Source: a virus. Taken from it: 64,000 nt of DNA. The notes below the pieces were generated by a model that worked only from the letters and a program-made list of their open reading frames with translations, did no database searches and was not told the DNA's origin. Below, piece after piece: positions 1-64,000 of the stretch; position 1 is the stretch's first letter; the number at the start of each line of letters is the position of its first letter. The translations under genes were made by a program, and so were the position numbers. The stretch covers positions 49,819 to 113,818 of the IMG/VR virus record IMGVR_UViG_3300049914_000251; one strand, 5' to 3'.

Positions 1-389
1 GCCTGCAGCCTATAAAAGATGACCGTTATTCTTTTCTTACCCCACCGTTCGGCCTGTTGATGCTCGCAACCGGCCTGCATGTCATTCATATGCCACGCTT
101 TCCAAATCCCAAGCAGATCAAACCACTTCTCTTTATCCCACCCCGGAGCGAAAGAAATGTCTTCTGCTTTTGTCGGAGCGGTATATCGATAATCATTATC
201 CTCAGGATTACGATGCTCAAACTCCATATCAATCTGCCCACAACCGCCCAAAGCGTTACCACTTTTCAAAGGTCCTATTACTCCGCTTAAGGACAGGACA
301 CCGTCTTTGATTTCAGCTGTCACGAACACGTCAGCATGCCGCCCATGTATGTTATGATTGATGATGCCTATTCTCATTACCTTCTTCAA
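1..389 (-). CDS. Hypothetical phage protein, 3'-partial (runs off window; not in ORF track)
   Basis: Manual translation from TTG at 389 after GGAAGGGG: MKKVMRIG...GGCGQIDMEF...IWKAWHMNDMQAGCEHQ..., open to position 1. Confidence 0.75.
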   Translation of the reverse strand, partial: MKKVMRIGIINHNIHGRHADVFVTAEIKDGVLSLSGVIGPLKSGNALGGCGQIDMEFEHRNPEDNDYRYTAPTKAEDISFAPGWDKEKWFDLLGIWKAWHMNDMQAGCEHQQAERWGKKRITVIFYRLQ

Positions 390-511
390 TCTTACCCCTT
401 CCTTTTATCTGCATCTGCGTACCAGTTCAAAGCTCCGCACGTCTTGCAGTCACACAATTACCATCAGTAGTCTTAACTGTGTTGATACCACCGCATTGCC
501 CACACACATTC

Positions 512-1093
512 TTATTCATCGAATAAACCTTTCTCCACCCTTTCGGTAGCGAATAGTGTCACGTATCCCTCACCGCCACCTATTGCCAGCCGCTCATAAT
601 CCACGGCTACCCTACACCCGGAATCTATCAGCTCGAGCGCCTTATCGCAAAACTGCTTCGCCGTTTCCTTACTGGTCACCTTGAAATCTATAAACCCACG
701 TACCTTTTCGTAACCGCGCTCTTCCAGGTTCCCCCTATTGAAAAACATGCCCGGAATCCTGCATTGCTCAAACTCAGCTCTTGACAGTCCATTCTTAAAA
801 ATGTCCGCCTCGTAGCACTTCAGACAAATCTCCTCACCATCTTCCATCATATGAACGTAACTATGCCAACCGTTATGTGGACATTGCCTAATCACTACCC
901 GGTCGCAATTCTCACAGATAAAATACCGGAAATCTCCCCACCCAGTATCAAAAAGTAAATCCTGACAACTCTCACCCCTATGATTTGGATATTCCTTAAC
1001 AAACGCCCTTGGCACGTTCTGATGAAGATACACTACCTTAGGTTCTTCCTGCCAAGGATCGTCATAAACCTCAAGTTTATACATCCTGCGCAC
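512..1093 (-). CDS. Hypothetical protein with two CxxC pairs
   Basis: 193-aa ORF on the coding strand; CENC and CLKC. Confidence 0.75.
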   Translation of the reverse strand: MRRMYKLEVYDDPWQEEPKVVYLHQNVPRAFVKEYPNHRGESCQDLLFDTGWGDFRYFICENCDRVVIRQCPHNGWHSYVHMMEDGEEICLKCYEADIFKNGLSRAEFEQCRIPGMFFNRGNLEERGYEKVRGFIDFKVTSKETAKQFCDKALELIDSGCRVAVDYERLAIGGGEGYVTLFATERVEKGLFDE

Positions 1094-1094
1094 A

Positions 1095-1223
1095 CTACCA
1101 GACCTTATGGAAAGCCTCTTTCAAAACCTCTAACCGTTCCAGCTCCGCAACCTCGTCCGGAGTCAGCTTCCTTGTTTTCCGCGTCTCCCGAAGCCACGCC
1201 AGCCTCTTACCTTTATCCTGCAT
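1095..1223 (-). CDS. Small hypothetical protein (42 aa; not in ORF track)
   Basis: GGAGG upstream of ATG; MQDKGKRLAWLRETRKTRKLTPDEVAELERLEVLKEAFHKVW; fills the gap between neighbours. Confidence 0.6.
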   Translation of the reverse strand: MQDKGKRLAWLRETRKTRKLTPDEVAELERLEVLKEAFHKVW

Positions 1224-1237
1224 CAAAAACCTCCTGT

Positions 1238-1585
1238 CTATCTCTCCGGTGGCGTCTCGTTATTTCTCCCGTGGCTCCTTACAAACAATCCTCTTACTGC
1301 CTCAACCTGGGCAGGGTCATTAATCTTCTTTAATAAAGTCGCAGACACGTTCCAACGCGTACCATCATCGACCGCAACCTTAATACATGTCTTACCTAAC
1401 CGGTTCACCGTTCCCCTGATAAGCGTACCTCTGCCCTTGAACTCCACCCGGTCTCCTACGCTGAACGCAAACTTGGCTAACTGTTGCTTATTTCTCCAAG
1501 CCTCTTTCAGAATAGAGCCAGCCTCATGCAGCTCATCAGAAGTCGCACCTACCAACATCTCGAACAATTTAGCCTTATCTAACAT
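1238..1585 (-). CDS. Hypothetical protein, SH3/KOW-like beta-barrel
   Basis: FSVGDRVEF...GTVNRLGKTCIKV...WNVSATLL; start moved to MLDKAK. Confidence 0.65.
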   Translation of the reverse strand: MLDKAKLFEMLVGATSDELHEAGSILKEAWRNKQQLAKFAFSVGDRVEFKGRGTLIRGTVNRLGKTCIKVAVDDGTRWNVSATLLKKINDPAQVEAVRGLFVRSHGRNNETPPER

Positions 1586-1652
1586 CTCGCACTTCCTTCT
1601 AGATCTCCCTACTAATATACTACCATAAAGCTTATACGATGTCAAATGAAGC

Positions 1653-1729
1653 TGGTCGGAGTGGAAGGAATCAAACCTCCGACAATATGGCCCCGAACCA
1701 TACGCTCTATCAAACTGAGCTACACTCCG
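1653..1729 (-). tRNA. tRNA-Pro(CGG), CCA encoded
   Basis: Cloverleaf folded by hand; anticodon loop UU CGG GG. Confidence 0.9.
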
Positions 1730-1733
1730 ATTG

Positions 1734-1805
1734 TGGGTCTGGTAGGATTTGAACCTACGACAGTCTGCTTAAGAGGCAGCTGCTCTACCCCTGAGCTACA
1801 AACCC
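1734..1805 (-). tRNA. tRNA-Lys(CTT)
   Basis: Cloverleaf; loop CU CUU AA; no CCA. Confidence 0.9.
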
Positions 1806-1807
1806 AA

Positions 1808-1881
1808 TGGTGGAGGTAACAGGAATCGAACCCGCGTCTACTCGGTGCAAACGAGTCGTTCTCCCTCTGAACTATACCCCC
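1808..1881 (-). tRNA. tRNA-Ala(TGC), CCA encoded
   Basis: Cloverleaf; loop UU UGC AC; G3:U70 identity pair. Confidence 0.92.
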
Positions 1882-1883
1882 GG

Positions 1884-1955
1884 TTGGCACGGAAGGAGTT
1901 AAACCTTCTTCCCCGATTTATAAGATCGGAGCACTGTTCGTTGTGCTACATGCCA
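1884..1955 (-). tRNA. tRNA-Ile(TAT)
   Basis: Perfect 5-bp anticodon stem CCGAU/AUCGG; loop CU UAU AA; A73. Confidence 0.85.
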
Positions 1956-1957
1956 TT

Positions 1958-2031
1958 AGATGGTGAGTGGAATCGGACCACCTTATAATAGTTTTGCAGA
2001 CTACCGCCTATACCATTCGAGCCACACCATC
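1958..2031 (-). tRNA. tRNA-Cys(GCA)
   Basis: Loop CU GCA AA; U73; 7-bp acceptor stem. Confidence 0.85.
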
Positions 2032-2034
2032 ATG

Positions 2035-2106
2035 AGTGAGAGGAGGGATTCAAACCCTCGATATCCTACATGGCAAGCAGGTGTTCTATCGCTGAACTAC
2101 TCCCAC
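2035..2106 (-). tRNA. tRNA-Gly(GCC)
   Basis: Loop UU GCC AU; U73. Confidence 0.88.
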
Positions 2107-2109
2107 ATG

Positions 2110-2181
2110 TTGGCCTGGTAAGACTCGAACTTACGACCCCTGCTTTATCAGAGCAGTGCTTTACCCCTAAGCTACAAGCCA
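2110..2181 (-). tRNA. tRNA-Ile(GAT)
   Basis: Loop CU GAU AA; full cloverleaf. Confidence 0.9.
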
Positions 2182-2190
2182 GTCTATAAG

Positions 2191-2261
2191 TAGGCACTAT
2201 ACGACTTGAACGTATACCCTACAGGTTCAAAGCCTGTTGCTCTGCATTGAGCTAAGTGCCT
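2191..2261 (-). tRNA. tRNA-Gln(TTG)
   Basis: Loop CU UUG AA; A1-U72, A73. Confidence 0.88.
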
Positions 2262-2265
2262 TATG

Positions 2266-2338
2266 TAGTCCCTGTAGGACTCGAACCTACAACCTCTTCC
2301 TTGTAAGGGAAAAGCTCTGTCCATTGAGCTAAGGGACT
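2266..2338 (-). tRNA. tRNA-Val(TAC)
   Basis: Loop CU UAC AA; full cloverleaf. Confidence 0.88.
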
Positions 2339-2340
2339 AT

Positions 2341-2415
2341 TGGCAGCAGAGGCAGGGGTCGAACCTGCAACCATCTCGTTAACAGCGAGCCGCTCAACCA
2401 TTGAGCTACTCTGCT
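2341..2415 (-). tRNA. tRNA-Asn(GTT), CCA encoded
   Basis: Loop CU GUU AA; G73. Confidence 0.9.
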
Positions 2416-2417
2416 AT

Positions 2418-2492
2418 TGGTGCTCCCAACAGGATTTGAACCTGTGTCCTTAGATTGAGAATCTAACGTCCTAACCACTAGACTATGAGAGC
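2418..2492 (-). tRNA. tRNA-Glu(CTC), CCA encoded
   Basis: Loop UU CUC AA. Confidence 0.9.
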
Positions 2493-2493
2493 A

Positions 2494-2569
2494 TGGCGCA
2501 CCCAGAGGGAGTCGGACCCTCCACCACTCGGTTGACAGCCGAGCATTCTAACCGCTGAACTATGAGTGC
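2494..2569 (-). tRNA. tRNA-Asp(GTC), CCA encoded
   Basis: Loop CU GUC AA; G73. Confidence 0.9.
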
Positions 2570-2570
2570 A

Positions 2571-2658
2571 TGGCGGGAAGTACAGGATTTGAACCTGTGA
2601 GACTGTTACATCTAAAGATTTAGCAAACCTTCTCAATAAGCCACTCTGACAACCAATA
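2571..2658 (-). pseudogene. tRNA-Ser(GCT) with non-pairing 5' acceptor strand (probable pseudo-tRNA)
   Basis: Long variable arm, loop UU GCU AA, G73-CCA and T arm intact; only 2 of 7 acceptor pairs (UAUUGGU where GGGAAGU is needed). Confidence 0.75.
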
Positions 2659-2677
2659 TATTCAGTTGTTAATGTTC

Positions 2678-2751
2678 TGGTACAGGCAGGAGGAATCAGA
2701 CCTCCGTTAATCGGTTAAAAGCCGACTGCTTTATCACTAAGCTATACCTGC
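2678..2751 (-). tRNA. tRNA-Lys(TTT), CCA encoded
   Basis: Loop CU UUU AA; atypical T loop UCUGAUU. Confidence 0.85.
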
Positions 2752-2754
2752 ACA

Positions 2755-2830
2755 TGGCTGGCTCTATACGACTTGAACGTATAACCCCTAGCTTCAGAGG
2801 CTAGTGCTCTGCCAATTGAGCTAAGAGCCA
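2755..2830 (-). tRNA. tRNA-Gln(CTG), CCA encoded
   Basis: Loop CU CUG AA; U1-A72, G73. Confidence 0.9.
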
Positions 2831-2832
2831 AT

Positions 2833-2905
2833 AGCCCTCGACAGGACTTGAACCTGCGACCGTATGTTTAGGAAACATCCTCTCTTCCAACTGAGATACG
2901 AGGGC
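2833..2905 (-). tRNA. tRNA-Arg(CCT)
   Basis: Loop UU CCU AA. Confidence 0.88.
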
Positions 2906-2906
2906 A

Positions 2907-2983
2907 TGGCATCCTCGGTGGGAGTCGGACCCACGACCCACGGTTTAGAAAACCGCTGCTCTAATCCTCTGAGCTACGAGGAC
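2907..2983 (-). tRNA. tRNA-Arg(TCT), CCA encoded
   Basis: Loop UU UCU AA. Confidence 0.88.
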
Positions 2984-2990
2984 AGAAATA

Positions 2991-3066
2991 TGGTGCTGGA
3001 GAGTGGAATTGGACCACCTACCCTCCCGTCTTCGGCGGGATGCTACTACCGATGAGCTACCCCAGC
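2991..3066 (-). tRNA. tRNA-Phe(GAA), CCA encoded, C33/G37
   Basis: Stem UCCCG/CGGGA; loop CC GAA GA. Confidence 0.82.
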
Positions 3067-3069
3067 ACA

Positions 3070-3146
3070 TGGAAGGGATAGAGGGACTTGAACCCTCAAC
3101 TTTCAGTTTCGAAGACTGCTGCTCTTATCCATTGAGCTATATCCCC
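3070..3146 (-). tRNA. tRNA-Arg(TCG), CCA encoded
   Basis: Loop CU UCG AA. Confidence 0.88.
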
Positions 3147-3154
3147 AAAATAAG

Positions 3155-3226
3155 TGCCACCAGCGAGATTCGAACTCACCTTTTCACGTTGAAAGCGTGA
3201 TATACTAACCACTATGTGATGATGGC
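3155..3226 (-). tRNA. tRNA-Glu(TTC)
   Basis: Loop CU UUC AA. Confidence 0.85.
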
Positions 3227-3229
3227 ATG

Positions 3230-3305
3230 TGGAGCTGGAGAGAGGACTTGAACCCCCAACCCGATCATTACAGGTGATCCGCTCTTCCACTTGAGCTACT
3301 CCAGC
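3230..3305 (-). tRNA. tRNA-Thr(TGT), CCA encoded, C33
   Basis: Stem GAUCA/UGAUC; loop CC UGU AA; U73. Confidence 0.88.
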
Positions 3306-3311
3306 CAACAG

Positions 3312-3369
3312 AAAAGAGATAATAAAGGGCAGGCACGTCAATATCGACCGCTTAACGTCGTGCCTGCCC
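3312..3369 (-). terminator. Terminator-like hairpin in the tRNA-array leader
   Basis: 11-bp stem GGGCAGGCACG/CGUGCCUGCCC followed by UUUAUUAUCUCUUUU. Confidence 0.5.
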
Positions 3370-3460
3370 CTCCGCGAAATACTTGGTACGCACTACACTT
3401 ACTTCTACCATCTCGCACATCCCTCCGTTGCGTACCAAACGGAGCCGTGCCCCCAACTCA
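3312..3460 (-). ncRNA. Candidate structured leader or small RNA
   Basis: Hairpin CUCCGUU/AACGGAG whose loop UGGUACGC is complementary to downstream GCGUACCA, plus the 11-bp hairpin. Confidence 0.4.
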
Positions 3461-3466
3461 GTCTTT

Positions 3467-3495
3467 AATATACCACATTACTTATTTCTTGTCAA
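3467..3495 (-). promoter_or_regulatory. sigma70-type promoter driving the tRNA array
   Basis: TTGACA-17 nt-TATATT with extended -10 TG. Confidence 0.85.
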
Positions 3496-3766
3496 GACCC
3501 GGAAAAACTTCCCCATTTTCTGCACACTTCTTATCCTCCCACCTGGCAGCCACTTTACGATAGAACTCCAACTTAGCCATCTCGAGCGCCTTTATAGCAT
3601 CTCCTATCATATCATAACCCCGCACTCCATAAACAGCTATGAGAAGTTTCGTAATAACATAGTTTACCTTACCATCGATATCAGGAGAATCAGGAACTAA
3701 CCTGTAAACCAACTTATCAATAACCTCGTCTAAATAACCCCGCTTCACGTCTTCAATATAAGGCAT
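3482..3766 (-). CDS. Conserved phage protein (MPYI...NY.ITKL...KLEFYR...EDKK..ENG family, DUF6899-like)
   Basis: Recognisable motif series; SD GGAGGGGAG before ATG 3766. Confidence 0.7.
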   Translation of the reverse strand: MPYIEDVKRGYLDEVIDKLVYRLVPDSPDIDGKVNYVITKLLIAVYGVRGYDMIGDAIKALEMAKLEFYRKVAARWEDKKCAENGEVFPGLDKK

Positions 3767-3774
3767 CTCCCCTC

Positions 3775-4470
3775 CTAGCGTGCCCGGACTTCGACCGGAT
3801 CCCAATGCTCTGCCCATAAAACTAAAACTTCCACAGCTTCATCTTCGCTGTACACCACTTTTGTAGCATAATGATCCCGCCATCCGGAAGGAACACGCTC
3901 GCCGTTCGGACCCTGTTTACAAAGAACGCACGTAGGCTTATCCTCCATGAACGTCATGTACCAGAACTCTCCCTGAGTTCCCCACGATAAATCAGATCCT
4001 GTAAGGGTTAGAACCGCGTCGCTCATCCGCATATCATGTAAGTCCCTAGACGTAATTTCCCGCATAGAAAACTTTTCGCTTACCTCGGGAATGTCACAGC
4101 GTATCTCTTTAAGGTTTCGCAAAAAGCTCTTTCCTCGCATCGGATCCCGCACGGCTATTCCACGCTTTTCAAGCATCTTAGTAACACGAAGCCGTTGAGC
4201 TGACGCTTCCTCAAAAGACAATCCATCTATCCTTCCGGAAAGGTACACAGTAAATGGTCTGCCTGCCTCTATTCTCTTGGCATACCGTCTGATTAAATTT
4301 ACAGCGGACTCTACCGTGTCAGCTACTGCATTCGAATAGACCTGACTAATTAGAGCATATACCGCAGGATCCTCTCCCCCAACCTTTCCGGTTAAATCCT
4401 TTGGGATCTCTTTCTTAACCAGCTCCTGAATCTTAAATATCAACTCCGTCAATCTTGTTGGATCGGCCAT
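3775..4470 (-). CDS. Nucleoside 2'-deoxyribosyltransferase / nucleotide N-hydrolase-like protein with N-terminal extension
   Basis: VYLSGRIDG...DPMRGK...RDLHDMRMSDAVL...SWGTQGE. Confidence 0.75.
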   Translation of the reverse strand: MADPTRLTELIFKIQELVKKEIPKDLTGKVGGEDPAVYALISQVYSNAVADTVESAVNLIRRYAKRIEAGRPFTVYLSGRIDGLSFEEASAQRLRVTKMLEKRGIAVRDPMRGKSFLRNLKEIRCDIPEVSEKFSMREITSRDLHDMRMSDAVLTLTGSDLSWGTQGEFWYMTFMEDKPTCVLCKQGPNGERVPSGWRDHYATKVVYSEDEAVEVLVLWAEHWDPVEVRAR

Positions 4471-4493
4471 TTAACCTTCCTTATTCTAATACA

Positions 4494-5030
4494 CTACCTT
4501 CTTACAGGAGGTACTCTCATCCCGGGCTTCACGCCACGAAGAAGTTCGCTTTGTATCCCAGATTTAACCTTCAACTCCTCCTCTTGCATTTCGAACTGCT
4601 TGTTAAGAATATAATTAACGCGAACCTTCAGAAACTCAGCTACCGCCATCATCTGCAAATTCATAACCCCCGGATGAAATCCAGCTGCCTCTATAGAGAA
4701 TTGAATAGACTCGGCAGATTTGAACTGGATTATCAACGTAGGCTGCTTCACTTCAGGCTCTACACACGCCGGACAGCTTATTTCTTTAGTTCCGTTACAT
4801 GCCGGACACTTGGGATTTGGTTTACTCTTACACACAGGACATTCAAGCTTCTGCTTGCCCTTGCACAGATCGCAAATAGGAGGGGTCTCTGCCTTAATCT
4901 CCCCAGCAACTAACTCTCCCGGCGCTCCCAATTCACCAGGCTCTCCTACCTTTTCCCCAACAGGACCTACCTCAGGCTCCCCGGCCACAGCTCCCGCACC
5001 ATCATTGACTTGCACTTTAATCTCTTCCAA
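4494..5030 (-). CDS. Protein with DnaJ-type Zn finger
   Basis: CDLCKG, CPVC, CPACNG, CPAC. Confidence 0.65.
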   Translation of the reverse strand: MEEIKVQVNDGAGAVAGEPEVGPVGEKVGEPGELGAPGELVAGEIKAETPPICDLCKGKQKLECPVCKSKPNPKCPACNGTKEISCPACVEPEVKQPTLIIQFKSAESIQFSIEAAGFHPGVMNLQMMAVAEFLKVRVNYILNKQFEMQEEELKVKSGIQSELLRGVKPGMRVPPVRR

Positions 5031-5835
5031 CTTGACCTCCTAATCTACTTAATTTCCTAACCTCATGATAAGCCACAGGAGGATATTCACTATTCCTGAG
5101 ACCATCAATGTCCTCTACTTTAATTTTAACGCCATCGGCACTTATTAAAATGTCCTTAAAAAAACTACCTGCCCACATCACAAACGGAAATGCCTTCACA
5201 GCCCCATACATCTCCACCTGCCTGTCCACTTCCTCAGGAGTAACATCGCCCGCCTCAAGATCGCGCTTCTCCCAATCCGAAGCATATCTTCCTGTAGTAC
5301 AGTACTTCTGCAGCCACTCCGTATTTGTTATCACCGCAAGATACACCACGTGTTCCCACGGCACAGGATTAGTTGTAGACACACAACGAGCCTTCTCCAA
5401 ACTGGATCTCCACGATATTTTAAGCATCATATCTAATACCTGCTCAGGATAAGCTAAATCCGTCCCCAGCTTCTTACACCGCAGCAACTCCTTAGTGAGC
5501 CTTTTCTTGGCTTCCCTAGAATACATCACAAATCCAATATCAGGAGCCAAATACTTCCGCAATAATGCCACGCTGAGAAAACATGGCAACCCCTCAGACT
5601 CAGGGTCCTGCCGCCATCTGTGATATGCCCTCATAAGATGCCACTTAGTAGTGAAATGAAATGCCCTGACCCCACTTACGTTATATATCACTTCAGCCAC
5701 AGAAGGCTTAGTCGAATTCACTATGCACAAAGGAGGATCCGGCTTTGCAAACCCCTCTGCCCTTATCCTTTGCATAACATCAGCTGTAGTAGTACCATAC
5801 ATTAATCTAATCATCTTTCTCCTTGTTAAAACCAT
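5017..5835 (-). CDS. Hypothetical protein, possibly a divergent ADP-ribosyltransferase fold
   Basis: LMYGTT...IRAEGF, FHFTT...AY, PVPWEHV resemble ART-fold spacing; weak. Confidence 0.4.
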   Translation of the reverse strand: MVLTRRKMIRLMYGTTTADVMQRIRAEGFAKPDPPLCIVNSTKPSVAEVIYNVSGVRAFHFTTKWHLMRAYHRWRQDPESEGLPCFLSVALLRKYLAPDIGFVMYSREAKKRLTKELLRCKKLGTDLAYPEQVLDMMLKISWRSSLEKARCVSTTNPVPWEHVVYLAVITNTEWLQKYCTTGRYASDWEKRDLEAGDVTPEEVDRQVEMYGAVKAFPFVMWAGSFFKDILISADGVKIKVEDIDGLRNSEYPPVAYHEVRKLSRLGGQVGRD

Positions 5836-6115
5836 TTGCTATCTGCTCTATCTCATCCAGAGGATTCACATCCGGCACCAGCTCTACCAAACCCTTGGCC
5901 ATAGCCCGCTCCCTAAGAAATCGCTGAACCGCCTCTTCCTTAATCACGATTGCAGCGGATCCGATACGAAATATATCTTCACCGGCTACAAACCTATTCT
6001 TATGAACTAACTGATTGACACGATTCGCCGTAATTCCCAGCCTATCAGCCACTTCAGGCACTGTAAGTAGCCCAGGATACTTGGGCAAATTTCCATTATT
6101 CAAACCGGACTTCAT
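5807..6115 (-). CDS. Helix-turn-helix DNA-binding protein (excisionase/MerR-like)
   Basis: LLTVPEVADRLGITANRVNQLV. Confidence 0.8.
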   Translation of the reverse strand: MKSGLNNGNLPKYPGLLTVPEVADRLGITANRVNQLVHKNRFVAGEDIFRIGSAAIVIKEEAVQRFLRERAMAKGLVELVPDVNPLDEIEQIANGFNKEKDD

Positions 6116-6133
6116 CTTTACTCCTATTATATT

Positions 6134-6694
6134 TTATACCTTTGCTTGTGGGGTCTTGTAGTTTACCCAGCCCGCTACTGCCTTATCGTACCACTCCCGC
6201 AGCTTTTGAGTATCCTGAACCGCCCCGGTACGCAAACCTTCCACGATTTCATCGTACTCTATAAATAGTGGAGCCAACAACTTAACCCGCACATCCGGCC
6301 AATACTTTAATATAAATTCTCGCATCATCACCCATGCCAGTTCCATCCTATCCCGCTTCTCATTATGCTTCTTCACACTCTCCATAGACTGCCAGAACTT
6401 TGTAACATAACTAGAACGAAGTTCCTGAATCCCGAACCACTCCTGAATCTTATTTACCGCATTTGGCAGATCACAGTTCTCCATCGCCATAACAACGTCA
6501 ATACAATCATAAGATCTGCTGCATGCCCCGAAACAGTGCAATTTATTCGCATCAGGATATATCCTCAACGACGGCTTAGTATCCGCATGAAGAAAACAGT
6601 TTATAGAATGCTCGAAATTACCCTGATGCCTTATCCCATAATGATCAAGAATGTCAAAAATATTTACCGACGTCTTTATCTGATTAATGTCCAT
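6134..6694 (-). CDS. CHC2 zinc-finger protein (DnaG primase Zn-binding domain, no TOPRIM)
   Basis: CFLHADTKPSLRIY...HCFGAC...DCIDVVM...AVNKI. Confidence 0.8.
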   Translation of the reverse strand: MDINQIKTSVNIFDILDHYGIRHQGNFEHSINCFLHADTKPSLRIYPDANKLHCFGACSRSYDCIDVVMAMENCDLPNAVNKIQEWFGIQELRSSYVTKFWQSMESVKKHNEKRDRMELAWVMMREFILKYWPDVRVKLLAPLFIEYDEIVEGLRTGAVQDTQKLREWYDKAVAGWVNYKTPQAKV

Positions 6695-7009
6695 TTACTT
6701 CTTCCTTTTCTTTGCGTCTGCCAGCTGCTCATATAAACACTTGCAACTCAACATTCCCACCAGATGCATTTTAGCTTTCTTAGTTTTTGCTTCCTTAATA
6801 AGTTTAATTGTTCCAAGCATTTTAAGATATTCAGATATGTAAAAAGCTGCACTGACGTGAACATTGGCCCAATGAGAGTTCCAATCAAACTCATCATCAA
6901 CAGCACAGTACATGATATGAATACCAGCAGCGCGTTCACTTTGTTGTACTGTTTCGTTAGGAGATAAAAGACTACCAGGCTTTTCCCCATATTCTCCCTG
7001 TTCCATCAC
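6695..7009 (-). CDS. Hypothetical protein
   Basis: 104-aa ORF translationally coupled to both neighbours. Confidence 0.55.
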   Translation of the reverse strand: MMEQGEYGEKPGSLLSPNETVQQSERAAGIHIMYCAVDDEFDWNSHWANVHVSAAFYISEYLKMLGTIKLIKEAKTKKAKMHLVGMLSCKCLYEQLADAKKRKK

Positions 7010-9486
7010 TCCTCCACATTTAACAGATCATCAGCCTGACGCTTGGAGCCAATATAGCAACACCCGAAATCCTCCTCCAATTCGAAAGGCTCCAGAATCT
7101 TCTCACCGTCCCGGTTCTTTAATATCTGAGCACGCAGCTTACCCGGCTCATCGGCCATTTGTAGCAGGGTTAATATGACATCTGCACTTCTCTCAGACTC
7201 AGAAGTATTTGCCAACACAGCCAAAGTATATCTCCCAAGTTTGGCTGCCTCAACCCACTGGGCCTGTTTTGCCTGCCACGGAGAAAGCACAGGAATTCCG
7301 GAACCGTTAAAAGATACTGCTATCTGCTTCATCTCGATAATAACTTCGTCGATTTCCTCTCGCTTCTCGACTCTTTTTCGATCAGAATGCACCAGATTCA
7401 GATAATCCAGAGCAAACAAGTCTATATTGAACATTGTCTGATAAGCTATTAACCGGTCATAAATATATCTAGGAGTACATCGATAAGGCATTTGAAATAT
7501 TTGAATCCGTCCATACCCGCCAGCCTTCAAATCATCGAGAACCTCATCATACAGCGCTTCGTCCGGAAGAGAAAGACCACCGCCCTTAATGTCCTTATAC
7601 CTTAACACACGGCCTTCAAACTTCGGACTCTTACGACAATGCAAACAGGCCAAACGCCTTCTCACCTGCGCTCTTGTAGACTCTGCAGTGCCCAGCACCA
7701 CATTCTTCCCCTGCACAAAAGCAGCATTATAAATAACATTCTCCACAAGAGTAGTTTTTCCTTGCGATGTGTTGTGTACCTTAAAAGGAGTTAGGTAATA
7801 ACCAGACGTTGTTTTTAGGCCTATGACAGATCGCGGCTCTTCCCTGATTACACTTTTAACACGCGTCAAAACATATCCAGGAGTGCTTACCTTGAAATTA
7901 TGATACCCCCTACCCGGAGGCCTTTCTTTTTCGCCCGCTGTATTCTGTACTGTAAATCTGTAATGTTTCCCAGATGAGTTAGGAAATGCCGTAATCCCAT
8001 CTTTAATTTCCTGTAAACATCCAAACTTGCCTCTTTTGGCAACAAGAACTACTATGCCCTCCATGACCTCACGATTATAAGATGTCCAGCTGCGCCGTTT
8101 ACCCTGTATGTTTCTCATACCATCAAGATAATTGTCCAAAAATGCGTTTGTTAAATTCAAAGGAAGTTTGAATAACCATCCCGGTAGTCTCTTAGTCAAA
8201 GCGCCTCTACCAAATTCACGAACTATCCACTCAACAAAAGGCCGCCCCGTAAAAGTTATTCTTCTATACACTGTCCTGTGATTATATTCCTTTAACGCAA
8301 ACGAAATACCCATTTTCCGCAAAATGGCCTCTGCCTTATCTGCATCCTCATATAGTCTCTTACCATATGAGATACTTATAGAATATAACCTATCCTCTTG
8401 TCCGCTTTTATTTGCCGATGGATTACCGTTTGAAACGTAATGTGCTAAAAGCAACATCAGATCCTCGTTGAACTCTACGCTAACCCCACGTTTCAAATGC
8501 TCATGCTTAGACCCCAGCCTGAAACATAACTTTTCTGGGATCACCGCATCCTGTAACACCGGGATAGCTAAATAATCCCCAGCACTAACATCAGCAGCTT
8601 TTACTAATGTCAATGTACGAGGACCAGTCCTTCTCCTTACACAAATAGGATGTTGTAACGTAAACAACTTCGCTGGTAAAGAATCCGTACGAATAGACAC
8701 CAACGACTCAGGATCAAATTTCCACTTGCCAGCAACCCTACCGCACAACGGTACGCCATCCCCGATTTCAACATCTTCTATCTTTTTAAACCCCCCGTCC
8801 GTAAAAACAAATTCCCCTTCAGGCTGACAATAGGCACCGACCAACCACAAATCCCCTGCCGTCATACCAAAAGTCACTTCGTCAATTTCCCGAATCCCTG
8901 TCTTAATATAAACAGCCGCCTTATTAGCTTTAATGGACTTATACTCATCCCGCATCAATCCTATCTCATCCCGCATGTTTCCTTCAGGGAACACCCCGGA
9001 CAACCTATCCAAATCAGTGCTCCTGGTCGCTATCATTTTTACAGCCGCATCATAGCCCTTAATTGCAGCTCCACCCACCATTTTACCCTCTGTAAGCACC
9101 TGCATCGCATCGGTCAACGTCTCAGCCAGCTTCTCAGACTTAATAATATCAACTAAACCATCCACAGCAAACTTAAACTTAGCTGTAGACACCTTAGCCT
9201 GCACAGCTACCAGCTTCTTATACAGCTCCATAACTTCGAATACCTGTGCCTCTGTCTTGCCCGCACCTTTAAGTGCAGATTCCAAATCTTCAGCGTCGAT
9301 AATTTGCCCCGTCAGCTTATGATACCTTACCAGCGCCTGAAACAACGGCAAAAACCGCTCTTCAATCATCTCCTCGCGAAGCCTGCAGGACACGTGCCAG
9401 AACCTGTCCTTTATATCCTCACCAGAGCTTTGAATAAGAGCAGCAATTACGACTAACTGAAAACGCTCTTTGTCCTTTTCGTCCAT
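7006..9486 (-). CDS. dnaB: DnaB-like (SF4) replicative helicase containing an intein
   Basis: IKTGIREID..TFG...GDLWLVGAY/TSQGKTT (Walker A), FALDYL (Walker B), SERSAD, KNRDG. Confidence 0.88.
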   Translation of the reverse strand: MDEKDKERFQLVVIAALIQSSGEDIKDRFWHVSCRLREEMIEERFLPLFQALVRYHKLTGQIIDAEDLESALKGAGKTEAQVFEVMELYKKLVAVQAKVSTAKFKFAVDGLVDIIKSEKLAETLTDAMQVLTEGKMVGGAAIKGYDAAVKMIATRSTDLDRLSGVFPEGNMRDEIGLMRDEYKSIKANKAAVYIKTGIREIDEVTFGMTAGDLWLVGAYCQPEGEFVFTDGGFKKIEDVEIGDGVPLCGRVAGKWKFDPESLVSIRTDSLPAKLFTLQHPICVRRRTGPRTLTLVKAADVSAGDYLAIPVLQDAVIPEKLCFRLGSKHEHLKRGVSVEFNEDLMLLLAHYVSNGNPSANKSGQEDRLYSISISYGKRLYEDADKAEAILRKMGISFALKEYNHRTVYRRITFTGRPFVEWIVREFGRGALTKRLPGWLFKLPLNLTNAFLDNYLDGMRNIQGKRRSWTSYNREVMEGIVVLVAKRGKFGCLQEIKDGITAFPNSSGKHYRFTVQNTAGEKERPPGRGYHNFKVSTPGYVLTRVKSVIREEPRSVIGLKTTSGYYLTPFKVHNTSQGKTTLVENVIYNAAFVQGKNVVLGTAESTRAQVRRRLACLHCRKSPKFEGRVLRYKDIKGGGLSLPDEALYDEVLDDLKAGGYGRIQIFQMPYRCTPRYIYDRLIAYQTMFNIDLFALDYLNLVHSDRKRVEKREEIDEVIIEMKQIAVSFNGSGIPVLSPWQAKQAQWVEAAKLGRYTLAVLANTSESERSADVILTLLQMADEPGKLRAQILKNRDGEKILEPFELEEDFGCCYIGSKRQADDLLNVEE
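7771..8829 (-). mobile_element. Intein (353 aa) with degenerate LAGLIDADG domain
   Basis: Starts CQPEGEFVFT..GFKKIEDV, block B TLQHP, ends VHN followed by Thr; removal restores the P-loop. Confidence 0.9.
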
Positions 9487-9504
9487 ATCAGCCCCTACTA
9501 TAAT

Positions 9505-9810
9505 TTATACCTTATTGGCGTGATAAGTACCGTGATCTATCCGATCCATCACTTTAAGATCATCAAGATCAACATCGCTGTAATTAACCGTCTTACCCTG
9601 CTCTATATCAACACACGTCCATATAGGAATCATGAACTTCTCTCGCCTGTCAATATCATTTACATAATATAAATCGTCTCCCGAAAACGTAGCTACTACC
9701 TTCCGCTGTGTTCCAGCCTTGCCCGTAAGAATCAGCACATCTTCCACCAGAACCAGCTGATATCCAGCTCCACGCTGCCACCTCAACAAATACCCGGTTA
9801 AATCATCCAT
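9505..9810 (-). CDS. Hypothetical protein
   Basis: AGGAGG SD; 101 aa. Confidence 0.7.
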   Translation of the reverse strand: MDDLTGYLLRWQRGAGYQLVLVEDVLILTGKAGTQRKVVATFSGDDLYYVNDIDRREKFMIPIWTCVDIEQGKTVNYSDVDLDDLKVMDRIDHGTYHANKV

Positions 9811-9818
9811 ATTTCCTC

Positions 9819-11282
9819 CTACCCGAGCAGACTCAACAATTCTGCCCTTGTTAATGCCGGAAAGATATCGGATTTCTCCCCAAAAACCACATTTGAAATA
9901 GCTTCCTTTCGCTTCAGTAACTCAGGAATTTTATCCTCTAAAGTATCTCGCGCCATAATATTTATGAATACCACCTTAGCATGCGGAGACCCGAACCTGC
10001 GCATCCGTCCTATCAGTTGCTCGGTGCGCTTGGGGTTAAAAAATTGGTTCAACGCTATAATATAGGCCGAAACCTGCAGATTCAGTGACTGTCCCAAAGC
10101 CTCTGTCCCCAAGCATACCGATACTCCGGGATCTTCCCAGAACCTTTTACGATTAACCTCCTTCTGCGTATTATTTTGCAGCCCTGTCATCAGCACATAC
10201 CCCATCTTTTCCTTATCGAATCGCTTGGAAATAGCCTCTATCACCTTCAGATACCGTGCGAACACTATCACTTTCTGATCCGCCAAATCCCCGGTCAACA
10301 TCTCCATCATCAGGTCCAGCTTAGACGAAACGTCGGCCTCTCCGATAGTATACAGTGTGTCAGCTATCATCTGCAACCTGTGCAACGAAGCCATTATATT
10401 AGCATTGCTCATCCCGCCCGCAGTATCTCGATACCCCTTCCTATCGGTAACATACCGAGCCTTCTGAGCCGCATGTAGCTCCACCCACTTATCAACCACC
10501 GTAACCGGCGGTAGGAACTGCTCTATGTCCTTTAAGGTTCTTCTAATATAATATGGAGCTATCCGCTGCATGAAGTCGGCAACATTCTTATACCCCAGCA
10601 TTTTAGGATATTGAAACCTTCTGCCATACTTACTAACACCATCTATCATAAGCTCACGTTGATAACGCTTCCGAAATTGCTCGCGATCACCCAGCACATG
10701 CTCTAGCCCAAGCACACAGAACAATGTGTGCATATCCACCAACGTGTTCTGAATAGGAGTAGCAGTAATGTTTACACGCCTGGGAACGTGCCTGACTAAC
10801 CGCATAACAGCCCTTTTAGTTTTAGTGACATAATTACGAAAATATGCCGCTTCATCGAACACAACAATATCAAACCTAATATCCTTTAAATAGTCCTCAT
10901 CCCTGAGCATCAAAGGATAAGAAATAATCAGCACGTCATACCAAGAGCCATACGTTGAAACCCTCTGCGTCTTTCCCCCGATAGCTACTGCCGCCTCGAG
11001 GCCTGTGAACTTCTTGACCTCGCCCTCCCACTGTAATACCGCCTTCGGCTCCGCTAATATCAAAGCCTTGCCCAGCTCCCCTCTGCTCTTCAATAACTGC
11101 AACAAAGCGAGCGCCTGTATCGTTTTTCCACTTCCGCAGATATCGAACAGGTTCGCTCGCTCAGCGACATACAAATAAGCCACACCCGTCTGTTGAAACG
11201 GATACAGCTCGCCCTTAAACCCGGGCACTTTTACGCTTATACGAGATGCCTTGACTTCAAGCAGCTTCTCTGGAGAAATCAC
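9819..11282 (-). CDS. SNF2-family helicase/ATPase
   Basis: LYPFQ, CGSGKT, FDEA, TATPIQN, SLNLQ, QLIGRMRR. Confidence 0.9.
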   Translation of the reverse strand: MISPEKLLEVKASRISVKVPGFKGELYPFQQTGVAYLYVAERANLFDICGSGKTIQALALLQLLKSRGELGKALILAEPKAVLQWEGEVKKFTGLEAAVAIGGKTQRVSTYGSWYDVLIISYPLMLRDEDYLKDIRFDIVVFDEAAYFRNYVTKTKRAVMRLVRHVPRRVNITATPIQNTLVDMHTLFCVLGLEHVLGDREQFRKRYQRELMIDGVSKYGRRFQYPKMLGYKNVADFMQRIAPYYIRRTLKDIEQFLPPVTVVDKWVELHAAQKARYVTDRKGYRDTAGGMSNANIMASLHRLQMIADTLYTIGEADVSSKLDLMMEMLTGDLADQKVIVFARYLKVIEAISKRFDKEKMGYVLMTGLQNNTQKEVNRKRFWEDPGVSVCLGTEALGQSLNLQVSAYIIALNQFFNPKRTEQLIGRMRRFGSPHAKVVFINIMARDTLEDKIPELLKRKEAISNVVFGEKSDIFPALTRAELLSLLG

Positions 11283-11416
11283 GTCTGCTTCGCCTTTCTT
11301 TTTAATGTAGCGTTCTTAAAAGCGTTTACAAAACTCCTTCCATGCTTCGCCATACGAGAACCCTTGGCCTTGAGTTTTCTTTCCCGCTTTTCCTGCCTCG
11401 TTTCTACTTCTTCCAC
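11279..11416 (-). CDS. Small basic protein (not in ORF track)
   Basis: GTG start, K/R-rich; its TGA overlaps the SNF2 GTG. Confidence 0.4.
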   Translation of the reverse strand: MEEVETRQEKRERKLKAKGSRMAKHGRSFVNAFKNATLKRKAKQT

Positions 11417-11452
11417 ACTATATGTTATACCTTCGCTTGTAGTTACACAATA

Positions 11453-12010
11453 CTACTCATCAGTATAATACACATCCAAAGTAGCTAATTTATCAAACCA
11501 CACCTCACGATCCTCATTCCGCCTATCATCAGACCACATTAACCAACTAAACTTCTTTCCCCTGTTTTCGACAGCATCCCGAACCAATGCAGTAACATCA
11601 ACATCAATGGATGCAGGTGCGGGAACTACAGGCACGTAGACCCGAACAGGATCTGTATACGTATAATCACCACCAGTAGCAGCCCAATGACGCTGTGGAG
11701 GATCATAACAATTCCACGTAGCATCCCACGCCCAATCCGTTCGGGTACAACGATAAAGATACACCTCATCAGGCTCCCCGGCAAACGGAGGAATTGGCTG
11801 ATGCCCTCCTGTCACTATCTCATTAAGATTCAATGTCGCACCACACACTATTTTGTGCGCCGGAAATGCCGCAAGATCAAAAATTCCCAGGCCGTGCGTA
11901 TCAGCAATACCGTATGTATCATAAGAAGGCCATATCCTAACTTCAATATAACTCAGACTTCCATAAGAATAATCCGGCATTCCCCAATAAAGAAACGTGC
12001 CGTTACCCAT
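11453..12010 (-). CDS. DNRLRE/CBM96-like beta-sandwich protein; possibly a readthrough extension of the upstream gene
   Basis: PD.SYG...IFDLAAFP...GATLNL...DATWN...GGDY...DVTALVRD. Confidence 0.65.
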   Translation of the reverse strand: MGNGTFLYWGMPDYSYGSLSYIEVRIWPSYDTYGIADTHGLGIFDLAAFPAHKIVCGATLNLNEIVTGGHQPIPPFAGEPDEVYLYRCTRTDWAWDATWNCYDPPQRHWAATGGDYTYTDPVRVYVPVVPAPASIDVDVTALVRDAVENRGKKFSWLMWSDDRRNEDREVWFDKLATLDVYYTDE

Positions 12011-15000
12011 CTAAAATGTAATGTGTGGCAACGGTATAGCATTATAATAAACACCTGAAACATAATCGACAGAATACCCGCTTAAATACTCCCAAGAAAT
12101 GTAAGACCAGGCACGAAAATAATAATGTATCGTTGTGTTCAAATACAACGTGACTGTCTCAAGAGGCCCAAAATACGCTAAAATTCCATCCGTAGGAGAT
12201 GTAGGATACCCCGTAGTTTTATATCGTATCATCGTCCACGGCGTAAACTCAGTCAATATTGTATTTTTCCAGTCCATTTTCACTTTACCGGGCACTACCT
12301 CTGTCACCGCAAAACCTGTCGGCGGTCCCGGAGCCGTTAAAAAGTGCCTCGGATTTCCCCAATACGTTCCCGTACCAAAAGAAGCATCTTTAGCAAACGC
12401 CACACAATTATATAACGTACCTGGAGCTAATCCGTGTAAAGTAGCACTAAAAGGCTCGCCCTCCTGACAAATAGCGCCCCACGCATTAACTATGCTGTGA
12501 AACCCCGCCGCAGACGGATCAAGCCTGTGCTCTCTTGGCCTTTGAACAGGCCAGCTGAATTCACCTGAACTGTATGCAAAACCAGCACTGTCAAATAAAT
12601 TATGACCCAGGCTAATTTTTGTATAATTTGTAGGCGCTCCCCACACCTCTACCTGATGTGCTGTTATATCAGATGGTGACAACGTCACCACCATATCAGC
12701 TTCAGATTCCCAAGCATTAAAACCAATAGATGGCAAACCGGACACCCAGTCCGTACCTTTAAACACGAAAGCCCTATCCGGTAAAGTGTTCTGACTAAAA
12801 GCACACTTCAGCGGCCAGTATTGATGCATAAGACTAGGAGTAAAAGTGTCGTCAGAATCAATATTTCCGCCTACCCAATAACGCTCTATCTCACTCCACC
12901 CCGTAATAGCATTACCGCTGCCCACCTTAAACAAGGTATCTTTCGTATCATCAGCCGTCCACGGTAACATAGGATCGCCATCCCAGTATACAAGATGCCC
13001 CGGATTTGTTGAGTCTACTGCATAATACACACGTATTGCATTACCAGCACCTACGCCAGTCCCTCGAATAGTAAAAGCGTAAACAGTGTCTCCATCTAAC
13101 AAAGGAGAAGGCGTAACTGGAAACCACACGCCTATCCACTGTGGCCCTGAAACAGCGAACGCCAAATCTGGAATAACATAAGAGAAAATCGGACTGCTGC
13201 CTGTCGGAATTCCACCACTACTAACATCCCACATCTCAAAAACCGCCGTTCCTGTTCCAGTACTAGCAGCGTAAATATCTATACACGTTACACTCAACCA
13301 TCCAGGTTGCAACGTTTGCCCTACAGCCTTGTTATCATGCAGACTATAGTAAGCTGATGGAGTACCTGTTGCCATATCAGTAGACCACTCCCAAATCTCA
13401 TCTACCTTTTGAGTACAACTTTGAAGCAAAACCCTCTTAGTCGTCCCATCATCCCACTCCCAAGCTATATGGGTCACTCCATTCTTATCCACGGCAATAG
13501 AAGGACTGTAATGATCTCCAGCATAAGGCCAATCTACACCCCAGAAAGTATCCTCATACAGATTAATTATAGGCTCCCACCCTGACGGACCTTTGCGCCT
13601 GTACATAACTCGCGACTTAAGAGGTAAAAGGCCCCATCCTTTGCCCTGCCAAACAACCGCAGGATATCCCGACGGATCTACTGCAACACACGGATTTGTT
13701 TGCTTATCAACATACACCCCTTTCATAGATACATTATCATCGCCGCAATAAATATCCTGAGTATAAGGATCAGGCGGATGATAACGCTGACTATCATAAG
13801 CTATGTGAATCGAGTTACTCAAACCTACAACTACACTTCCTTTAGTAGCATCTCCAACACCTCCCCAACGATACGCATCAATCCAGCCACCAGAACCACC
13901 GTACAACACCCACAACTGTTGATAAATCGGCGGCACAGGAAGAACACGCGGTGCCGACGCTACCATCACCATCTGACTTAGAGAGTTTACAGAAATACTT
14001 ACATCCCACACTCCTGCCTGCTCAATCCACCACGCATATTGTCCGACTGGAAGTGAAATCGACGTAGGTAATCCATGCCAAGAGTTCCATACGCCTAACT
14101 CGCTCCTGTATCTATACTCGACATATGTCTCATCATTATTCCACGCTACATACAAACCCCCATACGAATCACAAGCACAGCAAGGCTGACTCAACCCTCC
14201 GCCATCTTCTGTATAAGAAGCCTGCTCAACTATCCATCCTGTAGGAGATGGCAACCAAGAAGGAAAGGCTGACAATCCTTTATCATCATTATAAGCAGCG
14301 TAAATTCTACCATCGCTCCCTGCAAATACAAACCACAGTCTGCCTTGCGGAGTACGACACAGTTTTCTGCTTCCATTATACGCTATGTTATCCACATTCG
14401 CCTGGACCGCCGCTGGAGTATACGGACCACCATCAGCATTTACCCAGGCTACCTTACTAAACGCCTCCAAATCCCTGGACTTATCCATAGTAACGTAAAA
14501 CGAACTATCCAACGCGTTAGCATCAGCAGGCACATCTCCGGTCCAGTGATCAAAAGTATAATCACCAGTTTCCAAAGCCTCCAAACGAACCAACTGATAT
14601 GGTAGCACCGCTGGATAATCATGCGTATACAGAGAATAAGTTACTACAAGATCATCCACAGCAAATACACCGCTACAAGATTCCACATTTAATATGAACA
14701 CAGGAGCAACTACAGGATTTATGATCACAAATCCCTGTGTCTTCTTACACACCTTAAATGAAAAATCGAAATTAAAAGCGCCCCTGTTTCCAGCATTATG
14801 GGTCATACGACAATTACCAAACTGACCATGCCAGAAATCGCACCACATCGCCCACAGATTACCGCCCGGATAAGACGGAGATGGGGAAATAACCACATCA
14901 CCATTCCCCAACACTAAATAATAAGCTATAGGAACCCTCACGCGCGGAAAACCTGTCTTAGCCAGCACGTCTACAGAACCTCCCCACGCACGCACAACTT

Positions 15001-18000
15001 CCGCTAACTGATCCTTAGTAATAAACTGACTCCAATCAGCTGAAATACTTCTATCCAGCTCATTAGTAACTCCACGAACTATCAGATTATCAGCTGCCAT
15101 ACCAAGATCCAACAACGCCACATTATGATTAGGAAATGCCAGTTGCACCGGATACCTCTTAATCTGAACCATAAGACTTGACGACGGCAGATAAAACCAA
15201 GAACCTCCGTCTACACCATCATCGATACGAATACGAGTGAAAAGCTCCGGAGGCATTGGAGCACCTATAACCCTATAAACAGCCGATAACGTCAGATTTG
15301 TTTTAACCGTAATATCTGTAGGATTGGTAATCTTACTGCTCAGAAACTGATCCGTTTCGAAAACACCGCTTGGATATGAAGTGGACTCTTTTTGAGGAAT
15401 TAAATTAGCGAAAGAAAGAGTCCAATAGTCAAATTCAAAATTGGCAACTGCCTCAGCCTCGGCAGAAACCACGCTGCCTGCATCATAAACAAATACGCCC
15501 TCTCCAGGAATAACCACATGTCCCTGAGACGGCGTCAAGAAATCTACGTACACTTTCAAGAAGGCCTCTATATCATAATCATCCAGCATGGTAATAACTG
15601 TGCTAATCAAAGTCGGATCTGCTACCTGTGAAACATCGCCCAGCCATTCCTTCCACAGGCTGGTATTGGCTGAGGCTTCTATGGGAACTACTGCAGAAAG
15701 ATTTTGAAACGCCTCACTGTGACCCACCCAAACCAAATTCTCAACATACCCCGATACGGCACCAGATAAATTTAACCCATACAAATAACGTAAAGGACCA
15801 TGAGACCAAAATGGCGCATCAGTTAAAGTAGCCCGCGCTAATCTGTTAGACTCTGTAGCCCTGTCAGCGGCCGAAGCATAATTATCACAGTAAAACATAC
15901 CATGTTCATAACGGAAACTGTCATACCAAAACCTTAAGTACATTGTAAGTGGAGCTGTAGAAAGCGCTGCAGTTCCTCCCACCAAAATAGGCCCATCACA
16001 TACTTCGTTATAAAGTTCAACATTAAACGTTACCGTACCAGCAAGTACACTGATCTGCACTCCAACAAAATCATCGACTACCAGTCCTCCCCAAGTACTC
16101 TTCAACTTAGCTAACAAGAAAGGCGTCAAAAGACCATCTCCTCCTGTAATACGCACGTCAGCCAAGAACTCAAAATCACCTGAAAGATTAATATAATCAA
16201 CACCTTTATCAAATACTGCATAAACCTCACTACCGACGCTAGTAGAAAACGTAATACGATCCTGTGTCCTGCTTAATTCCACAGCCGGATCATACTCCTC
16301 ATATGTCCTGAAATCCTCGCCGCACGGTGGGGAAAGAATATTTCCCGTATATGAATCGCTAACCTTAGCCTGCAGCAAATATTTTTCTACAAAATTAGCC
16401 ATTATGCTATAATCGGCCGACATTACTATCTGCGTCGCCGCACAATCAGGATCCGCTAAAGTACCGATATCACCCGTCCAAATACCTAAGTTGGGTATTG
16501 ATAGCCCCGGATAATAATGAGCCACGTTAACCACAGCTAACAGATCAACAACTGTACCTTCATCATATGAAAATACTCCTATTCCCGGAACCGTGACCGT
16601 CCCTCCAGTACCTGCTGTCACCGTCAAATTCCTTGTTATAGGAACCGTAACGAGCATACTAAACTTAAGTCCGGTAGCATCTGGAAAATTGGCGTTAACC
16701 TTTCTGATATCAAGAAATTTTTCCACATCCACCAGATAAACATTTACAGCGTCACAACCATATTGACCGGCATCAGAGATAGTTACAACAGGACCCGCAT
16801 CAGCCTCGCCGCTACGAAGATAAAACGACCTCGATTTCCCAACTCCCGGAGGTACTGTAACATAGGCTGAAAGATTCTTCAAGATAAACTTGGAACCTGC
16901 CTGTGGCGCCATAGGTTGCTCCATCCAAGGTTCATAGCCCTCGCCATCGCACGATCCACAAATAGGATGAAACTCTTGCTCCCATCCATACATGGCATAC
17001 GGATCCAGATCACCTGAAAATAAACAGCTCTCAAAATCAACTGTCGAATCAAACTGCAACGCCAGACAATAATACGAAGGAACTGGAGAACCTGCAGGAG
17101 TTACAGAAATAGTGACTAAATCCCCTTGAGCTACTACTACCGTATTGACCAAGTCCTCTGCGCTATCTTCATAATCCGAAACGACGCAGCTCAATCCCGT
17201 GTCTACGCCATTCACACGAACAGTAAAAGTATAAGAGCTGCCTACTCCCGGACCTCTGCCGAAAAGATAAAATCTAAAATTGTACGGACTAACTACATAA
17301 TCACCCTCAGAAAACATAAAATCATAATCCGCAGCGTTTAACGTCCAACTAGCACCATAATCTGTAGAGTAACCGCCTTGCCCGCCTGCGTAAGTAGCCC
17401 CTACGCTGTCTACACGCCAAAGAATATAATCAGAATTACTCTCCAGGTTTTCACTGAGAACTATAGCATATTTGACACCTGCAACAAGAGCGACCCCGGG
17501 ATTACTTGTTACCCAATCATAAAGCAACATAGTGTACCACGCGCCTGCACTGTTTGTGGTTATACCACTTGCATCCATATCACCATAAGCTAAAGGATCG
17601 CCCGTTGGTTTTCCTGCTCCGTCCGTAGCATACACGTAAACCGTAAGAGTATCAGGAGTCCCTACCCTGTATATCCTTACTTTAGCCCACCATGCAGTAT
17701 GACTTACTAATGGTGTAATAGACTGCATCCGCTGATAATTAAGTGCTGTACCTACAATAGAAGAAGTATTGTCTCCTGTAGTATAGCTCTCACGTACTTG
17801 CTCTACTGCAGAAGTTACCATAATTGGATTCCACGTTCCACCGGAATCCAACGATTCTACAGCGCCATCTACTGCAACAGCCGTTCCCCAAACCGACGCA
17901 ATCTCCACTAACTCACTAGGTATCCTAAACACTACCCAGTATGTCGTACCTGAAACGACCTGAATTTCGTCGTCAAAAGTTATAGTAGTATCAACATTGT

Positions 18001-18787
18001 CGGCAGTGGGTAAACTGTTAGCCGCTATTGAACCAGAGGTTATTTCTACTCCCGGACTTCCCGCATTATCCGCATTAAAACTGACTATAAAATCTCCTGT
18101 AAGAGAAGTCGTCCGCCAGGCTCTCAACAATACAGAACCGATGACAATACTTACCGCAGCGGTATACGGAAAAGCAAACCACTTACCATCATTAAAATCT
18201 TGCTGTACCGTAATATCCGTTTGAACTTTTATCGCGGTATACTTTTTCTTATCCTTAACGATCAGCCCTTTCAGTGTTCCGCCAGTAGGAAAAACTGAAT
18301 AAGCATATGACTCATCTAAATTAACGTCACCTTCATACCCTTCAGATACTGCGGCATAGCACACAGAGGATGCGTCAGCTAACACCTTAGAAAAGTACAC
18401 ACTTCGATTATCGGCGCCGCTATCAAACTGTAAATACCACCGGTGCTGCCTGTCCTGTGGAGTTGACCATGTGATCTTAACATATACTAAATCTCCCCTC
18501 ACAACAGCCACCGTATCAACCAAATTTGAGGCTGAAGACGCGGGCCCTACTATAGTGGCAGTTAACGAAGTAGCAACCCCATTCTTATAGACGGTATACG
18601 TGCAACTGGAACCGGCTGGACATGCTACAGACATACTAACCACGAAACCGGACAAAACCCCAGCATCTGACATCAGACTGTAAACGTCATTAGCTAAATA
18701 CGTAGAAATGTAGCAACCAGATACAGGGCCCCACGCATTATAGGCCCCTACCCAGTTATAATCCACATGCAGAAACGGTTGCCTCAT
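12011..18787 (-). CDS. Giant mosaic tail-tip/adhesin protein (jelly-roll repeats, divergent InlB B-repeats, embedded Dit-like domain, propeller-like region, C-terminal FN3)
   Basis: Last in tail module; WTGD...ITM..DYSI.ANF repeats; LHGLAPGTLY and YYFRAWSY FN3 motifs. Confidence 0.75.
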   Translation of the reverse strand: MRQPFLHVDYNWVGAYNAWGPVSGCYISTYLANDVYSLMSDAGVLSGFVVSMSVACPAGSSCTYTVYKNGVATSLTATIVGPASSASNLVDTVAVVRGDLVYVKITWSTPQDRQHRWYLQFDSGADNRSVYFSKVLADASSVCYAAVSEGYEGDVNLDESYAYSVFPTGGTLKGLIVKDKKKYTAIKVQTDITVQQDFNDGKWFAFPYTAAVSIVIGSVLLRAWRTTSLTGDFIVSFNADNAGSPGVEITSGSIAANSLPTADNVDTTITFDDEIQVVSGTTYWVVFRIPSELVEIASVWGTAVAVDGAVESLDSGGTWNPIMVTSAVEQVRESYTTGDNTSSIVGTALNYQRMQSITPLVSHTAWWAKVRIYRVGTPDTLTVYVYATDGAGKPTGDPLAYGDMDASGITTNSAGAWYTMLLYDWVTSNPGVALVAGVKYAIVLSENLESNSDYILWRVDSVGATYAGGQGGYSTDYGASWTLNAADYDFMFSEGDYVVSPYNFRFYLFGRGPGVGSSYTFTVRVNGVDTGLSCVVSDYEDSAEDLVNTVVVAQGDLVTISVTPAGSPVPSYYCLALQFDSTVDFESCLFSGDLDPYAMYGWEQEFHPICGSCDGEGYEPWMEQPMAPQAGSKFILKNLSAYVTVPPGVGKSRSFYLRSGEADAGPVVTISDAGQYGCDAVNVYLVDVEKFLDIRKVNANFPDATGLKFSMLVTVPITRNLTVTAGTGGTVTVPGIGVFSYDEGTVVDLLAVVNVAHYYPGLSIPNLGIWTGDIGTLADPDCAATQIVMSADYSIMANFVEKYLLQAKVSDSYTGNILSPPCGEDFRTYEEYDPAVELSRTQDRITFSTSVGSEVYAVFDKGVDYINLSGDFEFLADVRITGGDGLLTPFLLAKLKSTWGGLVVDDFVGVQISVLAGTVTFNVELYNEVCDGPILVGGTAALSTAPLTMYLRFWYDSFRYEHGMFYCDNYASAADRATESNRLARATLTDAPFWSHGPLRYLYGLNLSGAVSGYVENLVWVGHSEAFQNLSAVVPIEASANTSLWKEWLGDVSQVADPTLISTVITMLDDYDIEAFLKVYVDFLTPSQGHVVIPGEGVFVYDAGSVVSAEAEAVANFEFDYWTLSFANLIPQKESTSYPSGVFETDQFLSSKITNPTDITVKTNLTLSAVYRVIGAPMPPELFTRIRIDDGVDGGSWFYLPSSSLMVQIKRYPVQLAFPNHNVALLDLGMAADNLIVRGVTNELDRSISADWSQFITKDQLAEVVRAWGGSVDVLAKTGFPRVRVPIAYYLVLGNGDVVISPSPSYPGGNLWAMWCDFWHGQFGNCRMTHNAGNRGAFNFDFSFKVCKKTQGFVIINPVVAPVFILNVESCSGVFAVDDLVVTYSLYTHDYPAVLPYQLVRLEALETGDYTFDHWTGDVPADANALDSSFYVTMDKSRDLEAFSKVAWVNADGGPYTPAAVQANVDNIAYNGSRKLCRTPQGRLWFVFAGSDGRIYAAYNDDKGLSAFPSWLPSPTGWIVEQASYTEDGGGLSQPCCACDSYGGLYVAWNNDETYVEYRYRSELGVWNSWHGLPTSISLPVGQYAWWIEQAGVWDVSISVNSLSQMVMVASAPRVLPVPPIYQQLWVLYGGSGGWIDAYRWGGVGDATKGSVVVGLSNSIHIAYDSQRYHPPDPYTQDIYCGDDNVSMKGVYVDKQTNPCVAVDPSGYPAVVWQGKGWGLLPLKSRVMYRRKGPSGWEPIINLYEDTFWGVDWPYAGDHYSPSIAVDKNGVTHIAWEWDDGTTKRVLLQSCTQKVDEIWEWSTDMATGTPSAYYSLHDNKAVGQTLQPGWLSVTCIDIYAASTGTGTAVFEMWDVSSGGIPTGSSPIFSYVIPDLAFAVSGPQWIGVWFPVTPSPLLDGDTVYAFTIRGTGVGAGNAIRVYYAVDSTNPGHLVYWDGDPMLPWTADDTKDTLFKVGSGNAITGWSEIERYWVGGNIDSDDTFTPSLMHQYWPLKCAFSQNTLPDRAFVFKGTDWVSGLPSIGFNAWESEADMVVTLSPSDITAHQVEVWGAPTNYTKISLGHNLFDSAGFAYSSGEFSWPVQRPREHRLDPSAAGFHSIVNAWGAICQEGEPFSATLHGLAPGTLYNCVAFAKDASFGTGTYWGNPRHFLTAPGPPTGFAVTEVVPGKVKMDWKNTILTEFTPWTMIRYKTTGYPTSPTDGILAYFGPLETVTLYLNTTIHYYFRAWSYISWEYLSGYSVDYVSGVYYNAIPLPHITF

Positions 18788-18804
18788 CGAATCAAACCCC
18801 CATA

Positions 18805-18839
18805 ATTACAAAGGGCACCTCTTACAAACAGGGTGCCCT
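18805..18839 (-). terminator. Putative intrinsic terminator or processing hairpin
   Basis: AGGGCACC/GGTGCCCT stem followed by TTGTAATT. Confidence 0.45.
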
Positions 18840-18864
18840 CACAATTCACCATTGAACCTCCAGT

Positions 18865-19260
18865 CTACGGAGTATGTATCTTTAATACCACCTTAAACGT
18901 CAGCTCAAACTTCTGTACCTCGCCTGTAGCTGCCTCATAATCAAATTTAATGCCTCCAAACAGCCCTGAATAAGTATCATGAGCAGTCTCCTGCAATACA
19001 GGATATCCTGACTTGTTCATAATATCAACGTTACTTCCCCACGACCGCACAGCATCCTCTAACTGACTTTTAGTAGGCCCATTGATTTCATCCGTAATAC
19101 CCTGTAGGGTTATAATTTCCAAACAAGATCCCAGATCCAATGCCATTACTCTTCTAAAGGGTAGGGGAATTTGAACAGGAGACCTCTTCAAACTATGAAC
19201 GAGCCTGTCTACCATCAAAGTATACGTAACACTAGAACCATCAGTTATTTTTATCCTCAC
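18865..19260 (-). CDS. Putative distal tail (Dit/tube-fold) protein
   Basis: Position after TMP and hub; ITLQG...FELTFKV pattern. Confidence 0.55.
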   Translation of the reverse strand: MRIKITDGSSVTYTLMVDRLVHSLKRSPVQIPLPFRRVMALDLGSCLEIITLQGITDEINGPTKSQLEDAVRSWGSNVDIMNKSGYPVLQETAHDTYSGLFGGIKFDYEAATGEVQKFELTFKVVLKIHTP

Positions 19261-19262
19261 GC

Positions 19263-21578
19263 CTATCTCCCAGCGACCGTTGTAGTCTCTGACTGTATCA
19301 TTTGCTCAGTCACAGCCCCTAATTTAGCTACTATGTCCCTTGCAAAACCATAACCACCACCTGTAGGCAGATGCTCCATTATAGTTATAACAGACATTGC
19401 TGGAGGTTCCTGATAATCAATACTCACTACGACACCTTCCATACTCCCCTTAACCGAAAGAACAGTTCCGTCCGGACTAGCCGTTGACGCCATAGCACCA
19501 GTCGGATCCGGAAAAAATACCTTCACTTTCATGGCCGCCCTTAAGGGCTTATTCTCATACCATATAATACTACCATTGGAAACAGGGGACTTACATTGAG
19601 GATACCCAGCCACCGTTATCTCAGCCGTCCATAAAGATTCAGAAGCTTTAAACTCGGCATCTCTCCTTAAAATAGCATCATTCTTATTATTAATGGCAGG
19701 ATCATACACTACCTTTTCACGTACTGCCTGAAGTGTTTCCTCTAAAGTTGGATCTGTAGCCTCATCAGCGCCATCCTTACCGCTACTGTCAGTTACATCC
19801 CAAAGCGGATCAGATGTATGCACCGTTACTTTAGTAAGACGTTCCCCTTGATACTTACAGAATTTTGCTGTAGAAGCATCGTACTGTATTTGCATCGGCA
19901 TATGATGCAAATCAGATTCATTAGGATGAAATTCCACATTAGATTCCAAAGAACCTCTCTTAAAATACCTGAACGTAGCTTGAGCATGTCTAACGCGCAA
20001 AACACCCGGAACCGGAGGCCCATACACTCCCGGAGGCAGCACTTCATCAGGCAACCAAGCGCCCGGCACGACACCATCCTCGACAAAGAAATCATACCCG
20101 GAACCTACTCCACTATTTGGAGCCGGTGCAGTTTGCTGTGTAAATGATTTGGCCTCATCCAACTTATATTTATTATATAAAATACCCGCCCAACCATAGC
20201 TAGTAGTACGATACATTGGATGTTCATCTAGCCAAGCATTAAACGATAACAAAGTATCGGGCACCATATAATAAGCTGTACCTGTCCACGTAAAGATCCA
20301 CGGATCTTCTGCTGCTAATTTAGTAGCTATTTGAAATACCGAATCAGAACTTCCTGAATAATCATTACCATACAGCCCATCATTAATAGGAAAAGGCTGC
20401 ACTGACCGATTTGGAACATAAAACGCCAGATCTGCAAACTTATCCGCAGATGGGGTCTTAGCATAAGTGCTAACATTATAACCAAAACCCCCTTGAGAAA
20501 AAAGAACCGCATCCTTGGCACTACCCAATATCATAAGCTGAATAAGATCCGACCTTCCATATTTAACAGACTCGGTAACTAACCCTGGAATAGGAGGATA
20601 AACATATGTAGAATCGCCCATTGCCGGTAACGTAGGAGTTCCTGTTGCAGTAGCGTACACACGATAATCATGACCTCCGCCGCTGTTTTGAAGAATCTTC
20701 ATCAAATCATAAACCACCAACTTAACATACTGCCCCTCATCGCCTGCCGGATAAGTTTCCTTACTATCAAGCCTCCCTAAAAACATTACGTGCCTAGTAC
20801 GCGGGTCCACCAGACAAATTCGCATTGGAAAAGTATCTGAATATTTAATAGAGACAAGCTCTTTAGGATTACCAACTACCAGCTCTACCACACGAACCCG
20901 ACCAGCCATGCTATCTGTCAACCGCAAAGACCTTTTGTTCACTTCTTGAATCCACTTACCGGGTAAATCAACACCAGGAGTGGTCACTGTCATATCATGC
21001 GCTGCATTACCCTTATAATCAGCCTCATTCTCATAATACATCAGCATTCCCGAGAACGGAGGCATGAACGTACCTAAGTCCTCTTTGAACGCAGACAAAA
21101 ACACTAGGGTAAATTTACAGTATTCATCACGACCACTTTCCCTTTCAAGAGTTAAGCTGTCAAACAAACCACGATAAGCTATGTACCCATCTACCCGCTT
21201 TTCTGTAAGAGTACACAACCTCTCAGGCAACATCCCAGCTGTAACAAAACCAACCCACCACGTACGAACGGCGGTCTCCAAATCATTAACTGAAGGCTCT
21301 CCCGTCCCCGGTGAAGTATAGTATATCACTCCAGTCACTATGATAGCTTCGGTCACCTGAAGCCAGTCCACTATCAGAGTATTAGGAAGCCCATAAGTAG
21401 CCAGATCAGTAGGATCCGTTCCTCCAGGCAAAGGAAGTTGAGCATTCAACCGATTAATCTCATGATGAAATACGTTACAACGCAACAAATAAGACTGATA
21501 GCCTGTGAAACTGCCAGTCTCCAGAATATCACGCATGCCATTATCTATCATGACTTCGATATCTTCATTAGCGCCCAT
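19263..21578 (-). CDS. Tail tip/baseplate hub protein with N-terminal Dit-like domain
   Basis: Directly after TMP; MFLGRLDS...VKLVVYD hub-like strands. Confidence 0.6.
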   Translation of the reverse strand: MGANEDIEVMIDNGMRDILETGSFTGYQSYLLRCNVFHHEINRLNAQLPLPGGTDPTDLATYGLPNTLIVDWLQVTEAIIVTGVIYYTSPGTGEPSVNDLETAVRTWWVGFVTAGMLPERLCTLTEKRVDGYIAYRGLFDSLTLERESGRDEYCKFTLVFLSAFKEDLGTFMPPFSGMLMYYENEADYKGNAAHDMTVTTPGVDLPGKWIQEVNKRSLRLTDSMAGRVRVVELVVGNPKELVSIKYSDTFPMRICLVDPRTRHVMFLGRLDSKETYPAGDEGQYVKLVVYDLMKILQNSGGGHDYRVYATATGTPTLPAMGDSTYVYPPIPGLVTESVKYGRSDLIQLMILGSAKDAVLFSQGGFGYNVSTYAKTPSADKFADLAFYVPNRSVQPFPINDGLYGNDYSGSSDSVFQIATKLAAEDPWIFTWTGTAYYMVPDTLLSFNAWLDEHPMYRTTSYGWAGILYNKYKLDEAKSFTQQTAPAPNSGVGSGYDFFVEDGVVPGAWLPDEVLPPGVYGPPVPGVLRVRHAQATFRYFKRGSLESNVEFHPNESDLHHMPMQIQYDASTAKFCKYQGERLTKVTVHTSDPLWDVTDSSGKDGADEATDPTLEETLQAVREKVVYDPAINNKNDAILRRDAEFKASESLWTAEITVAGYPQCKSPVSNGSIIWYENKPLRAAMKVKVFFPDPTGAMASTASPDGTVLSVKGSMEGVVVSIDYQEPPAMSVITIMEHLPTGGGYGFARDIVAKLGAVTEQMIQSETTTVAGR

Positions 21579-21583
21579 CGCCC

Positions 21584-22723
21584 TTACCTACCTCTCATAA
21601 AATCTCTGGTCAACTGCTTATTATAATCATTAAAAGCTCTGGACATAGAACTCTGATCAACCTTCTCACGCAACGGTACATTGAACGTTATATTCTGATT
21701 AAACACAGCACTCCTACCAGTTCCGCCTTGACCCTTCTGCAAAGCATAGCTCATAGCTTGTTCCAATGGAGAAGGAGAATGATGCTTAGTTAAAAGGCCA
21801 GCTATTAAACCTGCGATACCACCTATGAATGCCCCGCCCCAGCCAAATATACCCCCTGCTAACGCCCCAGCACCAGCCATTTCAGCAATACCCATTGCCC
21901 CGCCAGTTTTATACCCCTGATACCCCAAAGCAGTAGCTCCCCCTAATCTCAGCAAATTACCAGCCTGTCCACCTATAGCACCTATCCGCGTTGTAGCCGC
22001 ACCAAGAGGCGCGCCAACAGCCCCAGCTATACCTCCTTGAGCTATCATAGGAAGTGCTGCCTTAACCCCAACCATTATGCTTAACCTAGATATGGCTGCT
22101 GTAAGAAGAGCCAACGTTACAGCTAAAGATGCGAAGGCTGTCGGAGACTTGAAAGCACCTACAACCAAATCCTTAATCATCCCTAACCACTTCTCAGGAT
22201 GTAATATATTAGCTAGAAGGTTCCAAATCTTTTTAAGGTCTTCCCACACCCCCATGAATATGTCTTTAGCACGAGTTAAAAGACGCTGGATATCTTTTGA
22301 CATTAACCACTGAAGAAGATACATAAAACCCATCATGAATAAATTTATCACCGGTAAAAAAGGAACTAATATTGTATCTGCAGCAGCTCCGATTATCTTA
22401 GTAAAAGCACTGGTATACGTCTTAAGAATACCACTATTCTGAGCCATAGTGTATACAAGACCAGCGATAGTGCCTATTTTAGCTAACGGAATAACATTCT
22501 TCAATATTTCAGAATGCCGTTGCTTCGTCTTCTGTTCCTTCTGTTTTTCCTTTGTAGTTTCCCCCGGCTGCTGATTTCCAGCGGCCGTAGTCCCAGCAGC
22601 TCCACCAGCAGCTCCACCAGCAGCTCCGCCTCCAATAGCTTTCAGCTTCTGCTCGATGTCTGACGTATCAGCTATAAACTTAATCCTAACTTCCGTCTGT
22701 TCCGGATATCCCTCAGCCATCAA
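21584..22723 (-). CDS. Tape measure protein (short, 379 aa)
   Basis: After the G/GT chaperones; Ala/Gly-rich helical with hydrophobic segments; NQNITFNV C-terminus. Confidence 0.7.
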   Translation of the reverse strand: MMAEGYPEQTEVRIKFIADTSDIEQKLKAIGGGAAGGAAGGAAGTTAAGNQQPGETTKEKQKEQKTKQRHSEILKNVIPLAKIGTIAGLVYTMAQNSGILKTYTSAFTKIIGAAADTILVPFLPVINLFMMGFMYLLQWLMSKDIQRLLTRAKDIFMGVWEDLKKIWNLLANILHPEKWLGMIKDLVVGAFKSPTAFASLAVTLALLTAAISRLSIMVGVKAALPMIAQGGIAGAVGAPLGAATTRIGAIGGQAGNLLRLGGATALGYQGYKTGGAMGIAEMAGAGALAGGIFGWGGAFIGGIAGLIAGLLTKHHSPSPLEQAMSYALQKGQGGTGRSAVFNQNITFNVPLREKVDQSSMSRAFNDYNKQLTRDFMRGR

Positions 22724-22729
22724 CGCTCC

Positions 22730-22939
22730 TTAAATAGAAGGCTGCTGTCTGCTTAAAATCTCTTCAAGCAGCTCGGCAGCCGCTACACGTTCCATAATTT
22801 CATTTTCGTCCATGTCCTTAAGATCAGCCCACGGTATACCGAGTAACTGTAATCTGGTCTCCAGGAAGATCATGTATGACAAAACATCCTGCGGAGACTC
22901 CAGTGTACCTTTTTCTAGGATGTTTCTTAATCTTTTTTT
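22730..22939 (-). CDS. Tail assembly chaperone GT extension (-1 frame; not in ORF track)
   Basis: After A AAA AAA the -1 frame reads RLRNILEKG...LGIPWADLKDMDENEIMER...QQPSI and stops just before the TMP SD. Confidence 0.8.
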   Translation of the reverse strand, partial: KKRLRNILEKGTLESPQDVLSYMIFLETRLQLLGIPWADLKDMDENEIMERVAAAELLEEILSRQQPSI

Positions 22940-23301
22940 AACTGTTCAACGCTTATCTGCGGGAACGGATTAGGCACCAGCCGTTCCACCAGTTCACCGA
23001 ACTCCGCATCCATCCCAGCAAACATGATATCATCCACTTCAAACGGGGCCTTCACTATAACAGCCTTCAGCACCATCTTATAATACACGTCCCAGTTAAA
23101 CTCCGCTGTCCCATCAGAGTTGAACTTCAAGGCCGCTGACAATGCCTTTTTCTTAGCGGTCCATCCCAGACCGCGCCTGAGTATCTTGCAGACCTTGTCC
23201 TTCCAGATGATCTCTTCAAGCCACGGATCCATGCGCGCCATTATCTCACTGGGTTTCAAGTCCTCTAACTTCACTTCCGCTACTTTACCTTCCTCAGCCA
23301 T
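22927..23301 (-). CDS. Tail assembly chaperone G
   Basis: Between tail tube and TMP; ends TTA AAA AAA GAT TAA. Confidence 0.8.
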   Translation of the reverse strand: MAEEGKVAEVKLEDLKPSEIMARMDPWLEEIIWKDKVCKILRRGLGWTAKKKALSAALKFNSDGTAEFNWDVYYKMVLKAVIVKAPFEVDDIMFAGMDAEFGELVERLVPNPFPQISVEQLKKD

Positions 23302-23320
23302 TTTGGCCTCCTTTCACAAC

Positions 23321-24421
23321 TTATGTGTTGTATGTACCGTAGGTATCCATTGACTTTATAGTTATAGTCGGAACTTCCACCTCAACGTCTATCGGAATCA
23401 GTGGAGTATCGACGCTTTTAGTAGGAGCCTTTTTCAAAAAACACCCTGGATTGATCACTGTTGGAGTATCTGGTCCCAGCTGAATCTTAATGTAATCAGT
23501 AGAAGAACCTGCCCGATAAAAGTTCAGATACCCCATAAACCCGTTATAAATACCGCTTGGTGTCGCAAAAGTACCTTTTCCCTTCATCATCAAAGCGCGC
23601 CACAAGTCCAACCCTGTCACATTTATCGTAGCTGTACACGCAAAACCAGTCCTATGCTCCACTATACTATACGGATAAGGCTCTGTTGTGCCTCTCTGTA
23701 TAAAATATTGCGGTTCAAGACCATTCGACATAACAAGATTAACCCTTTTAACCTGAGCGAACTCCACGCCGAACAATGATAATACGCCCTCATGAAAAAG
23801 GTACGGTTGATAAGCATACGGATCTACGTGATTCGAAGTAAAAGGACTGCAGTACCTAGTTGGATAATTTGTATACAGCTTATAACCGGTGTCATCATGC
23901 AACACGTTCTGACAAAGAATTTCCTCCAGACTCAACTGCATACGACCACCTTCCTCACAAACTAAAGAAGCCCTGTTAACCTTACACCCTAAATACCTGC
24001 GCATCAAAACCTTTCCCGTAGAAGAAACAGTCCCATCGGCAGTTTCATCCCAGTCACTGACCTCCCAAGTAAATGACGGCAGAGTATTAGCCACGGTCAT
24101 AACATTCTCAGCGCCTGCACCTGCGCTTACACACCCTCCCAGAATGTACTTAAATATCTGAGCTTGCTGTACCCATACATCAGGAATAGATCCAGCGTAC
24201 ACTTCCTTAGCATCCCCCGGCATGAACTTCCAATCACGACCTTCCCCTGCAATCCACTGAGGCTCATACTGATAATCAGGATCCGGACAAATTGCGCCAT
24301 GAGTAATTCCAAACCTTCTCCACGTCAAAGCGGCTCCACCGCCCGTAGATCCACTCTCATACCCAAAAGAGTTTTCGGTTTTATACAATAACCTGGTTCG
24401 TTCACCTCTAACAACAGTCAT
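23321..24421 (-). CDS. Major tail tube protein
   Basis: LLY..E.SFG, LPSFTWEV, YLGCKVN.ASL, PYLFH; synteny. Confidence 0.75.
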   Translation of the reverse strand: MTVVRGERTRLLYKTENSFGYESGSTGGGAALTWRRFGITHGAICPDPDYQYEPQWIAGEGRDWKFMPGDAKEVYAGSIPDVWVQQAQIFKYILGGCVSAGAGAENVMTVANTLPSFTWEVSDWDETADGTVSSTGKVLMRRYLGCKVNRASLVCEEGGRMQLSLEEILCQNVLHDDTGYKLYTNYPTRYCSPFTSNHVDPYAYQPYLFHEGVLSLFGVEFAQVKRVNLVMSNGLEPQYFIQRGTTEPYPYSIVEHRTGFACTATINVTGLDLWRALMMKGKGTFATPSGIYNGFMGYLNFYRAGSSTDYIKIQLGPDTPTVINPGCFLKKAPTKSVDTPLIPIDVEVEVPTITIKSMDTYGTYNT

Positions 24422-24433
24422 GATGCCCTCCGT

Positions 24434-24898
24434 TTAATCACTATCGGCTGGCTTGCCATCTGCGCTTAGCTCAATAGTCACAGTTCCCGTCCAATACCGC
24501 ATCGTCGGTACGTTACTTTCCCCAAACCCCAAATAAGTTATCAGTTGATAAGGAGGATACAGGGCAAACTTATTCTTGAACAGGATACGCCTCATCTCAG
24601 CCTTCAAATCCTGCATACGTTGCCTGCCCTGACATGTATGAATTATCAAAGCCACTCTGTGCCGATAGTCTATATATTCTTTAGCATGACCTTCCCATTG
24701 CTGTGTTTCCGCAGGAGAACCATATCTGATTTCAATAAGGTCATTATTTTTTAGCTGATTTGGTTGGGTCCGTGCAATTTCATTCCAGATACCGAACTTA
24801 GGTTTTGGAATTTGATCAGAATGGGTATCCCATTCAGTATCGAGCAAATCCTTCACCGTAGAAAGAACATCGGTTTCAGCCGTATATGTGCTTGTCAT
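24434..24898 (-). CDS. Putative tail terminator/completion protein
   Basis: Size and position before tube gene. Confidence 0.55.
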   Translation of the reverse strand: MTSTYTAETDVLSTVKDLLDTEWDTHSDQIPKPKFGIWNEIARTQPNQLKNNDLIEIRYGSPAETQQWEGHAKEYIDYRHRVALIIHTCQGRQRMQDLKAEMRRILFKNKFALYPPYQLITYLGFGESNVPTMRYWTGTVTIELSADGKPADSD

Positions 24899-24906
24899 AC
24901 TTCCTC

Positions 24907-25635
24907 TTAGAACATAACTAAGGCTTGTAATTGGTCAAGGTCCTTCTCATTCTGTTCCTGCCAATATGCTACCTTTTCAGGAGAAGGCACACCATTCATT
25001 CCCGTAGGAAATATCTTAGTGTAATCGGCTGACACTACCAACCCAATAGCCGTCATCCTGATACAAAGTTCCTTCACCATTAAAGCATAATCATCAGCCT
25101 GTATTCCGTTTACCGTATCATCTTCCATGCATGAACCCCAGATGTACGATATCTTTATAGCCTTCTGATACTGCGGGAACTTTCTCATACGGTACTTCAT
25201 ATGGCCCCACGGATACCAGATATTACCCACAAAATATATCTGAGCCATCTCATAATCCACCCAATAATTACCGGATTGCCTGTCATTTGTCAACTCCATC
25301 CAGCCATCTTGCCATAGTGACAGGCTAATAACTGCCCTGATGGGCCTGTGCCTGCACGTAAACCCATACAGGCTATAATCATGTGTCTCATTTAACTGAA
25401 TACGAGGACGCCAAGCCCGCCTGGTCTCCTTATCTATAGTGTCCTCATTAGCCTTTATCCTTTTCTCTATGTACAACCAACCAAACGATCCGGAATTAGA
25501 ATCCGGCATATCAACTTGCAGAAAATCGCATACTTCCTGTACGGTACAGTAAACCGGCGCGATATATGGCCTCACGCCTGTTAACTTATCAGTAACCCCA
25601 ACACTATCCGTGATAGTAACTGCATAATCCGTCAC
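24907..25635 (-). CDS. Head-tail adaptor (gp6/gp15-like)
   Basis: YCTVQEV.DFL...E..ID.ETRRAW...RPI..V...IKISYIWG. Confidence 0.7.
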   Translation of the reverse strand: MTDYAVTITDSVGVTDKLTGVRPYIAPVYCTVQEVCDFLQVDMPDSNSGSFGWLYIEKRIKANEDTIDKETRRAWRPRIQLNETHDYSLYGFTCRHRPIRAVISLSLWQDGWMELTNDRQSGNYWVDYEMAQIYFVGNIWYPWGHMKYRMRKFPQYQKAIKISYIWGSCMEDDTVNGIQADDYALMVKELCIRMTAIGLVVSADYTKIFPTGMNGVPSPEKVAYWQEQNEKDLDQLQALVMF

Positions 25636-25680
25636 GTAGCCACCTATACCTCAACAGACCCTCGCAGATGCTAAAGCCTA

Positions 25681-26241
25681 CTAGGCACCCAGAATTGTTA
25701 TTTCCCAAGTGACTGCCAGGGTGTCCAGCAACCCTACGTTAACTGTAGGAGTAACCTGAGCATACGCCATACAGTCTCCGACACTGTGAGTTGCGCTATT
25801 CACCAGTGCTGCCTCGTTAATTCCGGTAACATTCAACAGACCAGCAGTGAACGTGGCTTTATACGTAATCACATTATCATACGCAGCTGCCCATGCGCCC
25901 TTCAATTTCGGGTACGTAGCATCCATAATTCGCGGTACTCCCGTAACTGTAACTACCGCAGTTATGCCTTTTGTAGTAGCTGCATATCCGGTGCCTACCT
26001 CGATCCACGCATGAGTATTATCGAGCTTAGTTCTTGCCGGAGTCATGGCCAGACAATCGGCGATCAAAGCATCTCCCTGATCGACTACCATGTTGCACAT
26101 GACCGACTTCTGCTTTAACCTACCATCAGGCCCAAAGACCTCAAAGGTCAGCTTACCAGTCACTAAAGCCCTGCTTGCCAAATCCGCAGTCTTTATCCTC
26201 TTCGCAAGCTCCATTGCCAAAATTTCTCTAAAGGTTTGCAT
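25681..26241 (-). CDS. Virion structural protein (collar/fibre-base-like)
   Basis: NMVV..G...IEVGTG...ATF.AG...INEAAL...DTLAVTWEIT. Confidence 0.6.
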   Translation of the reverse strand: MQTFREILAMELAKRIKTADLASRALVTGKLTFEVFGPDGRLKQKSVMCNMVVDQGDALIADCLAMTPARTKLDNTHAWIEVGTGYAATTKGITAVVTVTGVPRIMDATYPKLKGAWAAAYDNVITYKATFTAGLLNVTGINEAALVNSATHSVGDCMAYAQVTPTVNVGLLDTLAVTWEITILGA

Positions 26242-26272
26242 ACCAGTCCTCCTTACACCTTACAAGATGTAA

Positions 26273-26623
26273 TTATATCTGACAGTGAATAGTACAATAT
26301 CTTTCGAATGTCTTTCCAGCAGGAGCACCTCCGCTGGTATAGATAACTGCACTCACCTCTACCCTGTAGGTATTACCTGCTGTAAACTCGTAAAATCCCT
26401 GAGTCACCTTAGTACCAATTATAGAAGCACTCCCATTCTTTATTGTGGTAGATACATCCTCATCAGTTGGGATAAGATACACCACTACAGATGCAGAATG
26501 CACCACCTCTCCGGTCGAAAGTATTGGAGCGAAATCAAACTGCGGCCTAATAATATCATCGGCAGAAACACTTAAAGGAGATCCCACAAACTCCAACAGT
26601 TGCCGCTCACTAACTAGATTCAT
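26273..26623 (-). CDS. Putative fibre adaptor protein
   Basis: FDFAPIL..GE.V.SA.V...TAGNTYRV pattern; position. Confidence 0.5.
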   Translation of the reverse strand: MNLVSERQLLEFVGSPLSVSADDIIRPQFDFAPILSTGEVVHSASVVVYLIPTDEDVSTTIKNGSASIIGTKVTQGFYEFTAGNTYRVEVSAVIYTSGGAPAGKTFERYCTIHCQI

Positions 26624-27404
26624 TTTTCCTCGCTTGTAACACCCAGTTCATAGCCCGTGCATACAGATAATGAGATATTGCAGCAAAATAAGCCGCAACA
26701 ACATCAGTCACTCCAACGCTTTCAGACAAAACACGAATATAATCAGCCTGCTTAATAATTACATCTGTCACGCCAACATTATCTCTAATAGAGTTATTAA
26801 AGATTCCGGCCTTAATAAGAACATCTGTCAGACCTACAGTGTTAGCTAATGAAACTGCGATACTTCTCATGACAGACGGCATCCCCGCATCCGTCACTAC
26901 CACGCTCTCAGCAATAACTGCCAAAACGATATTCCTCATGACAGATGGCATCCCCGCATCAGTCACTCCCACGCCATCTACCACAGACCTGTTAAACGTG
27001 CCCTGCTTACTCAGAACATCCGTAACTCCAGCAGTGTTAAGAACAGATCTCATAAAATCTACTGTTTTGATTAAGACATCGGTTATTCCTACGTTGTTCT
27101 GCAGAACAGCTGTCAAATTTCTGTTCGGTATGGCTACATCAGTCAGCCCTACATTATCTGCAATACCCCTTATCCAATTAAACGGTCCAAACGTCTGCGG
27201 TATCAACTCACCTAAATATAAATTTGGATCCATCCTGCCGATTATAGGTTGGTCTATCGATGACAACCACCCAACACCGAAAAGATCTCCCTCAGCAGCT
27301 ATCCACGAAATATCTGTATCTGTTACCGTGGGATAACATACTTTAGGAATAAAAGGAACATCCAGACTGTCATCAAACCACACACCAGCACTTTTTAATG
27401 GCAT
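26610..27404 (-). CDS. Virion protein with ~21-aa (D/N)xVG(V/L/I)TD repeats
   Basis: About 8 repeats; near-identical 33-nt DNA duplication near 26866 and 26935. Confidence 0.65.
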   Translation of the reverse strand: MPLKSAGVWFDDSLDVPFIPKVCYPTVTDTDISWIAAEGDLFGVGWLSSIDQPIIGRMDPNLYLGELIPQTFGPFNWIRGIADNVGLTDVAIPNRNLTAVLQNNVGITDVLIKTVDFMRSVLNTAGVTDVLSKQGTFNRSVVDGVGVTDAGMPSVMRNIVLAVIAESVVVTDAGMPSVMRSIAVSLANTVGLTDVLIKAGIFNNSIRDNVGVTDVIIKQADYIRVLSESVGVTDVVAAYFAAISHYLYARAMNWVLQARKNESS

Positions 27405-27631
27405 CTCAACCTCGCCCGTGCTTCCGCCTGCTCTAATCTCTTCTCAACAGGATTACACTCCAAACACCCTTGACTTCCACACGTTACCTTCATACACTTC
27501 AAACAAAATCCCCGCTTACGACCACTACCCGGATTTACCGCAAAATGACATCCACAATGTCCACACTGTAACGTACTGCCTTCAACACTTCCCTTTTCAC
27601 TTATGATTTCAAAGTGCCCATCTTCTCGCAC
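27395..27631 (-). CDS. Small Cys-rich Zn-binding protein
   Basis: CGHC, CLKC, C...C..C. Confidence 0.65.
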   Translation of the reverse strand: MREDGHFEIISEKGSVEGSTLQCGHCGCHFAVNPGSGRKRGFCLKCMKVTCGSQGCLECNPVEKRLEQAEARARLRCH

Positions 27632-27643
27632 TTTTCCCCCGAT

Positions 27644-28096
27644 CTACTCTTCCCAATAAAGAGTCGTCATAACCTCCGGAGTTGCTGCAGCTGCGACATC
27701 AATAGCTCCCTCACCCACGCCATCATCCGCAGTAGCCGGAAGTACGATCTCAGCTCCTGGAGCTGCCACCCACCTGAAAGTAGCACGCTGATTAACCCCT
27801 ACCTGCAACACCACATTTCCAGCAGTGTACGTAGGTTCCACCGTACTGTTGTCACCACACACGCACAGAGCCGCTGGAGATGCCTTATCTAACTTAGCAG
27901 GAGTCACCGCAGATGCAGTGCCTGGAGCAGAGAAGCGCTGTATCGTATGCTTCAAGGTAATATCTGCAGGGGCAGAAACATGAGACATAATTACCTCATA
28001 AATCTTACCTCTCCGTGTTGCAACACCTGCTAAAACTATAGTCGTATCCAAAGGATTTGCAACCGTCTGCGTACCTGCCGCAAAATACTTATCCAT
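27644..28096 (-). CDS. Hypothetical virion protein
   Basis: GGAGG SD; Ala/Thr/Val-rich beta composition. Confidence 0.6.
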   Translation of the reverse strand: MDKYFAAGTQTVANPLDTTIVLAGVATRRGKIYEVIMSHVSAPADITLKHTIQRFSAPGTASAVTPAKLDKASPAALCVCGDNSTVEPTYTAGNVVLQVGVNQRATFRWVAAPGAEIVLPATADDGVGEGAIDVAAAATPEVMTTLYWEE

Positions 28097-28124
28097 ACCT
28101 GCCTCCCTAAAGTGATCCTGTCAC

Positions 28125-28502
28125 TTAAAACCAATGTTGGTACAATGCCATACTTACGAGAACTGTACCTATGATTCCGAAAATACCTGCCGCAATATTA
28201 AATTTAGTTCTCATACTTGGAAGATCTTTCAAAATCTTCCTTATCTCTTCTGCCTCTTCTGGACTCTTAGCCACAAGAGCTAAACAACGTATCGAATTCT
28301 TAATCTCATTCATATCTTTAGCATTATCTGCTTTCATAGTAGTCATCCCCTCATTCATATGTGAGAGATGATTAGTAATCAACGTATCCATCCCAGATAT
28401 TGCTTGTGCATTAGTAGCTACAGAAGCTGTCAGAGCATTAAAAAGCTCTACGCACTTTATATTGATTTCCTCATGAATAATTTCAACCTTCTTAGTAGCC
28501 AT
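28125..28502 (-). CDS. Coiled-coil protein with C-terminal TM helix (holin/XhlA-like)
   Basis: TNHLSHM coiled coil; IAAGIFGIIGTVLVSMALY. Confidence 0.5.
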   Translation of the reverse strand: MATKKVEIIHEEINIKCVELFNALTASVATNAQAISGMDTLITNHLSHMNEGMTTMKADNAKDMNEIKNSIRCLALVAKSPEEAEEIRKILKDLPSMRTKFNIAAGIFGIIGTVLVSMALYQHWF

Positions 28503-28517
28503 ACAGACCCCCTAATT

Positions 28518-30473
<1,956 letters not shown>

Positions 30474-30487
30474 ATCATACCTCCAGT

Positions 30488-30859
30488 TTAATAACCTGCC
30501 ACATAGCCGCGCACTGTAGGCCGCTGTCCAGCAGTCTTATTGATGAAAGATATTTTAGACGTCGCCCCATCACCAAAGGCGGAAACAGCGACGTTTTCTT
30601 CTATCCACGTTTCACCGCCCTCTACTAAAATTGCTGTAGCAGATCCGGCAACTGCAACTGCCCCGCTGATATCTATGTAAACGCCGAGATCTGTAATAAA
30701 AGTGAACTCCCTTATACATTCAAGATTGCCCGGACCCCCTAAAACCACCAGATTCTCAGCCACATTCGTGACAGCCAGCTTTTTATTTAACGCACGATAA
30801 TCTGCTTTAGGTTCCACAGATTGACGCACTGTCATTGCTCTACGTATTGTCATATACAC
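30488..30859 (-). CDS. Hypothetical virion protein
   Basis: ORF within structural operon. Confidence 0.6.
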
Positions 30860-30881
30860 CTACCTTCCCCGATTAGGAGAA

Positions 30882-31406
30882 TCACTTTTTCTTACTTAAA
30901 AGTTCCTTAAGGTTCTGAGATACGTCCTTAATATTAGCATCTGCGTTAAACGCCAAACCACCTCTTTCAGATGAGGGCAGCCTTACCTCGCCCAACACAC
31001 CTGCCGAAACATCCCTTTGAGATTGAGGATGTGCCAACATCCGCTCTGGCTCACCATCGACTATTTCGAACCCCACCGGAGGTAAGTCCCCTGCTTCTTT
31101 TCCAGGCACATACCCCGGATCATGAACAGGTGCTACGCTCCTCTTAGAACCAGAAGGTGTCAGCGAATCAGGATTGTCAAAACGTGAATAAGTACGTTCT
31201 GTAACTCTGTTAACAGCAACGCCCTGTCCCGGTGTTTTATTTATTGCCCGTATGCCCATCATTCTTTTGTTCTGATCGAGAACCTCAAAAATTTCCATAT
31301 TAGACAACGATTTCGCCTTCTGCGCATCGTCTATCTTGACGGTAACACCCCTCTTAAATCCCCAAAACTCCTCATGAGGTCCCAGCAAAGTAACTTCGTA
31401 TGACAT
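30882..31406 (-). CDS. Hypothetical protein
   Basis: ORF with AAAGGA SD. Confidence 0.6.
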   Translation of the reverse strand: MSYEVTLLGPHEEFWGFKRGVTVKIDDAQKAKSLSNMEIFEVLDQNKRMMGIRAINKTPGQGVAVNRVTERTYSRFDNPDSLTPSGSKRSVAPVHDPGYVPGKEAGDLPPVGFEIVDGEPERMLAHPQSQRDVSAGVLGEVRLPSSERGGLAFNADANIKDVSQNLKELLSKKK

Positions 31407-31424
31407 TACAATTTCCTTTCAGAC

Positions 31425-31925
31425 TTACTTATCAGTAGGATAAAGCTCGACGTTAACCGTAGCGGCGATGGATTTTGCCGTCACATTAGCATTATCTACT
31501 ACCAACGTAACATATACCAGTTGTCCCTCAAGCAAATCGCAAACCCCTGCTGTAGCTACTAACACGGCATCATAATCCGTATAAGCTGTCAGGCCGCTTA
31601 TGGTTAAAGCAGAACATAGATCCACGTCAGCCCCAGCGATAACCGCCTTAGAAAGAGTCACATGAACATGATTGGCAGCCATTGTAGGATACTGCTGTGC
31701 ATTCACGAATATCCTATTTACCGTACAGTTCACCGGTGCCATGAACATGCCCAGAATCCTGGTCTGAGCCTTAATACAATCGGCCACAGGCTCATTCGTC
31801 GCGTCCTGAGCACCTCTCGCCTGTGCTACAATAAAAGGAAGAGATTTAACGTAACGAGTTCGATAACCTTTACCTAACTGATCCATCAGTCTCTCTTTGC
31901 GTTCGATAACTTTCGTATGTGCCAT
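31425..31925 (-). CDS. Putative capsid decoration protein, paralog 3
   Basis: Shared N-terminus MAHTKVIERKERLMDQLGKGYRTRY plus beta-sandwich. Confidence 0.6.
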   Translation of the reverse strand: MAHTKVIERKERLMDQLGKGYRTRYVKSLPFIVAQARGAQDATNEPVADCIKAQTRILGMFMAPVNCTVNRIFVNAQQYPTMAANHVHVTLSKAVIAGADVDLCSALTISGLTAYTDYDAVLVATAGVCDLLEGQLVYVTLVVDNANVTAKSIAATVNVELYPTDK

Positions 31926-31975
31926 GTTTAGCCTCCATCAGGGTAGCACTTAGACCACCCACTAACTAATCTAAT

Positions 31976-32476
31976 TTACACCTCTGTAGGCATGAATTCT
32001 ATACCTACTACCAAACCACTGGACTTAGCTGTTATCGCTTGATCAGCTACGCCAATAGTAACATCCACCGCTTCACCTTCCAACATATTCACAGCAGCAG
32101 CAACCAGGGTAAGGTCACAAGCTGTCTCTGCTACCTGAGAAGCTGCTTCGATATTCAGAGCAGCAGTCAACGCAACGTCACCAGTCACATAACCAACCTT
32201 AGTTCCTGTCAAGTTAATAACCCCGGCCGCAGCATTATTTGGCCACGCTTTAGCATTAGCGAACATGCGCAATATTTGACAATTACAAGGAGCCACAAAA
32301 ACTCCCTTATACACTGTCTGGGCACGAAGCGCATCTGCCAGCAAGTCGCTGTCAGCAGAAGTATCATCTATTCGATCTTCTGCTATAATTACCGGTACAA
32401 CCGAAGTATAGCGAGTTCTATATCCTTTGCCTAACTGAGTCATCAGTGTCGCTTTGAGTTCAATCGTTTTTGTCAT
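31976..32476 (-). CDS. Putative capsid decoration protein, paralog 2
   Basis: MTKTIELKATLMTQLGKGYRTRY; GGAGG SD supports ATG 32476. Confidence 0.6.
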   Translation of the reverse strand: MTKTIELKATLMTQLGKGYRTRYTSVVPVIIAEDRIDDTSADSDLLADALRAQTVYKGVFVAPCNCQILRMFANAKAWPNNAAAGVINLTGTKVGYVTGDVALTAALNIEAASQVAETACDLTLVAAAVNMLEGEAVDVTIGVADQAITAKSSGLVVGIEFMPTEV

Positions 32477-32477
32477 G

Positions 32478-32948
32478 TTAAGCCTCCGCGGGCATGTACT
32501 CAACGCCCAATACTAAACTGTTAGACCTAGTTGCCACCGCATCGTTTGAAACAGCAACCACTACATAAACAAGCGCGCCCTCATCCAGATCGGCATTGCC
32601 TGTAATTGTCAAATCAGCAGTTAACTTTCCTGTCAACGCATCAATGGACTCTGCCGCTGTTATAGCGTTGGCGTTGTTATAAAAACGTGCCGTTATAGTA
32701 CCACCGTTAGGATAACCATAAGCACGTGAAAAACAACGCAACACTGTGCATTTACACGGTGCTACGAATATACCTTTATATAAAGTCTCATTACGAATCA
32801 CATCGGCTACCACATTTCCCGGAGCCACATCCGATCCTCTGTCATTAGCTACTAACACAGTAACCTGCGGCGTATAACGAGTTCGATATCCCTTACCGAG
32901 TTGGTCCATTATTCGCTCTTTCCGCTCAATTACTTTCGTATGTGCCAT
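32478..32948 (-). CDS. Putative capsid decoration protein, paralog 1
   Basis: First gene after MCP; GGGAGG SD supports ATG 32948. Confidence 0.6.
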   Translation of the reverse strand: MAHTKVIERKERIMDQLGKGYRTRYTPQVTVLVANDRGSDVAPGNVVADVIRNETLYKGIFVAPCKCTVLRCFSRAYGYPNGGTITARFYNNANAITAAESIDALTGKLTADLTITGNADLDEGALVYVVVAVSNDAVATRSNSLVLGVEYMPAEA

Positions 32949-33120
32949 TGCTTTCCTCCCTGGAGGCGACACCCCGATCGCCCACTAAATACCACTTTAG
33001 CCCGCAACCATAATACGGTTCGGGCTTACGCTCAAATCTCAAAGCGCCTTTTTCCTCGCTTCATTGCCTTATTTTAGCGAATACAAAGACTCGCTACTCT
33101 TGTAAAATCAGATTGCCTAA

Positions 33121-33155
33121 CGGGTAGTGCCCGTTGTTAAACGAAGCACTACCCG
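33121..33155 (-). terminator. Strong hairpin downstream of the capsid gene
   Basis: 10-bp stem CGGGTAGTGC/GCACTACCCG; no immediate U tract. Confidence 0.45.
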
Positions 33156-33177
33156 CATTAGCCACTTTACTTTAACT

Positions 33178-34626
33178 TTAGACTGTCTTCAAATCGGAGA
33201 TCTTGGCCTGCTTCCTCACGTCTAAGCAGCGAAGCTCAGCGTAGGTGAAGAACATGCCCTTGATCCCGAGCATGTCGTTCTGTAGGTAATCTCTCGACTC
33301 GAAGTACCTAGTCATTGATGCTACAGCCAGCTCTAACCACCGCGTATCGAGCACGAACACGTCGCACCCACCAGCGGTAAGAGTATGAGCACCGGCAGAG
33401 TAGTCATAGCCTTTCTTCATATCCACATCGGGGAAGAAGGGAATTCCACGATAGGTTGCCAGTTGGAAACCAGCCTGGAAACCTGGGAGAGTAGCCTCTC
33501 CACCCCTCTTGACCTGGAATGAAGCCTCAGGCATATATCGACGCTGTGCCTGCAGCAATTGGTCTACCCTGTCCAGCTGATCAAAACCGGAAAGTATGAT
33601 GTCAGGCTCTCCACCGGCTTCACGAACGTACCTAATGGCCTGATCGATCAGCTCAGTTTCAAGATATCTGGTTACACCAGCATTCCCCACCACGTTTCCA
33701 GCGTTATACGCAGCAGCTGTTCTATTTACACCACTTGCTGTTAAAGTGGTGGCACCAGGAATCACTCCCCAGTTATAGCACTTTACACCCTCAGCCGGAT
33801 TACTTGCCAGCGAAAGGACGCGGCCATCATATTCTACTACATCGTCCAAAGCGGTAATTCCACCGCGACCGACCACCATATACTCGTTATCCTGAACGAG
33901 AGTAATAGGATCGGTTGGACCGGAACCATTCTGAGTTCCCACAGAAAGGAACGTATGTGCTCCAGTAGATCGATTTGGGGCCACGCAAATTGCCAGGTAA
34001 CTGCCGGAATTTGCACCGTTCTTATCAGTTGCAGTACCGTAGATTATGTCGCCTGGTCTTAGGGCAGTTGCCGGAGCAATTATAGCCGCACCACTTGTCA
34101 ACCCAGCTGTGGTGCAAACTACATAGTTGTTATCCAGAATGCCCCCGTTAATGTCTTTAATATGGTCAATAGATGCAAACTCCTGCTCAACCGCAAGAGC
34201 GTCACCAATTCCACCCTCTATCCCTGCCAGATACTGCGCCTGCTCAGTCACGCCGAGCATGGTCACAATAGCTCTAGGCGGAGACCATATCTGTTGGTAC
34301 GTAGACTTAGCAACAGCTGGCAGTGCAGCATTTTCAGCTACCGGAGCTGTGCTAGTATTACGCGCAGAACGGTTTCTCCATCCTACAGTAGTTCCAAACG
34401 GAACCTTCCGGAACAGGTTGAATGTTTTAACTTGATTATTTAAAATGTCCCAGACCTTCCGACCGTACGTCTGAGTGAAAAAGTCTGTATAAACCAACTG
34501 ACTTCCGCCAGCCGATAAACCAGTACCTTTAATCAGATCAAATACTGGAGGGAGCTGAGGCCCAAGGCCGTACCCTGCTTCAACTCTTGTTAGATATTCC
34601 ATCAGGTTCTCACCAAAAGTTGCCAT
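33178..34626 (-). CDS. Major capsid protein (HK97 fold)
   Basis: YGRKVWDILNN...F.KVPF...GWR, GGEPDIIL.G.DQ, LATYRGIPF, ELRC...KQAKISDL; follows protease and scaffold. Confidence 0.9.
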   Translation of the reverse strand: MATFGENLMEYLTRVEAGYGLGPQLPPVFDLIKGTGLSAGGSQLVYTDFFTQTYGRKVWDILNNQVKTFNLFRKVPFGTTVGWRNRSARNTSTAPVAENAALPAVAKSTYQQIWSPPRAIVTMLGVTEQAQYLAGIEGGIGDALAVEQEFASIDHIKDINGGILDNNYVVCTTAGLTSGAAIIAPATALRPGDIIYGTATDKNGANSGSYLAICVAPNRSTGAHTFLSVGTQNGSGPTDPITLVQDNEYMVVGRGGITALDDVVEYDGRVLSLASNPAEGVKCYNWGVIPGATTLTASGVNRTAAAYNAGNVVGNAGVTRYLETELIDQAIRYVREAGGEPDIILSGFDQLDRVDQLLQAQRRYMPEASFQVKRGGEATLPGFQAGFQLATYRGIPFFPDVDMKKGYDYSAGAHTLTAGGCDVFVLDTRWLELAVASMTRYFESRDYLQNDMLGIKGMFFTYAELRCLDVRKQAKISDLKTV

Positions 34627-35549
34627 TAGTACGCCCTCCTACTCATGTCAAGACTCTGCAGTGCAGGGTCCACCTGAGATCTAAATTTATTTACCTGTTT
34701 AAATGTGGCGCCAGGAATCTTACCAGCCTTCACTAATAGAGAAGGCGGATCAGGATCCCTACACAACCACTCTACTGCTTTTGTGAGGTCATCGCCACCT
34801 ACGTTTGCTGACCTGCTCCCTGCGATTGCCGCCGGAACTGGTGTGGTCGAAGCCACAATGCCAGCGCTCTTGAGGATACCCTCAAACTTGGCGGATAATC
34901 GAGATTCAATTTCGTCAGCGGCTTTCTTAACCTCTGCGGAAGCGGAGTAATCAGTGCTTTCCGGTTTCTTTAAATCACCCTGAGGACCTGGTTCAATCGA
35001 AGAGTCCTTGCCTTTACCAGCAGACTCAGCGCCCTTGTCCTTCACGGTGTCCGGAAGCTTCTCCTTGCCCATGCCTAACCCGGCCATGTCCTTCTGCAGT
35101 CGGGCTATTTCGCCTCTCTGCGAAACGATCTCTTCGAGAGCAAGATCAAGCAGCTTGGCGGCCTTTGTCTCTTCCATTTCGTCGTCCTCCTTTGAAGACT
35201 CATCGCCGTCCTCAGCCTCCTCTTCAGGGAGCTTAGGTACGTCATTTTTGTCTTCCTGCTTGTCTTCCTTCTCAGGCTCTTTCTTGTCGTCCTTCTTTTC
35301 GTCCTTCTTGTCGTCAGACTTTCCGTCCTCTTTCTTATCGTCAGCGGACTTGTCGTCCTTCTTCTCGTCGGACTTGGCAGGTTCCTCAGCCTTTTGAAGC
35401 TGCGCTACCTTACCATCCAGGGCATCAATCTGAGCCTGCATCAGGGCAAGATCAACCCCCTTCGCATCAGCAGAGATGTCTTCACCGTTAGCGATTGCTT
35501 TCTTAAGCTCATCAACTGCCTTTTGTGCCATTTCGAGTTTACTTGCCAT
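34626..35549 (-). CDS. Capsid scaffolding protein
   Basis: D/E/K-rich coiled coil with many xxK-A/S sites; directly upstream of MCP; GGAAGGT SD supports ATG 35549. Confidence 0.8.
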   Translation of the reverse strand: MASKLEMAQKAVDELKKAIANGEDISADAKGVDLALMQAQIDALDGKVAQLQKAEEPAKSDEKKDDKSADDKKEDGKSDDKKDEKKDDKKEPEKEDKQEDKNDVPKLPEEEAEDGDESSKEDDEMEETKAAKLLDLALEEIVSQRGEIARLQKDMAGLGMGKEKLPDTVKDKGAESAGKGKDSSIEPGPQGDLKKPESTDYSASAEVKKAADEIESRLSAKFEGILKSAGIVASTTPVPAAIAGSRSANVGGDDLTKAVEWLCRDPDPPSLLVKAGKIPGATFKQVNKFRSQVDPALQSLDMSRRAY

Positions 35550-35656
35550 ACCTTCCGTTTCACCTAGTACAAATTTCCCATTCACCAGCCTTCTATCCGC
35601 TGGCAGTTGGCATTTAGCCAGCCGAGACCCGGGATAAGCCTCGAACATCCTTTAAA

Positions 35657-35681
35657 GTAGAGTATTCGACCTCTCTACCTT
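35657..35681. repeat. Hairpin repeat copy 2 (after the HNH gene)
   Basis: gtagagtattcgacctctctacctt, near-identical to 36241-36263. Confidence 0.75.
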
Positions 35682-35686
35682 ACACC

Positions 35687-36217
35687 CTAACAAACGGGCA
35701 ACCATACCCACCAGCCATTCCGAACCAAATCACCCTGTGTTTTCTTATGATGACATCTCACACACAAAACCTGCAAATTTTCATCCCTATCTGCAATATC
35801 AAGTTGTCCATACCACGCCAACACATGCCTGGGTGTTATATGATCACACCGTAAAAGCGCTTTGTTAATTTCTCCGCATCTAGCACACGGTTTACCGATA
35901 ACAAATATGAGATAATTACCCTTGAACCACCAACTGGAAGAACTACCATAGACCGAATACCTTTCTCTGTACCACTCGATACCTTTTTCGGTCTGCTTCC
36001 ACCTCATCACGCTAATTCTACGAATATCGGCGCCCTTCTCTGTCTTACGATAATTTCTGGTACGTTCACGCCGAGCAATACTTCCCTTTACTGAACGATC
36101 ATACCTTGTCCAGATAATCCTATCTACTGCAACCCGACAAACACTACAATAAGAAGGCGGACGACCTGCCCCCACCCGTACATATTCGAATTCGACTCCA
36201 CATGACTTGCATTGCAT
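35687..36217 (-). CDS. HNH endonuclease
   Basis: CARCG...CDHITP...NLQVLCVRCHHKKT. Confidence 0.85.
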   Translation of the reverse strand: MQCKSCGVEFEYVRVGAGRPPSYCSVCRVAVDRIIWTRYDRSVKGSIARRERTRNYRKTEKGADIRRISVMRWKQTEKGIEWYRERYSVYGSSSSWWFKGNYLIFVIGKPCARCGEINKALLRCDHITPRHVLAWYGQLDIADRDENLQVLCVRCHHKKTQGDLVRNGWWVWLPVC

Positions 36218-36228
36218 TTTAACCCGCG

Positions 36229-36263
36229 CAAAAAATAAGGGTAGAGTTCGACCGCTCTACCTT
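36229..36263 (-). terminator. Hairpin repeat copy 1, terminator-like
   Basis: GGTAGAG-loop-CTCTACC followed by CTTATTTTTT. Confidence 0.6.
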
Positions 36264-36307
36264 TATCTTCTAAGTTACTTTTAACGCTATTTTTCTATTC
36301 TGATGTA

Positions 36308-36357
36308 AGTTTACCACGATAGTTCATGTCTTGCAAGTCTTGTATTAGCCGCCCGTT
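36308..36357 (-). promoter_or_regulatory. sigma70-like promoter P1 with upstream 20-bp box
   Basis: AACGGGCGGCTAATACAAGA-C-TTGCAA-17 nt-TAAACT, extended -10 TG. Confidence 0.65.
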
Positions 36358-36453
36358 GACATTTTTATAAAATGCCTGCGCCCCTCAACACGCTCTCAAC
36401 AACCTTCTGCCTCTCCTGAAGTTGCCGTATCTGCCACTGTCTTTCATAACACC

Positions 36454-36503
36454 ACTCTACGCCATTCCCTTGTTGCCGTCAACTCTTGTATTAGCTGCCC
36501 GTT
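36454..36503 (-). promoter_or_regulatory. sigma70-like promoter P2 with the same 20-bp box
   Basis: AACGGGCAGCTAATACAAGA-G-TTGACG-17 nt-TAGAGT. Confidence 0.6.
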
Positions 36504-36996
36504 ACTTAGCTTTATTTTTACCCCGTCGCATCTCCTTCTCTGTCAGATATTCCAGTAGATACCACGAAACAAAAGATTCAGCTATGCCTACTGCCGTGAA
36601 CACACCCACAAGTAAATTACCTACTTGCATGTTCCCGAGACCGAACTGAATTCCTACATAAGCGTCTCCCGGAATCATAGAATTAACCATGAACACGCTC
36701 AGATACTTCAAAAAATCGTATTTCCGAGCAAACTCCGGCTTACGCCTCCTGATTTTCTTCCTGCTTGCCTTACGTTCATCCCCGGTTAAATATTCCGTGC
36801 ACTTCCACGCTATGAGAGAATCAACAGTACCTACTGTGAATAGCAGCAGAATAAAGAATATTCCGAAGACCCACCGATCGAACCCGAAGAAGTAACTCGA
36901 ATATATGCCCACAGGAATTGTACTGTTGCTTAATACGATGTTTAAGTACTTCAACAGATTGTAACGTACTTGGGGGCTTTTCTGGAGGTTGATCAT
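36502..36996 (-). CDS. Membrane protein with internal two-fold duplication
   Basis: Two copies of Y..LKYL.....NS.IP..Y....FG...W...EYLT..E. Confidence 0.7.
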   Translation of the reverse strand: MINLQKSPQVRYNLLKYLNIVLSNSTIPVGIYSSYFFGFDRWVFGIFFILLLFTVGTVDSLIAWKCTEYLTGDERKASRKKIRRRKPEFARKYDFLKYLSVFMVNSMIPGDAYVGIQFGLGNMQVGNLLVGVFTAVGIAESFVSWYLLEYLTEKEMRRGKNKAK

Positions 36997-37066
36997 AGCT
37001 ACCTCCGTCAGTTACCGTTGTGTCCATACAAACCTCCGAGTTTATATACATCTCTACATCCAATGT

Positions 37067-37930
37067 TTACAAACCAGACCTAACAAGTCGCGCTAACAAC
37101 CTGTCTAATATCCTATCTGCCAGTGCTTCCATTGGATCCTCTGCAGGAATACCTTCCAATATCACGGCACCGCACCTATCTTTAGACTTCAGTAAAACAA
37201 ACTTGGCGTCAGGATTCACCCCACGTTTGCACACCGTAATCTCGTATAGCTCCAGTTTGGTAACGCTCCAGAAACAGCGTCCTCCCTCACACTTGAACTC
37301 AGACTGCAAACCACGCCCTCTAATAGAGAACGAATCAACCTCTCCCTTATTTATAGACTCTATCAGCTCCTTACCAGGAAGAATATCATCACGCAGTCTA
37401 CAAACCACAAATAGCCCTTTATCATCTACCCTAGTCTTATGAACCTTGCCAGAAGAATCTACGGTCTCCGGCACCACATACCCCACCTGAATTCCAGTGT
37501 GTGATAACATAACATTTCGAAACATTGGTTGGAACATGAACTTCTCAAGAGACTCACCTAATGCCGGTCTCTCTATTCTGTGCCCTTCATCATCGATCAC
37601 CCACGGAGAAGCATACCCCGCTATATAAATCCCATCGGCCGACTTGATAAGTTCCAGGTGCGAGAACGCCAGATGCTTTTCTTCGTCCTTACAAATTTCG
37701 CACGAATTACAGACTCCCCATCCCTGATCGCACTTACCAGACACCATCTTAGAATCCTTCTCCACCACCTTACAATCCTTCTTTTTCTTACACTTATCGC
37801 AGATACTCATACCACCGAACGTAGGAGTAAACCCAGTATCTGCAACCGTAGCCTGCGCTCCACCTGTTGCTAACCCGGCATCCTTCAACAAGCAAGCCGC
37901 CATTTCAATTAGTTCTGCTTCTTTACTCAT
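37067..37930 (-). CDS. Prohead (maturation) protease, HK97-type, with Cys-rich N-terminal extension
   Basis: IAGYAS...D.EG, VMLSH, SFSIRG, LELYEITVC..GVNPDAKF. Confidence 0.88.
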   Translation of the reverse strand: MSKEAELIEMAACLLKDAGLATGGAQATVADTGFTPTFGGMSICDKCKKKKDCKVVEKDSKMVSGKCDQGWGVCNSCEICKDEEKHLAFSHLELIKSADGIYIAGYASPWVIDDEGHRIERPALGESLEKFMFQPMFRNVMLSHTGIQVGYVVPETVDSSGKVHKTRVDDKGLFVVCRLRDDILPGKELIESINKGEVDSFSIRGRGLQSEFKCEGGRCFWSVTKLELYEITVCKRGVNPDAKFVLLKSKDRCGAVILEGIPAEDPMEALADRILDRLLARLVRSGL

Positions 37931-37971
37931 GCTTACCTCATCGCGTCATTTATCGCGACATTCTGTCACGA

Positions 37972-39030
37972 TTATGCCCGGCCAAATTTCCAGAAATCAG
38001 TTCCCATTTTCTCAAAAGCATACCTGCCATTCAATTCTGGTATACTGCAATCATGGATCACGTACTCACGCCTGTTATCAGTCTGCTCGCCAGGCTCCCA
38101 TTTGAACAAAGCTACCAAACTCAAAGCTTCGTCATTCAGCCACACCACCTTACTGGCCTTTTGAACAGCTTTAACAAATGAACATCGACCGCAATTCTTG
38201 CACTTAGAATTACCCATCTGGCACTTCTTCTCGGTCAAGTGCTCATCCTGCTTATACTGCATGTCAGGAGTCTCCTGAGAACCACCCGGCATAAATGGAG
38301 CTATGATAGGATTAGGAGCACGCTCCATCAAAAGAGAATCCTTTCTAACTTCCTTAGTACCAACAAACTCCTGTGCCTCTCCGGACTCTGAAACAGCGTC
38401 TTCAGTTGGTTTCATAAAAGATACCATATGATCGTTGAGATGAAATACCGCATCTGCTACTTTAGGTACGAGTACCCACTGAATAGGCCATTCAACATTA
38501 CCGGATAAGTGATCTCCTGAAATCTCTGCCCCTTCAGAAACAGACAACCTAAAATCAGCATGCACAGGTCTCCCCATACGCCAGTGTAACTGAAGCATCC
38601 CCACCGTCGAACAAGCGGCACCATTAGGAACGCCTGCCATAACAGCCTTTTCTATATTTGATTTTTCTACCTGCGCACCTGCCTGTTGCATACCCTCAAG
38701 TGCTTCTTTCTCACGGTCATAGTTATCACCCTCATCAGCCTCATCTTCAGTTAACGGCTCATCATCAAAATAACACCTGGTAGCCCTCACCCGGGACCCG
38801 CTTAATCCTGTACGCAACGATGTCATTAACCGAGCACCATCCTCCATAGTCATTTTACGCATCTCTCCGCTCTCTGGATCCCTGCACCAAACCCCTTCTT
38901 TCAAGAACTCTTTAAGATAATCAGCAAAAGGCCCTTCCAATTTTATCTTAGCATCTTTTTCCCCCATTGGAAAAATCATTTTGCAAATTACCTCGTTGTC
39001 ACTATTGAGAATATTTACATATGAGTTCAT
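37972..39030 (-). CDS. Putative head protein with LigD 3'-phosphoesterase-like domain
   Basis: LQLHWRMGRPVHADFRL motif; C-terminal LNGRYAFEKM..DFW. Confidence 0.5.
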   Translation of the reverse strand: MNSYVNILNSDNEVICKMIFPMGEKDAKIKLEGPFADYLKEFLKEGVWCRDPESGEMRKMTMEDGARLMTSLRTGLSGSRVRATRCYFDDEPLTEDEADEGDNYDREKEALEGMQQAGAQVEKSNIEKAVMAGVPNGAACSTVGMLQLHWRMGRPVHADFRLSVSEGAEISGDHLSGNVEWPIQWVLVPKVADAVFHLNDHMVSFMKPTEDAVSESGEAQEFVGTKEVRKDSLLMERAPNPIIAPFMPGGSQETPDMQYKQDEHLTEKKCQMGNSKCKNCGRCSFVKAVQKASKVVWLNDEALSLVALFKWEPGEQTDNRREYVIHDCSIPELNGRYAFEKMGTDFWKFGRA

Positions 39031-41126
39031 ACGTTCTCCTTTCCACCTTCTATTGGCTCGTTACGTCGTGGAGGACCAACCTCTCCCGTAGGAATATGGT
39101 GATGTGCATCCCACCACTCCTGAAGTGCCTTTTTCCTGCCCTGTCCTTTATCCGCCCATGCCCGATCGATTACTTCTTCAGGATAACCCTTGCCCAGTAG
39201 ATACTTCTTAGCCTGCTCTAACCCCTTATTTTCCCTATGTGTGCCAACCGACGCCACCCCACCCACATCAGCCCCTTTTCGACCCTCATTATACACTTCA
39301 TTGGCCCTATCCATTACAGCGTCGAAATTTTCCTCTGTCTTCGCATGCTTACGCTCAACAGGTAAACGTGGCTTAGGTGCGCGACGACGTACTGGAGCCT
39401 TCTCTGGCTTCGCCTCTGCCTCTGGCTTCACTTCGGGAATTACTGCTCCCTCCCTTAAAAACCCTTTGCGCTCCATCTTATCTACCGCATCATCGATATC
39501 CTCTGTAGGATATCCCTTATCCCTCATATAACCCCTAACCGCTTCTTTAGCATCTGCATGCCGATGTCCCATCCTGGCCTTTCCGAACGCCTCCTTCCAC
39601 GCTTTAGCAGCTCCAACTTCGTCCTCAGGTTTTAAAGGCTTAGCTCCGGCTCTAGGCGGTTTTGCACGAGCTACGCTATAAAGACCGTCTCCAGCTATAA
39701 TTCTATCGATACGAAACTTCATACCCTCTACCACTTTACCACCATCTTTAGCTCCAAGCAAATCTGTTATACTCTTATACATAATATCCCATTTTACATT
39801 TTTAATGTCATCCAAAAGTTTCTGCGGAACTTTGCCTTTTTCGTATTTACCACGCAAAATATCACACCTGAAACAGCCATTTGGTGTTGCCTGAGCAAAC
39901 GTCAAACCATTGTCTATGAAATACAGCTTGCCGTCATTACCATTTATAAAATTATTACCGTGCCTGTCCGTATTGTAACTAATAACATCAAACAGACAAC
40001 CCTTCCATCTATCATCGTCTGAAATCTTATCTGCTACTCCACCAGCTGGACCATCTACCCAAACCTGGGCAGACCCTATCTCACCGTCCACTTCACGAAT
40101 AACTGTAGGAGGCACCAAACCCCAGCCCAACGCCTCAGAAAGTTCATAGGCCAGCGCCTCTCTCTTATAAAAAGTACCATGATGGATAGCTCCTTCACTG
40201 GCTACGCTCCTTAAAGAACGCTCACCACTCGCAGGCTTCCAGCACTCTTTAATCTTGTCCCCCTCCACATGCATGGCCTTAGCCAGCATAGGAATGACAT
40301 TAGGAGCCTCTACCCTTATTTTGAAAATTTTATTACAGCCGCCACCCAAAACCTCCTTCTTCACACATGCTCCTGCTATAAGAGACTTATAGGCATCTGG
40401 AGAAAGACTCTTAACTAGGGGAGAAACATGTGCACCTTTAACACCCGGCTTCTCAGGCTTCTCCTCAGGTTTTTCCTCATGTTTCTCAGGCTCCTCATGT
40501 TGAGGCTTAACGAAAGGCTCAGGCTTTCCAACCACCTTAGCTTCTCGCAAACCATGCGCCAAACCACGTGCCCTCACCTCTTTCTGAATATCATTAACCA
40601 GTTTCAAATACTCTATATAATGTAACCTTAATTTACGATACAGATCACCTGTCTTTTGCTCCTTAAAAGCAGCGTCCTCAAACGCCTTCTTATACACAGG
40701 ATCGGCCGCAAACCGAATTTTAAGAAAATCTTTCTCATTTTGCGCCTGCATCCACTCTTCCTTAAGAGCAGACCTCTTTTCCCTGACGTTTCCGAAATAT
40801 TCCTTTACATTATTCCATAAAATCGTCAGTTCATTGTCATCAAGTCCCTTAATATTACCTGCGTCTACAGCACGCACTCCCTTATCATACCCAGGCGCCC
40901 ACGGATGCTCTGGCAGAAAAGCTGCTTTGCCCTCTTGCCACGCAGCTATTTCCTCCTCCCTCATCCATTTACGCTGTTTGAACTGCTTACCTCCCCGGTT
41001 TACATCGACCCACACCAATTTATAACCAGGCCTGTTAGCAAAAGCCTCTCCAGTCTGCACGGCCTTAGTAATCTCTTCTAAAGACGCTATAACTTCAGCT
41101 GCATTGATAATCTGCATTTCACTCAT
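39027..41126 (-). CDS. Tagged head protein with PI3/4-kinase / HipA-like kinase domain
   Basis: LGGGCN, WKP..GE, REALAYELS, VPPTV, NTDRHGNN, IDNGLTF. Confidence 0.8.
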   Translation of the reverse strand: MSEMQIINAAEVIASLEEITKAVQTGEAFANRPGYKLVWVDVNRGGKQFKQRKWMREEEIAAWQEGKAAFLPEHPWAPGYDKGVRAVDAGNIKGLDDNELTILWNNVKEYFGNVREKRSALKEEWMQAQNEKDFLKIRFAADPVYKKAFEDAAFKEQKTGDLYRKLRLHYIEYLKLVNDIQKEVRARGLAHGLREAKVVGKPEPFVKPQHEEPEKHEEKPEEKPEKPGVKGAHVSPLVKSLSPDAYKSLIAGACVKKEVLGGGCNKIFKIRVEAPNVIPMLAKAMHVEGDKIKECWKPASGERSLRSVASEGAIHHGTFYKREALAYELSEALGWGLVPPTVIREVDGEIGSAQVWVDGPAGGVADKISDDDRWKGCLFDVISYNTDRHGNNFINGNDGKLYFIDNGLTFAQATPNGCFRCDILRGKYEKGKVPQKLLDDIKNVKWDIMYKSITDLLGAKDGGKVVEGMKFRIDRIIAGDGLYSVARAKPPRAGAKPLKPEDEVGAAKAWKEAFGKARMGHRHADAKEAVRGYMRDKGYPTEDIDDAVDKMERKGFLREGAVIPEVKPEAEAKPEKAPVRRRAPKPRLPVERKHAKTEENFDAVMDRANEVYNEGRKGADVGGVASVGTHRENKGLEQAKKYLLGKGYPEEVIDRAWADKGQGRKKALQEWWDAHHHIPTGEVGPPRRNEPIEGGKENV

Positions 41127-41287
41127 GACTTACTCCTAATACCACTGACAGATTTTAACAGCTCGCACTGTAATATCCAAGACAGCGCCCAGCAAACCTC
41201 TTTGGGAGACAGTTTCAACTCCTCCCTACCTGCCTTGACAGTGTTCTTCAACCACTTCTGAAACTCTACCAAGCCCGGCTCTGCCAT
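41123..41287 (-). CDS. Small hypothetical protein (54 aa; not in ORF track)
   Basis: MAEPGLVEFQKWLKNTVKAG...LLKSVSGIRSKS; ATGA overlap with next gene. Confidence 0.55.
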   Translation of the reverse strand: MAEPGLVEFQKWLKNTVKAGREELKLSPKEVCWALSWILQCELLKSVSGIRSKS

Positions 41288-42360
41288 ATTACCCTCATTT
41301 TGCTCTTAAACCAATCACAACACGACGGCTGAGGAGGTTGCGGAACCTTTTGAAAATTAGCTGTAATAGATTTATCTGCGTCCATGACTATAGTAGAGGA
41401 CGCAGAATTAAACAATACCCCACCTGTCCAGTTAACGAACTGCCAACCACTCGCAGGAATAGCATTAATATCGACTACTGTATTTTCCACATAAGGATAT
41501 GTACCCACGGTCGGATCAGTTGTACCATTACCATTAACAGAAATGTTCAACAGATGATATATAACTGGTGGTGAAGGCAGCGGTTTAAATTTCAAATAAT
41601 GAGCATCATAACCACCAAGTTGCTTAAATACATCTATTGCCTGGAATGGCAGATAAAAACGACCGCTAGCTCCCCAGCCAATACCCCATGAATTTTGCCC
41701 GAAGAATAGACCCTTCTCCTGATCGTAGCCAGCCAGAATAGTTTCATGTCCCCCAGCTACATGATCTGCAGCAGATACATTTGACAATATGCCTGACGGC
41801 TCAACGTTCATCCACTTATCAAACCAGGGTGATCCTATGGATACCAACCAACCAGGTCCACCGGACAACACAGATGCCTCAGAATCAGCCAACGCTGACA
41901 TAATTCCGTTAACTCCATCGACACATCTAAAATAAGCAAACTCCGGATACTTTAATGCCTGTGCCTGCCTTTCCGAAGATGGCGCAGAAATGTCAGCCTT
42001 ATCAGGATCGTACGGCCAGAAATGCTCTAGCAAGCAACCCATTTTCAACAGCCAATCAAAACAGTCTTTAGGATATGCCCCGATATCTGATGTCAACGTG
42101 CCCTCGATAAACCTGGCACCATTATATATCCATGTCGGAGAATACCACTCTGTAAAAACGTGCAACGATTTAGCCACGGCACCTACATTAGCTCCTATGC
42201 CAAATCCGGTGCAAGAACTTACTGCTCCTTGATACCTGACCTCTGGCAACAGCCTGGACAGATCGACCGCATTTGGAAATCTAACCAGGGCCGCCCTGTG
42301 CAGATAATCACGATTATCAAACTTATCTTTTATCCAGCCCGTTACAAAACTACCCGACAT
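41266..42360 (-). CDS. Papain-family (C1A) cysteine peptidase with C-terminal InlB B-repeat
   Basis: QGAVSSCTGF, GGHETILAGY, QNSWG; intact C-H-N triad. Confidence 0.88.
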   Translation of the reverse strand: MSGSFVTGWIKDKFDNRDYLHRAALVRFPNAVDLSRLLPEVRYQGAVSSCTGFGIGANVGAVAKSLHVFTEWYSPTWIYNGARFIEGTLTSDIGAYPKDCFDWLLKMGCLLEHFWPYDPDKADISAPSSERQAQALKYPEFAYFRCVDGVNGIMSALADSEASVLSGGPGWLVSIGSPWFDKWMNVEPSGILSNVSAADHVAGGHETILAGYDQEKGLFFGQNSWGIGWGASGRFYLPFQAIDVFKQLGGYDAHYLKFKPLPSPPVIYHLLNISVNGNGTTDPTVGTYPYVENTVVDINAIPASGWQFVNWTGGVLFNSASSTIVMDADKSITANFQKVPQPPQPSCCDWFKSKMRVIWQSRAW

Positions 42361-45051
42361 TTACTTTACCCCCTTCACCGATTCTTCTACTTCGACCATT
42401 AACCGCACCGCCTTTATTTCATCTGTTGTAGGAGTAACAAAGCCCATAGATACCAGTTTCTGCTCTACCAGCTCCTCTACTTCTCTAGGCTTTGACAAGG
42501 GCTTCTTCTCCTCCAAGTTATCACCGGAGCTTCCCATATTAAGCTGTTGAGCGTTTACATCTTGATTAGTAGCAACATCCTGTGCTCCTTCACCAGGGCC
42601 CCACTTATGCGTCTGAAATACTTTACCATCTGCCATCGCCGTTTGTGGCTGCAGCACTTGCCCAGGACCCGGAGGTTTACTGGACACGCCTTGTTCACTA
42701 GGAGCTCCCGGAACCATAGGTATCTTCTCTGGAATAGGCGGCTTCTGTAATTGAGACCCCTGCTTATAAATCTCAACCAATTTAACCAGATTATTGCACT
42801 CAGCCAACTCCCTAACCTCTTTGCTCAGCTTATCATCCTTGCCCATCCTATCCTCCTGATTTACTAACCCATCAGCAGATTTCACCCACAGCGGAGCAGA
42901 ACTTGACTGCGTAGCCCCGCCTCCCATCTTCTTGACCCTCTCAACTTCCTTCTCAGCAAGTTCATTCTTAACTTTGTCCTCTTCTGAATAACAGATATCA
43001 TCTGCACCTCCACCACCAGAACCGCCTGGATACGGAGTAGCTCCTTGAGACCGTGTTACTAACCCCTTATTGTACGTTTTTTCGTCCTGAACCTTGTCCT
43101 TAGGCGCCTTCGGCTCTTCAGTCACCTTCTCTTCCATCATAATGGTTTTATACGTTCCTGTCTTAGAAGCAGGATCAAGTAACTGCTCCACGCCGTTGAT
43201 TTTTTGAGGTTGTTGCTCCTTTGGTTTCACTAACAGTTTAGCATCTAAAGACGTTACTAAACCACCAGCGGTGTACTGATGCCCCGTAGGATGAGATCCT
43301 TCCTCATCTTCGTTCTGCCACCCTACCGTGCCGTAACTCTCCTTATTCTCTCCCTGCTCATTACGATGCTCAACATCTTCAGGACTTTCCTTACCGTGAA
43401 TCACCACAGCCGCTCCTTTGGCCTTCTCCAACTCATTGTTCAGCTCTTCAACTTTATCATCACTGAAAAGATCTTCAGGCTCATTTGAAATATATTTATT
43501 ACACACGCAATTAGGATCCACAAACCCCACAAATGGGCACCACGGAGTACCAAAATTAGATACCATTGGATCTGACCTGTCAGGTTCATGATAAAACCCG
43601 CAATACATGCATCGCATTTCATCGTCTGCTGGACGATACCCCACATCTCTAGCTAGATCCACAGCCACTTCTAAAATTGAGGACACGTTAGATAACAGCG
43701 CATTTGCTGCTTCCATTATCTCAAGATTAGGAGCCTTCACAGCCTTCTCCAGCAATTCCAAAGATTCCCCAGTCAATCTGTTCTCCGGTACTTTAACCCC
43801 GGACTTAGCAACATTATCCCTAATCACCTTATAAAACTCAGCTGCATCCTCATCCATAGCATCAGGATGATATATTGCAGCCTTACGATTAACCAGTTGA
43901 CTCATCACCTGCTCTCCAGCCTTCACAATCTGATCCTCTGTGTACTTAGCAGATCCTGATTTCATCATCTTGTAAAAAGCCGACAGAACTCTCCAATCAT
44001 CGGCAAGCTGCCTGTTATCAAGTTCAGTGGGATCGTAATAATCCAATTTCTGCTTACGCAGTCCGCCCTCACACTTAATACCAGAATCCACTTTCTTGAG
44101 AGAATTCATATCATCCTCAGAAAGAACCTCTCCAATACCCTCACTCGGACTATCATTTCCTCTTGCTACGTTATCTCCTGTAGTTGGCCTTAGCCCGGCA
44201 CCATAAACTCCGCCTCCTCCACCTTCCACAGTGCCAGTAGAGTCCTTCTTAATTTGCAAAGCATCCATCTGAGCCACAACTTCCCTTGCCTTTACCATAG
44301 CTATCTGCGTAGGCGGAACATACTCTACACCATCAGCGTGAGCGTAAAACTGAATACGATCGTACGCCACATATACCTTGTTAGGATCCACCCCTACTTC
44401 CTGAGCCATACTCCGCACCTTTTCCTCTAATTGACTGTGTGTAAACTGCATATGACCTATGTGCGTGAAAATAACAGATTTTATTTCCAACTCCTTGCAC
44501 ATCTTAAGTGAATTATAAATGCTCTGATGTCCCGCAGGCTCTGTCACATCGTCCACTAAACTGTTGCCACAAAGCACAGCTACTGACACTCCCTTAATTG
44601 ACTTAGGTTCATCTATCCTTAAAAAATCAGGAGCATATGCCACACTGATATCCTTGTACTTGAAAATGAACCCCACTGTGGTAGTGTCCTTAGCATGAGT
44701 AACTACAAATGGGTCAATCTTAACTCCATCAGGCAGCTCAGCGCCACGTTGAAGATAAACTACCGTACCCATAGGCAAATCAGGAACTCCCATGATATGA
44801 TCACCGTGCCTATGGGTAACGAAAACAGCCTCGGGTATTAAGTCCTTCATCTGCTCCTTAATATCCGGGCCGCAATCAAAAAGTATCAGACGGCGATCGC
44901 AGTCTATCAAACAGGCTGCCTTCATCCGCGCTGATAACCCCTTCTCGGCTGCCTCTTTACATTGAGGACAATCACACCCTTCTTTCGGTAATGCATGCCC
45001 ATTACCCGAACCAAGTACTATCACACTCACAGTCTTATCAGTCTTTTCCAT
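42361..45051 (-). CDS. Polyvalent head protein: N-terminal MBL-fold hydrolase (PhnP-like), HiPIP-like Cys domain, tags
   Basis: LGSG...CDCPQC, THRHGDH, YAPD, FTHIGH, VAYD; CMYC...C...C; GGAGG SD supports ATG 45051. Confidence 0.8.
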   Translation of the reverse strand: MEKTDKTVSVIVLGSGNGHALPKEGCDCPQCKEAAEKGLSARMKAACLIDCDRRLILFDCGPDIKEQMKDLIPEAVFVTHRHGDHIMGVPDLPMGTVVYLQRGAELPDGVKIDPFVVTHAKDTTTVGFIFKYKDISVAYAPDFLRIDEPKSIKGVSVAVLCGNSLVDDVTEPAGHQSIYNSLKMCKELEIKSVIFTHIGHMQFTHSQLEEKVRSMAQEVGVDPNKVYVAYDRIQFYAHADGVEYVPPTQIAMVKAREVVAQMDALQIKKDSTGTVEGGGGGVYGAGLRPTTGDNVARGNDSPSEGIGEVLSEDDMNSLKKVDSGIKCEGGLRKQKLDYYDPTELDNRQLADDWRVLSAFYKMMKSGSAKYTEDQIVKAGEQVMSQLVNRKAAIYHPDAMDEDAAEFYKVIRDNVAKSGVKVPENRLTGESLELLEKAVKAPNLEIMEAANALLSNVSSILEVAVDLARDVGYRPADDEMRCMYCGFYHEPDRSDPMVSNFGTPWCPFVGFVDPNCVCNKYISNEPEDLFSDDKVEELNNELEKAKGAAVVIHGKESPEDVEHRNEQGENKESYGTVGWQNEDEEGSHPTGHQYTAGGLVTSLDAKLLVKPKEQQPQKINGVEQLLDPASKTGTYKTIMMEEKVTEEPKAPKDKVQDEKTYNKGLVTRSQGATPYPGGSGGGGADDICYSEEDKVKNELAEKEVERVKKMGGGATQSSSAPLWVKSADGLVNQEDRMGKDDKLSKEVRELAECNNLVKLVEIYKQGSQLQKPPIPEKIPMVPGAPSEQGVSSKPPGPGQVLQPQTAMADGKVFQTHKWGPGEGAQDVATNQDVNAQQLNMGSSGDNLEEKKPLSKPREVEELVEQKLVSMGFVTPTTDEIKAVRLMVEVEESVKGVK

Positions 45052-45554
45052 TATATCCTCCGACCGGCAGTGAGAATCCATATTTCATCTGCCCTGTCCG
45101 GATTCTGTAAAAAAGGTTCTATTACAGTACGGAACAGCTCACTCACATTTGGAGCATCTCCCAGCGGTTTCCACTTTCCATCTTCCAGCACCTTATACCA
45201 TACCCGGACCTGCTCACCATCTCCTATGTGATGGTGAATGTCCAGTTTAATAACCACGCCTTCCCTATTGACAGTAACCATCCCGGGAGACTTAAAACCC
45301 AGCCCCATTCTGCGCGAATTAGACTCTATATCATCGTTTACACGTTGCACAAGCCTGTCCTTCTCCTCTTTCTCCATAAGTTTCAATCTTTCCAGCTCGG
45401 TGGCCTTCTGCAACTCATAAGGTTTGCACCAGCGAACAGACTTATATGTCCGCCCTCCGAGATTGACCTCTGTCTCGCGTAGAAAGAAGCCTTCAGACTG
45501 CTTACGCAGTTCAAGCTCACGCCTGACTATAGACTTTTCGAGTTCTTCAGTCAC
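45051..45554 (-). CDS. Small tagged head protein
   Basis: ELEKSIVRRELELRK then GFFLRETEVNLGGRTYKSVRW. Confidence 0.65.
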   Translation of the reverse strand: MTEELEKSIVRRELELRKQSEGFFLRETEVNLGGRTYKSVRWCKPYELQKATELERLKLMEKEEKDRLVQRVNDDIESNSRRMGLGFKSPGMVTVNREGVVIKLDIHHHIGDGEQVRVWYKVLEDGKWKPLGDAPNVSELFRTVIEPFLQNPDRADEIWILTAGRRI

Positions 45555-45562
45555 TAAATCTC

Positions 45563-46333
45563 CTAATCAGCTCCGCTTTCTGCCCTATCAGCACACGAAT
45601 CACACTGATAATGATGAGCAGCATCCTCTCTCGTCAACCTGTTCGGCTTTTTACAGGTAGGACACGGTAGATTACGAGGGTTATGCTTAGAAGCTGCCCT
45701 TAAAGCGCTCCTACCACCAGGATCAGCAAATCTTATTGGCTCTCGCCCCTCATCCTCAGCCTCTAAACCCCGTTCATACTCGTCATCATCTTCCTGTTTC
45801 CGAATACTCTCTGAGACTATCCCACCTTTAGATGGCTTACTCTCCTTACCTTCGGTTGCCTCTTCGACTATCCCACCTTTTGATGGTTTGTCCTCACCAG
45901 TTTTAGGCGGTCTGTTCCACCAATCAACGCTCTTATGTTTCTTCGGTGGTATGTACTCCTCATCTTTCTTCACATCCTTACCTTTAATAGCAGTTTTAAC
46001 CTTTATACCCTTCTTATCTTTCTTATCTGACTTGAGCTGTCCTTTGAATGCGCTAGAAAGATAAACCGCCCCCTTCTCAAGCTCTCGCAGAACTACTGTT
46101 TTAGGATCCTTATCGTGAATATAAGACTTATATAGCTCTACCACTTCTTGAGCCTTCTTCACATCAGTACCTATCACATCACCGAACAGTTCAACAATCT
46201 CGTTTGCTACCGCGTCTAAATCAACGTTAGCAACCTCAGCCTCATTCGCTACTGCATGTTTGAACGGTTTCTGTGTCTGAAGTATCAGAAGAACCAGCTC
46301 CTTTAACTTCTTTTCGTCCTTCTCCTCCGCCAT
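45563..46333 (-). CDS. Tagged head protein with C-terminal Zn ribbon
   Basis: KTVVLRELEKG; NPRNLPCPTC...YQCDSC. Confidence 0.65.
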   Translation of the reverse strand: MAEEKDEKKLKELVLLILQTQKPFKHAVANEAEVANVDLDAVANEIVELFGDVIGTDVKKAQEVVELYKSYIHDKDPKTVVLRELEKGAVYLSSAFKGQLKSDKKDKKGIKVKTAIKGKDVKKDEEYIPPKKHKSVDWWNRPPKTGEDKPSKGGIVEEATEGKESKPSKGGIVSESIRKQEDDDEYERGLEAEDEGREPIRFADPGGRSALRAASKHNPRNLPCPTCKKPNRLTREDAAHHYQCDSCADRAESGAD

Positions 46334-46697
46334 TATATACCTCCTTGTACAAAGCGGCTTTAACCCGTCGCCACTTTCGTATCATTTTCATATCCTCTTT
46401 TGTTTTAACTTTATGACATCTTTTACAAAGCACCTGCAAATTCTTCCTGTCATGCGTACCACCTAAAGCTCTTGGAATAATATGGTCAAGTTGCCTTTTA
46501 ACTCTTGAACCGCATCTTACACACGACCTGTCCTCTATTACTATCCGCTCATACCTTACCTGTTCAAGCTCATATCCCTTAGTACCTAAATACTTCAGAT
46601 ACCTCTTTCGCTTTCTAAATTTACTCAATAGCCTCTCACGTAAAGTAGGCTCCTGCTTCAGAACCTGCCCCATCGACGGAGGCTTCAGATTACTCAC
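46242..46697 (-). CDS. HNH endonuclease
   Basis: CVRCG...LDHIIPRALGGT...NLQVLCKRCH. Confidence 0.88.
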   Translation of the reverse strand: MSNLKPPSMGQVLKQEPTLRERLLSKFRKRKRYLKYLGTKGYELEQVRYERIVIEDRSCVRCGSRVKRQLDHIIPRALGGTHDRKNLQVLCKRCHKVKTKEDMKMIRKWRRVKAALYKEVYNGGGEGRKEVKGAGSSDTSDTETVQTCSSE

Positions 46698-46729
46698 TTA
46701 TGCCCCTACGTGCCTCAACACGCCCTCTC

Positions 46730-48472
46730 TTATAGCGACTGCTCAGGATATATACCTTTGGGGTTATTCGCATCTAATCCCGTAATAGGTTTAGACACCT
46801 CGGATTTCTTTTCTTTCGGGCCCTCACACTCAGCACATTCTCCAGTCGGACCCAAAGACCTCAGCTCCTTCCAACAAGTTTTACACGTGCCATAACCCCT
46901 GGCTGCCTTCTCCAGTTCATACAGCACTACAGCTTTCTCCAATCCCAATGCCTCGACTCTCTTCAACGGAACTCCTTGAACCCAGCCTTTCCCACCGTAA
47001 TTCTGTGCCACTACTACAAACTCCCCATGTGCAGGAATCAGAATTATCTCTCCTAAATCAGGCAAAGGTTCTCCAACCATAAAACTCGCTCTAGCAGTTT
47101 CGCCTACCCTCAAGGCCTTGCGCCATCTGGCTTGCAGAACATCCTTTACCTCTCCGGCCTTTTCTTTCTCACCCCCAACGGCCTCTTTAAAGGCTTCAGG
47201 ATCTCCAGCATGTAAACGATCTGTCAGGCCTCCTACGGCGTGTAATTTCTCCTCACCCTTACTCTCCTTAGGAACATCCTTCTTAGGTACTACTTTCGCC
47301 TGCGGCATTACTGATTTAACTCCCAAAATACCGCCCACATTTAAAATCTGGCCTATCACCTTATGCATTATCTCATAACCAGAATAGCTTTCTACGGCTT
47401 TAGCTTCTCCTCTCTTAGCAGCTTCCTTCCATTTAGCCATTCCCGACTCAGCCCCTTTCATGGCATGCCACAGTTGCTTCTCAGATAGGTCAGCCTTCAC
47501 ACCAGCCACATCACCTTTACGATACGCCCCTATTGCCTTGCCTAACATTATCTTATCAAGACGATCATCCCTTACCTCGTGAGCTAAAGGCCAAAGGTGT
47601 TTCGGCTTAGGCACCACTAATTTCTCATGCGTCAACAATCTTTCCTTGTTTTGAGGAGGTGCTCCTCTAACTACACTTCGCGCTTCACGATAAGCATCCC
47701 GGGCTGCCACTAACCCAATATCAAACCTTGCTCTTGCGACCTTCAAAATTTCAAGCATATCAGGATCACTGGTAGCCTTAATACTATCCACCATAAACTT
47801 AGCCAGCGCTTCCTTTTCATCCGGTTTCAAATCAAAATACTCTTTATTATACTTCCTAGGCTCAGGCTCGACCGCAACAGGATGTCCTTTAGGTAGCTCC
47901 ATACCCATTTTCTCCATGACAAATCTCTGTGCTTTGAGCGGCAAATCTTCCATCTTTATAGCCTGCCCTAATTGCCCATAGGTAATCTTATTACCGTAAT
48001 CCCCAGCATACTGACCAAACCCATTAGGAGCGTAAGGATCCTCATCAAACCCGTAAACGCTACCATCAGGAGTAATTAGAGTATATCGATCTACTGCCTT
48101 ACCTGGCCCCTCATCAAATATTCTCGGTCCTTTGGCTTCTTCGGCCTCCCGTGCTTTAATCCTTTCGGCCTCCCGTGCTTTAATCCTTTCATACTCGGCT
48201 ACCCGTAAATACTTTATTTCAGGCTTAGGAGCTATTTCTTGACCCCCAGCAGCTCCTGGAACTTTCGCAGGTTCAACTATCCTAGCCCCTTCTGGCAGCT
48301 TCTCGCCCTCTTTCATCCACCTGTGAGACTTAAAAGGTACTGCTCCACGATGTACTATAACTTCAACCAGATTATATCCTGGTTTACCCGGATTACTCCA
48401 CCCGGCAAGTTCCAATTCGATATCCTTCTCCAATTCCTTTATAACAAGCTGCTTCTCCAATGATAGTTCCAT
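46730..48472 (-). CDS. Tagged polyvalent head protein
   Basis: Tags at both ends; PGYNLVEVIVHRGAVPFKSHRW; DRYT...P..PNGFGQ module. Confidence 0.65.
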   Translation of the reverse strand: MELSLEKQLVIKELEKDIELELAGWSNPGKPGYNLVEVIVHRGAVPFKSHRWMKEGEKLPEGARIVEPAKVPGAAGGQEIAPKPEIKYLRVAEYERIKAREAERIKAREAEEAKGPRIFDEGPGKAVDRYTLITPDGSVYGFDEDPYAPNGFGQYAGDYGNKITYGQLGQAIKMEDLPLKAQRFVMEKMGMELPKGHPVAVEPEPRKYNKEYFDLKPDEKEALAKFMVDSIKATSDPDMLEILKVARARFDIGLVAARDAYREARSVVRGAPPQNKERLLTHEKLVVPKPKHLWPLAHEVRDDRLDKIMLGKAIGAYRKGDVAGVKADLSEKQLWHAMKGAESGMAKWKEAAKRGEAKAVESYSGYEIMHKVIGQILNVGGILGVKSVMPQAKVVPKKDVPKESKGEEKLHAVGGLTDRLHAGDPEAFKEAVGGEKEKAGEVKDVLQARWRKALRVGETARASFMVGEPLPDLGEIILIPAHGEFVVVAQNYGGKGWVQGVPLKRVEALGLEKAVVLYELEKAARGYGTCKTCWKELRSLGPTGECAECEGPKEKKSEVSKPITGLDANNPKGIYPEQSL

Positions 48473-48822
48473 TACTGCCTCCCCAAAGCTAACCGTGTCA
48501 GGCTAATACCCTTCACTATGTACTCACCCAGTTTAGCCATAGTTGTCTTTAACGCACGCTCTGTATAATAAGTACCCCGCGGTGGTTTTTGCTTAGTCAC
48601 CTTAGGCACTACATGCTCCCTTACATACGCATATGGAGCATGATAATCAATTTCAGCACCATCAGCCGTCTCAAATTCCTCGCCGCTCTGCTTCAATATG
48701 CCCTTCACCACCGGCACATCTAGCTGAGACTCAGCGAATGTTGCTTCCACAAACATCTTAGTCCCTAGCACCAAACCCCTGACGAACTCATCCACATCTC
48801 TCGGATCGATTTTAATTGTCAT
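48472..48822 (-). CDS. HK97 gp10-like neck/tail component
   Basis: SQLDVPVVKGILKQSG...IDYHAPYAYV...YTERAL. Confidence 0.7.
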   Translation of the reverse strand: MTIKIDPRDVDEFVRGLVLGTKMFVEATFAESQLDVPVVKGILKQSGEEFETADGAEIDYHAPYAYVREHVVPKVTKQKPPRGTYYTERALKTTMAKLGEYIVKGISLTRLALGRQ

Positions 48823-48831
48823 TTCATTGTC

Positions 48832-49347
48832 CTAAAAATTGATTCCTAAAAGTGAACCTGCATACAATGTCTCAAACATAAGATCTCCTGTGTAATCTGC
48901 CCATGTACTACCACTATCACCACTATAACAACCATTTCCACCATCATAGGTAGGGGAAGAGAAATCACCACGCCAACCAACATATGTGGCTAGAGTAGTC
49001 ACAGATGTTCTGCACACTATGGCATATTTAGTAAATCCTAAAAGGGAGGCCGCTGACGTAAACGTGATAGTTCTCCACTCAAAAGGAGATGCTGTAGGTA
49101 ATGTATTACCATTTGTTGTTCCTACACATAAATCGCCACCTGTTGGCCGACCATTAACATCAGTGGCCCGAATACTCACTGTCAATGTGCCTGGAGAACC
49201 TAACCTGTAAATTAACAAGGTTACTGCACCAATTCGATAGGGGATTAGATTGGTAAAAGTCATTGCCTTCCAATATACATTAGGATTTCCATTTCCTATG
49301 GCAACGGCAGCGTCGTCATTACTAACATAGGCTTGTCCTCTATTCAT
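48832..49347 (-). CDS. Stand-alone beta-sandwich adhesin-like domain, paralogous to a domain in the giant tail protein
   Basis: IYRLGSPGTLTVSIRATD..GRPTG...KYAIV...S.DSGSTW...DLMF. Confidence 0.65.
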   Translation of the reverse strand: MNRGQAYVSNDDAAVAIGNGNPNVYWKAMTFTNLIPYRIGAVTLLIYRLGSPGTLTVSIRATDVNGRPTGGDLCVGTTNGNTLPTASPFEWRTITFTSAASLLGFTKYAIVCRTSVTTLATYVGWRGDFSSPTYDGGNGCYSGDSGSTWADYTGDLMFETLYAGSLLGINF

Positions 49348-49349
49348 AT

Positions 49350-52300
49350 CTAGAACCCCATTGTTATATAGCTGCAATCATAAGTATTTGCTGCTACTCT
49401 CCACAAAATAACATCATACACACCTGCATTCTGAGTCAAAGAACTTAACGTAGTATTACCTGCCCACGTGAAAGTACCACCACCACCAGTCTTCGCCCAT
49501 GTTATTGCCCTAGCTGTAGCATCTGCCGACTTAATCAATCTTACCCTACACATGCAATCTACACCAGGATCAGTGATAGAAATTGCACATGCCTGATCAA
49601 CTGTACCTGAATGTTGATTTGAAGATGACATATCAAAAGTATGAGAAGCACCTAAATCACCATGTGCTGTAATAGCGGTTATAATACTGTAAAAAGTTGC
49701 CGGAGTACCAGCTGCTCCAGTATCTCCCTGAACGCCATCGCCCTGAATTCCTGTGTCACCTTGACTGCCGGTATCACCTTTGGCTAAAAATGAACCGGTA
49801 TCACCCTGGATTCCTGTGTCACCTTGAACTCCTGTGTCTCCAGCGACTGTAGAATCTGCTCCAGTATCGCCCTGGATACCAGTATCTCCAGCGACTGTAG
49901 AATCTGCTCCGGTGTCACCTTGACTGCCGGTGTCACCAGTTATGCCCGTGTCACCAGCGACTGTAGAATCTGCTCCAGTATCACCCTGAATACCCGTGTC
50001 TCCCTGAACTCCTGTATCTCCAGCGACTGTAGAATCTGCTCCAGTATCTCCCTGAACGCCTGCCCCTGTATCGCCCTGAATTCCTGTGTCACCTTGAATT
50101 CCTGTATCTCCAGCGACTGTAGAATCAGCTCCAGTATCACCCTGGATTCCTGTATCACCCTGGATACCTGTATCACCAGCTACATTTGAATCAGCTCCCG
50201 TATCGCCCTGGATACCAGTATCGCCCTGGATGCCTGTATCTCCAGCGACTGTAGAATCAGCTCCGGTGTCACCCTGGATTCCTGTATCACCCTGAATTCC
50301 TGTATCACCAGCTACAGTTGAATCAGCTCCTGTATCACCTGTTATGCCTGTGTCTCCCTGGATTCCTGTGTCACCCTGAATTCCTGTATCTCCAGCGACT
50401 GTTGAATCAGCTCCAGTATCACCCTGGATTCCCGTGTCACCCTGGATTCCCGTGTCTCCAGCGACTGTAGAATCTGCTCCCGTATCGCCCTGAATACCCG
50501 TGTCTCCCTGAACTCCTGTATCTCCCTGGATACCTGTATCACCCTGAATACCCGTGTCTCCCTGAATTCCGGTGTCTCCCTGAATTCCGGTGTCTCCCTG
50601 AATTCCGGTGTCTCCCTGAATTCCGGTGTCGCCAGTTATACCTGTATCTCCCTGGATACCTGTATCTCCAGCGACTGTTGAATCAGCTCCAGTATCACCC
50701 TGGATTCCCGTGTCACCAGCCATGCCCGTATCGCCCTGGATACCAGTATCGCCCTGAATACCCGTGTCACCCTGAATTCCTGTATCACCAGCTACATTTG
50801 AATCAGCTCCCGTATCGCCCTGGATACCAGTATCGCCCTGGATACCAGTATCTCCAGCGACTGTAGAATCTGCTCCGGTGTCACCTTGACTGCCGGTGTC
50901 ACCAGTTATGCCCGTGTCACCAGCGACTGTAGAATCAGCTCCAGTATCACCCTGGATTCCTGTGTCACCCTGGATACCTGTATCCCCAGCGACTGTTGAA
51001 TCAGCCCCTGTATCGCCCTGAATTCCTGTATCTCCCTGGATACCTGTATCTCCCTGGATACCTGTATCGCCCGTGATGCCTGTGTCTCCCTGAATTCCTG
51101 TGTCTCCCTGAATTCCCGTGTCACCCTGGATTCCCGTGTCTCCCTGAATTCCCGTGTCACCCTGGATACCTGTATCTCCAGCGACTGTTGAATCTGCTCC
51201 GGTGTCACCCTGGATACCAGTGTCTCCAGTTATGCCCGTATCACCCTGAACGCCTATGCCAGTATCACCCTTCCCGCCTAAGAAAGAAAGATTTACTATA
51301 ACCCCATCCCCGTTACTAAAAGGTGGTGTTGTAAAAGACTCGATATAGTCAACATTAAACACCATCCACGAAGTGTTGTCAACAAAACCTGTTATCCAAG
51401 CGTCCCAAAACCTACTTGCACCGTTGTTCTGATTAACTAATTTAGCAATAGGAGAATCACCTTGTGATAAGGCATATACAATAGTTTGCCAAAAAGCCGT
51501 CCTGTTATTGCTATCAGCATCTACCATACTGACAAAAATCTTAGTTACCCACATTTCTACTGCATTATTAAATCTTAAATTACCACTACCTGGATTTGAT
51601 TCAGTCAAAGTATCATCAAACAAATACCTTGATGAAAAACCAGCATACACACCTTGAATTCCCGTGTCTCCTTGAACCGTAGAATCAGCTCCCGTATCAC
51701 CCTGGATTCCTGTATCTCCAGCGACTGTAGAATCAGCTCCAGTGTCACCCTGGATACCTGTATCTCCCTGGATTCCTGTATCTCCAGCGACTGTTGAATC
51801 AGCTCCAGTGTCTCCCTGAATTCCCGTGTCACCTTGCTCTCCCGTATCCCCAGCGACTGTTGAATCAGCTCCAGTATCACCCTGGATACCTGTATCGCCC
51901 GTGATGCCTGTGTCTCCCTGAATTCCTGTGTCACCCTGAATTCCTGTGTCACCCTGAATTCCTGTGTCTCCCTGAATTCCCGTGTCACCCTGGATTCCCG
52001 TGTCACCAGCTATGCCCGTGTCACCCTGGATTCCCGTGTCACCCTGGATGCCTGTATCTCCAGCTACATTTGAATCAGCTCCGGTGTCTCCTTGAACTCC
52101 GGTGTCACCCTGGATACCTGTATCGCCCGTGATGCCTGTGTCACCCTGAATTCCTGTGTCACCCTGAATTCCTGTGTCTCCCTGAATTCCTGTGTCACCC
52201 TGGATTCCTGTGTCACCAGCTATGCCCGTGTCACCCTGGATTCCCGTATCGCCCTGAATTCCCGTATCACCGATTATTCCGGTGTCACCTTGAATACCCG

Positions 52301-53045
52301 TATCTCCCTGGATACCTGTGTCACCTTGAATACCCGTATCTCCCTGGATACCTGTGTCACCTTGAATACCCGTATCTCCCTGGATACCTGTGTCACCTTG
52401 ACTGCCTGTGTCACCTTTGTCACCTTGACTGCCTGTGTCACCTTGACTGCCTGTGTCACCTTGACTGCCTGTGTCACCTTTGTCACCTTGACTGCCTGTG
52501 TCACCTTGACTGCCTGTGTCACCTTGACTGCCTGTGTCACCTTGACTGCCTGTGTCTCCCTGGATACCTGTATCTCCCTGGATACCTGTATCTCCCTGGA
52601 TACCTGTATCGCCTTGAATTCCAGTATCGCCTTGAATTCCCGTGTCACCCTGAATTCCCGTGTCACCCTGTATTCCTGTATCACCGTCTAATCCCGCTGT
52701 GCCTGTGTCGCCTTTTACTCCACTACTCGCATCATACCACTTCGTACCATCATAAACCAAAGTCAGCATAAGCAGAATTTCATCCTGCTCTGACCGAAGA
52801 TAAATATTATCTACATTATGTTTAACCGTAATTACATGTGCCGGATTTGCTGCCTGAAGAACTATAATATCACCTGAAAGATAACTGTTACTAATGGTCG
52901 TCAGATCATCAGATACAGCAGCTCCTTCTGAATCAACGGAATAGAACATTCCCCAATCATCAATACTTATAGCTCCTGCTGCTATTACCTTTGCCGCAAA
53001 AGGAGACGACGCAAATACTTTTCTATAAGTTCCCATTATACCCAT
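49350..53045 (-). CDS. Large collagen-like fibre protein with N-terminal, central and C-terminal globular domains
   Basis: Two long GDT-GIQ tracts around a YLFDDT...PGSGNLRFNN domain. Confidence 0.85.
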   Translation of the reverse strand: MGIMGTYRKVFASSPFAAKVIAAGAISIDDWGMFYSVDSEGAAVSDDLTTISNSYLSGDIIVLQAANPAHVITVKHNVDNIYLRSEQDEILLMLTLVYDGTKWYDASSGVKGDTGTAGLDGDTGIQGDTGIQGDTGIQGDTGIQGDTGIQGDTGIQGDTGIQGDTGSQGDTGSQGDTGSQGDTGSQGDKGDTGSQGDTGSQGDTGSQGDKGDTGSQGDTGIQGDTGIQGDTGIQGDTGIQGDTGIQGDTGIQGDTGIIGDTGIQGDTGIQGDTGIAGDTGIQGDTGIQGDTGIQGDTGIQGDTGITGDTGIQGDTGVQGDTGADSNVAGDTGIQGDTGIQGDTGIAGDTGIQGDTGIQGDTGIQGDTGIQGDTGIQGDTGITGDTGIQGDTGADSTVAGDTGEQGDTGIQGDTGADSTVAGDTGIQGDTGIQGDTGADSTVAGDTGIQGDTGADSTVQGDTGIQGVYAGFSSRYLFDDTLTESNPGSGNLRFNNAVEMWVTKIFVSMVDADSNNRTAFWQTIVYALSQGDSPIAKLVNQNNGASRFWDAWITGFVDNTSWMVFNVDYIESFTTPPFSNGDGVIVNLSFLGGKGDTGIGVQGDTGITGDTGIQGDTGADSTVAGDTGIQGDTGIQGDTGIQGDTGIQGDTGIQGDTGITGDTGIQGDTGIQGDTGIQGDTGADSTVAGDTGIQGDTGIQGDTGADSTVAGDTGITGDTGSQGDTGADSTVAGDTGIQGDTGIQGDTGADSNVAGDTGIQGDTGIQGDTGIQGDTGMAGDTGIQGDTGADSTVAGDTGIQGDTGITGDTGIQGDTGIQGDTGIQGDTGIQGDTGIQGDTGIQGDTGVQGDTGIQGDTGADSTVAGDTGIQGDTGIQGDTGADSTVAGDTGIQGDTGIQGDTGITGDTGADSTVAGDTGIQGDTGIQGDTGADSTVAGDTGIQGDTGIQGDTGADSNVAGDTGIQGDTGIQGDTGADSTVAGDTGIQGDTGIQGDTGAGVQGDTGADSTVAGDTGVQGDTGIQGDTGADSTVAGDTGITGDTGSQGDTGADSTVAGDTGIQGDTGADSTVAGDTGVQGDTGIQGDTGSFLAKGDTGSQGDTGIQGDGVQGDTGAAGTPATFYSIITAITAHGDLGASHTFDMSSSNQHSGTVDQACAISITDPGVDCMCRVRLIKSADATARAITWAKTGGGGTFTWAGNTTLSSLTQNAGVYDVILWRVAANTYDCSYITMGF
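49710..52715. repeat. Collagen-coding tandem repeats (two tracts, interrupted at ~51275-51650)
   Basis: Visible in DNA; same units as 28950-30445. Confidence 0.9.
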
Positions 53046-53653
53046 ACCTCCAGTTGACCATCAAGACCTTCTCTAAACCCCTGTGATATCAAAACATTAC
53101 CACCAGGAACGGCTCCGCTAGTACGCAACCTAACATCGTACTCAACATCATCATAAAACAACCCCTCTCCACTCGGAACATAAACAACAGCAAAACCATA
53201 AACATCGCCTGTTCCACCTCCTCCACCTGTACCTGTATCACCTTTAAATCCTTGTGACCCTTGGACACCGGTGTCACCTTTCCTTCCCGTTATCAATAAC
53301 CTGCCTAACCTGTCATGTACCTCAAGACTATCCCCGTCCGTCCTCAAAGAATAACCAGCGCCCAGGCTTAAATCAAAGGGTATAAGCGGCCTTCTCCATC
53401 CGTCTTTAGGTAATAGATAAAGATTCACAGTAACGGGGCCGCTGTCTATATTAACAATAATAACAAGGTCTGCTTTTGTAATAGCAGTTGCCACATACAA
53501 AACCCCCGGCTCTTCTCCTGCATCCCTCATTGGAATAAACCCGTTAGTAATTTCCTTCCAAACATCACCGTCCTTTCCATAAATAGAAAATTGAAGGGTT
53601 GCAGCTTTTGAAGCAGATCCTGTCATACTATCACCCGGGTTTAAAATCATCAT
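53036..53653 (-). CDS. Virion protein with short collagen segment; paralog of next gene
   Basis: ILNPGD...LYLLPKDGW...LGAGYSL shared. Confidence 0.65.
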   Translation of the reverse strand: MMILNPGDSMTGSASKAATLQFSIYGKDGDVWKEITNGFIPMRDAGEEPGVLYVATAITKADLVIIVNIDSGPVTVNLYLLPKDGWRRPLIPFDLSLGAGYSLRTDGDSLEVHDRLGRLLITGRKGDTGVQGSQGFKGDTGTGGGGGTGDVYGFAVVYVPSGEGLFYDDVEYDVRLRTSGAVPGGNVLISQGFREGLDGQLEVWV

Positions 53654-54054
53654 GATGTCACCTGTAACTGCCCCAACTTATCATAAACATTAACAAAATC
53701 ACCATTAGTATGAAGAGAATACCCGGCTCCTAATTGCAACGCAAACGGAATTATCGACTTAATCCACCCGTCTTTAGGTAATAGATACAATTCAGTTCTA
53801 CGCGAAGTTACAGAATCCGTATTTACTGCTATGACAAGATAAATAAGTACAGAAACCACATCATCAGGAGCTGTGTACAAATCTCCAGGATCTATTACCC
53901 CAGGATCTGGATTTTCCTCTGGAAGAAATCCCTCCCCTAACCTTTTATATGTCGTACCGCTGCTTCTAATCACAGCCCCAAATATCAAATACGTCACGAT
54001 ACTGGCTCTGGAAGCACACCCCTGAAGTTTATCCCCGGGATTCAATACGAGCAT
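53650..54054 (-). CDS. Virion protein; paralog of 53036-53653
   Basis: VLNPGD...LYLLPKDGW...LGAGYSL. Confidence 0.65.
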   Translation of the reverse strand: MLVLNPGDKLQGCASRASIVTYLIFGAVIRSSGTTYKRLGEGFLPEENPDPGVIDPGDLYTAPDDVVSVLIYLVIAVNTDSVTSRRTELYLLPKDGWIKSIIPFALQLGAGYSLHTNGDFVNVYDKLGQLQVTS

Positions 54055-54096
54055 CTAACCTCCGAGTCCTAACTGGATTTCTTACTAGCACTTCCT

Positions 54097-54651
54097 TCAC
54101 TTCTTTACTTGCTTGGACTTGTCAGACCCTGTAGGATCGACAGCCTCTGCTGGTTGTGCAATATCAGGCACTTCCGAAGGCTTAACATCGCCTTTAGCAT
54201 GAACCTGCTCCGGATCCTCTGACTTTTTCATTGATGATGTACTTATCTGTTCCCCACCCATCATATAGCGATCTTTAGGCTTAACCGCCTTGGATCTAGG
54301 CCCTCTGAGCAGACCGGTTTCGGAACTTTCTGCATATCCCCTTAAGGTTCCACCCGGATATTGTTTCTCTCCACCCGGCTTTGCCATTTCTCCAGAAGGA
54401 ACTTTCTTCTCCAACTCATGCAGCACTACAGCCTTCTCGAGATCCAATATCTCAGCCTTCTCGAGATCCTTTGCGATATCTGCTTCAAACTCCTTCTCAT
54501 ACTCAGCACATTTCTCCTCATCAGCTCCTGACTCAGAAGGCCACTGACCTGTAATTTTCTTATGCACCGTAGCACAGTATGCCTGTGGATTAGATTTATC
54601 TTTGTTTGCAGCCACACATGCAGCGAAGTTCTTATACTCCCCGAACGGCAT
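54097..54651 (-). CDS. Tagged head protein with N-terminal PFG.Y..F..CV..N....NP.AYC module
   Basis: DLEKAEILDLEKAVVLHELEKK; GGAGGT SD. Confidence 0.65.
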   Translation of the reverse strand: MPFGEYKNFAACVAANKDKSNPQAYCATVHKKITGQWPSESGADEEKCAEYEKEFEADIAKDLEKAEILDLEKAVVLHELEKKVPSGEMAKPGGEKQYPGGTLRGYAESSETGLLRGPRSKAVKPKDRYMMGGEQISTSSMKKSEDPEQVHAKGDVKPSEVPDIAQPAEAVDPTGSDKSKQVKK

Positions 54652-54679
54652 ATTTACCTCCTATCACTCTGAACCTTTA

Positions 54680-54713
54680 GGAGCCGTCCAAGCCTCTTAA
54701 CCCAGACGGCTCC
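54680..54713 (-). terminator. Intergenic hairpin
   Basis: GGAGCCGTC/GACGGCTCC stem. Confidence 0.4.
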
Positions 54714-54720
54714 AGTAAAC

Positions 54721-55281
54721 CTACATTAACTTCTTTATAGCCGTTATATCCAAACAGTTTACTACACCATCTCCGTTAACGTCAGCTTCTGATGTCACCG
54801 TCACGAGTTCGAGTATCATCTGTTCGACTAAGGCGATATCCGTTGCGCCTACTAAACCATCTCCATCGACATCGCCAACAACAGAGATGGATAATGCGTT
54901 TCCCAGCCACGTTGCCGGTATCTGAACTCCCTGATTATTTCCTAAGATGCCATTTGAATAGGCTAGGACACTTGTTTTCTTAAAAGAAACTACCTCAAAA
55001 ATCACCTCTGCCAAATACCCTGCTCCGCTTACTCCTGCCAGTTCCGGCAAATTATTTATTATTCTCAATTTGCCATTACCAAAATCCCGCCACATATCTA
55101 TAGGAACAACAGTAGTTCCTATAATACCATCTTTTAATTGCACTATAGACAGCACGGCAGCATCAAAATCGATATCATAATTAGCAGCATCAAAATCCAC
55201 AACGCCATCCACCGTAACTTTAGCACTGAACTGATCTCCTACCTTTACCTTACTTGGAATTGCCAGATTTACTACCGTCAT
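54721..55281 (-). CDS. Cohesin + dockerin domain protein
   Basis: VGDQF..KV.V..V.DFDAANYDI.FD..VL...GAGYLA.V.F; two EF-hand-like loops GDVDGDG.V...D and DVNGDG.VN.LD. Confidence 0.8.
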   Translation of the reverse strand: MTVVNLAIPSKVKVGDQFSAKVTVDGVVDFDAANYDIDFDAAVLSIVQLKDGIIGTTVVPIDMWRDFGNGKLRIINNLPELAGVSGAGYLAEVIFEVVSFKKTSVLAYSNGILGNNQGVQIPATWLGNALSISVVGDVDGDGLVGATDIALVEQMILELVTVTSEADVNGDGVVNCLDITAIKKLM

Positions 55282-55289
55282 TTATCCTC

Positions 55290-55514
55290 CTAGCCCTGCT
55301 TGGGTTGATTATTACCATTGATACGTTTAATAGAATCATTGATTACTTTATTAGCAAGGAATCCGGTAATTATAACGCCTACCCAAGTTCCTATCATGGG
55401 TAATACCTGTTCAACTTCTAATTTACCTTGAAAGGCCATTATACCCATGATTGAGAACGACCCCACCAGAATAATTCCCCCGAACAAAGCAGTCGCGTTC
55501 CAATTCTCAAACAT
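55290..55514 (-). CDS. Small two-TM membrane protein (holin-like)
   Basis: Two hydrophobic helices, charged/polar C-terminus. Confidence 0.55.
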   Translation of the reverse strand: MFENWNATALFGGIILVGSFSIMGIMAFQGKLEVEQVLPMIGTWVGVIITGFLANKVINDSIKRINGNNQPKQG

Positions 55515-55523
55515 TCTTCCCTC

Positions 55524-55922
55524 CTATCCTGTCGAATTAGAAGGCCATCCCATTGCCTTCTCCTCTTTAGGTTTATTCTCAGCTGCCAATTCTTTCTTTG
55601 ACGGCAACCTGTGTTTCAAATCAGGATGACTCCTCAACTGCCTGTAGGGATCCTCTACATCTCCATAAGGATACATCCTACTAGGCTCTGTCTCACCCTT
55701 AAAATGAGATGACATGTCACCCTCTTTTGCTATGACCTTCTGCTCTTTCGGCTCCTCTCCGGTCTGAGGATTTACATACCGTACTGCCTGAATATCATGT
55801 TTACCGCTCTTGACTGTAATCAGCCTAGGCTCAACATTAGTTAAATGTTTAAAATGGCCTACAACCACTCCTTTGCACAGCTCATACAAAACTATTGCTT
55901 TCTCAAGTTCCTTATTCATCAA
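55524..55922 (-). CDS. Small tagged head protein
   Basis: ELEKAIVLYELCKG then PRLITVKSGKHDIQAVRYVNP. Confidence 0.65.
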   Translation of the reverse strand: MMNKELEKAIVLYELCKGVVVGHFKHLTNVEPRLITVKSGKHDIQAVRYVNPQTGEEPKEQKVIAKEGDMSSHFKGETEPSRMYPYGDVEDPYRQLRSHPDLKHRLPSKKELAAENKPKEEKAMGWPSNSTG

Positions 55923-56095
55923 ACCTCCACTCTACGTGTTCCACACTTGGCACAATAAATGTCCTTACGCTGCATTTCTCTGTCACAAACGAGACAGCGT
56001 AAACTTCGTGGATCCACAACAAGAAAATCCCCGCATCTGAAACAGTACTCATCTGCTTCAGGCCTAGTCTGCTTACACCTGCTACAAAACTTCAT
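55919..56095 (-). CDS. Double zinc ribbon protein (58 aa; not in ORF track)
   Basis: MKFCSRC...YCFRCG...RCLVC...YCAKCG; overlaps both neighbours. Confidence 0.8.
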   Translation of the reverse strand: MKFCSRCKQTRPEADEYCFRCGDFLVVDPRSLRCLVCDREMQRKDIYCAKCGTRRVEV

Positions 56096-56706
56096 TAAAC
56101 CCCTTTCCAGAGCCTAATAAGCCTCAGGTCCTCTTTCGTCTTCTCAACATGACAATCCTTGCTCATCACCTGCAAATTTGTCCATGCATCCGTTCCGCCT
56201 AACGCTCTGGGTATAAGATGATCACACTCCAATTTGCTAACATCGGTTTCACCACAAACTACACATGGTTCCTTAAGAACATAAATAAGAAAAGCTGCTT
56301 TATGTTTCCACGTGTTCTTATGCCTCTCTAAGCAACCTTTGATGTACAAACGACCCTTCTCAGTTTGTAAATAACGCCTATGCGCCTCACCATGCAATTT
56401 CCTAGCCCTCTCAGTCGAAGTATATTGACTACGTTTTTCTGGATGCTCCCTGCCCCAAGTATTTGCCCTCGATATACACTCCTCCGCATGTCGTTCATAA
56501 TAAGCCTTATCTCTTTGAGGCTTTCGAGTTTTAGCGTTACCATCGGGATGGATCTCATTACTCCGACTAGAATCAATCTGATTACCCATCACCCTACGGA
56601 CGCAAGAACTGGTACATCCCACAGTTCTAGCCGTCAACCTGATACCATACCCTTTATAAAGGTACAGAAACCTTATCAAAGCATGATTATAAACCCTATT
56701 TCTCAT
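56095..56706 (-). CDS. HNH endonuclease with N-terminal HTH
   Basis: CVVCG...CDHLIPRALGGT..W.NLQVMS.DCH; TGATG overlap with portal stop. Confidence 0.82.
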   Translation of the reverse strand: MRNRVYNHALIRFLYLYKGYGIRLTARTVGCTSSCVRRVMGNQIDSSRSNEIHPDGNAKTRKPQRDKAYYERHAEECISRANTWGREHPEKRSQYTSTERARKLHGEAHRRYLQTEKGRLYIKGCLERHKNTWKHKAAFLIYVLKEPCVVCGETDVSKLECDHLIPRALGGTDAWTNLQVMSKDCHVEKTKEDLRLIRLWKGV

Positions 56707-59700
56707 CAAATCCCCTTTGGCATCCTCGCTAAACTGCATCGCTGTCTATATACGTCGTTTTGGCCCGTAGTAGGACTGATAGGATTGCGCCACAGCCTCT
56801 TAATCTCCTCGAATGTGTATGGGTTCCCTCTCTCGAATTCCAAGCTCACAGCCTTAACTCTTTCATCATGTGTAGCGATCCAGTAATAACCGTACTCATC
56901 TTTAAACGGATCTTGCTCCCATGCTAACAGCCTTCCCTCATTACTTATCTTACTAATCTCTGTCCTAACTATCAGCTCTGCCCGAGTATCCGCAATATCT
57001 CCGACCTCTTTTATCTTCTTCTTCATTGCCGGAAGGCTAAACTGCACTTCTCCTTTGAAGGCATCTCTTATTACTCCAGCTATTGCCTGATGCTGTTCCC
57101 TGCCCATGTCCTTAACGGCCTCCAATATACCATTCGGATTCTTGATTATCCAGTTATATCCCAGCCTATGCATCGTTCCACCTAAAGCTACTCCGCTTTC
57201 CTTCATACCAGCAGCAAGACCTGTCTCGTAAATGCTCCATGATATCGGTGTTGCCGCTGCAACTGTGGTTGTAGCATACTTCTTAATAAAAGCATTCAAC
57301 CGGTCCTGAACTTCCCCTTCAGTCATTTCTGGTTTCATTTCATCCAAGAACTTATTTAACTCTTCCCGGTAATTACCCTTGATAATCTTCAAAAGCTCAG
57401 GTTCGTACTTCTTAGCTCCTTTCGGCAGCTTACCTTCCAGCTTTTTCCGAACATCATCAGGCAACTCAGATACCGCCTTCATCAAATCAAAAGGGAGTAT
57501 TCTTAACCCCATGCCTTCGAGATGCTTGGACAGCTCCGAAACATATCCCGGATACCCCAATTTGATCCTGCCTTCTCCTACCCCCTTCACCAAAACTTCG
57601 CACACGCGAGATGTCAATTCTGGATCCTTAGTTCGGACTATGCCATTTCTATCTATATGTCCCAAACGTTCATCTCCACGGTAAATATCATAGCCTACAG
57701 ATTTAAAAACCCCGGCCGAAAGTCTTTTAGGGTCTATTTTAGGTTCAAGAGAACCCTGCTTATATGACTCTTCTACGTATATACGTGCATCTCTTTCTTT
57801 AGGAAATCCTATTACGGCCGGTGCCTTATATCCAGAATGTTTAACAGTAACTCCATAACCATCTCCTCGCTCCGCAATACTCATTTCAACAGCAGCGCCG
57901 CCGATTTTCCCTTTGAAATTTGTCTTGTTCTCATCAACCGTTACGCCTTTTTCCTCCCACCAGGGCTTCTCAGGTTCCGGTCCTTCTGGCTGTTCCTCTG
58001 AGTGCTCTCCTGTCCGGTGTTTCTGAACCTCAGGATGAAACTGGTTCTCATAACCACCATGCCCCTGTACCGCATGCCTATGTTCCTTTACACCAGCCTT
58101 ATTCATCCTAGTCTCAAGAATCACGCATGCAGATTTATTCAGCTGTCCAGATAAAGCTAATTCCAACTCTTTCTTTACCTCCTCTTTCTTATTTTTTTCT
58201 GCCTCAGAAGTTTCCTGTGCCGGAGGAAGTTGTTCCAGCATCTGTTCAGGAGTAGCAGCCTCACCTTCCCTTGGTGCTGGCAACGTTGCCTCTCCACCCA
58301 TTTCCCCCTCAGGTACTCCACCTTCTGCCCCAGGCGGCATCCCAGCCCCACCTTCTGCCCCAGGCGGCATCCCAGCCATCATTGGAGGCGCTGGTGGTTT
58401 CGGCTTTCTACTAAACACAAACTGATCTCTATCATCGAGAGAAACCTCAAATCCCATATTAACCATTTGCATAGCTATCGCAGTCTTTGCTGACCTCTCT
58501 TCCAATAACAACATCTCTGTCTTCTCTTCTGGTATAGCCAACCTTATCACAAAGTCCGTAACTCCAAAAGATTCCAATATCTTGGGTAATACCTTTAGAT
58601 TCCAAGACTTCTGAGCCGACTCTACCACACGACCCATCACTACCAGCTGATTAGTAGAAGTATCCCGGCCTCCCACCTGAGCAGGAGAACCCATGAAAAT
58701 CCTGGACACTCCCCACATACCAGCGATAAAATCACCTATCCGGTCGGAAATATTCTGGAAATCCATCTCCTGGAAATTCGAGCCAAAGCGGATATACTCC
58801 GTCTTGCCCTGACCGGTTCTCTTAGAAACCGCTACCCAGGCGATGTGATGCGGATTCTCCCGCAGTTTCATCTCCTGGTCCTTAATACGCTGCTCCAATC
58901 CTAGCGGGTCATCCGTTACCGTAACGATTACTCCAGGTGGTATAATTCTCTCGTAGAAATAATCATATAACCACCTGTCCATGCCCAACATTGTCAGAGC
59001 TTTCTCATACACCGACAAAATTGGCGAATACCCGTATGTCTTGCTCGGAGCGTATCTGCTCCAGTGAATAACTTCCTTCCTAATATAGAACCTGTACTTG
59101 CCACGATACAGATACCTGTACATGGCCGGGTACATCTTTCTGCCGCACTCCGGACATACAGGCGGAATCTCTGCTGCCTGCACCTTCTCTGACTCCGGAA
59201 CAGCTACTTGTGGAAACTCCTGATATCCCGGTGCTACCACGTTGGAAGAAGCCTCATCTCTCCTGTGCATAATACAAACATAATGCGCTCTCTCCGGCAT
59301 ACCATTGGCATCCAGGTCAAACTCGATGTTGCAGGGATCCATCCTTAGAATCTGCTTCATCCTCTCCTTTACAGGAGGTTCCTTATCATCAACGTTAAAG
59401 AAATACTCCTTGACCAACAACATGAAACCGTCATCCACTATATTCACATCGTCTTCGCACTCCCGGCAAACATCCTCTAATGACTGATCAAAATCATTGG
59501 CTTTTATCATAAATTTCATGAAGTATTTCAACTGCATCGGATCAGGATCCCTGGTATCCCACTCCTTAGTTACAATACCTTCTTTATTGCGCTCTATGCA
59601 GTTAGGACACTTCAGCGTCTGATGATCAAATTCGCTCTTACATTCCGGATTCATGCAAATCTTAACAAATTTAGGAACAGGAGTATCAAACCCCCGCCTG

Positions 59701-60011
59701 AAAATCTCGTTTCTTATGTTAATTACCGAAGCTCTGATTGGTGTAACAGCGAAGGCTATCGTGTACAGGTTGTCCAAACGTGCCCTTCTGGAATAGTACA
59801 ACTGCTGTCGAGCCTTAAATCCAATATCCTCTACGCCTATTGGTGACGTAGCCGACCTTCTGGTATCAGAATCCATAAACTCTTTTACCTTCTTCTCAAC
59901 AGCCGTCATCGAAGACCCCGAAGGCCCTTCTTTAGACTTACTCAATTCCATAAGATGCGTCCTGTCTGGCATCATAGGTGTTCTCGTTATGTCCCATCCC
60001 AATACCTTCAT
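56706..60011 (-). CDS. Portal protein fused to a MuF (SPP1 gp7-like) head morphogenesis domain
   Basis: EVIH...YGYSP...YDYF...IPPGVI...FQEMDF (portal); RAELIVRTE...YYWIATHDERV...RC (MuF); follows TerL. Confidence 0.85.
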   Translation of the reverse strand: MKVLGWDITRTPMMPDRTHLMELSKSKEGPSGSSMTAVEKKVKEFMDSDTRRSATSPIGVEDIGFKARQQLYYSRRARLDNLYTIAFAVTPIRASVINIRNEIFRRGFDTPVPKFVKICMNPECKSEFDHQTLKCPNCIERNKEGIVTKEWDTRDPDPMQLKYFMKFMIKANDFDQSLEDVCRECEDDVNIVDDGFMLLVKEYFFNVDDKEPPVKERMKQILRMDPCNIEFDLDANGMPERAHYVCIMHRRDEASSNVVAPGYQEFPQVAVPESEKVQAAEIPPVCPECGRKMYPAMYRYLYRGKYRFYIRKEVIHWSRYAPSKTYGYSPILSVYEKALTMLGMDRWLYDYFYERIIPPGVIVTVTDDPLGLEQRIKDQEMKLRENPHHIAWVAVSKRTGQGKTEYIRFGSNFQEMDFQNISDRIGDFIAGMWGVSRIFMGSPAQVGGRDTSTNQLVVMGRVVESAQKSWNLKVLPKILESFGVTDFVIRLAIPEEKTEMLLLEERSAKTAIAMQMVNMGFEVSLDDRDQFVFSRKPKPPAPPMMAGMPPGAEGGAGMPPGAEGGVPEGEMGGEATLPAPREGEAATPEQMLEQLPPAQETSEAEKNKKEEVKKELELALSGQLNKSACVILETRMNKAGVKEHRHAVQGHGGYENQFHPEVQKHRTGEHSEEQPEGPEPEKPWWEEKGVTVDENKTNFKGKIGGAAVEMSIAERGDGYGVTVKHSGYKAPAVIGFPKERDARIYVEESYKQGSLEPKIDPKRLSAGVFKSVGYDIYRGDERLGHIDRNGIVRTKDPELTSRVCEVLVKGVGEGRIKLGYPGYVSELSKHLEGMGLRILPFDLMKAVSELPDDVRKKLEGKLPKGAKKYEPELLKIIKGNYREELNKFLDEMKPEMTEGEVQDRLNAFIKKYATTTVAAATPISWSIYETGLAAGMKESGVALGGTMHRLGYNWIIKNPNGILEAVKDMGREQHQAIAGVIRDAFKGEVQFSLPAMKKKIKEVGDIADTRAELIVRTEISKISNEGRLLAWEQDPFKDEYGYYWIATHDERVKAVSLEFERGNPYTFEEIKRLWRNPISPTTGQNDVYRQRCSLARMPKGI

Positions 60012-60028
60012 TTTGCCTTCCTTTCGCC

Positions 60029-61909
60029 CTACGGCCTCGCCATGTTAGGTGCGGCTACTGGTCCATTTTCTGGCTCATCCACAGCTACCCGCTGTGATTT
60101 CTTCTTATTATACCAATCAGCCACTACCGTACTGTCTTTATAGATCTCAGCCAGCGCGTCTGCTTCTTTACCATACTGCCATCTTTGATTCATCTGCGCT
60201 TTATCTAAAACAGCCTTAGCCTCAACCCGGGTCTTTCCAAATATCTGCTGCACGTCACCTACTGTCCTGGCTTGAGCTGTTTTTCTGGCATCTATCTCAG
60301 CAGCTACTGCCAGCATCCAGGAAAAGAAAGCGTCACCGTGACCTTCCTCAGTAGATGCCGATTTCAAATCGTTACGAACCTGGATGATCTGAGACTTCTG
60401 CCTGTCATCATCTAACAGCCTAACGTGCCTGTGATTTACCTCTCCCTCAAGTGCCGTGGCCATTTTAAGTTTTCCGCGAGCGTCTGTAGTTTTACTATCC
60501 CGAACACTGAACACTACCGGTTTACAAATTGTAGGCTCTAAACCACGATCTTCCAACTCTCCTCGGGTGTTATCCCAATAAAGAGAATCTATCCCAAAGA
60601 CCTCGATCATTCGGTTCACATATTCTACCTGTGCCGTATAATCCATGTCTTCGAGATAAATAGAACAAATCTGAATCTTGGTCTCCCCTTCCTTCCTGAA
60701 TACTGAAAGATGACTAGGATGCTGTTTCTTACCTATGTCCATCCCAGCAATTATTACTTCATCTGGATTACTTCTAATGTACGGATACTCCATAGTGCAA
60801 CGTGGCAAACTCTTATCTATAATACCCTCAATGTCCCCGACCTTAAAATAACTGTCAGACAATGATGCGGGCTGACACATGAACTCTCGCGAATATGCTT
60901 TTGCCTTAATAGCATCTCTTTGCTCATGCAACCAAGCTTTATCATAATTAGCCCATAAACAGTCATATCGCCAGCCCGTTGCGATAGACTCTCCCTCTAC
61001 TTCCACATCAGTGAACCTGTTAACAGCGTTCACACCTATTTTACCAGCGTCTACCCCAGCCATAACGAAATCAACATAATCAGACGCGCCGATATCGAAA
61101 ACACACCCATCCTCAGCCGGTAATTTACGCCACAAATAGCCCTTTCTCTTTTTCACGCTGTGCAGAATATCCCTTGGATCTTGTGGAGTACCTACTATAG
61201 TAAGAGAACCACCTTTTACCGGCAAACTTGCATGTGCCCCATTATACGTCTTCTCGATACGCTGCAACTCTGACGGAGTAGCCAAACCTTCCGTAGAGTC
61301 TGGCAAAATATCATCCAATATCACAAAAGCAGGGTGCAGTCCACGAACAGCTGTAAATATTCCTGCTCCGAGAACCTCTATCCGCCTCTCCCCTAGTTGA
61401 TAATGAAGGCTCTTCACGGATTGCTTGTTCAGATCCTTAAACTTCGTAAAGAACCTATTCTCAGAAATAAGACCCCTGATAATACTAAGATGATGAGCCG
61501 CCAGATCGTCCCTGTATGACACATACATACCAAAATTAAATCTCAACATCCTCCACATCGTTTGAGCATGCCCGCAAATAGTAGATTTCAACGAATAACG
61601 CGGACCTATTTCACAAACGCGGGCCTTACTTTGTATATCCCTGCACCATATGTGATGATGCCAGTTCAACTCAAACTTAAATAACGATTCCTTTTCATAA
61701 GAACACGGAAGAACGTACATACAAAAATTTTCAAAATCATAAATAGATGCCTTAAGGATTTCCTTATCCTTAACCTCCAACCCCTCAAACAGAACGGGAT
61801 CAATATGAGCTACCGCCTCTTCCACGTCTTCCGGATGACTCATACCATGTTCCAGTCTGTCGCTTATATCACCTATACCCTTGATTCCGTCCTTAGTATC
61901 CTTAGTCAT
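60029..61909 (-). CDS. terL: Terminase large subunit
   Basis: GPRYSLKST Walker A, VILDD Walker B, VGTP, SREFMC, IAGMDIG, HGDAFFS. Confidence 0.9.
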   Translation of the reverse strand: MTKDTKDGIKGIGDISDRLEHGMSHPEDVEEAVAHIDPVLFEGLEVKDKEILKASIYDFENFCMYVLPCSYEKESLFKFELNWHHHIWCRDIQSKARVCEIGPRYSLKSTICGHAQTMWRMLRFNFGMYVSYRDDLAAHHLSIIRGLISENRFFTKFKDLNKQSVKSLHYQLGERRIEVLGAGIFTAVRGLHPAFVILDDILPDSTEGLATPSELQRIEKTYNGAHASLPVKGGSLTIVGTPQDPRDILHSVKKRKGYLWRKLPAEDGCVFDIGASDYVDFVMAGVDAGKIGVNAVNRFTDVEVEGESIATGWRYDCLWANYDKAWLHEQRDAIKAKAYSREFMCQPASLSDSYFKVGDIEGIIDKSLPRCTMEYPYIRSNPDEVIIAGMDIGKKQHPSHLSVFRKEGETKIQICSIYLEDMDYTAQVEYVNRMIEVFGIDSLYWDNTRGELEDRGLEPTICKPVVFSVRDSKTTDARGKLKMATALEGEVNHRHVRLLDDDRQKSQIIQVRNDLKSASTEEGHGDAFFSWMLAVAAEIDARKTAQARTVGDVQQIFGKTRVEAKAVLDKAQMNQRWQYGKEADALAEIYKDSTVVADWYNKKKSQRVAVDEPENGPVAAPNMARP

Positions 61910-62516
61910 TTAACTCCTCAATTTGACTGTTTGCGCCAGCTATCGCCTCGTGCACGTTGTATTTATACACAGCTTCCTGAATCAGTGCCACGATTGTCCT
62001 TTTATCCTCTATAGACAGATCCTCAGAAAACTGAGGCGGACCAGTATACCCCGCAGCAGTACCCCAGGCTCCAAATTCGGTAATTAAAGTCCCATTCAGT
62101 GCCTTTATAATCTCATTAACACGCTCATCACTGATATTCACCGGCTCCTTGTACATAGGCATTCGACCAAAACTACTCACGTATCTCCAGCACTCGGAAA
62201 TAATTTCTATTACTCTCTGTATGGGAGAAGGAGTAGGTATTAACCACGCATTCCTGCTCAGACTTCTATACAAGACTTCAGGGATCGGCACATACTCCAA
62301 TTCGACATTAAGAGCTACCAAACCTCTGAAATTATAGCTGTGAGCGCCTTCCTCGCTACAATACTCTCTACGCTGCTCCACCGTAGGTTGTTCGCCATTA
62401 TCCATTGCGTGCTCGGAAGGTGCAGCCGTGTTTATAGAAGGGACATTACGCATCGTAAACGCCTGCCACTGTTGAATCAATTCCAAATACGTCAGTGGTT
62501 CCACAAATCGCTCCAT
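61902..62516 (-). CDS. Hypothetical protein upstream of TerL
   Basis: ORF with GGAGG SD; TerS by position only, no supporting motif. Confidence 0.6.
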   Translation of the reverse strand: MERFVEPLTYLELIQQWQAFTMRNVPSINTAAPSEHAMDNGEQPTVEQRREYCSEEGAHSYNFRGLVALNVELEYVPIPEVLYRSLSRNAWLIPTPSPIQRVIEIISECWRYVSSFGRMPMYKEPVNISDERVNEIIKALNGTLITEFGAWGTAAGYTGPPQFSEDLSIEDKRTIVALIQEAVYKYNVHEAIAGANSQIEELND

Positions 62517-62674
62517 TACCAAACCTCCGGAAAAGGATCATTACTACAATTCTGGCACACCCATGCCCACATAGGTTCCATATTAATATCAAACAATACT
62601 TCTTTTATCATCGTCCCACCACAATCCGGACACATTGCCTCCATAGTAGGCTGAAGAGGAATACTGTTAGGCAT
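62516..62674 (-). CDS. Small Zn-ribbon protein (52 aa; not in ORF track)
   Basis: MCPDCGGTM...WVCQNC; TAATG overlap. Confidence 0.65.
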   Translation of the reverse strand: MPNSIPLQPTMEAMCPDCGGTMIKEVLFDINMEPMWAWVCQNCSNDPFPEVW

Positions 62675-62876
62675 TACAGCCACCAATTTCCGACACTTCC
62701 TCTTTTACTGAATACACATGCTTAAAATGTTCCTCCAGCGGAGTATTTATATAATCCCCACAGCCCTTATCCAGCGAATGAATGATTTTATGATGCAGTT
62801 TGCACCTGTCACCTGCAGTTAGCTCCACCTTATAATGATCGCACAGACCGCATTTCTTATCTGCCACAGCTATCAC
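62667..62876 (-). CDS. Small Cys-rich metal-binding protein
   Basis: CGLCDHY...C..H......C.DY. Confidence 0.6.
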   Translation of the reverse strand: MIAVADKKCGLCDHYKVELTAGDRCKLHHKIIHSLDKGCGDYINTPLEEHFKHVYSVKEEVSEIGGCNA

Positions 62877-63946
62877 ACTTTCTCACACTTAACAGGTTCT
62901 CCCGGCCTCTCAGTAGCTACCTTACTCCTGTAAATATCAGGGGCCGCCTCTGCTTGGGGCATCTTGTTCTTTGCCGGATCTGGCTTCTCTGATTCCTCTC
63001 CTTCTTTGGGCATCTCAGGAACAGGCTCCGGTGGGTTGCTAATATCTTGTATAGTAGGCATCTGAGCCTCTTCACCCGGTTGAGCACCTAAACCACCGAC
63101 TTTAACCAGTTCAAACAATACCAGAGCTTTCTCTAAATCAACCTCTTTCTTAAATATTCTCTCCCACAACTTCTTACCAATACCTGCCTTCCTCTCCGGA
63201 GGTGTCCTGACAGGAGAAAGCCCCTTCGCACTAGGTGGTCTTCTGCTACTCTCTGGTGGTGGTGGTTTCCTATAAAATCTTTTTGGTAATTCCTCTTTAC
63301 CCCAAGGTTCGGGCACAGGCGTAACAAAGGGCCTTCCCCGCTGTCTACCAGCTGCCAATATAGGAGCCAGTTCATCCCAATTACCTTTGTCCTGCTGTAA
63401 ACGAGTAGATTGTCCGTAATGAATTACTTTATCGGTCGGCTTAATCTCATGATGTGCTACCCACCGACGATCTGACTTACCCTCATCATCAGTAGTATCA
63501 ACCAAAGCGTATCCGGGTGCTCCTGCAAAATACTGGTTTCCTGTGTCTTCTTTAGAAATCTCCCCATCCTTTTCCTTATAAGGAGCAAGCCCATGTTCCT
63601 TCCTTTGATGCGCTATCAATTCAGAATAAGCCTTTGAACGGACTTGACAATCTCCCTGCCTACATCTTAAATGTGTAGTTGAAGTAGGACTCATATAAGT
63701 ATCGTGTTTGATCTCCGGATGCTTTTCCTTTATATGCTCACCCTTAGTATATAAACGACCGTCGTCATGATACCCTACATGCTTCTCACAATAATCGCAC
63801 CATTCGGCAGAAACCTTGTTGTGCCTTTTCTGTTGTCCACCCGGCTTCCAATTCTTATCAGGATCGTACCACTTCTTAAGATCCTCTATGACCTTTCGCT
63901 CCTTTTCCAGATCTCGTAAAACTAAAGCTTTATCAATATCGCCCAT
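62873..63946 (-). CDS. Tagged protein with two C2H2-like Zn fingers (start may lie further upstream)
   Basis: IDKALVLRDLEK, DLEKALVLFELVK; CDYC...H....H and C....C...L..H....H; GGAGGT SD before ATG 63946, though the frame is open to the window edge. Confidence 0.65.
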   Translation of the reverse strand: MGDIDKALVLRDLEKERKVIEDLKKWYDPDKNWKPGGQQKRHNKVSAEWCDYCEKHVGYHDDGRLYTKGEHIKEKHPEIKHDTYMSPTSTTHLRCRQGDCQVRSKAYSELIAHQRKEHGLAPYKEKDGEISKEDTGNQYFAGAPGYALVDTTDDEGKSDRRWVAHHEIKPTDKVIHYGQSTRLQQDKGNWDELAPILAAGRQRGRPFVTPVPEPWGKEELPKRFYRKPPPPESSRRPPSAKGLSPVRTPPERKAGIGKKLWERIFKKEVDLEKALVLFELVKVGGLGAQPGEEAQMPTIQDISNPPEPVPEMPKEGEESEKPDPAKNKMPQAEAAPDIYRSKVATERPGEPVKCEKV

Positions 63947-64000
63947 GTTACCTCCGCTGAATTGTTCCGCGCTCTTAACAAACCCCGTCCCCATCTTCTC

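Follow-up and report, generated by a model that had tools for sequence, protein, structure and literature searches.

Little is known of how tailed phages other than T4 choose the proteins that travel in the head and are injected, and we know polyvalent proteins from comparative genomics only. In T4, according to a review (PMC9026906, reviewing Mullaney and Black 1996), the unrelated internal proteins IPI-III and Alt bear a short N-terminal peptide, the capsid-targeting sequence (CTS), and are packaged in the head and injected. The same review (PMC9026906) describes the CTS as 10-19 residues long, cut at L/I-x-E by a gp21-type protease and portable to foreign proteins, with a cargo set that differs among related phages; packaging and cleavage were both shown in T4. 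More generally, the concept of the head-packaged effector is established, and the types of domain found below behind a common tag are held to be injected effectors (PMC5512222, PMC9503650).

The DNA under study is the minus-strand head-gene block of an uncultivated phage of about 114 kb (contig of 113,818 bp), located in a window of 64,000 nucleotides (positions 49,819 to 113,818 of IMG/VR record IMGVR_UViG_3300049914_000251) to which all coordinates refer. An initial annotation had described a 12-residue motif, LEKAxVLxELEK, on about ten unrelated proteins of this block, eight copies being considered clear. All eight were recovered where they had been placed, on the minus (coding) strand and distributed over six proteins. 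A profile built from them and run on 1,812 six-frame fragments of the whole contig gives them 17.9-25.8 bits and the runner-up 3.6 bits, a gap of at least 14 bits to the rest of the contig, which bears out the claim that tail and replication genes hold no clear copy. Against composition-preserving shuffles (n = 1000), a 7-residue core of the helix was observed 7 times versus 0.37 expected (shuffle maximum 4), and a 10-residue pattern 7 times versus 0.008. Every copy falls inside the head block (8,631 of the 36,886 amino acids encoded), so that the motif is not equally common in non-head proteins. The confinement had been expected to run from terminase to protease only; it holds for the block, with one tagged gene upstream of the terminase. 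Comparison of the coding DNA shows that the copies vary at synonymous sites, indicating conservation at the protein level and not a DNA repeat. Richness in Leu, Glu and Lys is common in helices, and the motif could in principle have arisen by chance, as a generic coiled coil or from a translated DNA repeat; the score gap, the excess over shuffles and the synonymous differences refute this reading, whose probability we regard as negligible.

The gene upstream of the terminase encodes a 357-aa protein (62873..63946, like all genes described here on the minus strand) with a Met start preceded by GGAGG and two C2H2-like zinc-finger patterns. Its helix copies lie at residues 4-15 (63902-63937) and 271-282 (63101-63136), and the second is retained in the ortholog of L086 (TerL 81% identical). 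An internal helix is found at residues 71-82 (54406-54441) of a 184-aa protein (54097..54651), preceded by a half copy, DLEKAEIL, and another, partly diverged (PKTVVLRELEK, 20.7 bits), at residues 77-87 (46073-46105) of a 256-aa protein (45563..46333) with a zinc ribbon at its C-terminus. In the 580-aa protein (46730..48472), one copy is N-terminal (residues 5-16, 48425-48460) and a second (residues 511-522, 46907-46942) stands immediately ahead of a CxxC...CxxC zinc ribbon.

The helix proved to be one part of a unit of about 55 residues, longer than the 12-residue tag first described. Its second element is a basic aromatic beta-hairpin with the consensus RPGLVxKKVxVxRGGKTFxQxRWVxPGE; a Trp or Tyr is conserved in this strongly basic element, and an acidic, Pro-rich linker succeeds it. 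The connection between helix and hairpin is loose (4-14 residues within the window, longer in some relatives). With a profile of 80 copies, mostly from other sources, four window proteins score 31-49 bits and the next match in the genome 4.3; in each of the four the hairpin falls within residues 21-59. It occupies residues 31-57 (48302-48382) of the 580-aa protein and residues 29-55 (55755-55835, 31 bits) of a 131-132-aa protein (55524..55919) whose helix is at residues 5-16 (55872-55907). In a 167-aa protein with a GTG start (45051..45554), the helix (residues 5-16, 45507-45542) and hairpin (residues 21-47, 45414-45494) precede a long helix and then an alpha/beta domain; among orthologs 38-73% identical overall, no other region is conserved as well as the tag. 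The fourth carrier, of 699 aa (39027..41126), joins a diverged helix (residues 10-23, 41058-41099) and a hairpin (residues 33-59, 40950-41030, 49 bits) to a PI3/PI4-kinase-like (SCO1664/HipA_2-like) domain at about residues 235-487. Seven window proteins, not about ten, carry the helix motif, the hairpin or both. Four of the eight helix copies lack a hairpin, in the three hairpin-less proteins and in the C-terminal part of the 580-aa protein. As for the looser copies that had been suggested, the one at the kinase N-terminus gains support from the hairpin, which had been missed, while those in the metallo-beta-lactamase-fold protein (best 4.3 bits) and the portal were not upheld.

The N-terminal helices keep a fixed register, starting at residue 4-5 behind GGAGG ribosome-binding sites. 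Beyond the tags the proteins are mutually unrelated, similarity stopping sharply at the tag edge, which agrees with the portable tag that had been proposed. The module is under selection, stands ahead of unrelated proteins and, in this genome, stays within the head block. AlphaFold2 models of residues 1-75 of the 580-aa protein (helix 3-22, hairpin 33-42/45-54) show free-standing parts with a loose linker and low pTM; the 167-aa protein was modeled with a helix at 2-20, a hairpin at 24-32/35-43 and a mean pLDDT of 80.7. In both proteins the pLDDT is about 80-88 across the helix and hairpin elements. Neither Pfam nor PHROG has a model covering the hairpin, we found no description of it in the literature, and there was no structural match pointing to a binding partner.

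Several neighbors are untagged. Between the gene of the 357-aa protein and the prohead protease of Peptidase_S78 (HK97) type (37067..37930) lie the terminase large subunit (60029..61909; phrog_38, E 6e-31), a portal of 1101 aa fused to a MuF-like domain (56706..60011), the metallo-beta-lactamase-fold protein (42361..45081; 906 aa, with a long low-complexity tail), which has no significant tag, and a papain-like peptidase with an InlB B-repeat domain (41266..42360). The scaffold-like protein (34626-35648) and the major capsid protein (MCP; 33178-34626) follow. The block also encodes collagen-like, cohesin-dockerin and HNH genes, which are not cargo. A likeness of the motif to sequences in scaffold, protease and MCP had been pointed out; the helix profile finds nothing in these proteins or in the portal. 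Its absence from these known protease substrates of the phage indicates that the helix is not a general cut site. In the head block, [LIV]xK[ASG] occurs 60 times versus 30.5 expected from shuffles, about 2-fold (1.2-fold elsewhere), which is at most suggestive of the predicted cleavage after Lys; [LI]xE is not enriched there (100 versus 89).

A search with the hairpin profile across 1.84 billion cluster representatives (E<=1e-3) returned 77 proteins, 74-2249 aa in length. In 53 of the 72 foreign proteins the first copy is found among residues 1-70, and giant "polyvalent" carriers repeat it between domains. The domains fused to it include ADPrib_exo_Tox (11 proteins), ART (7), Zeta toxin, ART-PolyVal, NUDIX, InPase, SAM lyase, topoisomerase IB, RadC, DNA ligase, LPD1 and a Sno-type helicase; by eye, the carrier of the helicase resembles MuF in its N-terminal part. 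Two foreign carriers, P0086 (ART-PolyVal and Zeta) and P0077, each hold two or more effector-type domains, and the hairpin precedes each module even in proteins that already contain a MuF domain. Cultured phages also have minor head or MuF proteins with a fused ART domain that resembles the tag-borne ones. Lysinibacillus phage LysYB1 encodes an 872-aa PARP-domain protein that begins with the hairpin and whose gene immediately precedes those for portal, S78 protease and MCP; in Thermus phages, the hairpin is found in a DarB-like protein (Lalka27b) and in a gene 3' of a MuF-like gene (phiMa), and Bacillus phages YungSlug and Nachito gave additional matches. In an independent viral contig (L092), TerL and portal are followed in turn by a tagged protein, a tagged DRAT-like ART, a MuF-[tag]-C-terminal domain protein, a PI3/4-kinase-like protein and the S78 protease. 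Hairpin genes lie near portal, MuF and prohead protease in the window, L001, L092 and LysYB1, the context having been seen for few of the 77. The nearest relatives, L001 and L090, have diverged tag copies at protein starts; as far as can be told, the strongly conserved helix and its solitary internal use are specific to the present lineage. The domains that the module heads or separates across phages are those typical of packaged effectors, with toxin-like and anti-defence enzymes encoded near portal genes among them. The link to effectors made in the initial annotation is supported for the ART, Zeta, SAM lyase, NUDIX, DarB-like and MuF-fused modules found elsewhere, not for the metallo-beta-lactamase and papain-like examples on which it had drawn.

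On balance, we lean towards the module being a two-part label for head-packaged, injected proteins, functionally like the T4 CTS. Tagged proteins would enter the procapsid during its assembly, next to the portal/MuF complex, and would exit later with the DNA. The hairpin may be a generic handle that docks to a conserved part of the head or to DNA, and the lineage-specific helix may be recognised by the machinery of this particular phage, where the S78 protease might cut after ELEK or close to the Lys-Ala of LEKA. A phage-specific cut site would explain the helix-only copies at four internal junctions. On the other side, MuF-fused proteins have the hairpin behind a head component, where an address would be redundant, and the metallo-beta-lactamase and papain-like proteins share the block yet carry no tag. 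The four helix copies without a hairpin, the non-cargo genes in the block and the absence of the motif from the phage's protease substrates also count against the label. A more speculative extension, which we put forward as a doubtful possibility, is a "cut-and-carry" code for HK97-type heads: the S78 protease would cut at the helix, the hairpin would become the N-terminus of each module and its holding handle on portal/MuF or DNA, and the modules would be fed through the tail.

The same basic, aromatic character of the hairpin would also suit a small unit, with or without the helix, that binds DNA, RNA or another abundant host target and does its work inside the host; the genes would then stand among the head genes only through shared late expression or because the proteins are packaged by a different route, such as MuF. 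The zinc ribbons or fingers in several tagged window proteins and the hairpins placed before every module despite a MuF domain fit such a unit. However, neither in fold nor in sequence does the hairpin match a known nucleic-acid-binding unit, a general binding domain would not be expected to keep a fixed N-terminal register or to be restricted to the head block, and effectors with widely differing targets carry the same hairpin, so that we consider this rather unlikely. Still less probable is a passive spacer or a folding or oligomerization element spread by domain shuffling, with no role in addressing or processing. It would account for copies at the domain junctions of giant proteins and for the free-standing elements of the AlphaFold models, but a spacer is seldom the best conserved segment of its protein, as the tag is in the 167-aa orthologs, and neither the constant helix start nor a consensus kept across very distant phages would be expected of one. 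The clustering of the tagged genes and the roughly 50 residues common to the 131-132-, 167- and 580-aa proteins could be relics of a paralogous family that diverged elsewhere. This we hold to be very improbable given the sharp end of similarity, the internal and repeated copies, and the range of folds behind the tag, kinase-like here and ART, SAM lyase, NUDIX, PARP and DarB-like in other phages.

If the module is such a label, this header, absent from Pfam and PHROGs, marks head-carried proteins in phages far apart, among them cultured Bacillus-group and Thermus phages. It then predicts which genes without annotation encode injected effectors, and flags seven candidate cargo proteins in this phage, including the PI3/PI4-kinase-like enzyme. 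It could also become a tool to load proteins into HK97-type capsids; were the cut-and-carry code true, about 55 added residues would load any protein into such capsids and release it inside.

Set against polyvalent proteins and MuF- or portal-fused effectors (Iyer, Burroughs, Anand, de Souza, Aravind 2017, PMC5512222; PMC9503650), the tagged proteins share the repertoire behind the tag (ART, Zeta, NUDIX, InPase, RadC, SAM lyase, LPD1, DarB-like), the position of the genes beside portal, MuF and protease, and the hairpin itself, present inside bona fide polyvalent proteins. The window cargo differs in consisting of separate, mostly single-module genes and not of one giant polypeptide; with at most one recognisable domain per protein (the kinase-like domain of the 699-aa protein), it falls short of the two or more effector-type domains that define polyvalent proteins. 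A text search of PMC5512222 did not show the tag among its named domains, and the zincin-like peptidases proposed there for processing have no evident counterpart here. In both T4 and the present phage, a short N-terminal peptide is common to otherwise unrelated proteins; here the module is about 55 residues long, also occurs internally and repeated, and is accompanied by a protease of the Peptidase_S78 and not the gp21 type. In sequence, the tag is presumably unlike the CTS. Encapsulin cargo-loading peptides, which direct diverse enzymes inside an HK97-fold shell, are short, usually C-terminal, extended and Gly/Ser-rich, and bind the shell protein directly. Unrelated to the tag in sequence, as we take them to be, they would have in common with it the use of a short cargo peptide for an HK97-fold shell.

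A profile built from the eight helix copies (LEKAxVLxELEK) that the initial annotation had listed as clear scores these copies at 17.9-25.8 bits, against 3.6 bits for the next best match in six frames of the whole contig. Beyond their tags the tagged proteins are mutually unrelated in sequence, and the description of a motif shared by otherwise unrelated ORFs is confirmed. A simple pattern recovered seven copies, every one in a minus-strand coding frame. Composition-preserving shuffles of the proteome gave expectations of 0.37 for the 7-residue core and 0.008 for the 10-residue form, compared to seven observed in each case. The head block, the minus-strand region with the terminase (TerL), portal, MuF, protease, scaffold and major capsid protein (MCP) genes, holds 23% of the residues, yet it contains all helix copies. 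Synonymous sites vary between the copies, which places the conservation at the protein level and rules out a DNA-level repeat as its source. In four of the eight copies the motif starts with residue 4 or 5 of the protein, immediately behind a GGAGG-type ribosome-binding site, and the other four are internal.

The looser copies that had also been proposed did not all hold. Profile scoring gave no support for the metallo-beta-lactamase-fold (MBL) protein and the portal as helix carriers, and the profile search found no helix motif in the MCP, scaffold, protease or portal. The C-terminus of the scaffold (LTKAVEWL...GATFKQ) resembles a tag by eye, but it was rejected on its profile score of -3.7 bits. 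The copy at the N-terminus of the kinase-like 699-aa protein is supported, since a second conserved stretch follows its diverged helix. This stretch is a basic beta-hairpin with the consensus RPGLVxKKVxVxRGGKTFxQxRWVxPGE; three further proteins (580, 132 and 167 aa) carry it 4-14 residues behind the helix motif. AlphaFold2 predicts that the tag unit folds into a helix and a beta-hairpin joined by a loose linker, with helix 3-22 and strands 33-42 and 45-54 in residues 1-75 of the 580-aa protein (pLDDT of about 81-88 over these elements), and helix 2-20 and strands 24-32 and 35-43 in the full 167-aa protein (mean pLDDT of 80.7). Fold searches with both models against solved structures gave no match at E<=1e-3, the tag matches none of the Pfam and PHROG models even at lenient thresholds, and function searches with the cargo parts of the 580- and 167-aa proteins gave no lead.

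The source is one virus contig of 113,818 bp that lacks a terminal repeat; the window covers its final 64 kb, and all genes there lie on the minus strand. Pfam and PHROG scans read along this strand place the 357-aa protein (62873-63946), which has two C2H2-like zinc-finger patterns, and a 206-aa ORF upstream of the terminase large subunit (60029-61909); the 206-aa ORF, which matches no family, is a candidate small terminase. The portal and a MuF-like domain follow as one fused protein of 1101 aa (56706-60011), whereas the relative L001 encodes a 904-aa portal and a 348-aa MuF-like protein separately. Three HNH endonuclease genes are scattered through the block, one directly after the portal gene (56095-56739), a second (46242-46697) with a homolog at the corresponding position in L001, and a third before the scaffold gene (35687-36217). 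Among the small proteins behind the first of these, a 186-aa protein (54721-55281) between two tagged proteins combines a cohesin domain (E 6e-9) with a type I dockerin (E 3e-11); it has no match in a PHROG search and might decorate the capsid by linking to itself, or serve as a docking part. The 184-aa protein (weak PHROG match only, phrog_6439, E 1e-3) carries near its N-terminus, around 54097-54200, a Cys-x14-Cys pattern (…NFAACV…NPQAYCA…) that resembles a motif with which other head-region proteins of phages begin.

Two small paralogs (53650-54054 and 53036-53653) have in common an N-terminal domain beginning with M-[LM]-[VI]-LNPGD. The second has C-terminal GxY repeats of collagen type, and its last 10 nt are shared with the beginning of the gene for a 1231-aa collagen-repeat protein (49350-53045), with no open upstream frame that would fit a frameshift fusion of the two; these proteins may be head or tail fibres encoded inside the head block. 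Further small proteins and the second HNH gene precede the 906-aa MBL protein, whose annotated ATG lies in a 31-nt overlap (45051-45081) with the 3' part of the tagged 167-aa ORF; a later Met may be the true start of the MBL protein, or translation of the two genes may be coupled. A papain-like peptidase, the 699-aa protein, a 352-aa protein and the S78 (HK97-type) prohead protease (37067-37930) come next, and beyond the third HNH gene lie a scaffold-like protein and the MCP (33178-34626).

No close relative of this phage was found among cultured phages or in IMG/VR: TerL gave nothing by tblastn against cultured phages or as a single query against IMG/VR, and neither did a back-translated motif pattern against IMG/VR. 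A TerL alignment search yielded L001 (TerL 45% identical), with diverged tag copies at protein N-termini downstream of portal and MuF, and scans of metagenomes and genomes added L086 to L090 together with distant contigs from MAGs. In L086, a contig of only 2.2 kb (TerL 81% identical), the ortholog of the 357-aa protein retains the helix motif; its C-terminal 100 residues are well conserved (58% identical), stretches outside the motif included. Two orthologs of the 167-aa protein share 73% and 38% identity with it and are most conserved over the tag, and L090 has two further module copies.

The module is spread well beyond these phages. A profile from seven modules, searched against 1.84 billion cluster representatives, detected 77 proteins of 74-2249 aa at E<=1e-3, 10 of them below 1e-10. 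Upon re-scoring, 72 foreign proteins contain 76 copies, and in 53 the first copy is within the N-terminal 70 residues. Several have the full LEKA-type helix and hairpin at the N-terminus, in 15 of the 72 no more than 15 residues separate the Met from the hairpin and the helix is small or absent, and giant proteins have repeated copies at domain junctions. The stretch that directly precedes the hairpin contains a triplet [EQD]-K-[AQS] in 29% of copies, compared to 4.5% of background windows. A word-index search with one hairpin returned only 12 candidates, among them further ADP-ribosyltransferases (ARTs); every domain-bearing one was an ART.

A Pfam census of 81 collected proteins found the tag fused to ADPrib_exo_Tox (11), ART (7), Zeta toxin, ART-PolyVal, NUDIX, InPase, SAM lyase, topoisomerase IB, RadC, DNA ligase, GNAT, LPD1 and metallopeptidase domains; one foreign protein (P0077) fuses it to a Strawberry-notch-type helicase, with an N-terminal part that looks MuF-like by eye. 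The same set characterises phage-type polyvalent proteins and effectors packaged in the head (PMC5512222; PMC9503650), and a text search of PMC5512222 turned up no description of the tag. Cultured phages, cyanophage PSS2 and the PaMx28 group among them, join similar ART domains to minor head or MuF proteins.

Other lineages supply independent gene contexts. In the viral contig L092, TerL, portal, a tagged 250-aa protein and a tagged DRAT-like ART are followed by a MuF protein in which the tag separates MuF from the C-terminal domain, by a protein with a PI3/PI4-kinase domain, and by an S78 protease. The homology of this kinase-like protein to the window's tagged 699-aa protein covers the middle of the latter, the part that matches bacterial PI3/PI4-kinase-like SCO1664/HipA_2-type proteins. 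In both distant lineages such a gene closely precedes the prohead protease gene (window 39027-41126, minus strand; L092 14887-16077), tagged in the window and with no tag detected in the L092 version. The tag also has cultured carriers. In the Lysinibacillus phage vB_LfM_LysYB1 (Herelleviridae) an 872-aa protein (M3_0224) with the hairpin at its start and a PARP catalytic domain at its end is encoded immediately in front of the portal, S78 protease and MCP genes. Matches also occur in Bacillus phages YungSlug (annotated 'PARP polymerase') and Nachito. Scores for the Thermus phages are 21-22 bits, with the hairpin near the N-terminus of a DarB-like anti-restriction protein in Lalka27b and in the gene following a MuF-like gene in phiMa. 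P1 DarB is the classic anti-restriction protein packaged in the head (PMC5512222). The prohead protease is of the S78 type in all three lineages checked.

Taken together, an undescribed tag recurs on a known protein class, and its helix-bearing form in the window phage is new. The proposal of a portable packaging and cleavage signal for head cargo stands in part: the domain census and gene contexts support the view that the unit is a portable header on proteins of the head-cargo class. The main rival is that the tag is a binding unit acting in the host. An address would be superfluous on a module that follows a MuF domain; hairpins in that position argue for a role specific to each module (for example its processing, its handling or the binding of a target) over a pure address.

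Within the cargo-tag reading, the widely conserved hairpin would be a generic handle and the lineage-specific helix the part read by the phage's own machinery, and a cut in or after the helix would expose the hairpin. Helix-only copies at internal junctions and the many foreign proteins that start with the hairpin would fit such cutting. As a candidate cut site after Lys, the pattern [LIV]xK[ASG] is only about 2-fold enriched in the head block versus 1.2-fold elsewhere, an excess that comes partly from the motif itself. A T4-like cut site (L/I-x-E) inside the motif was discarded, the pattern [LI]xE showing no enrichment and the protease being of the wrong family. The reading that we favour makes the tag a label that would work in the manner of the capsid-targeting sequence of T4.
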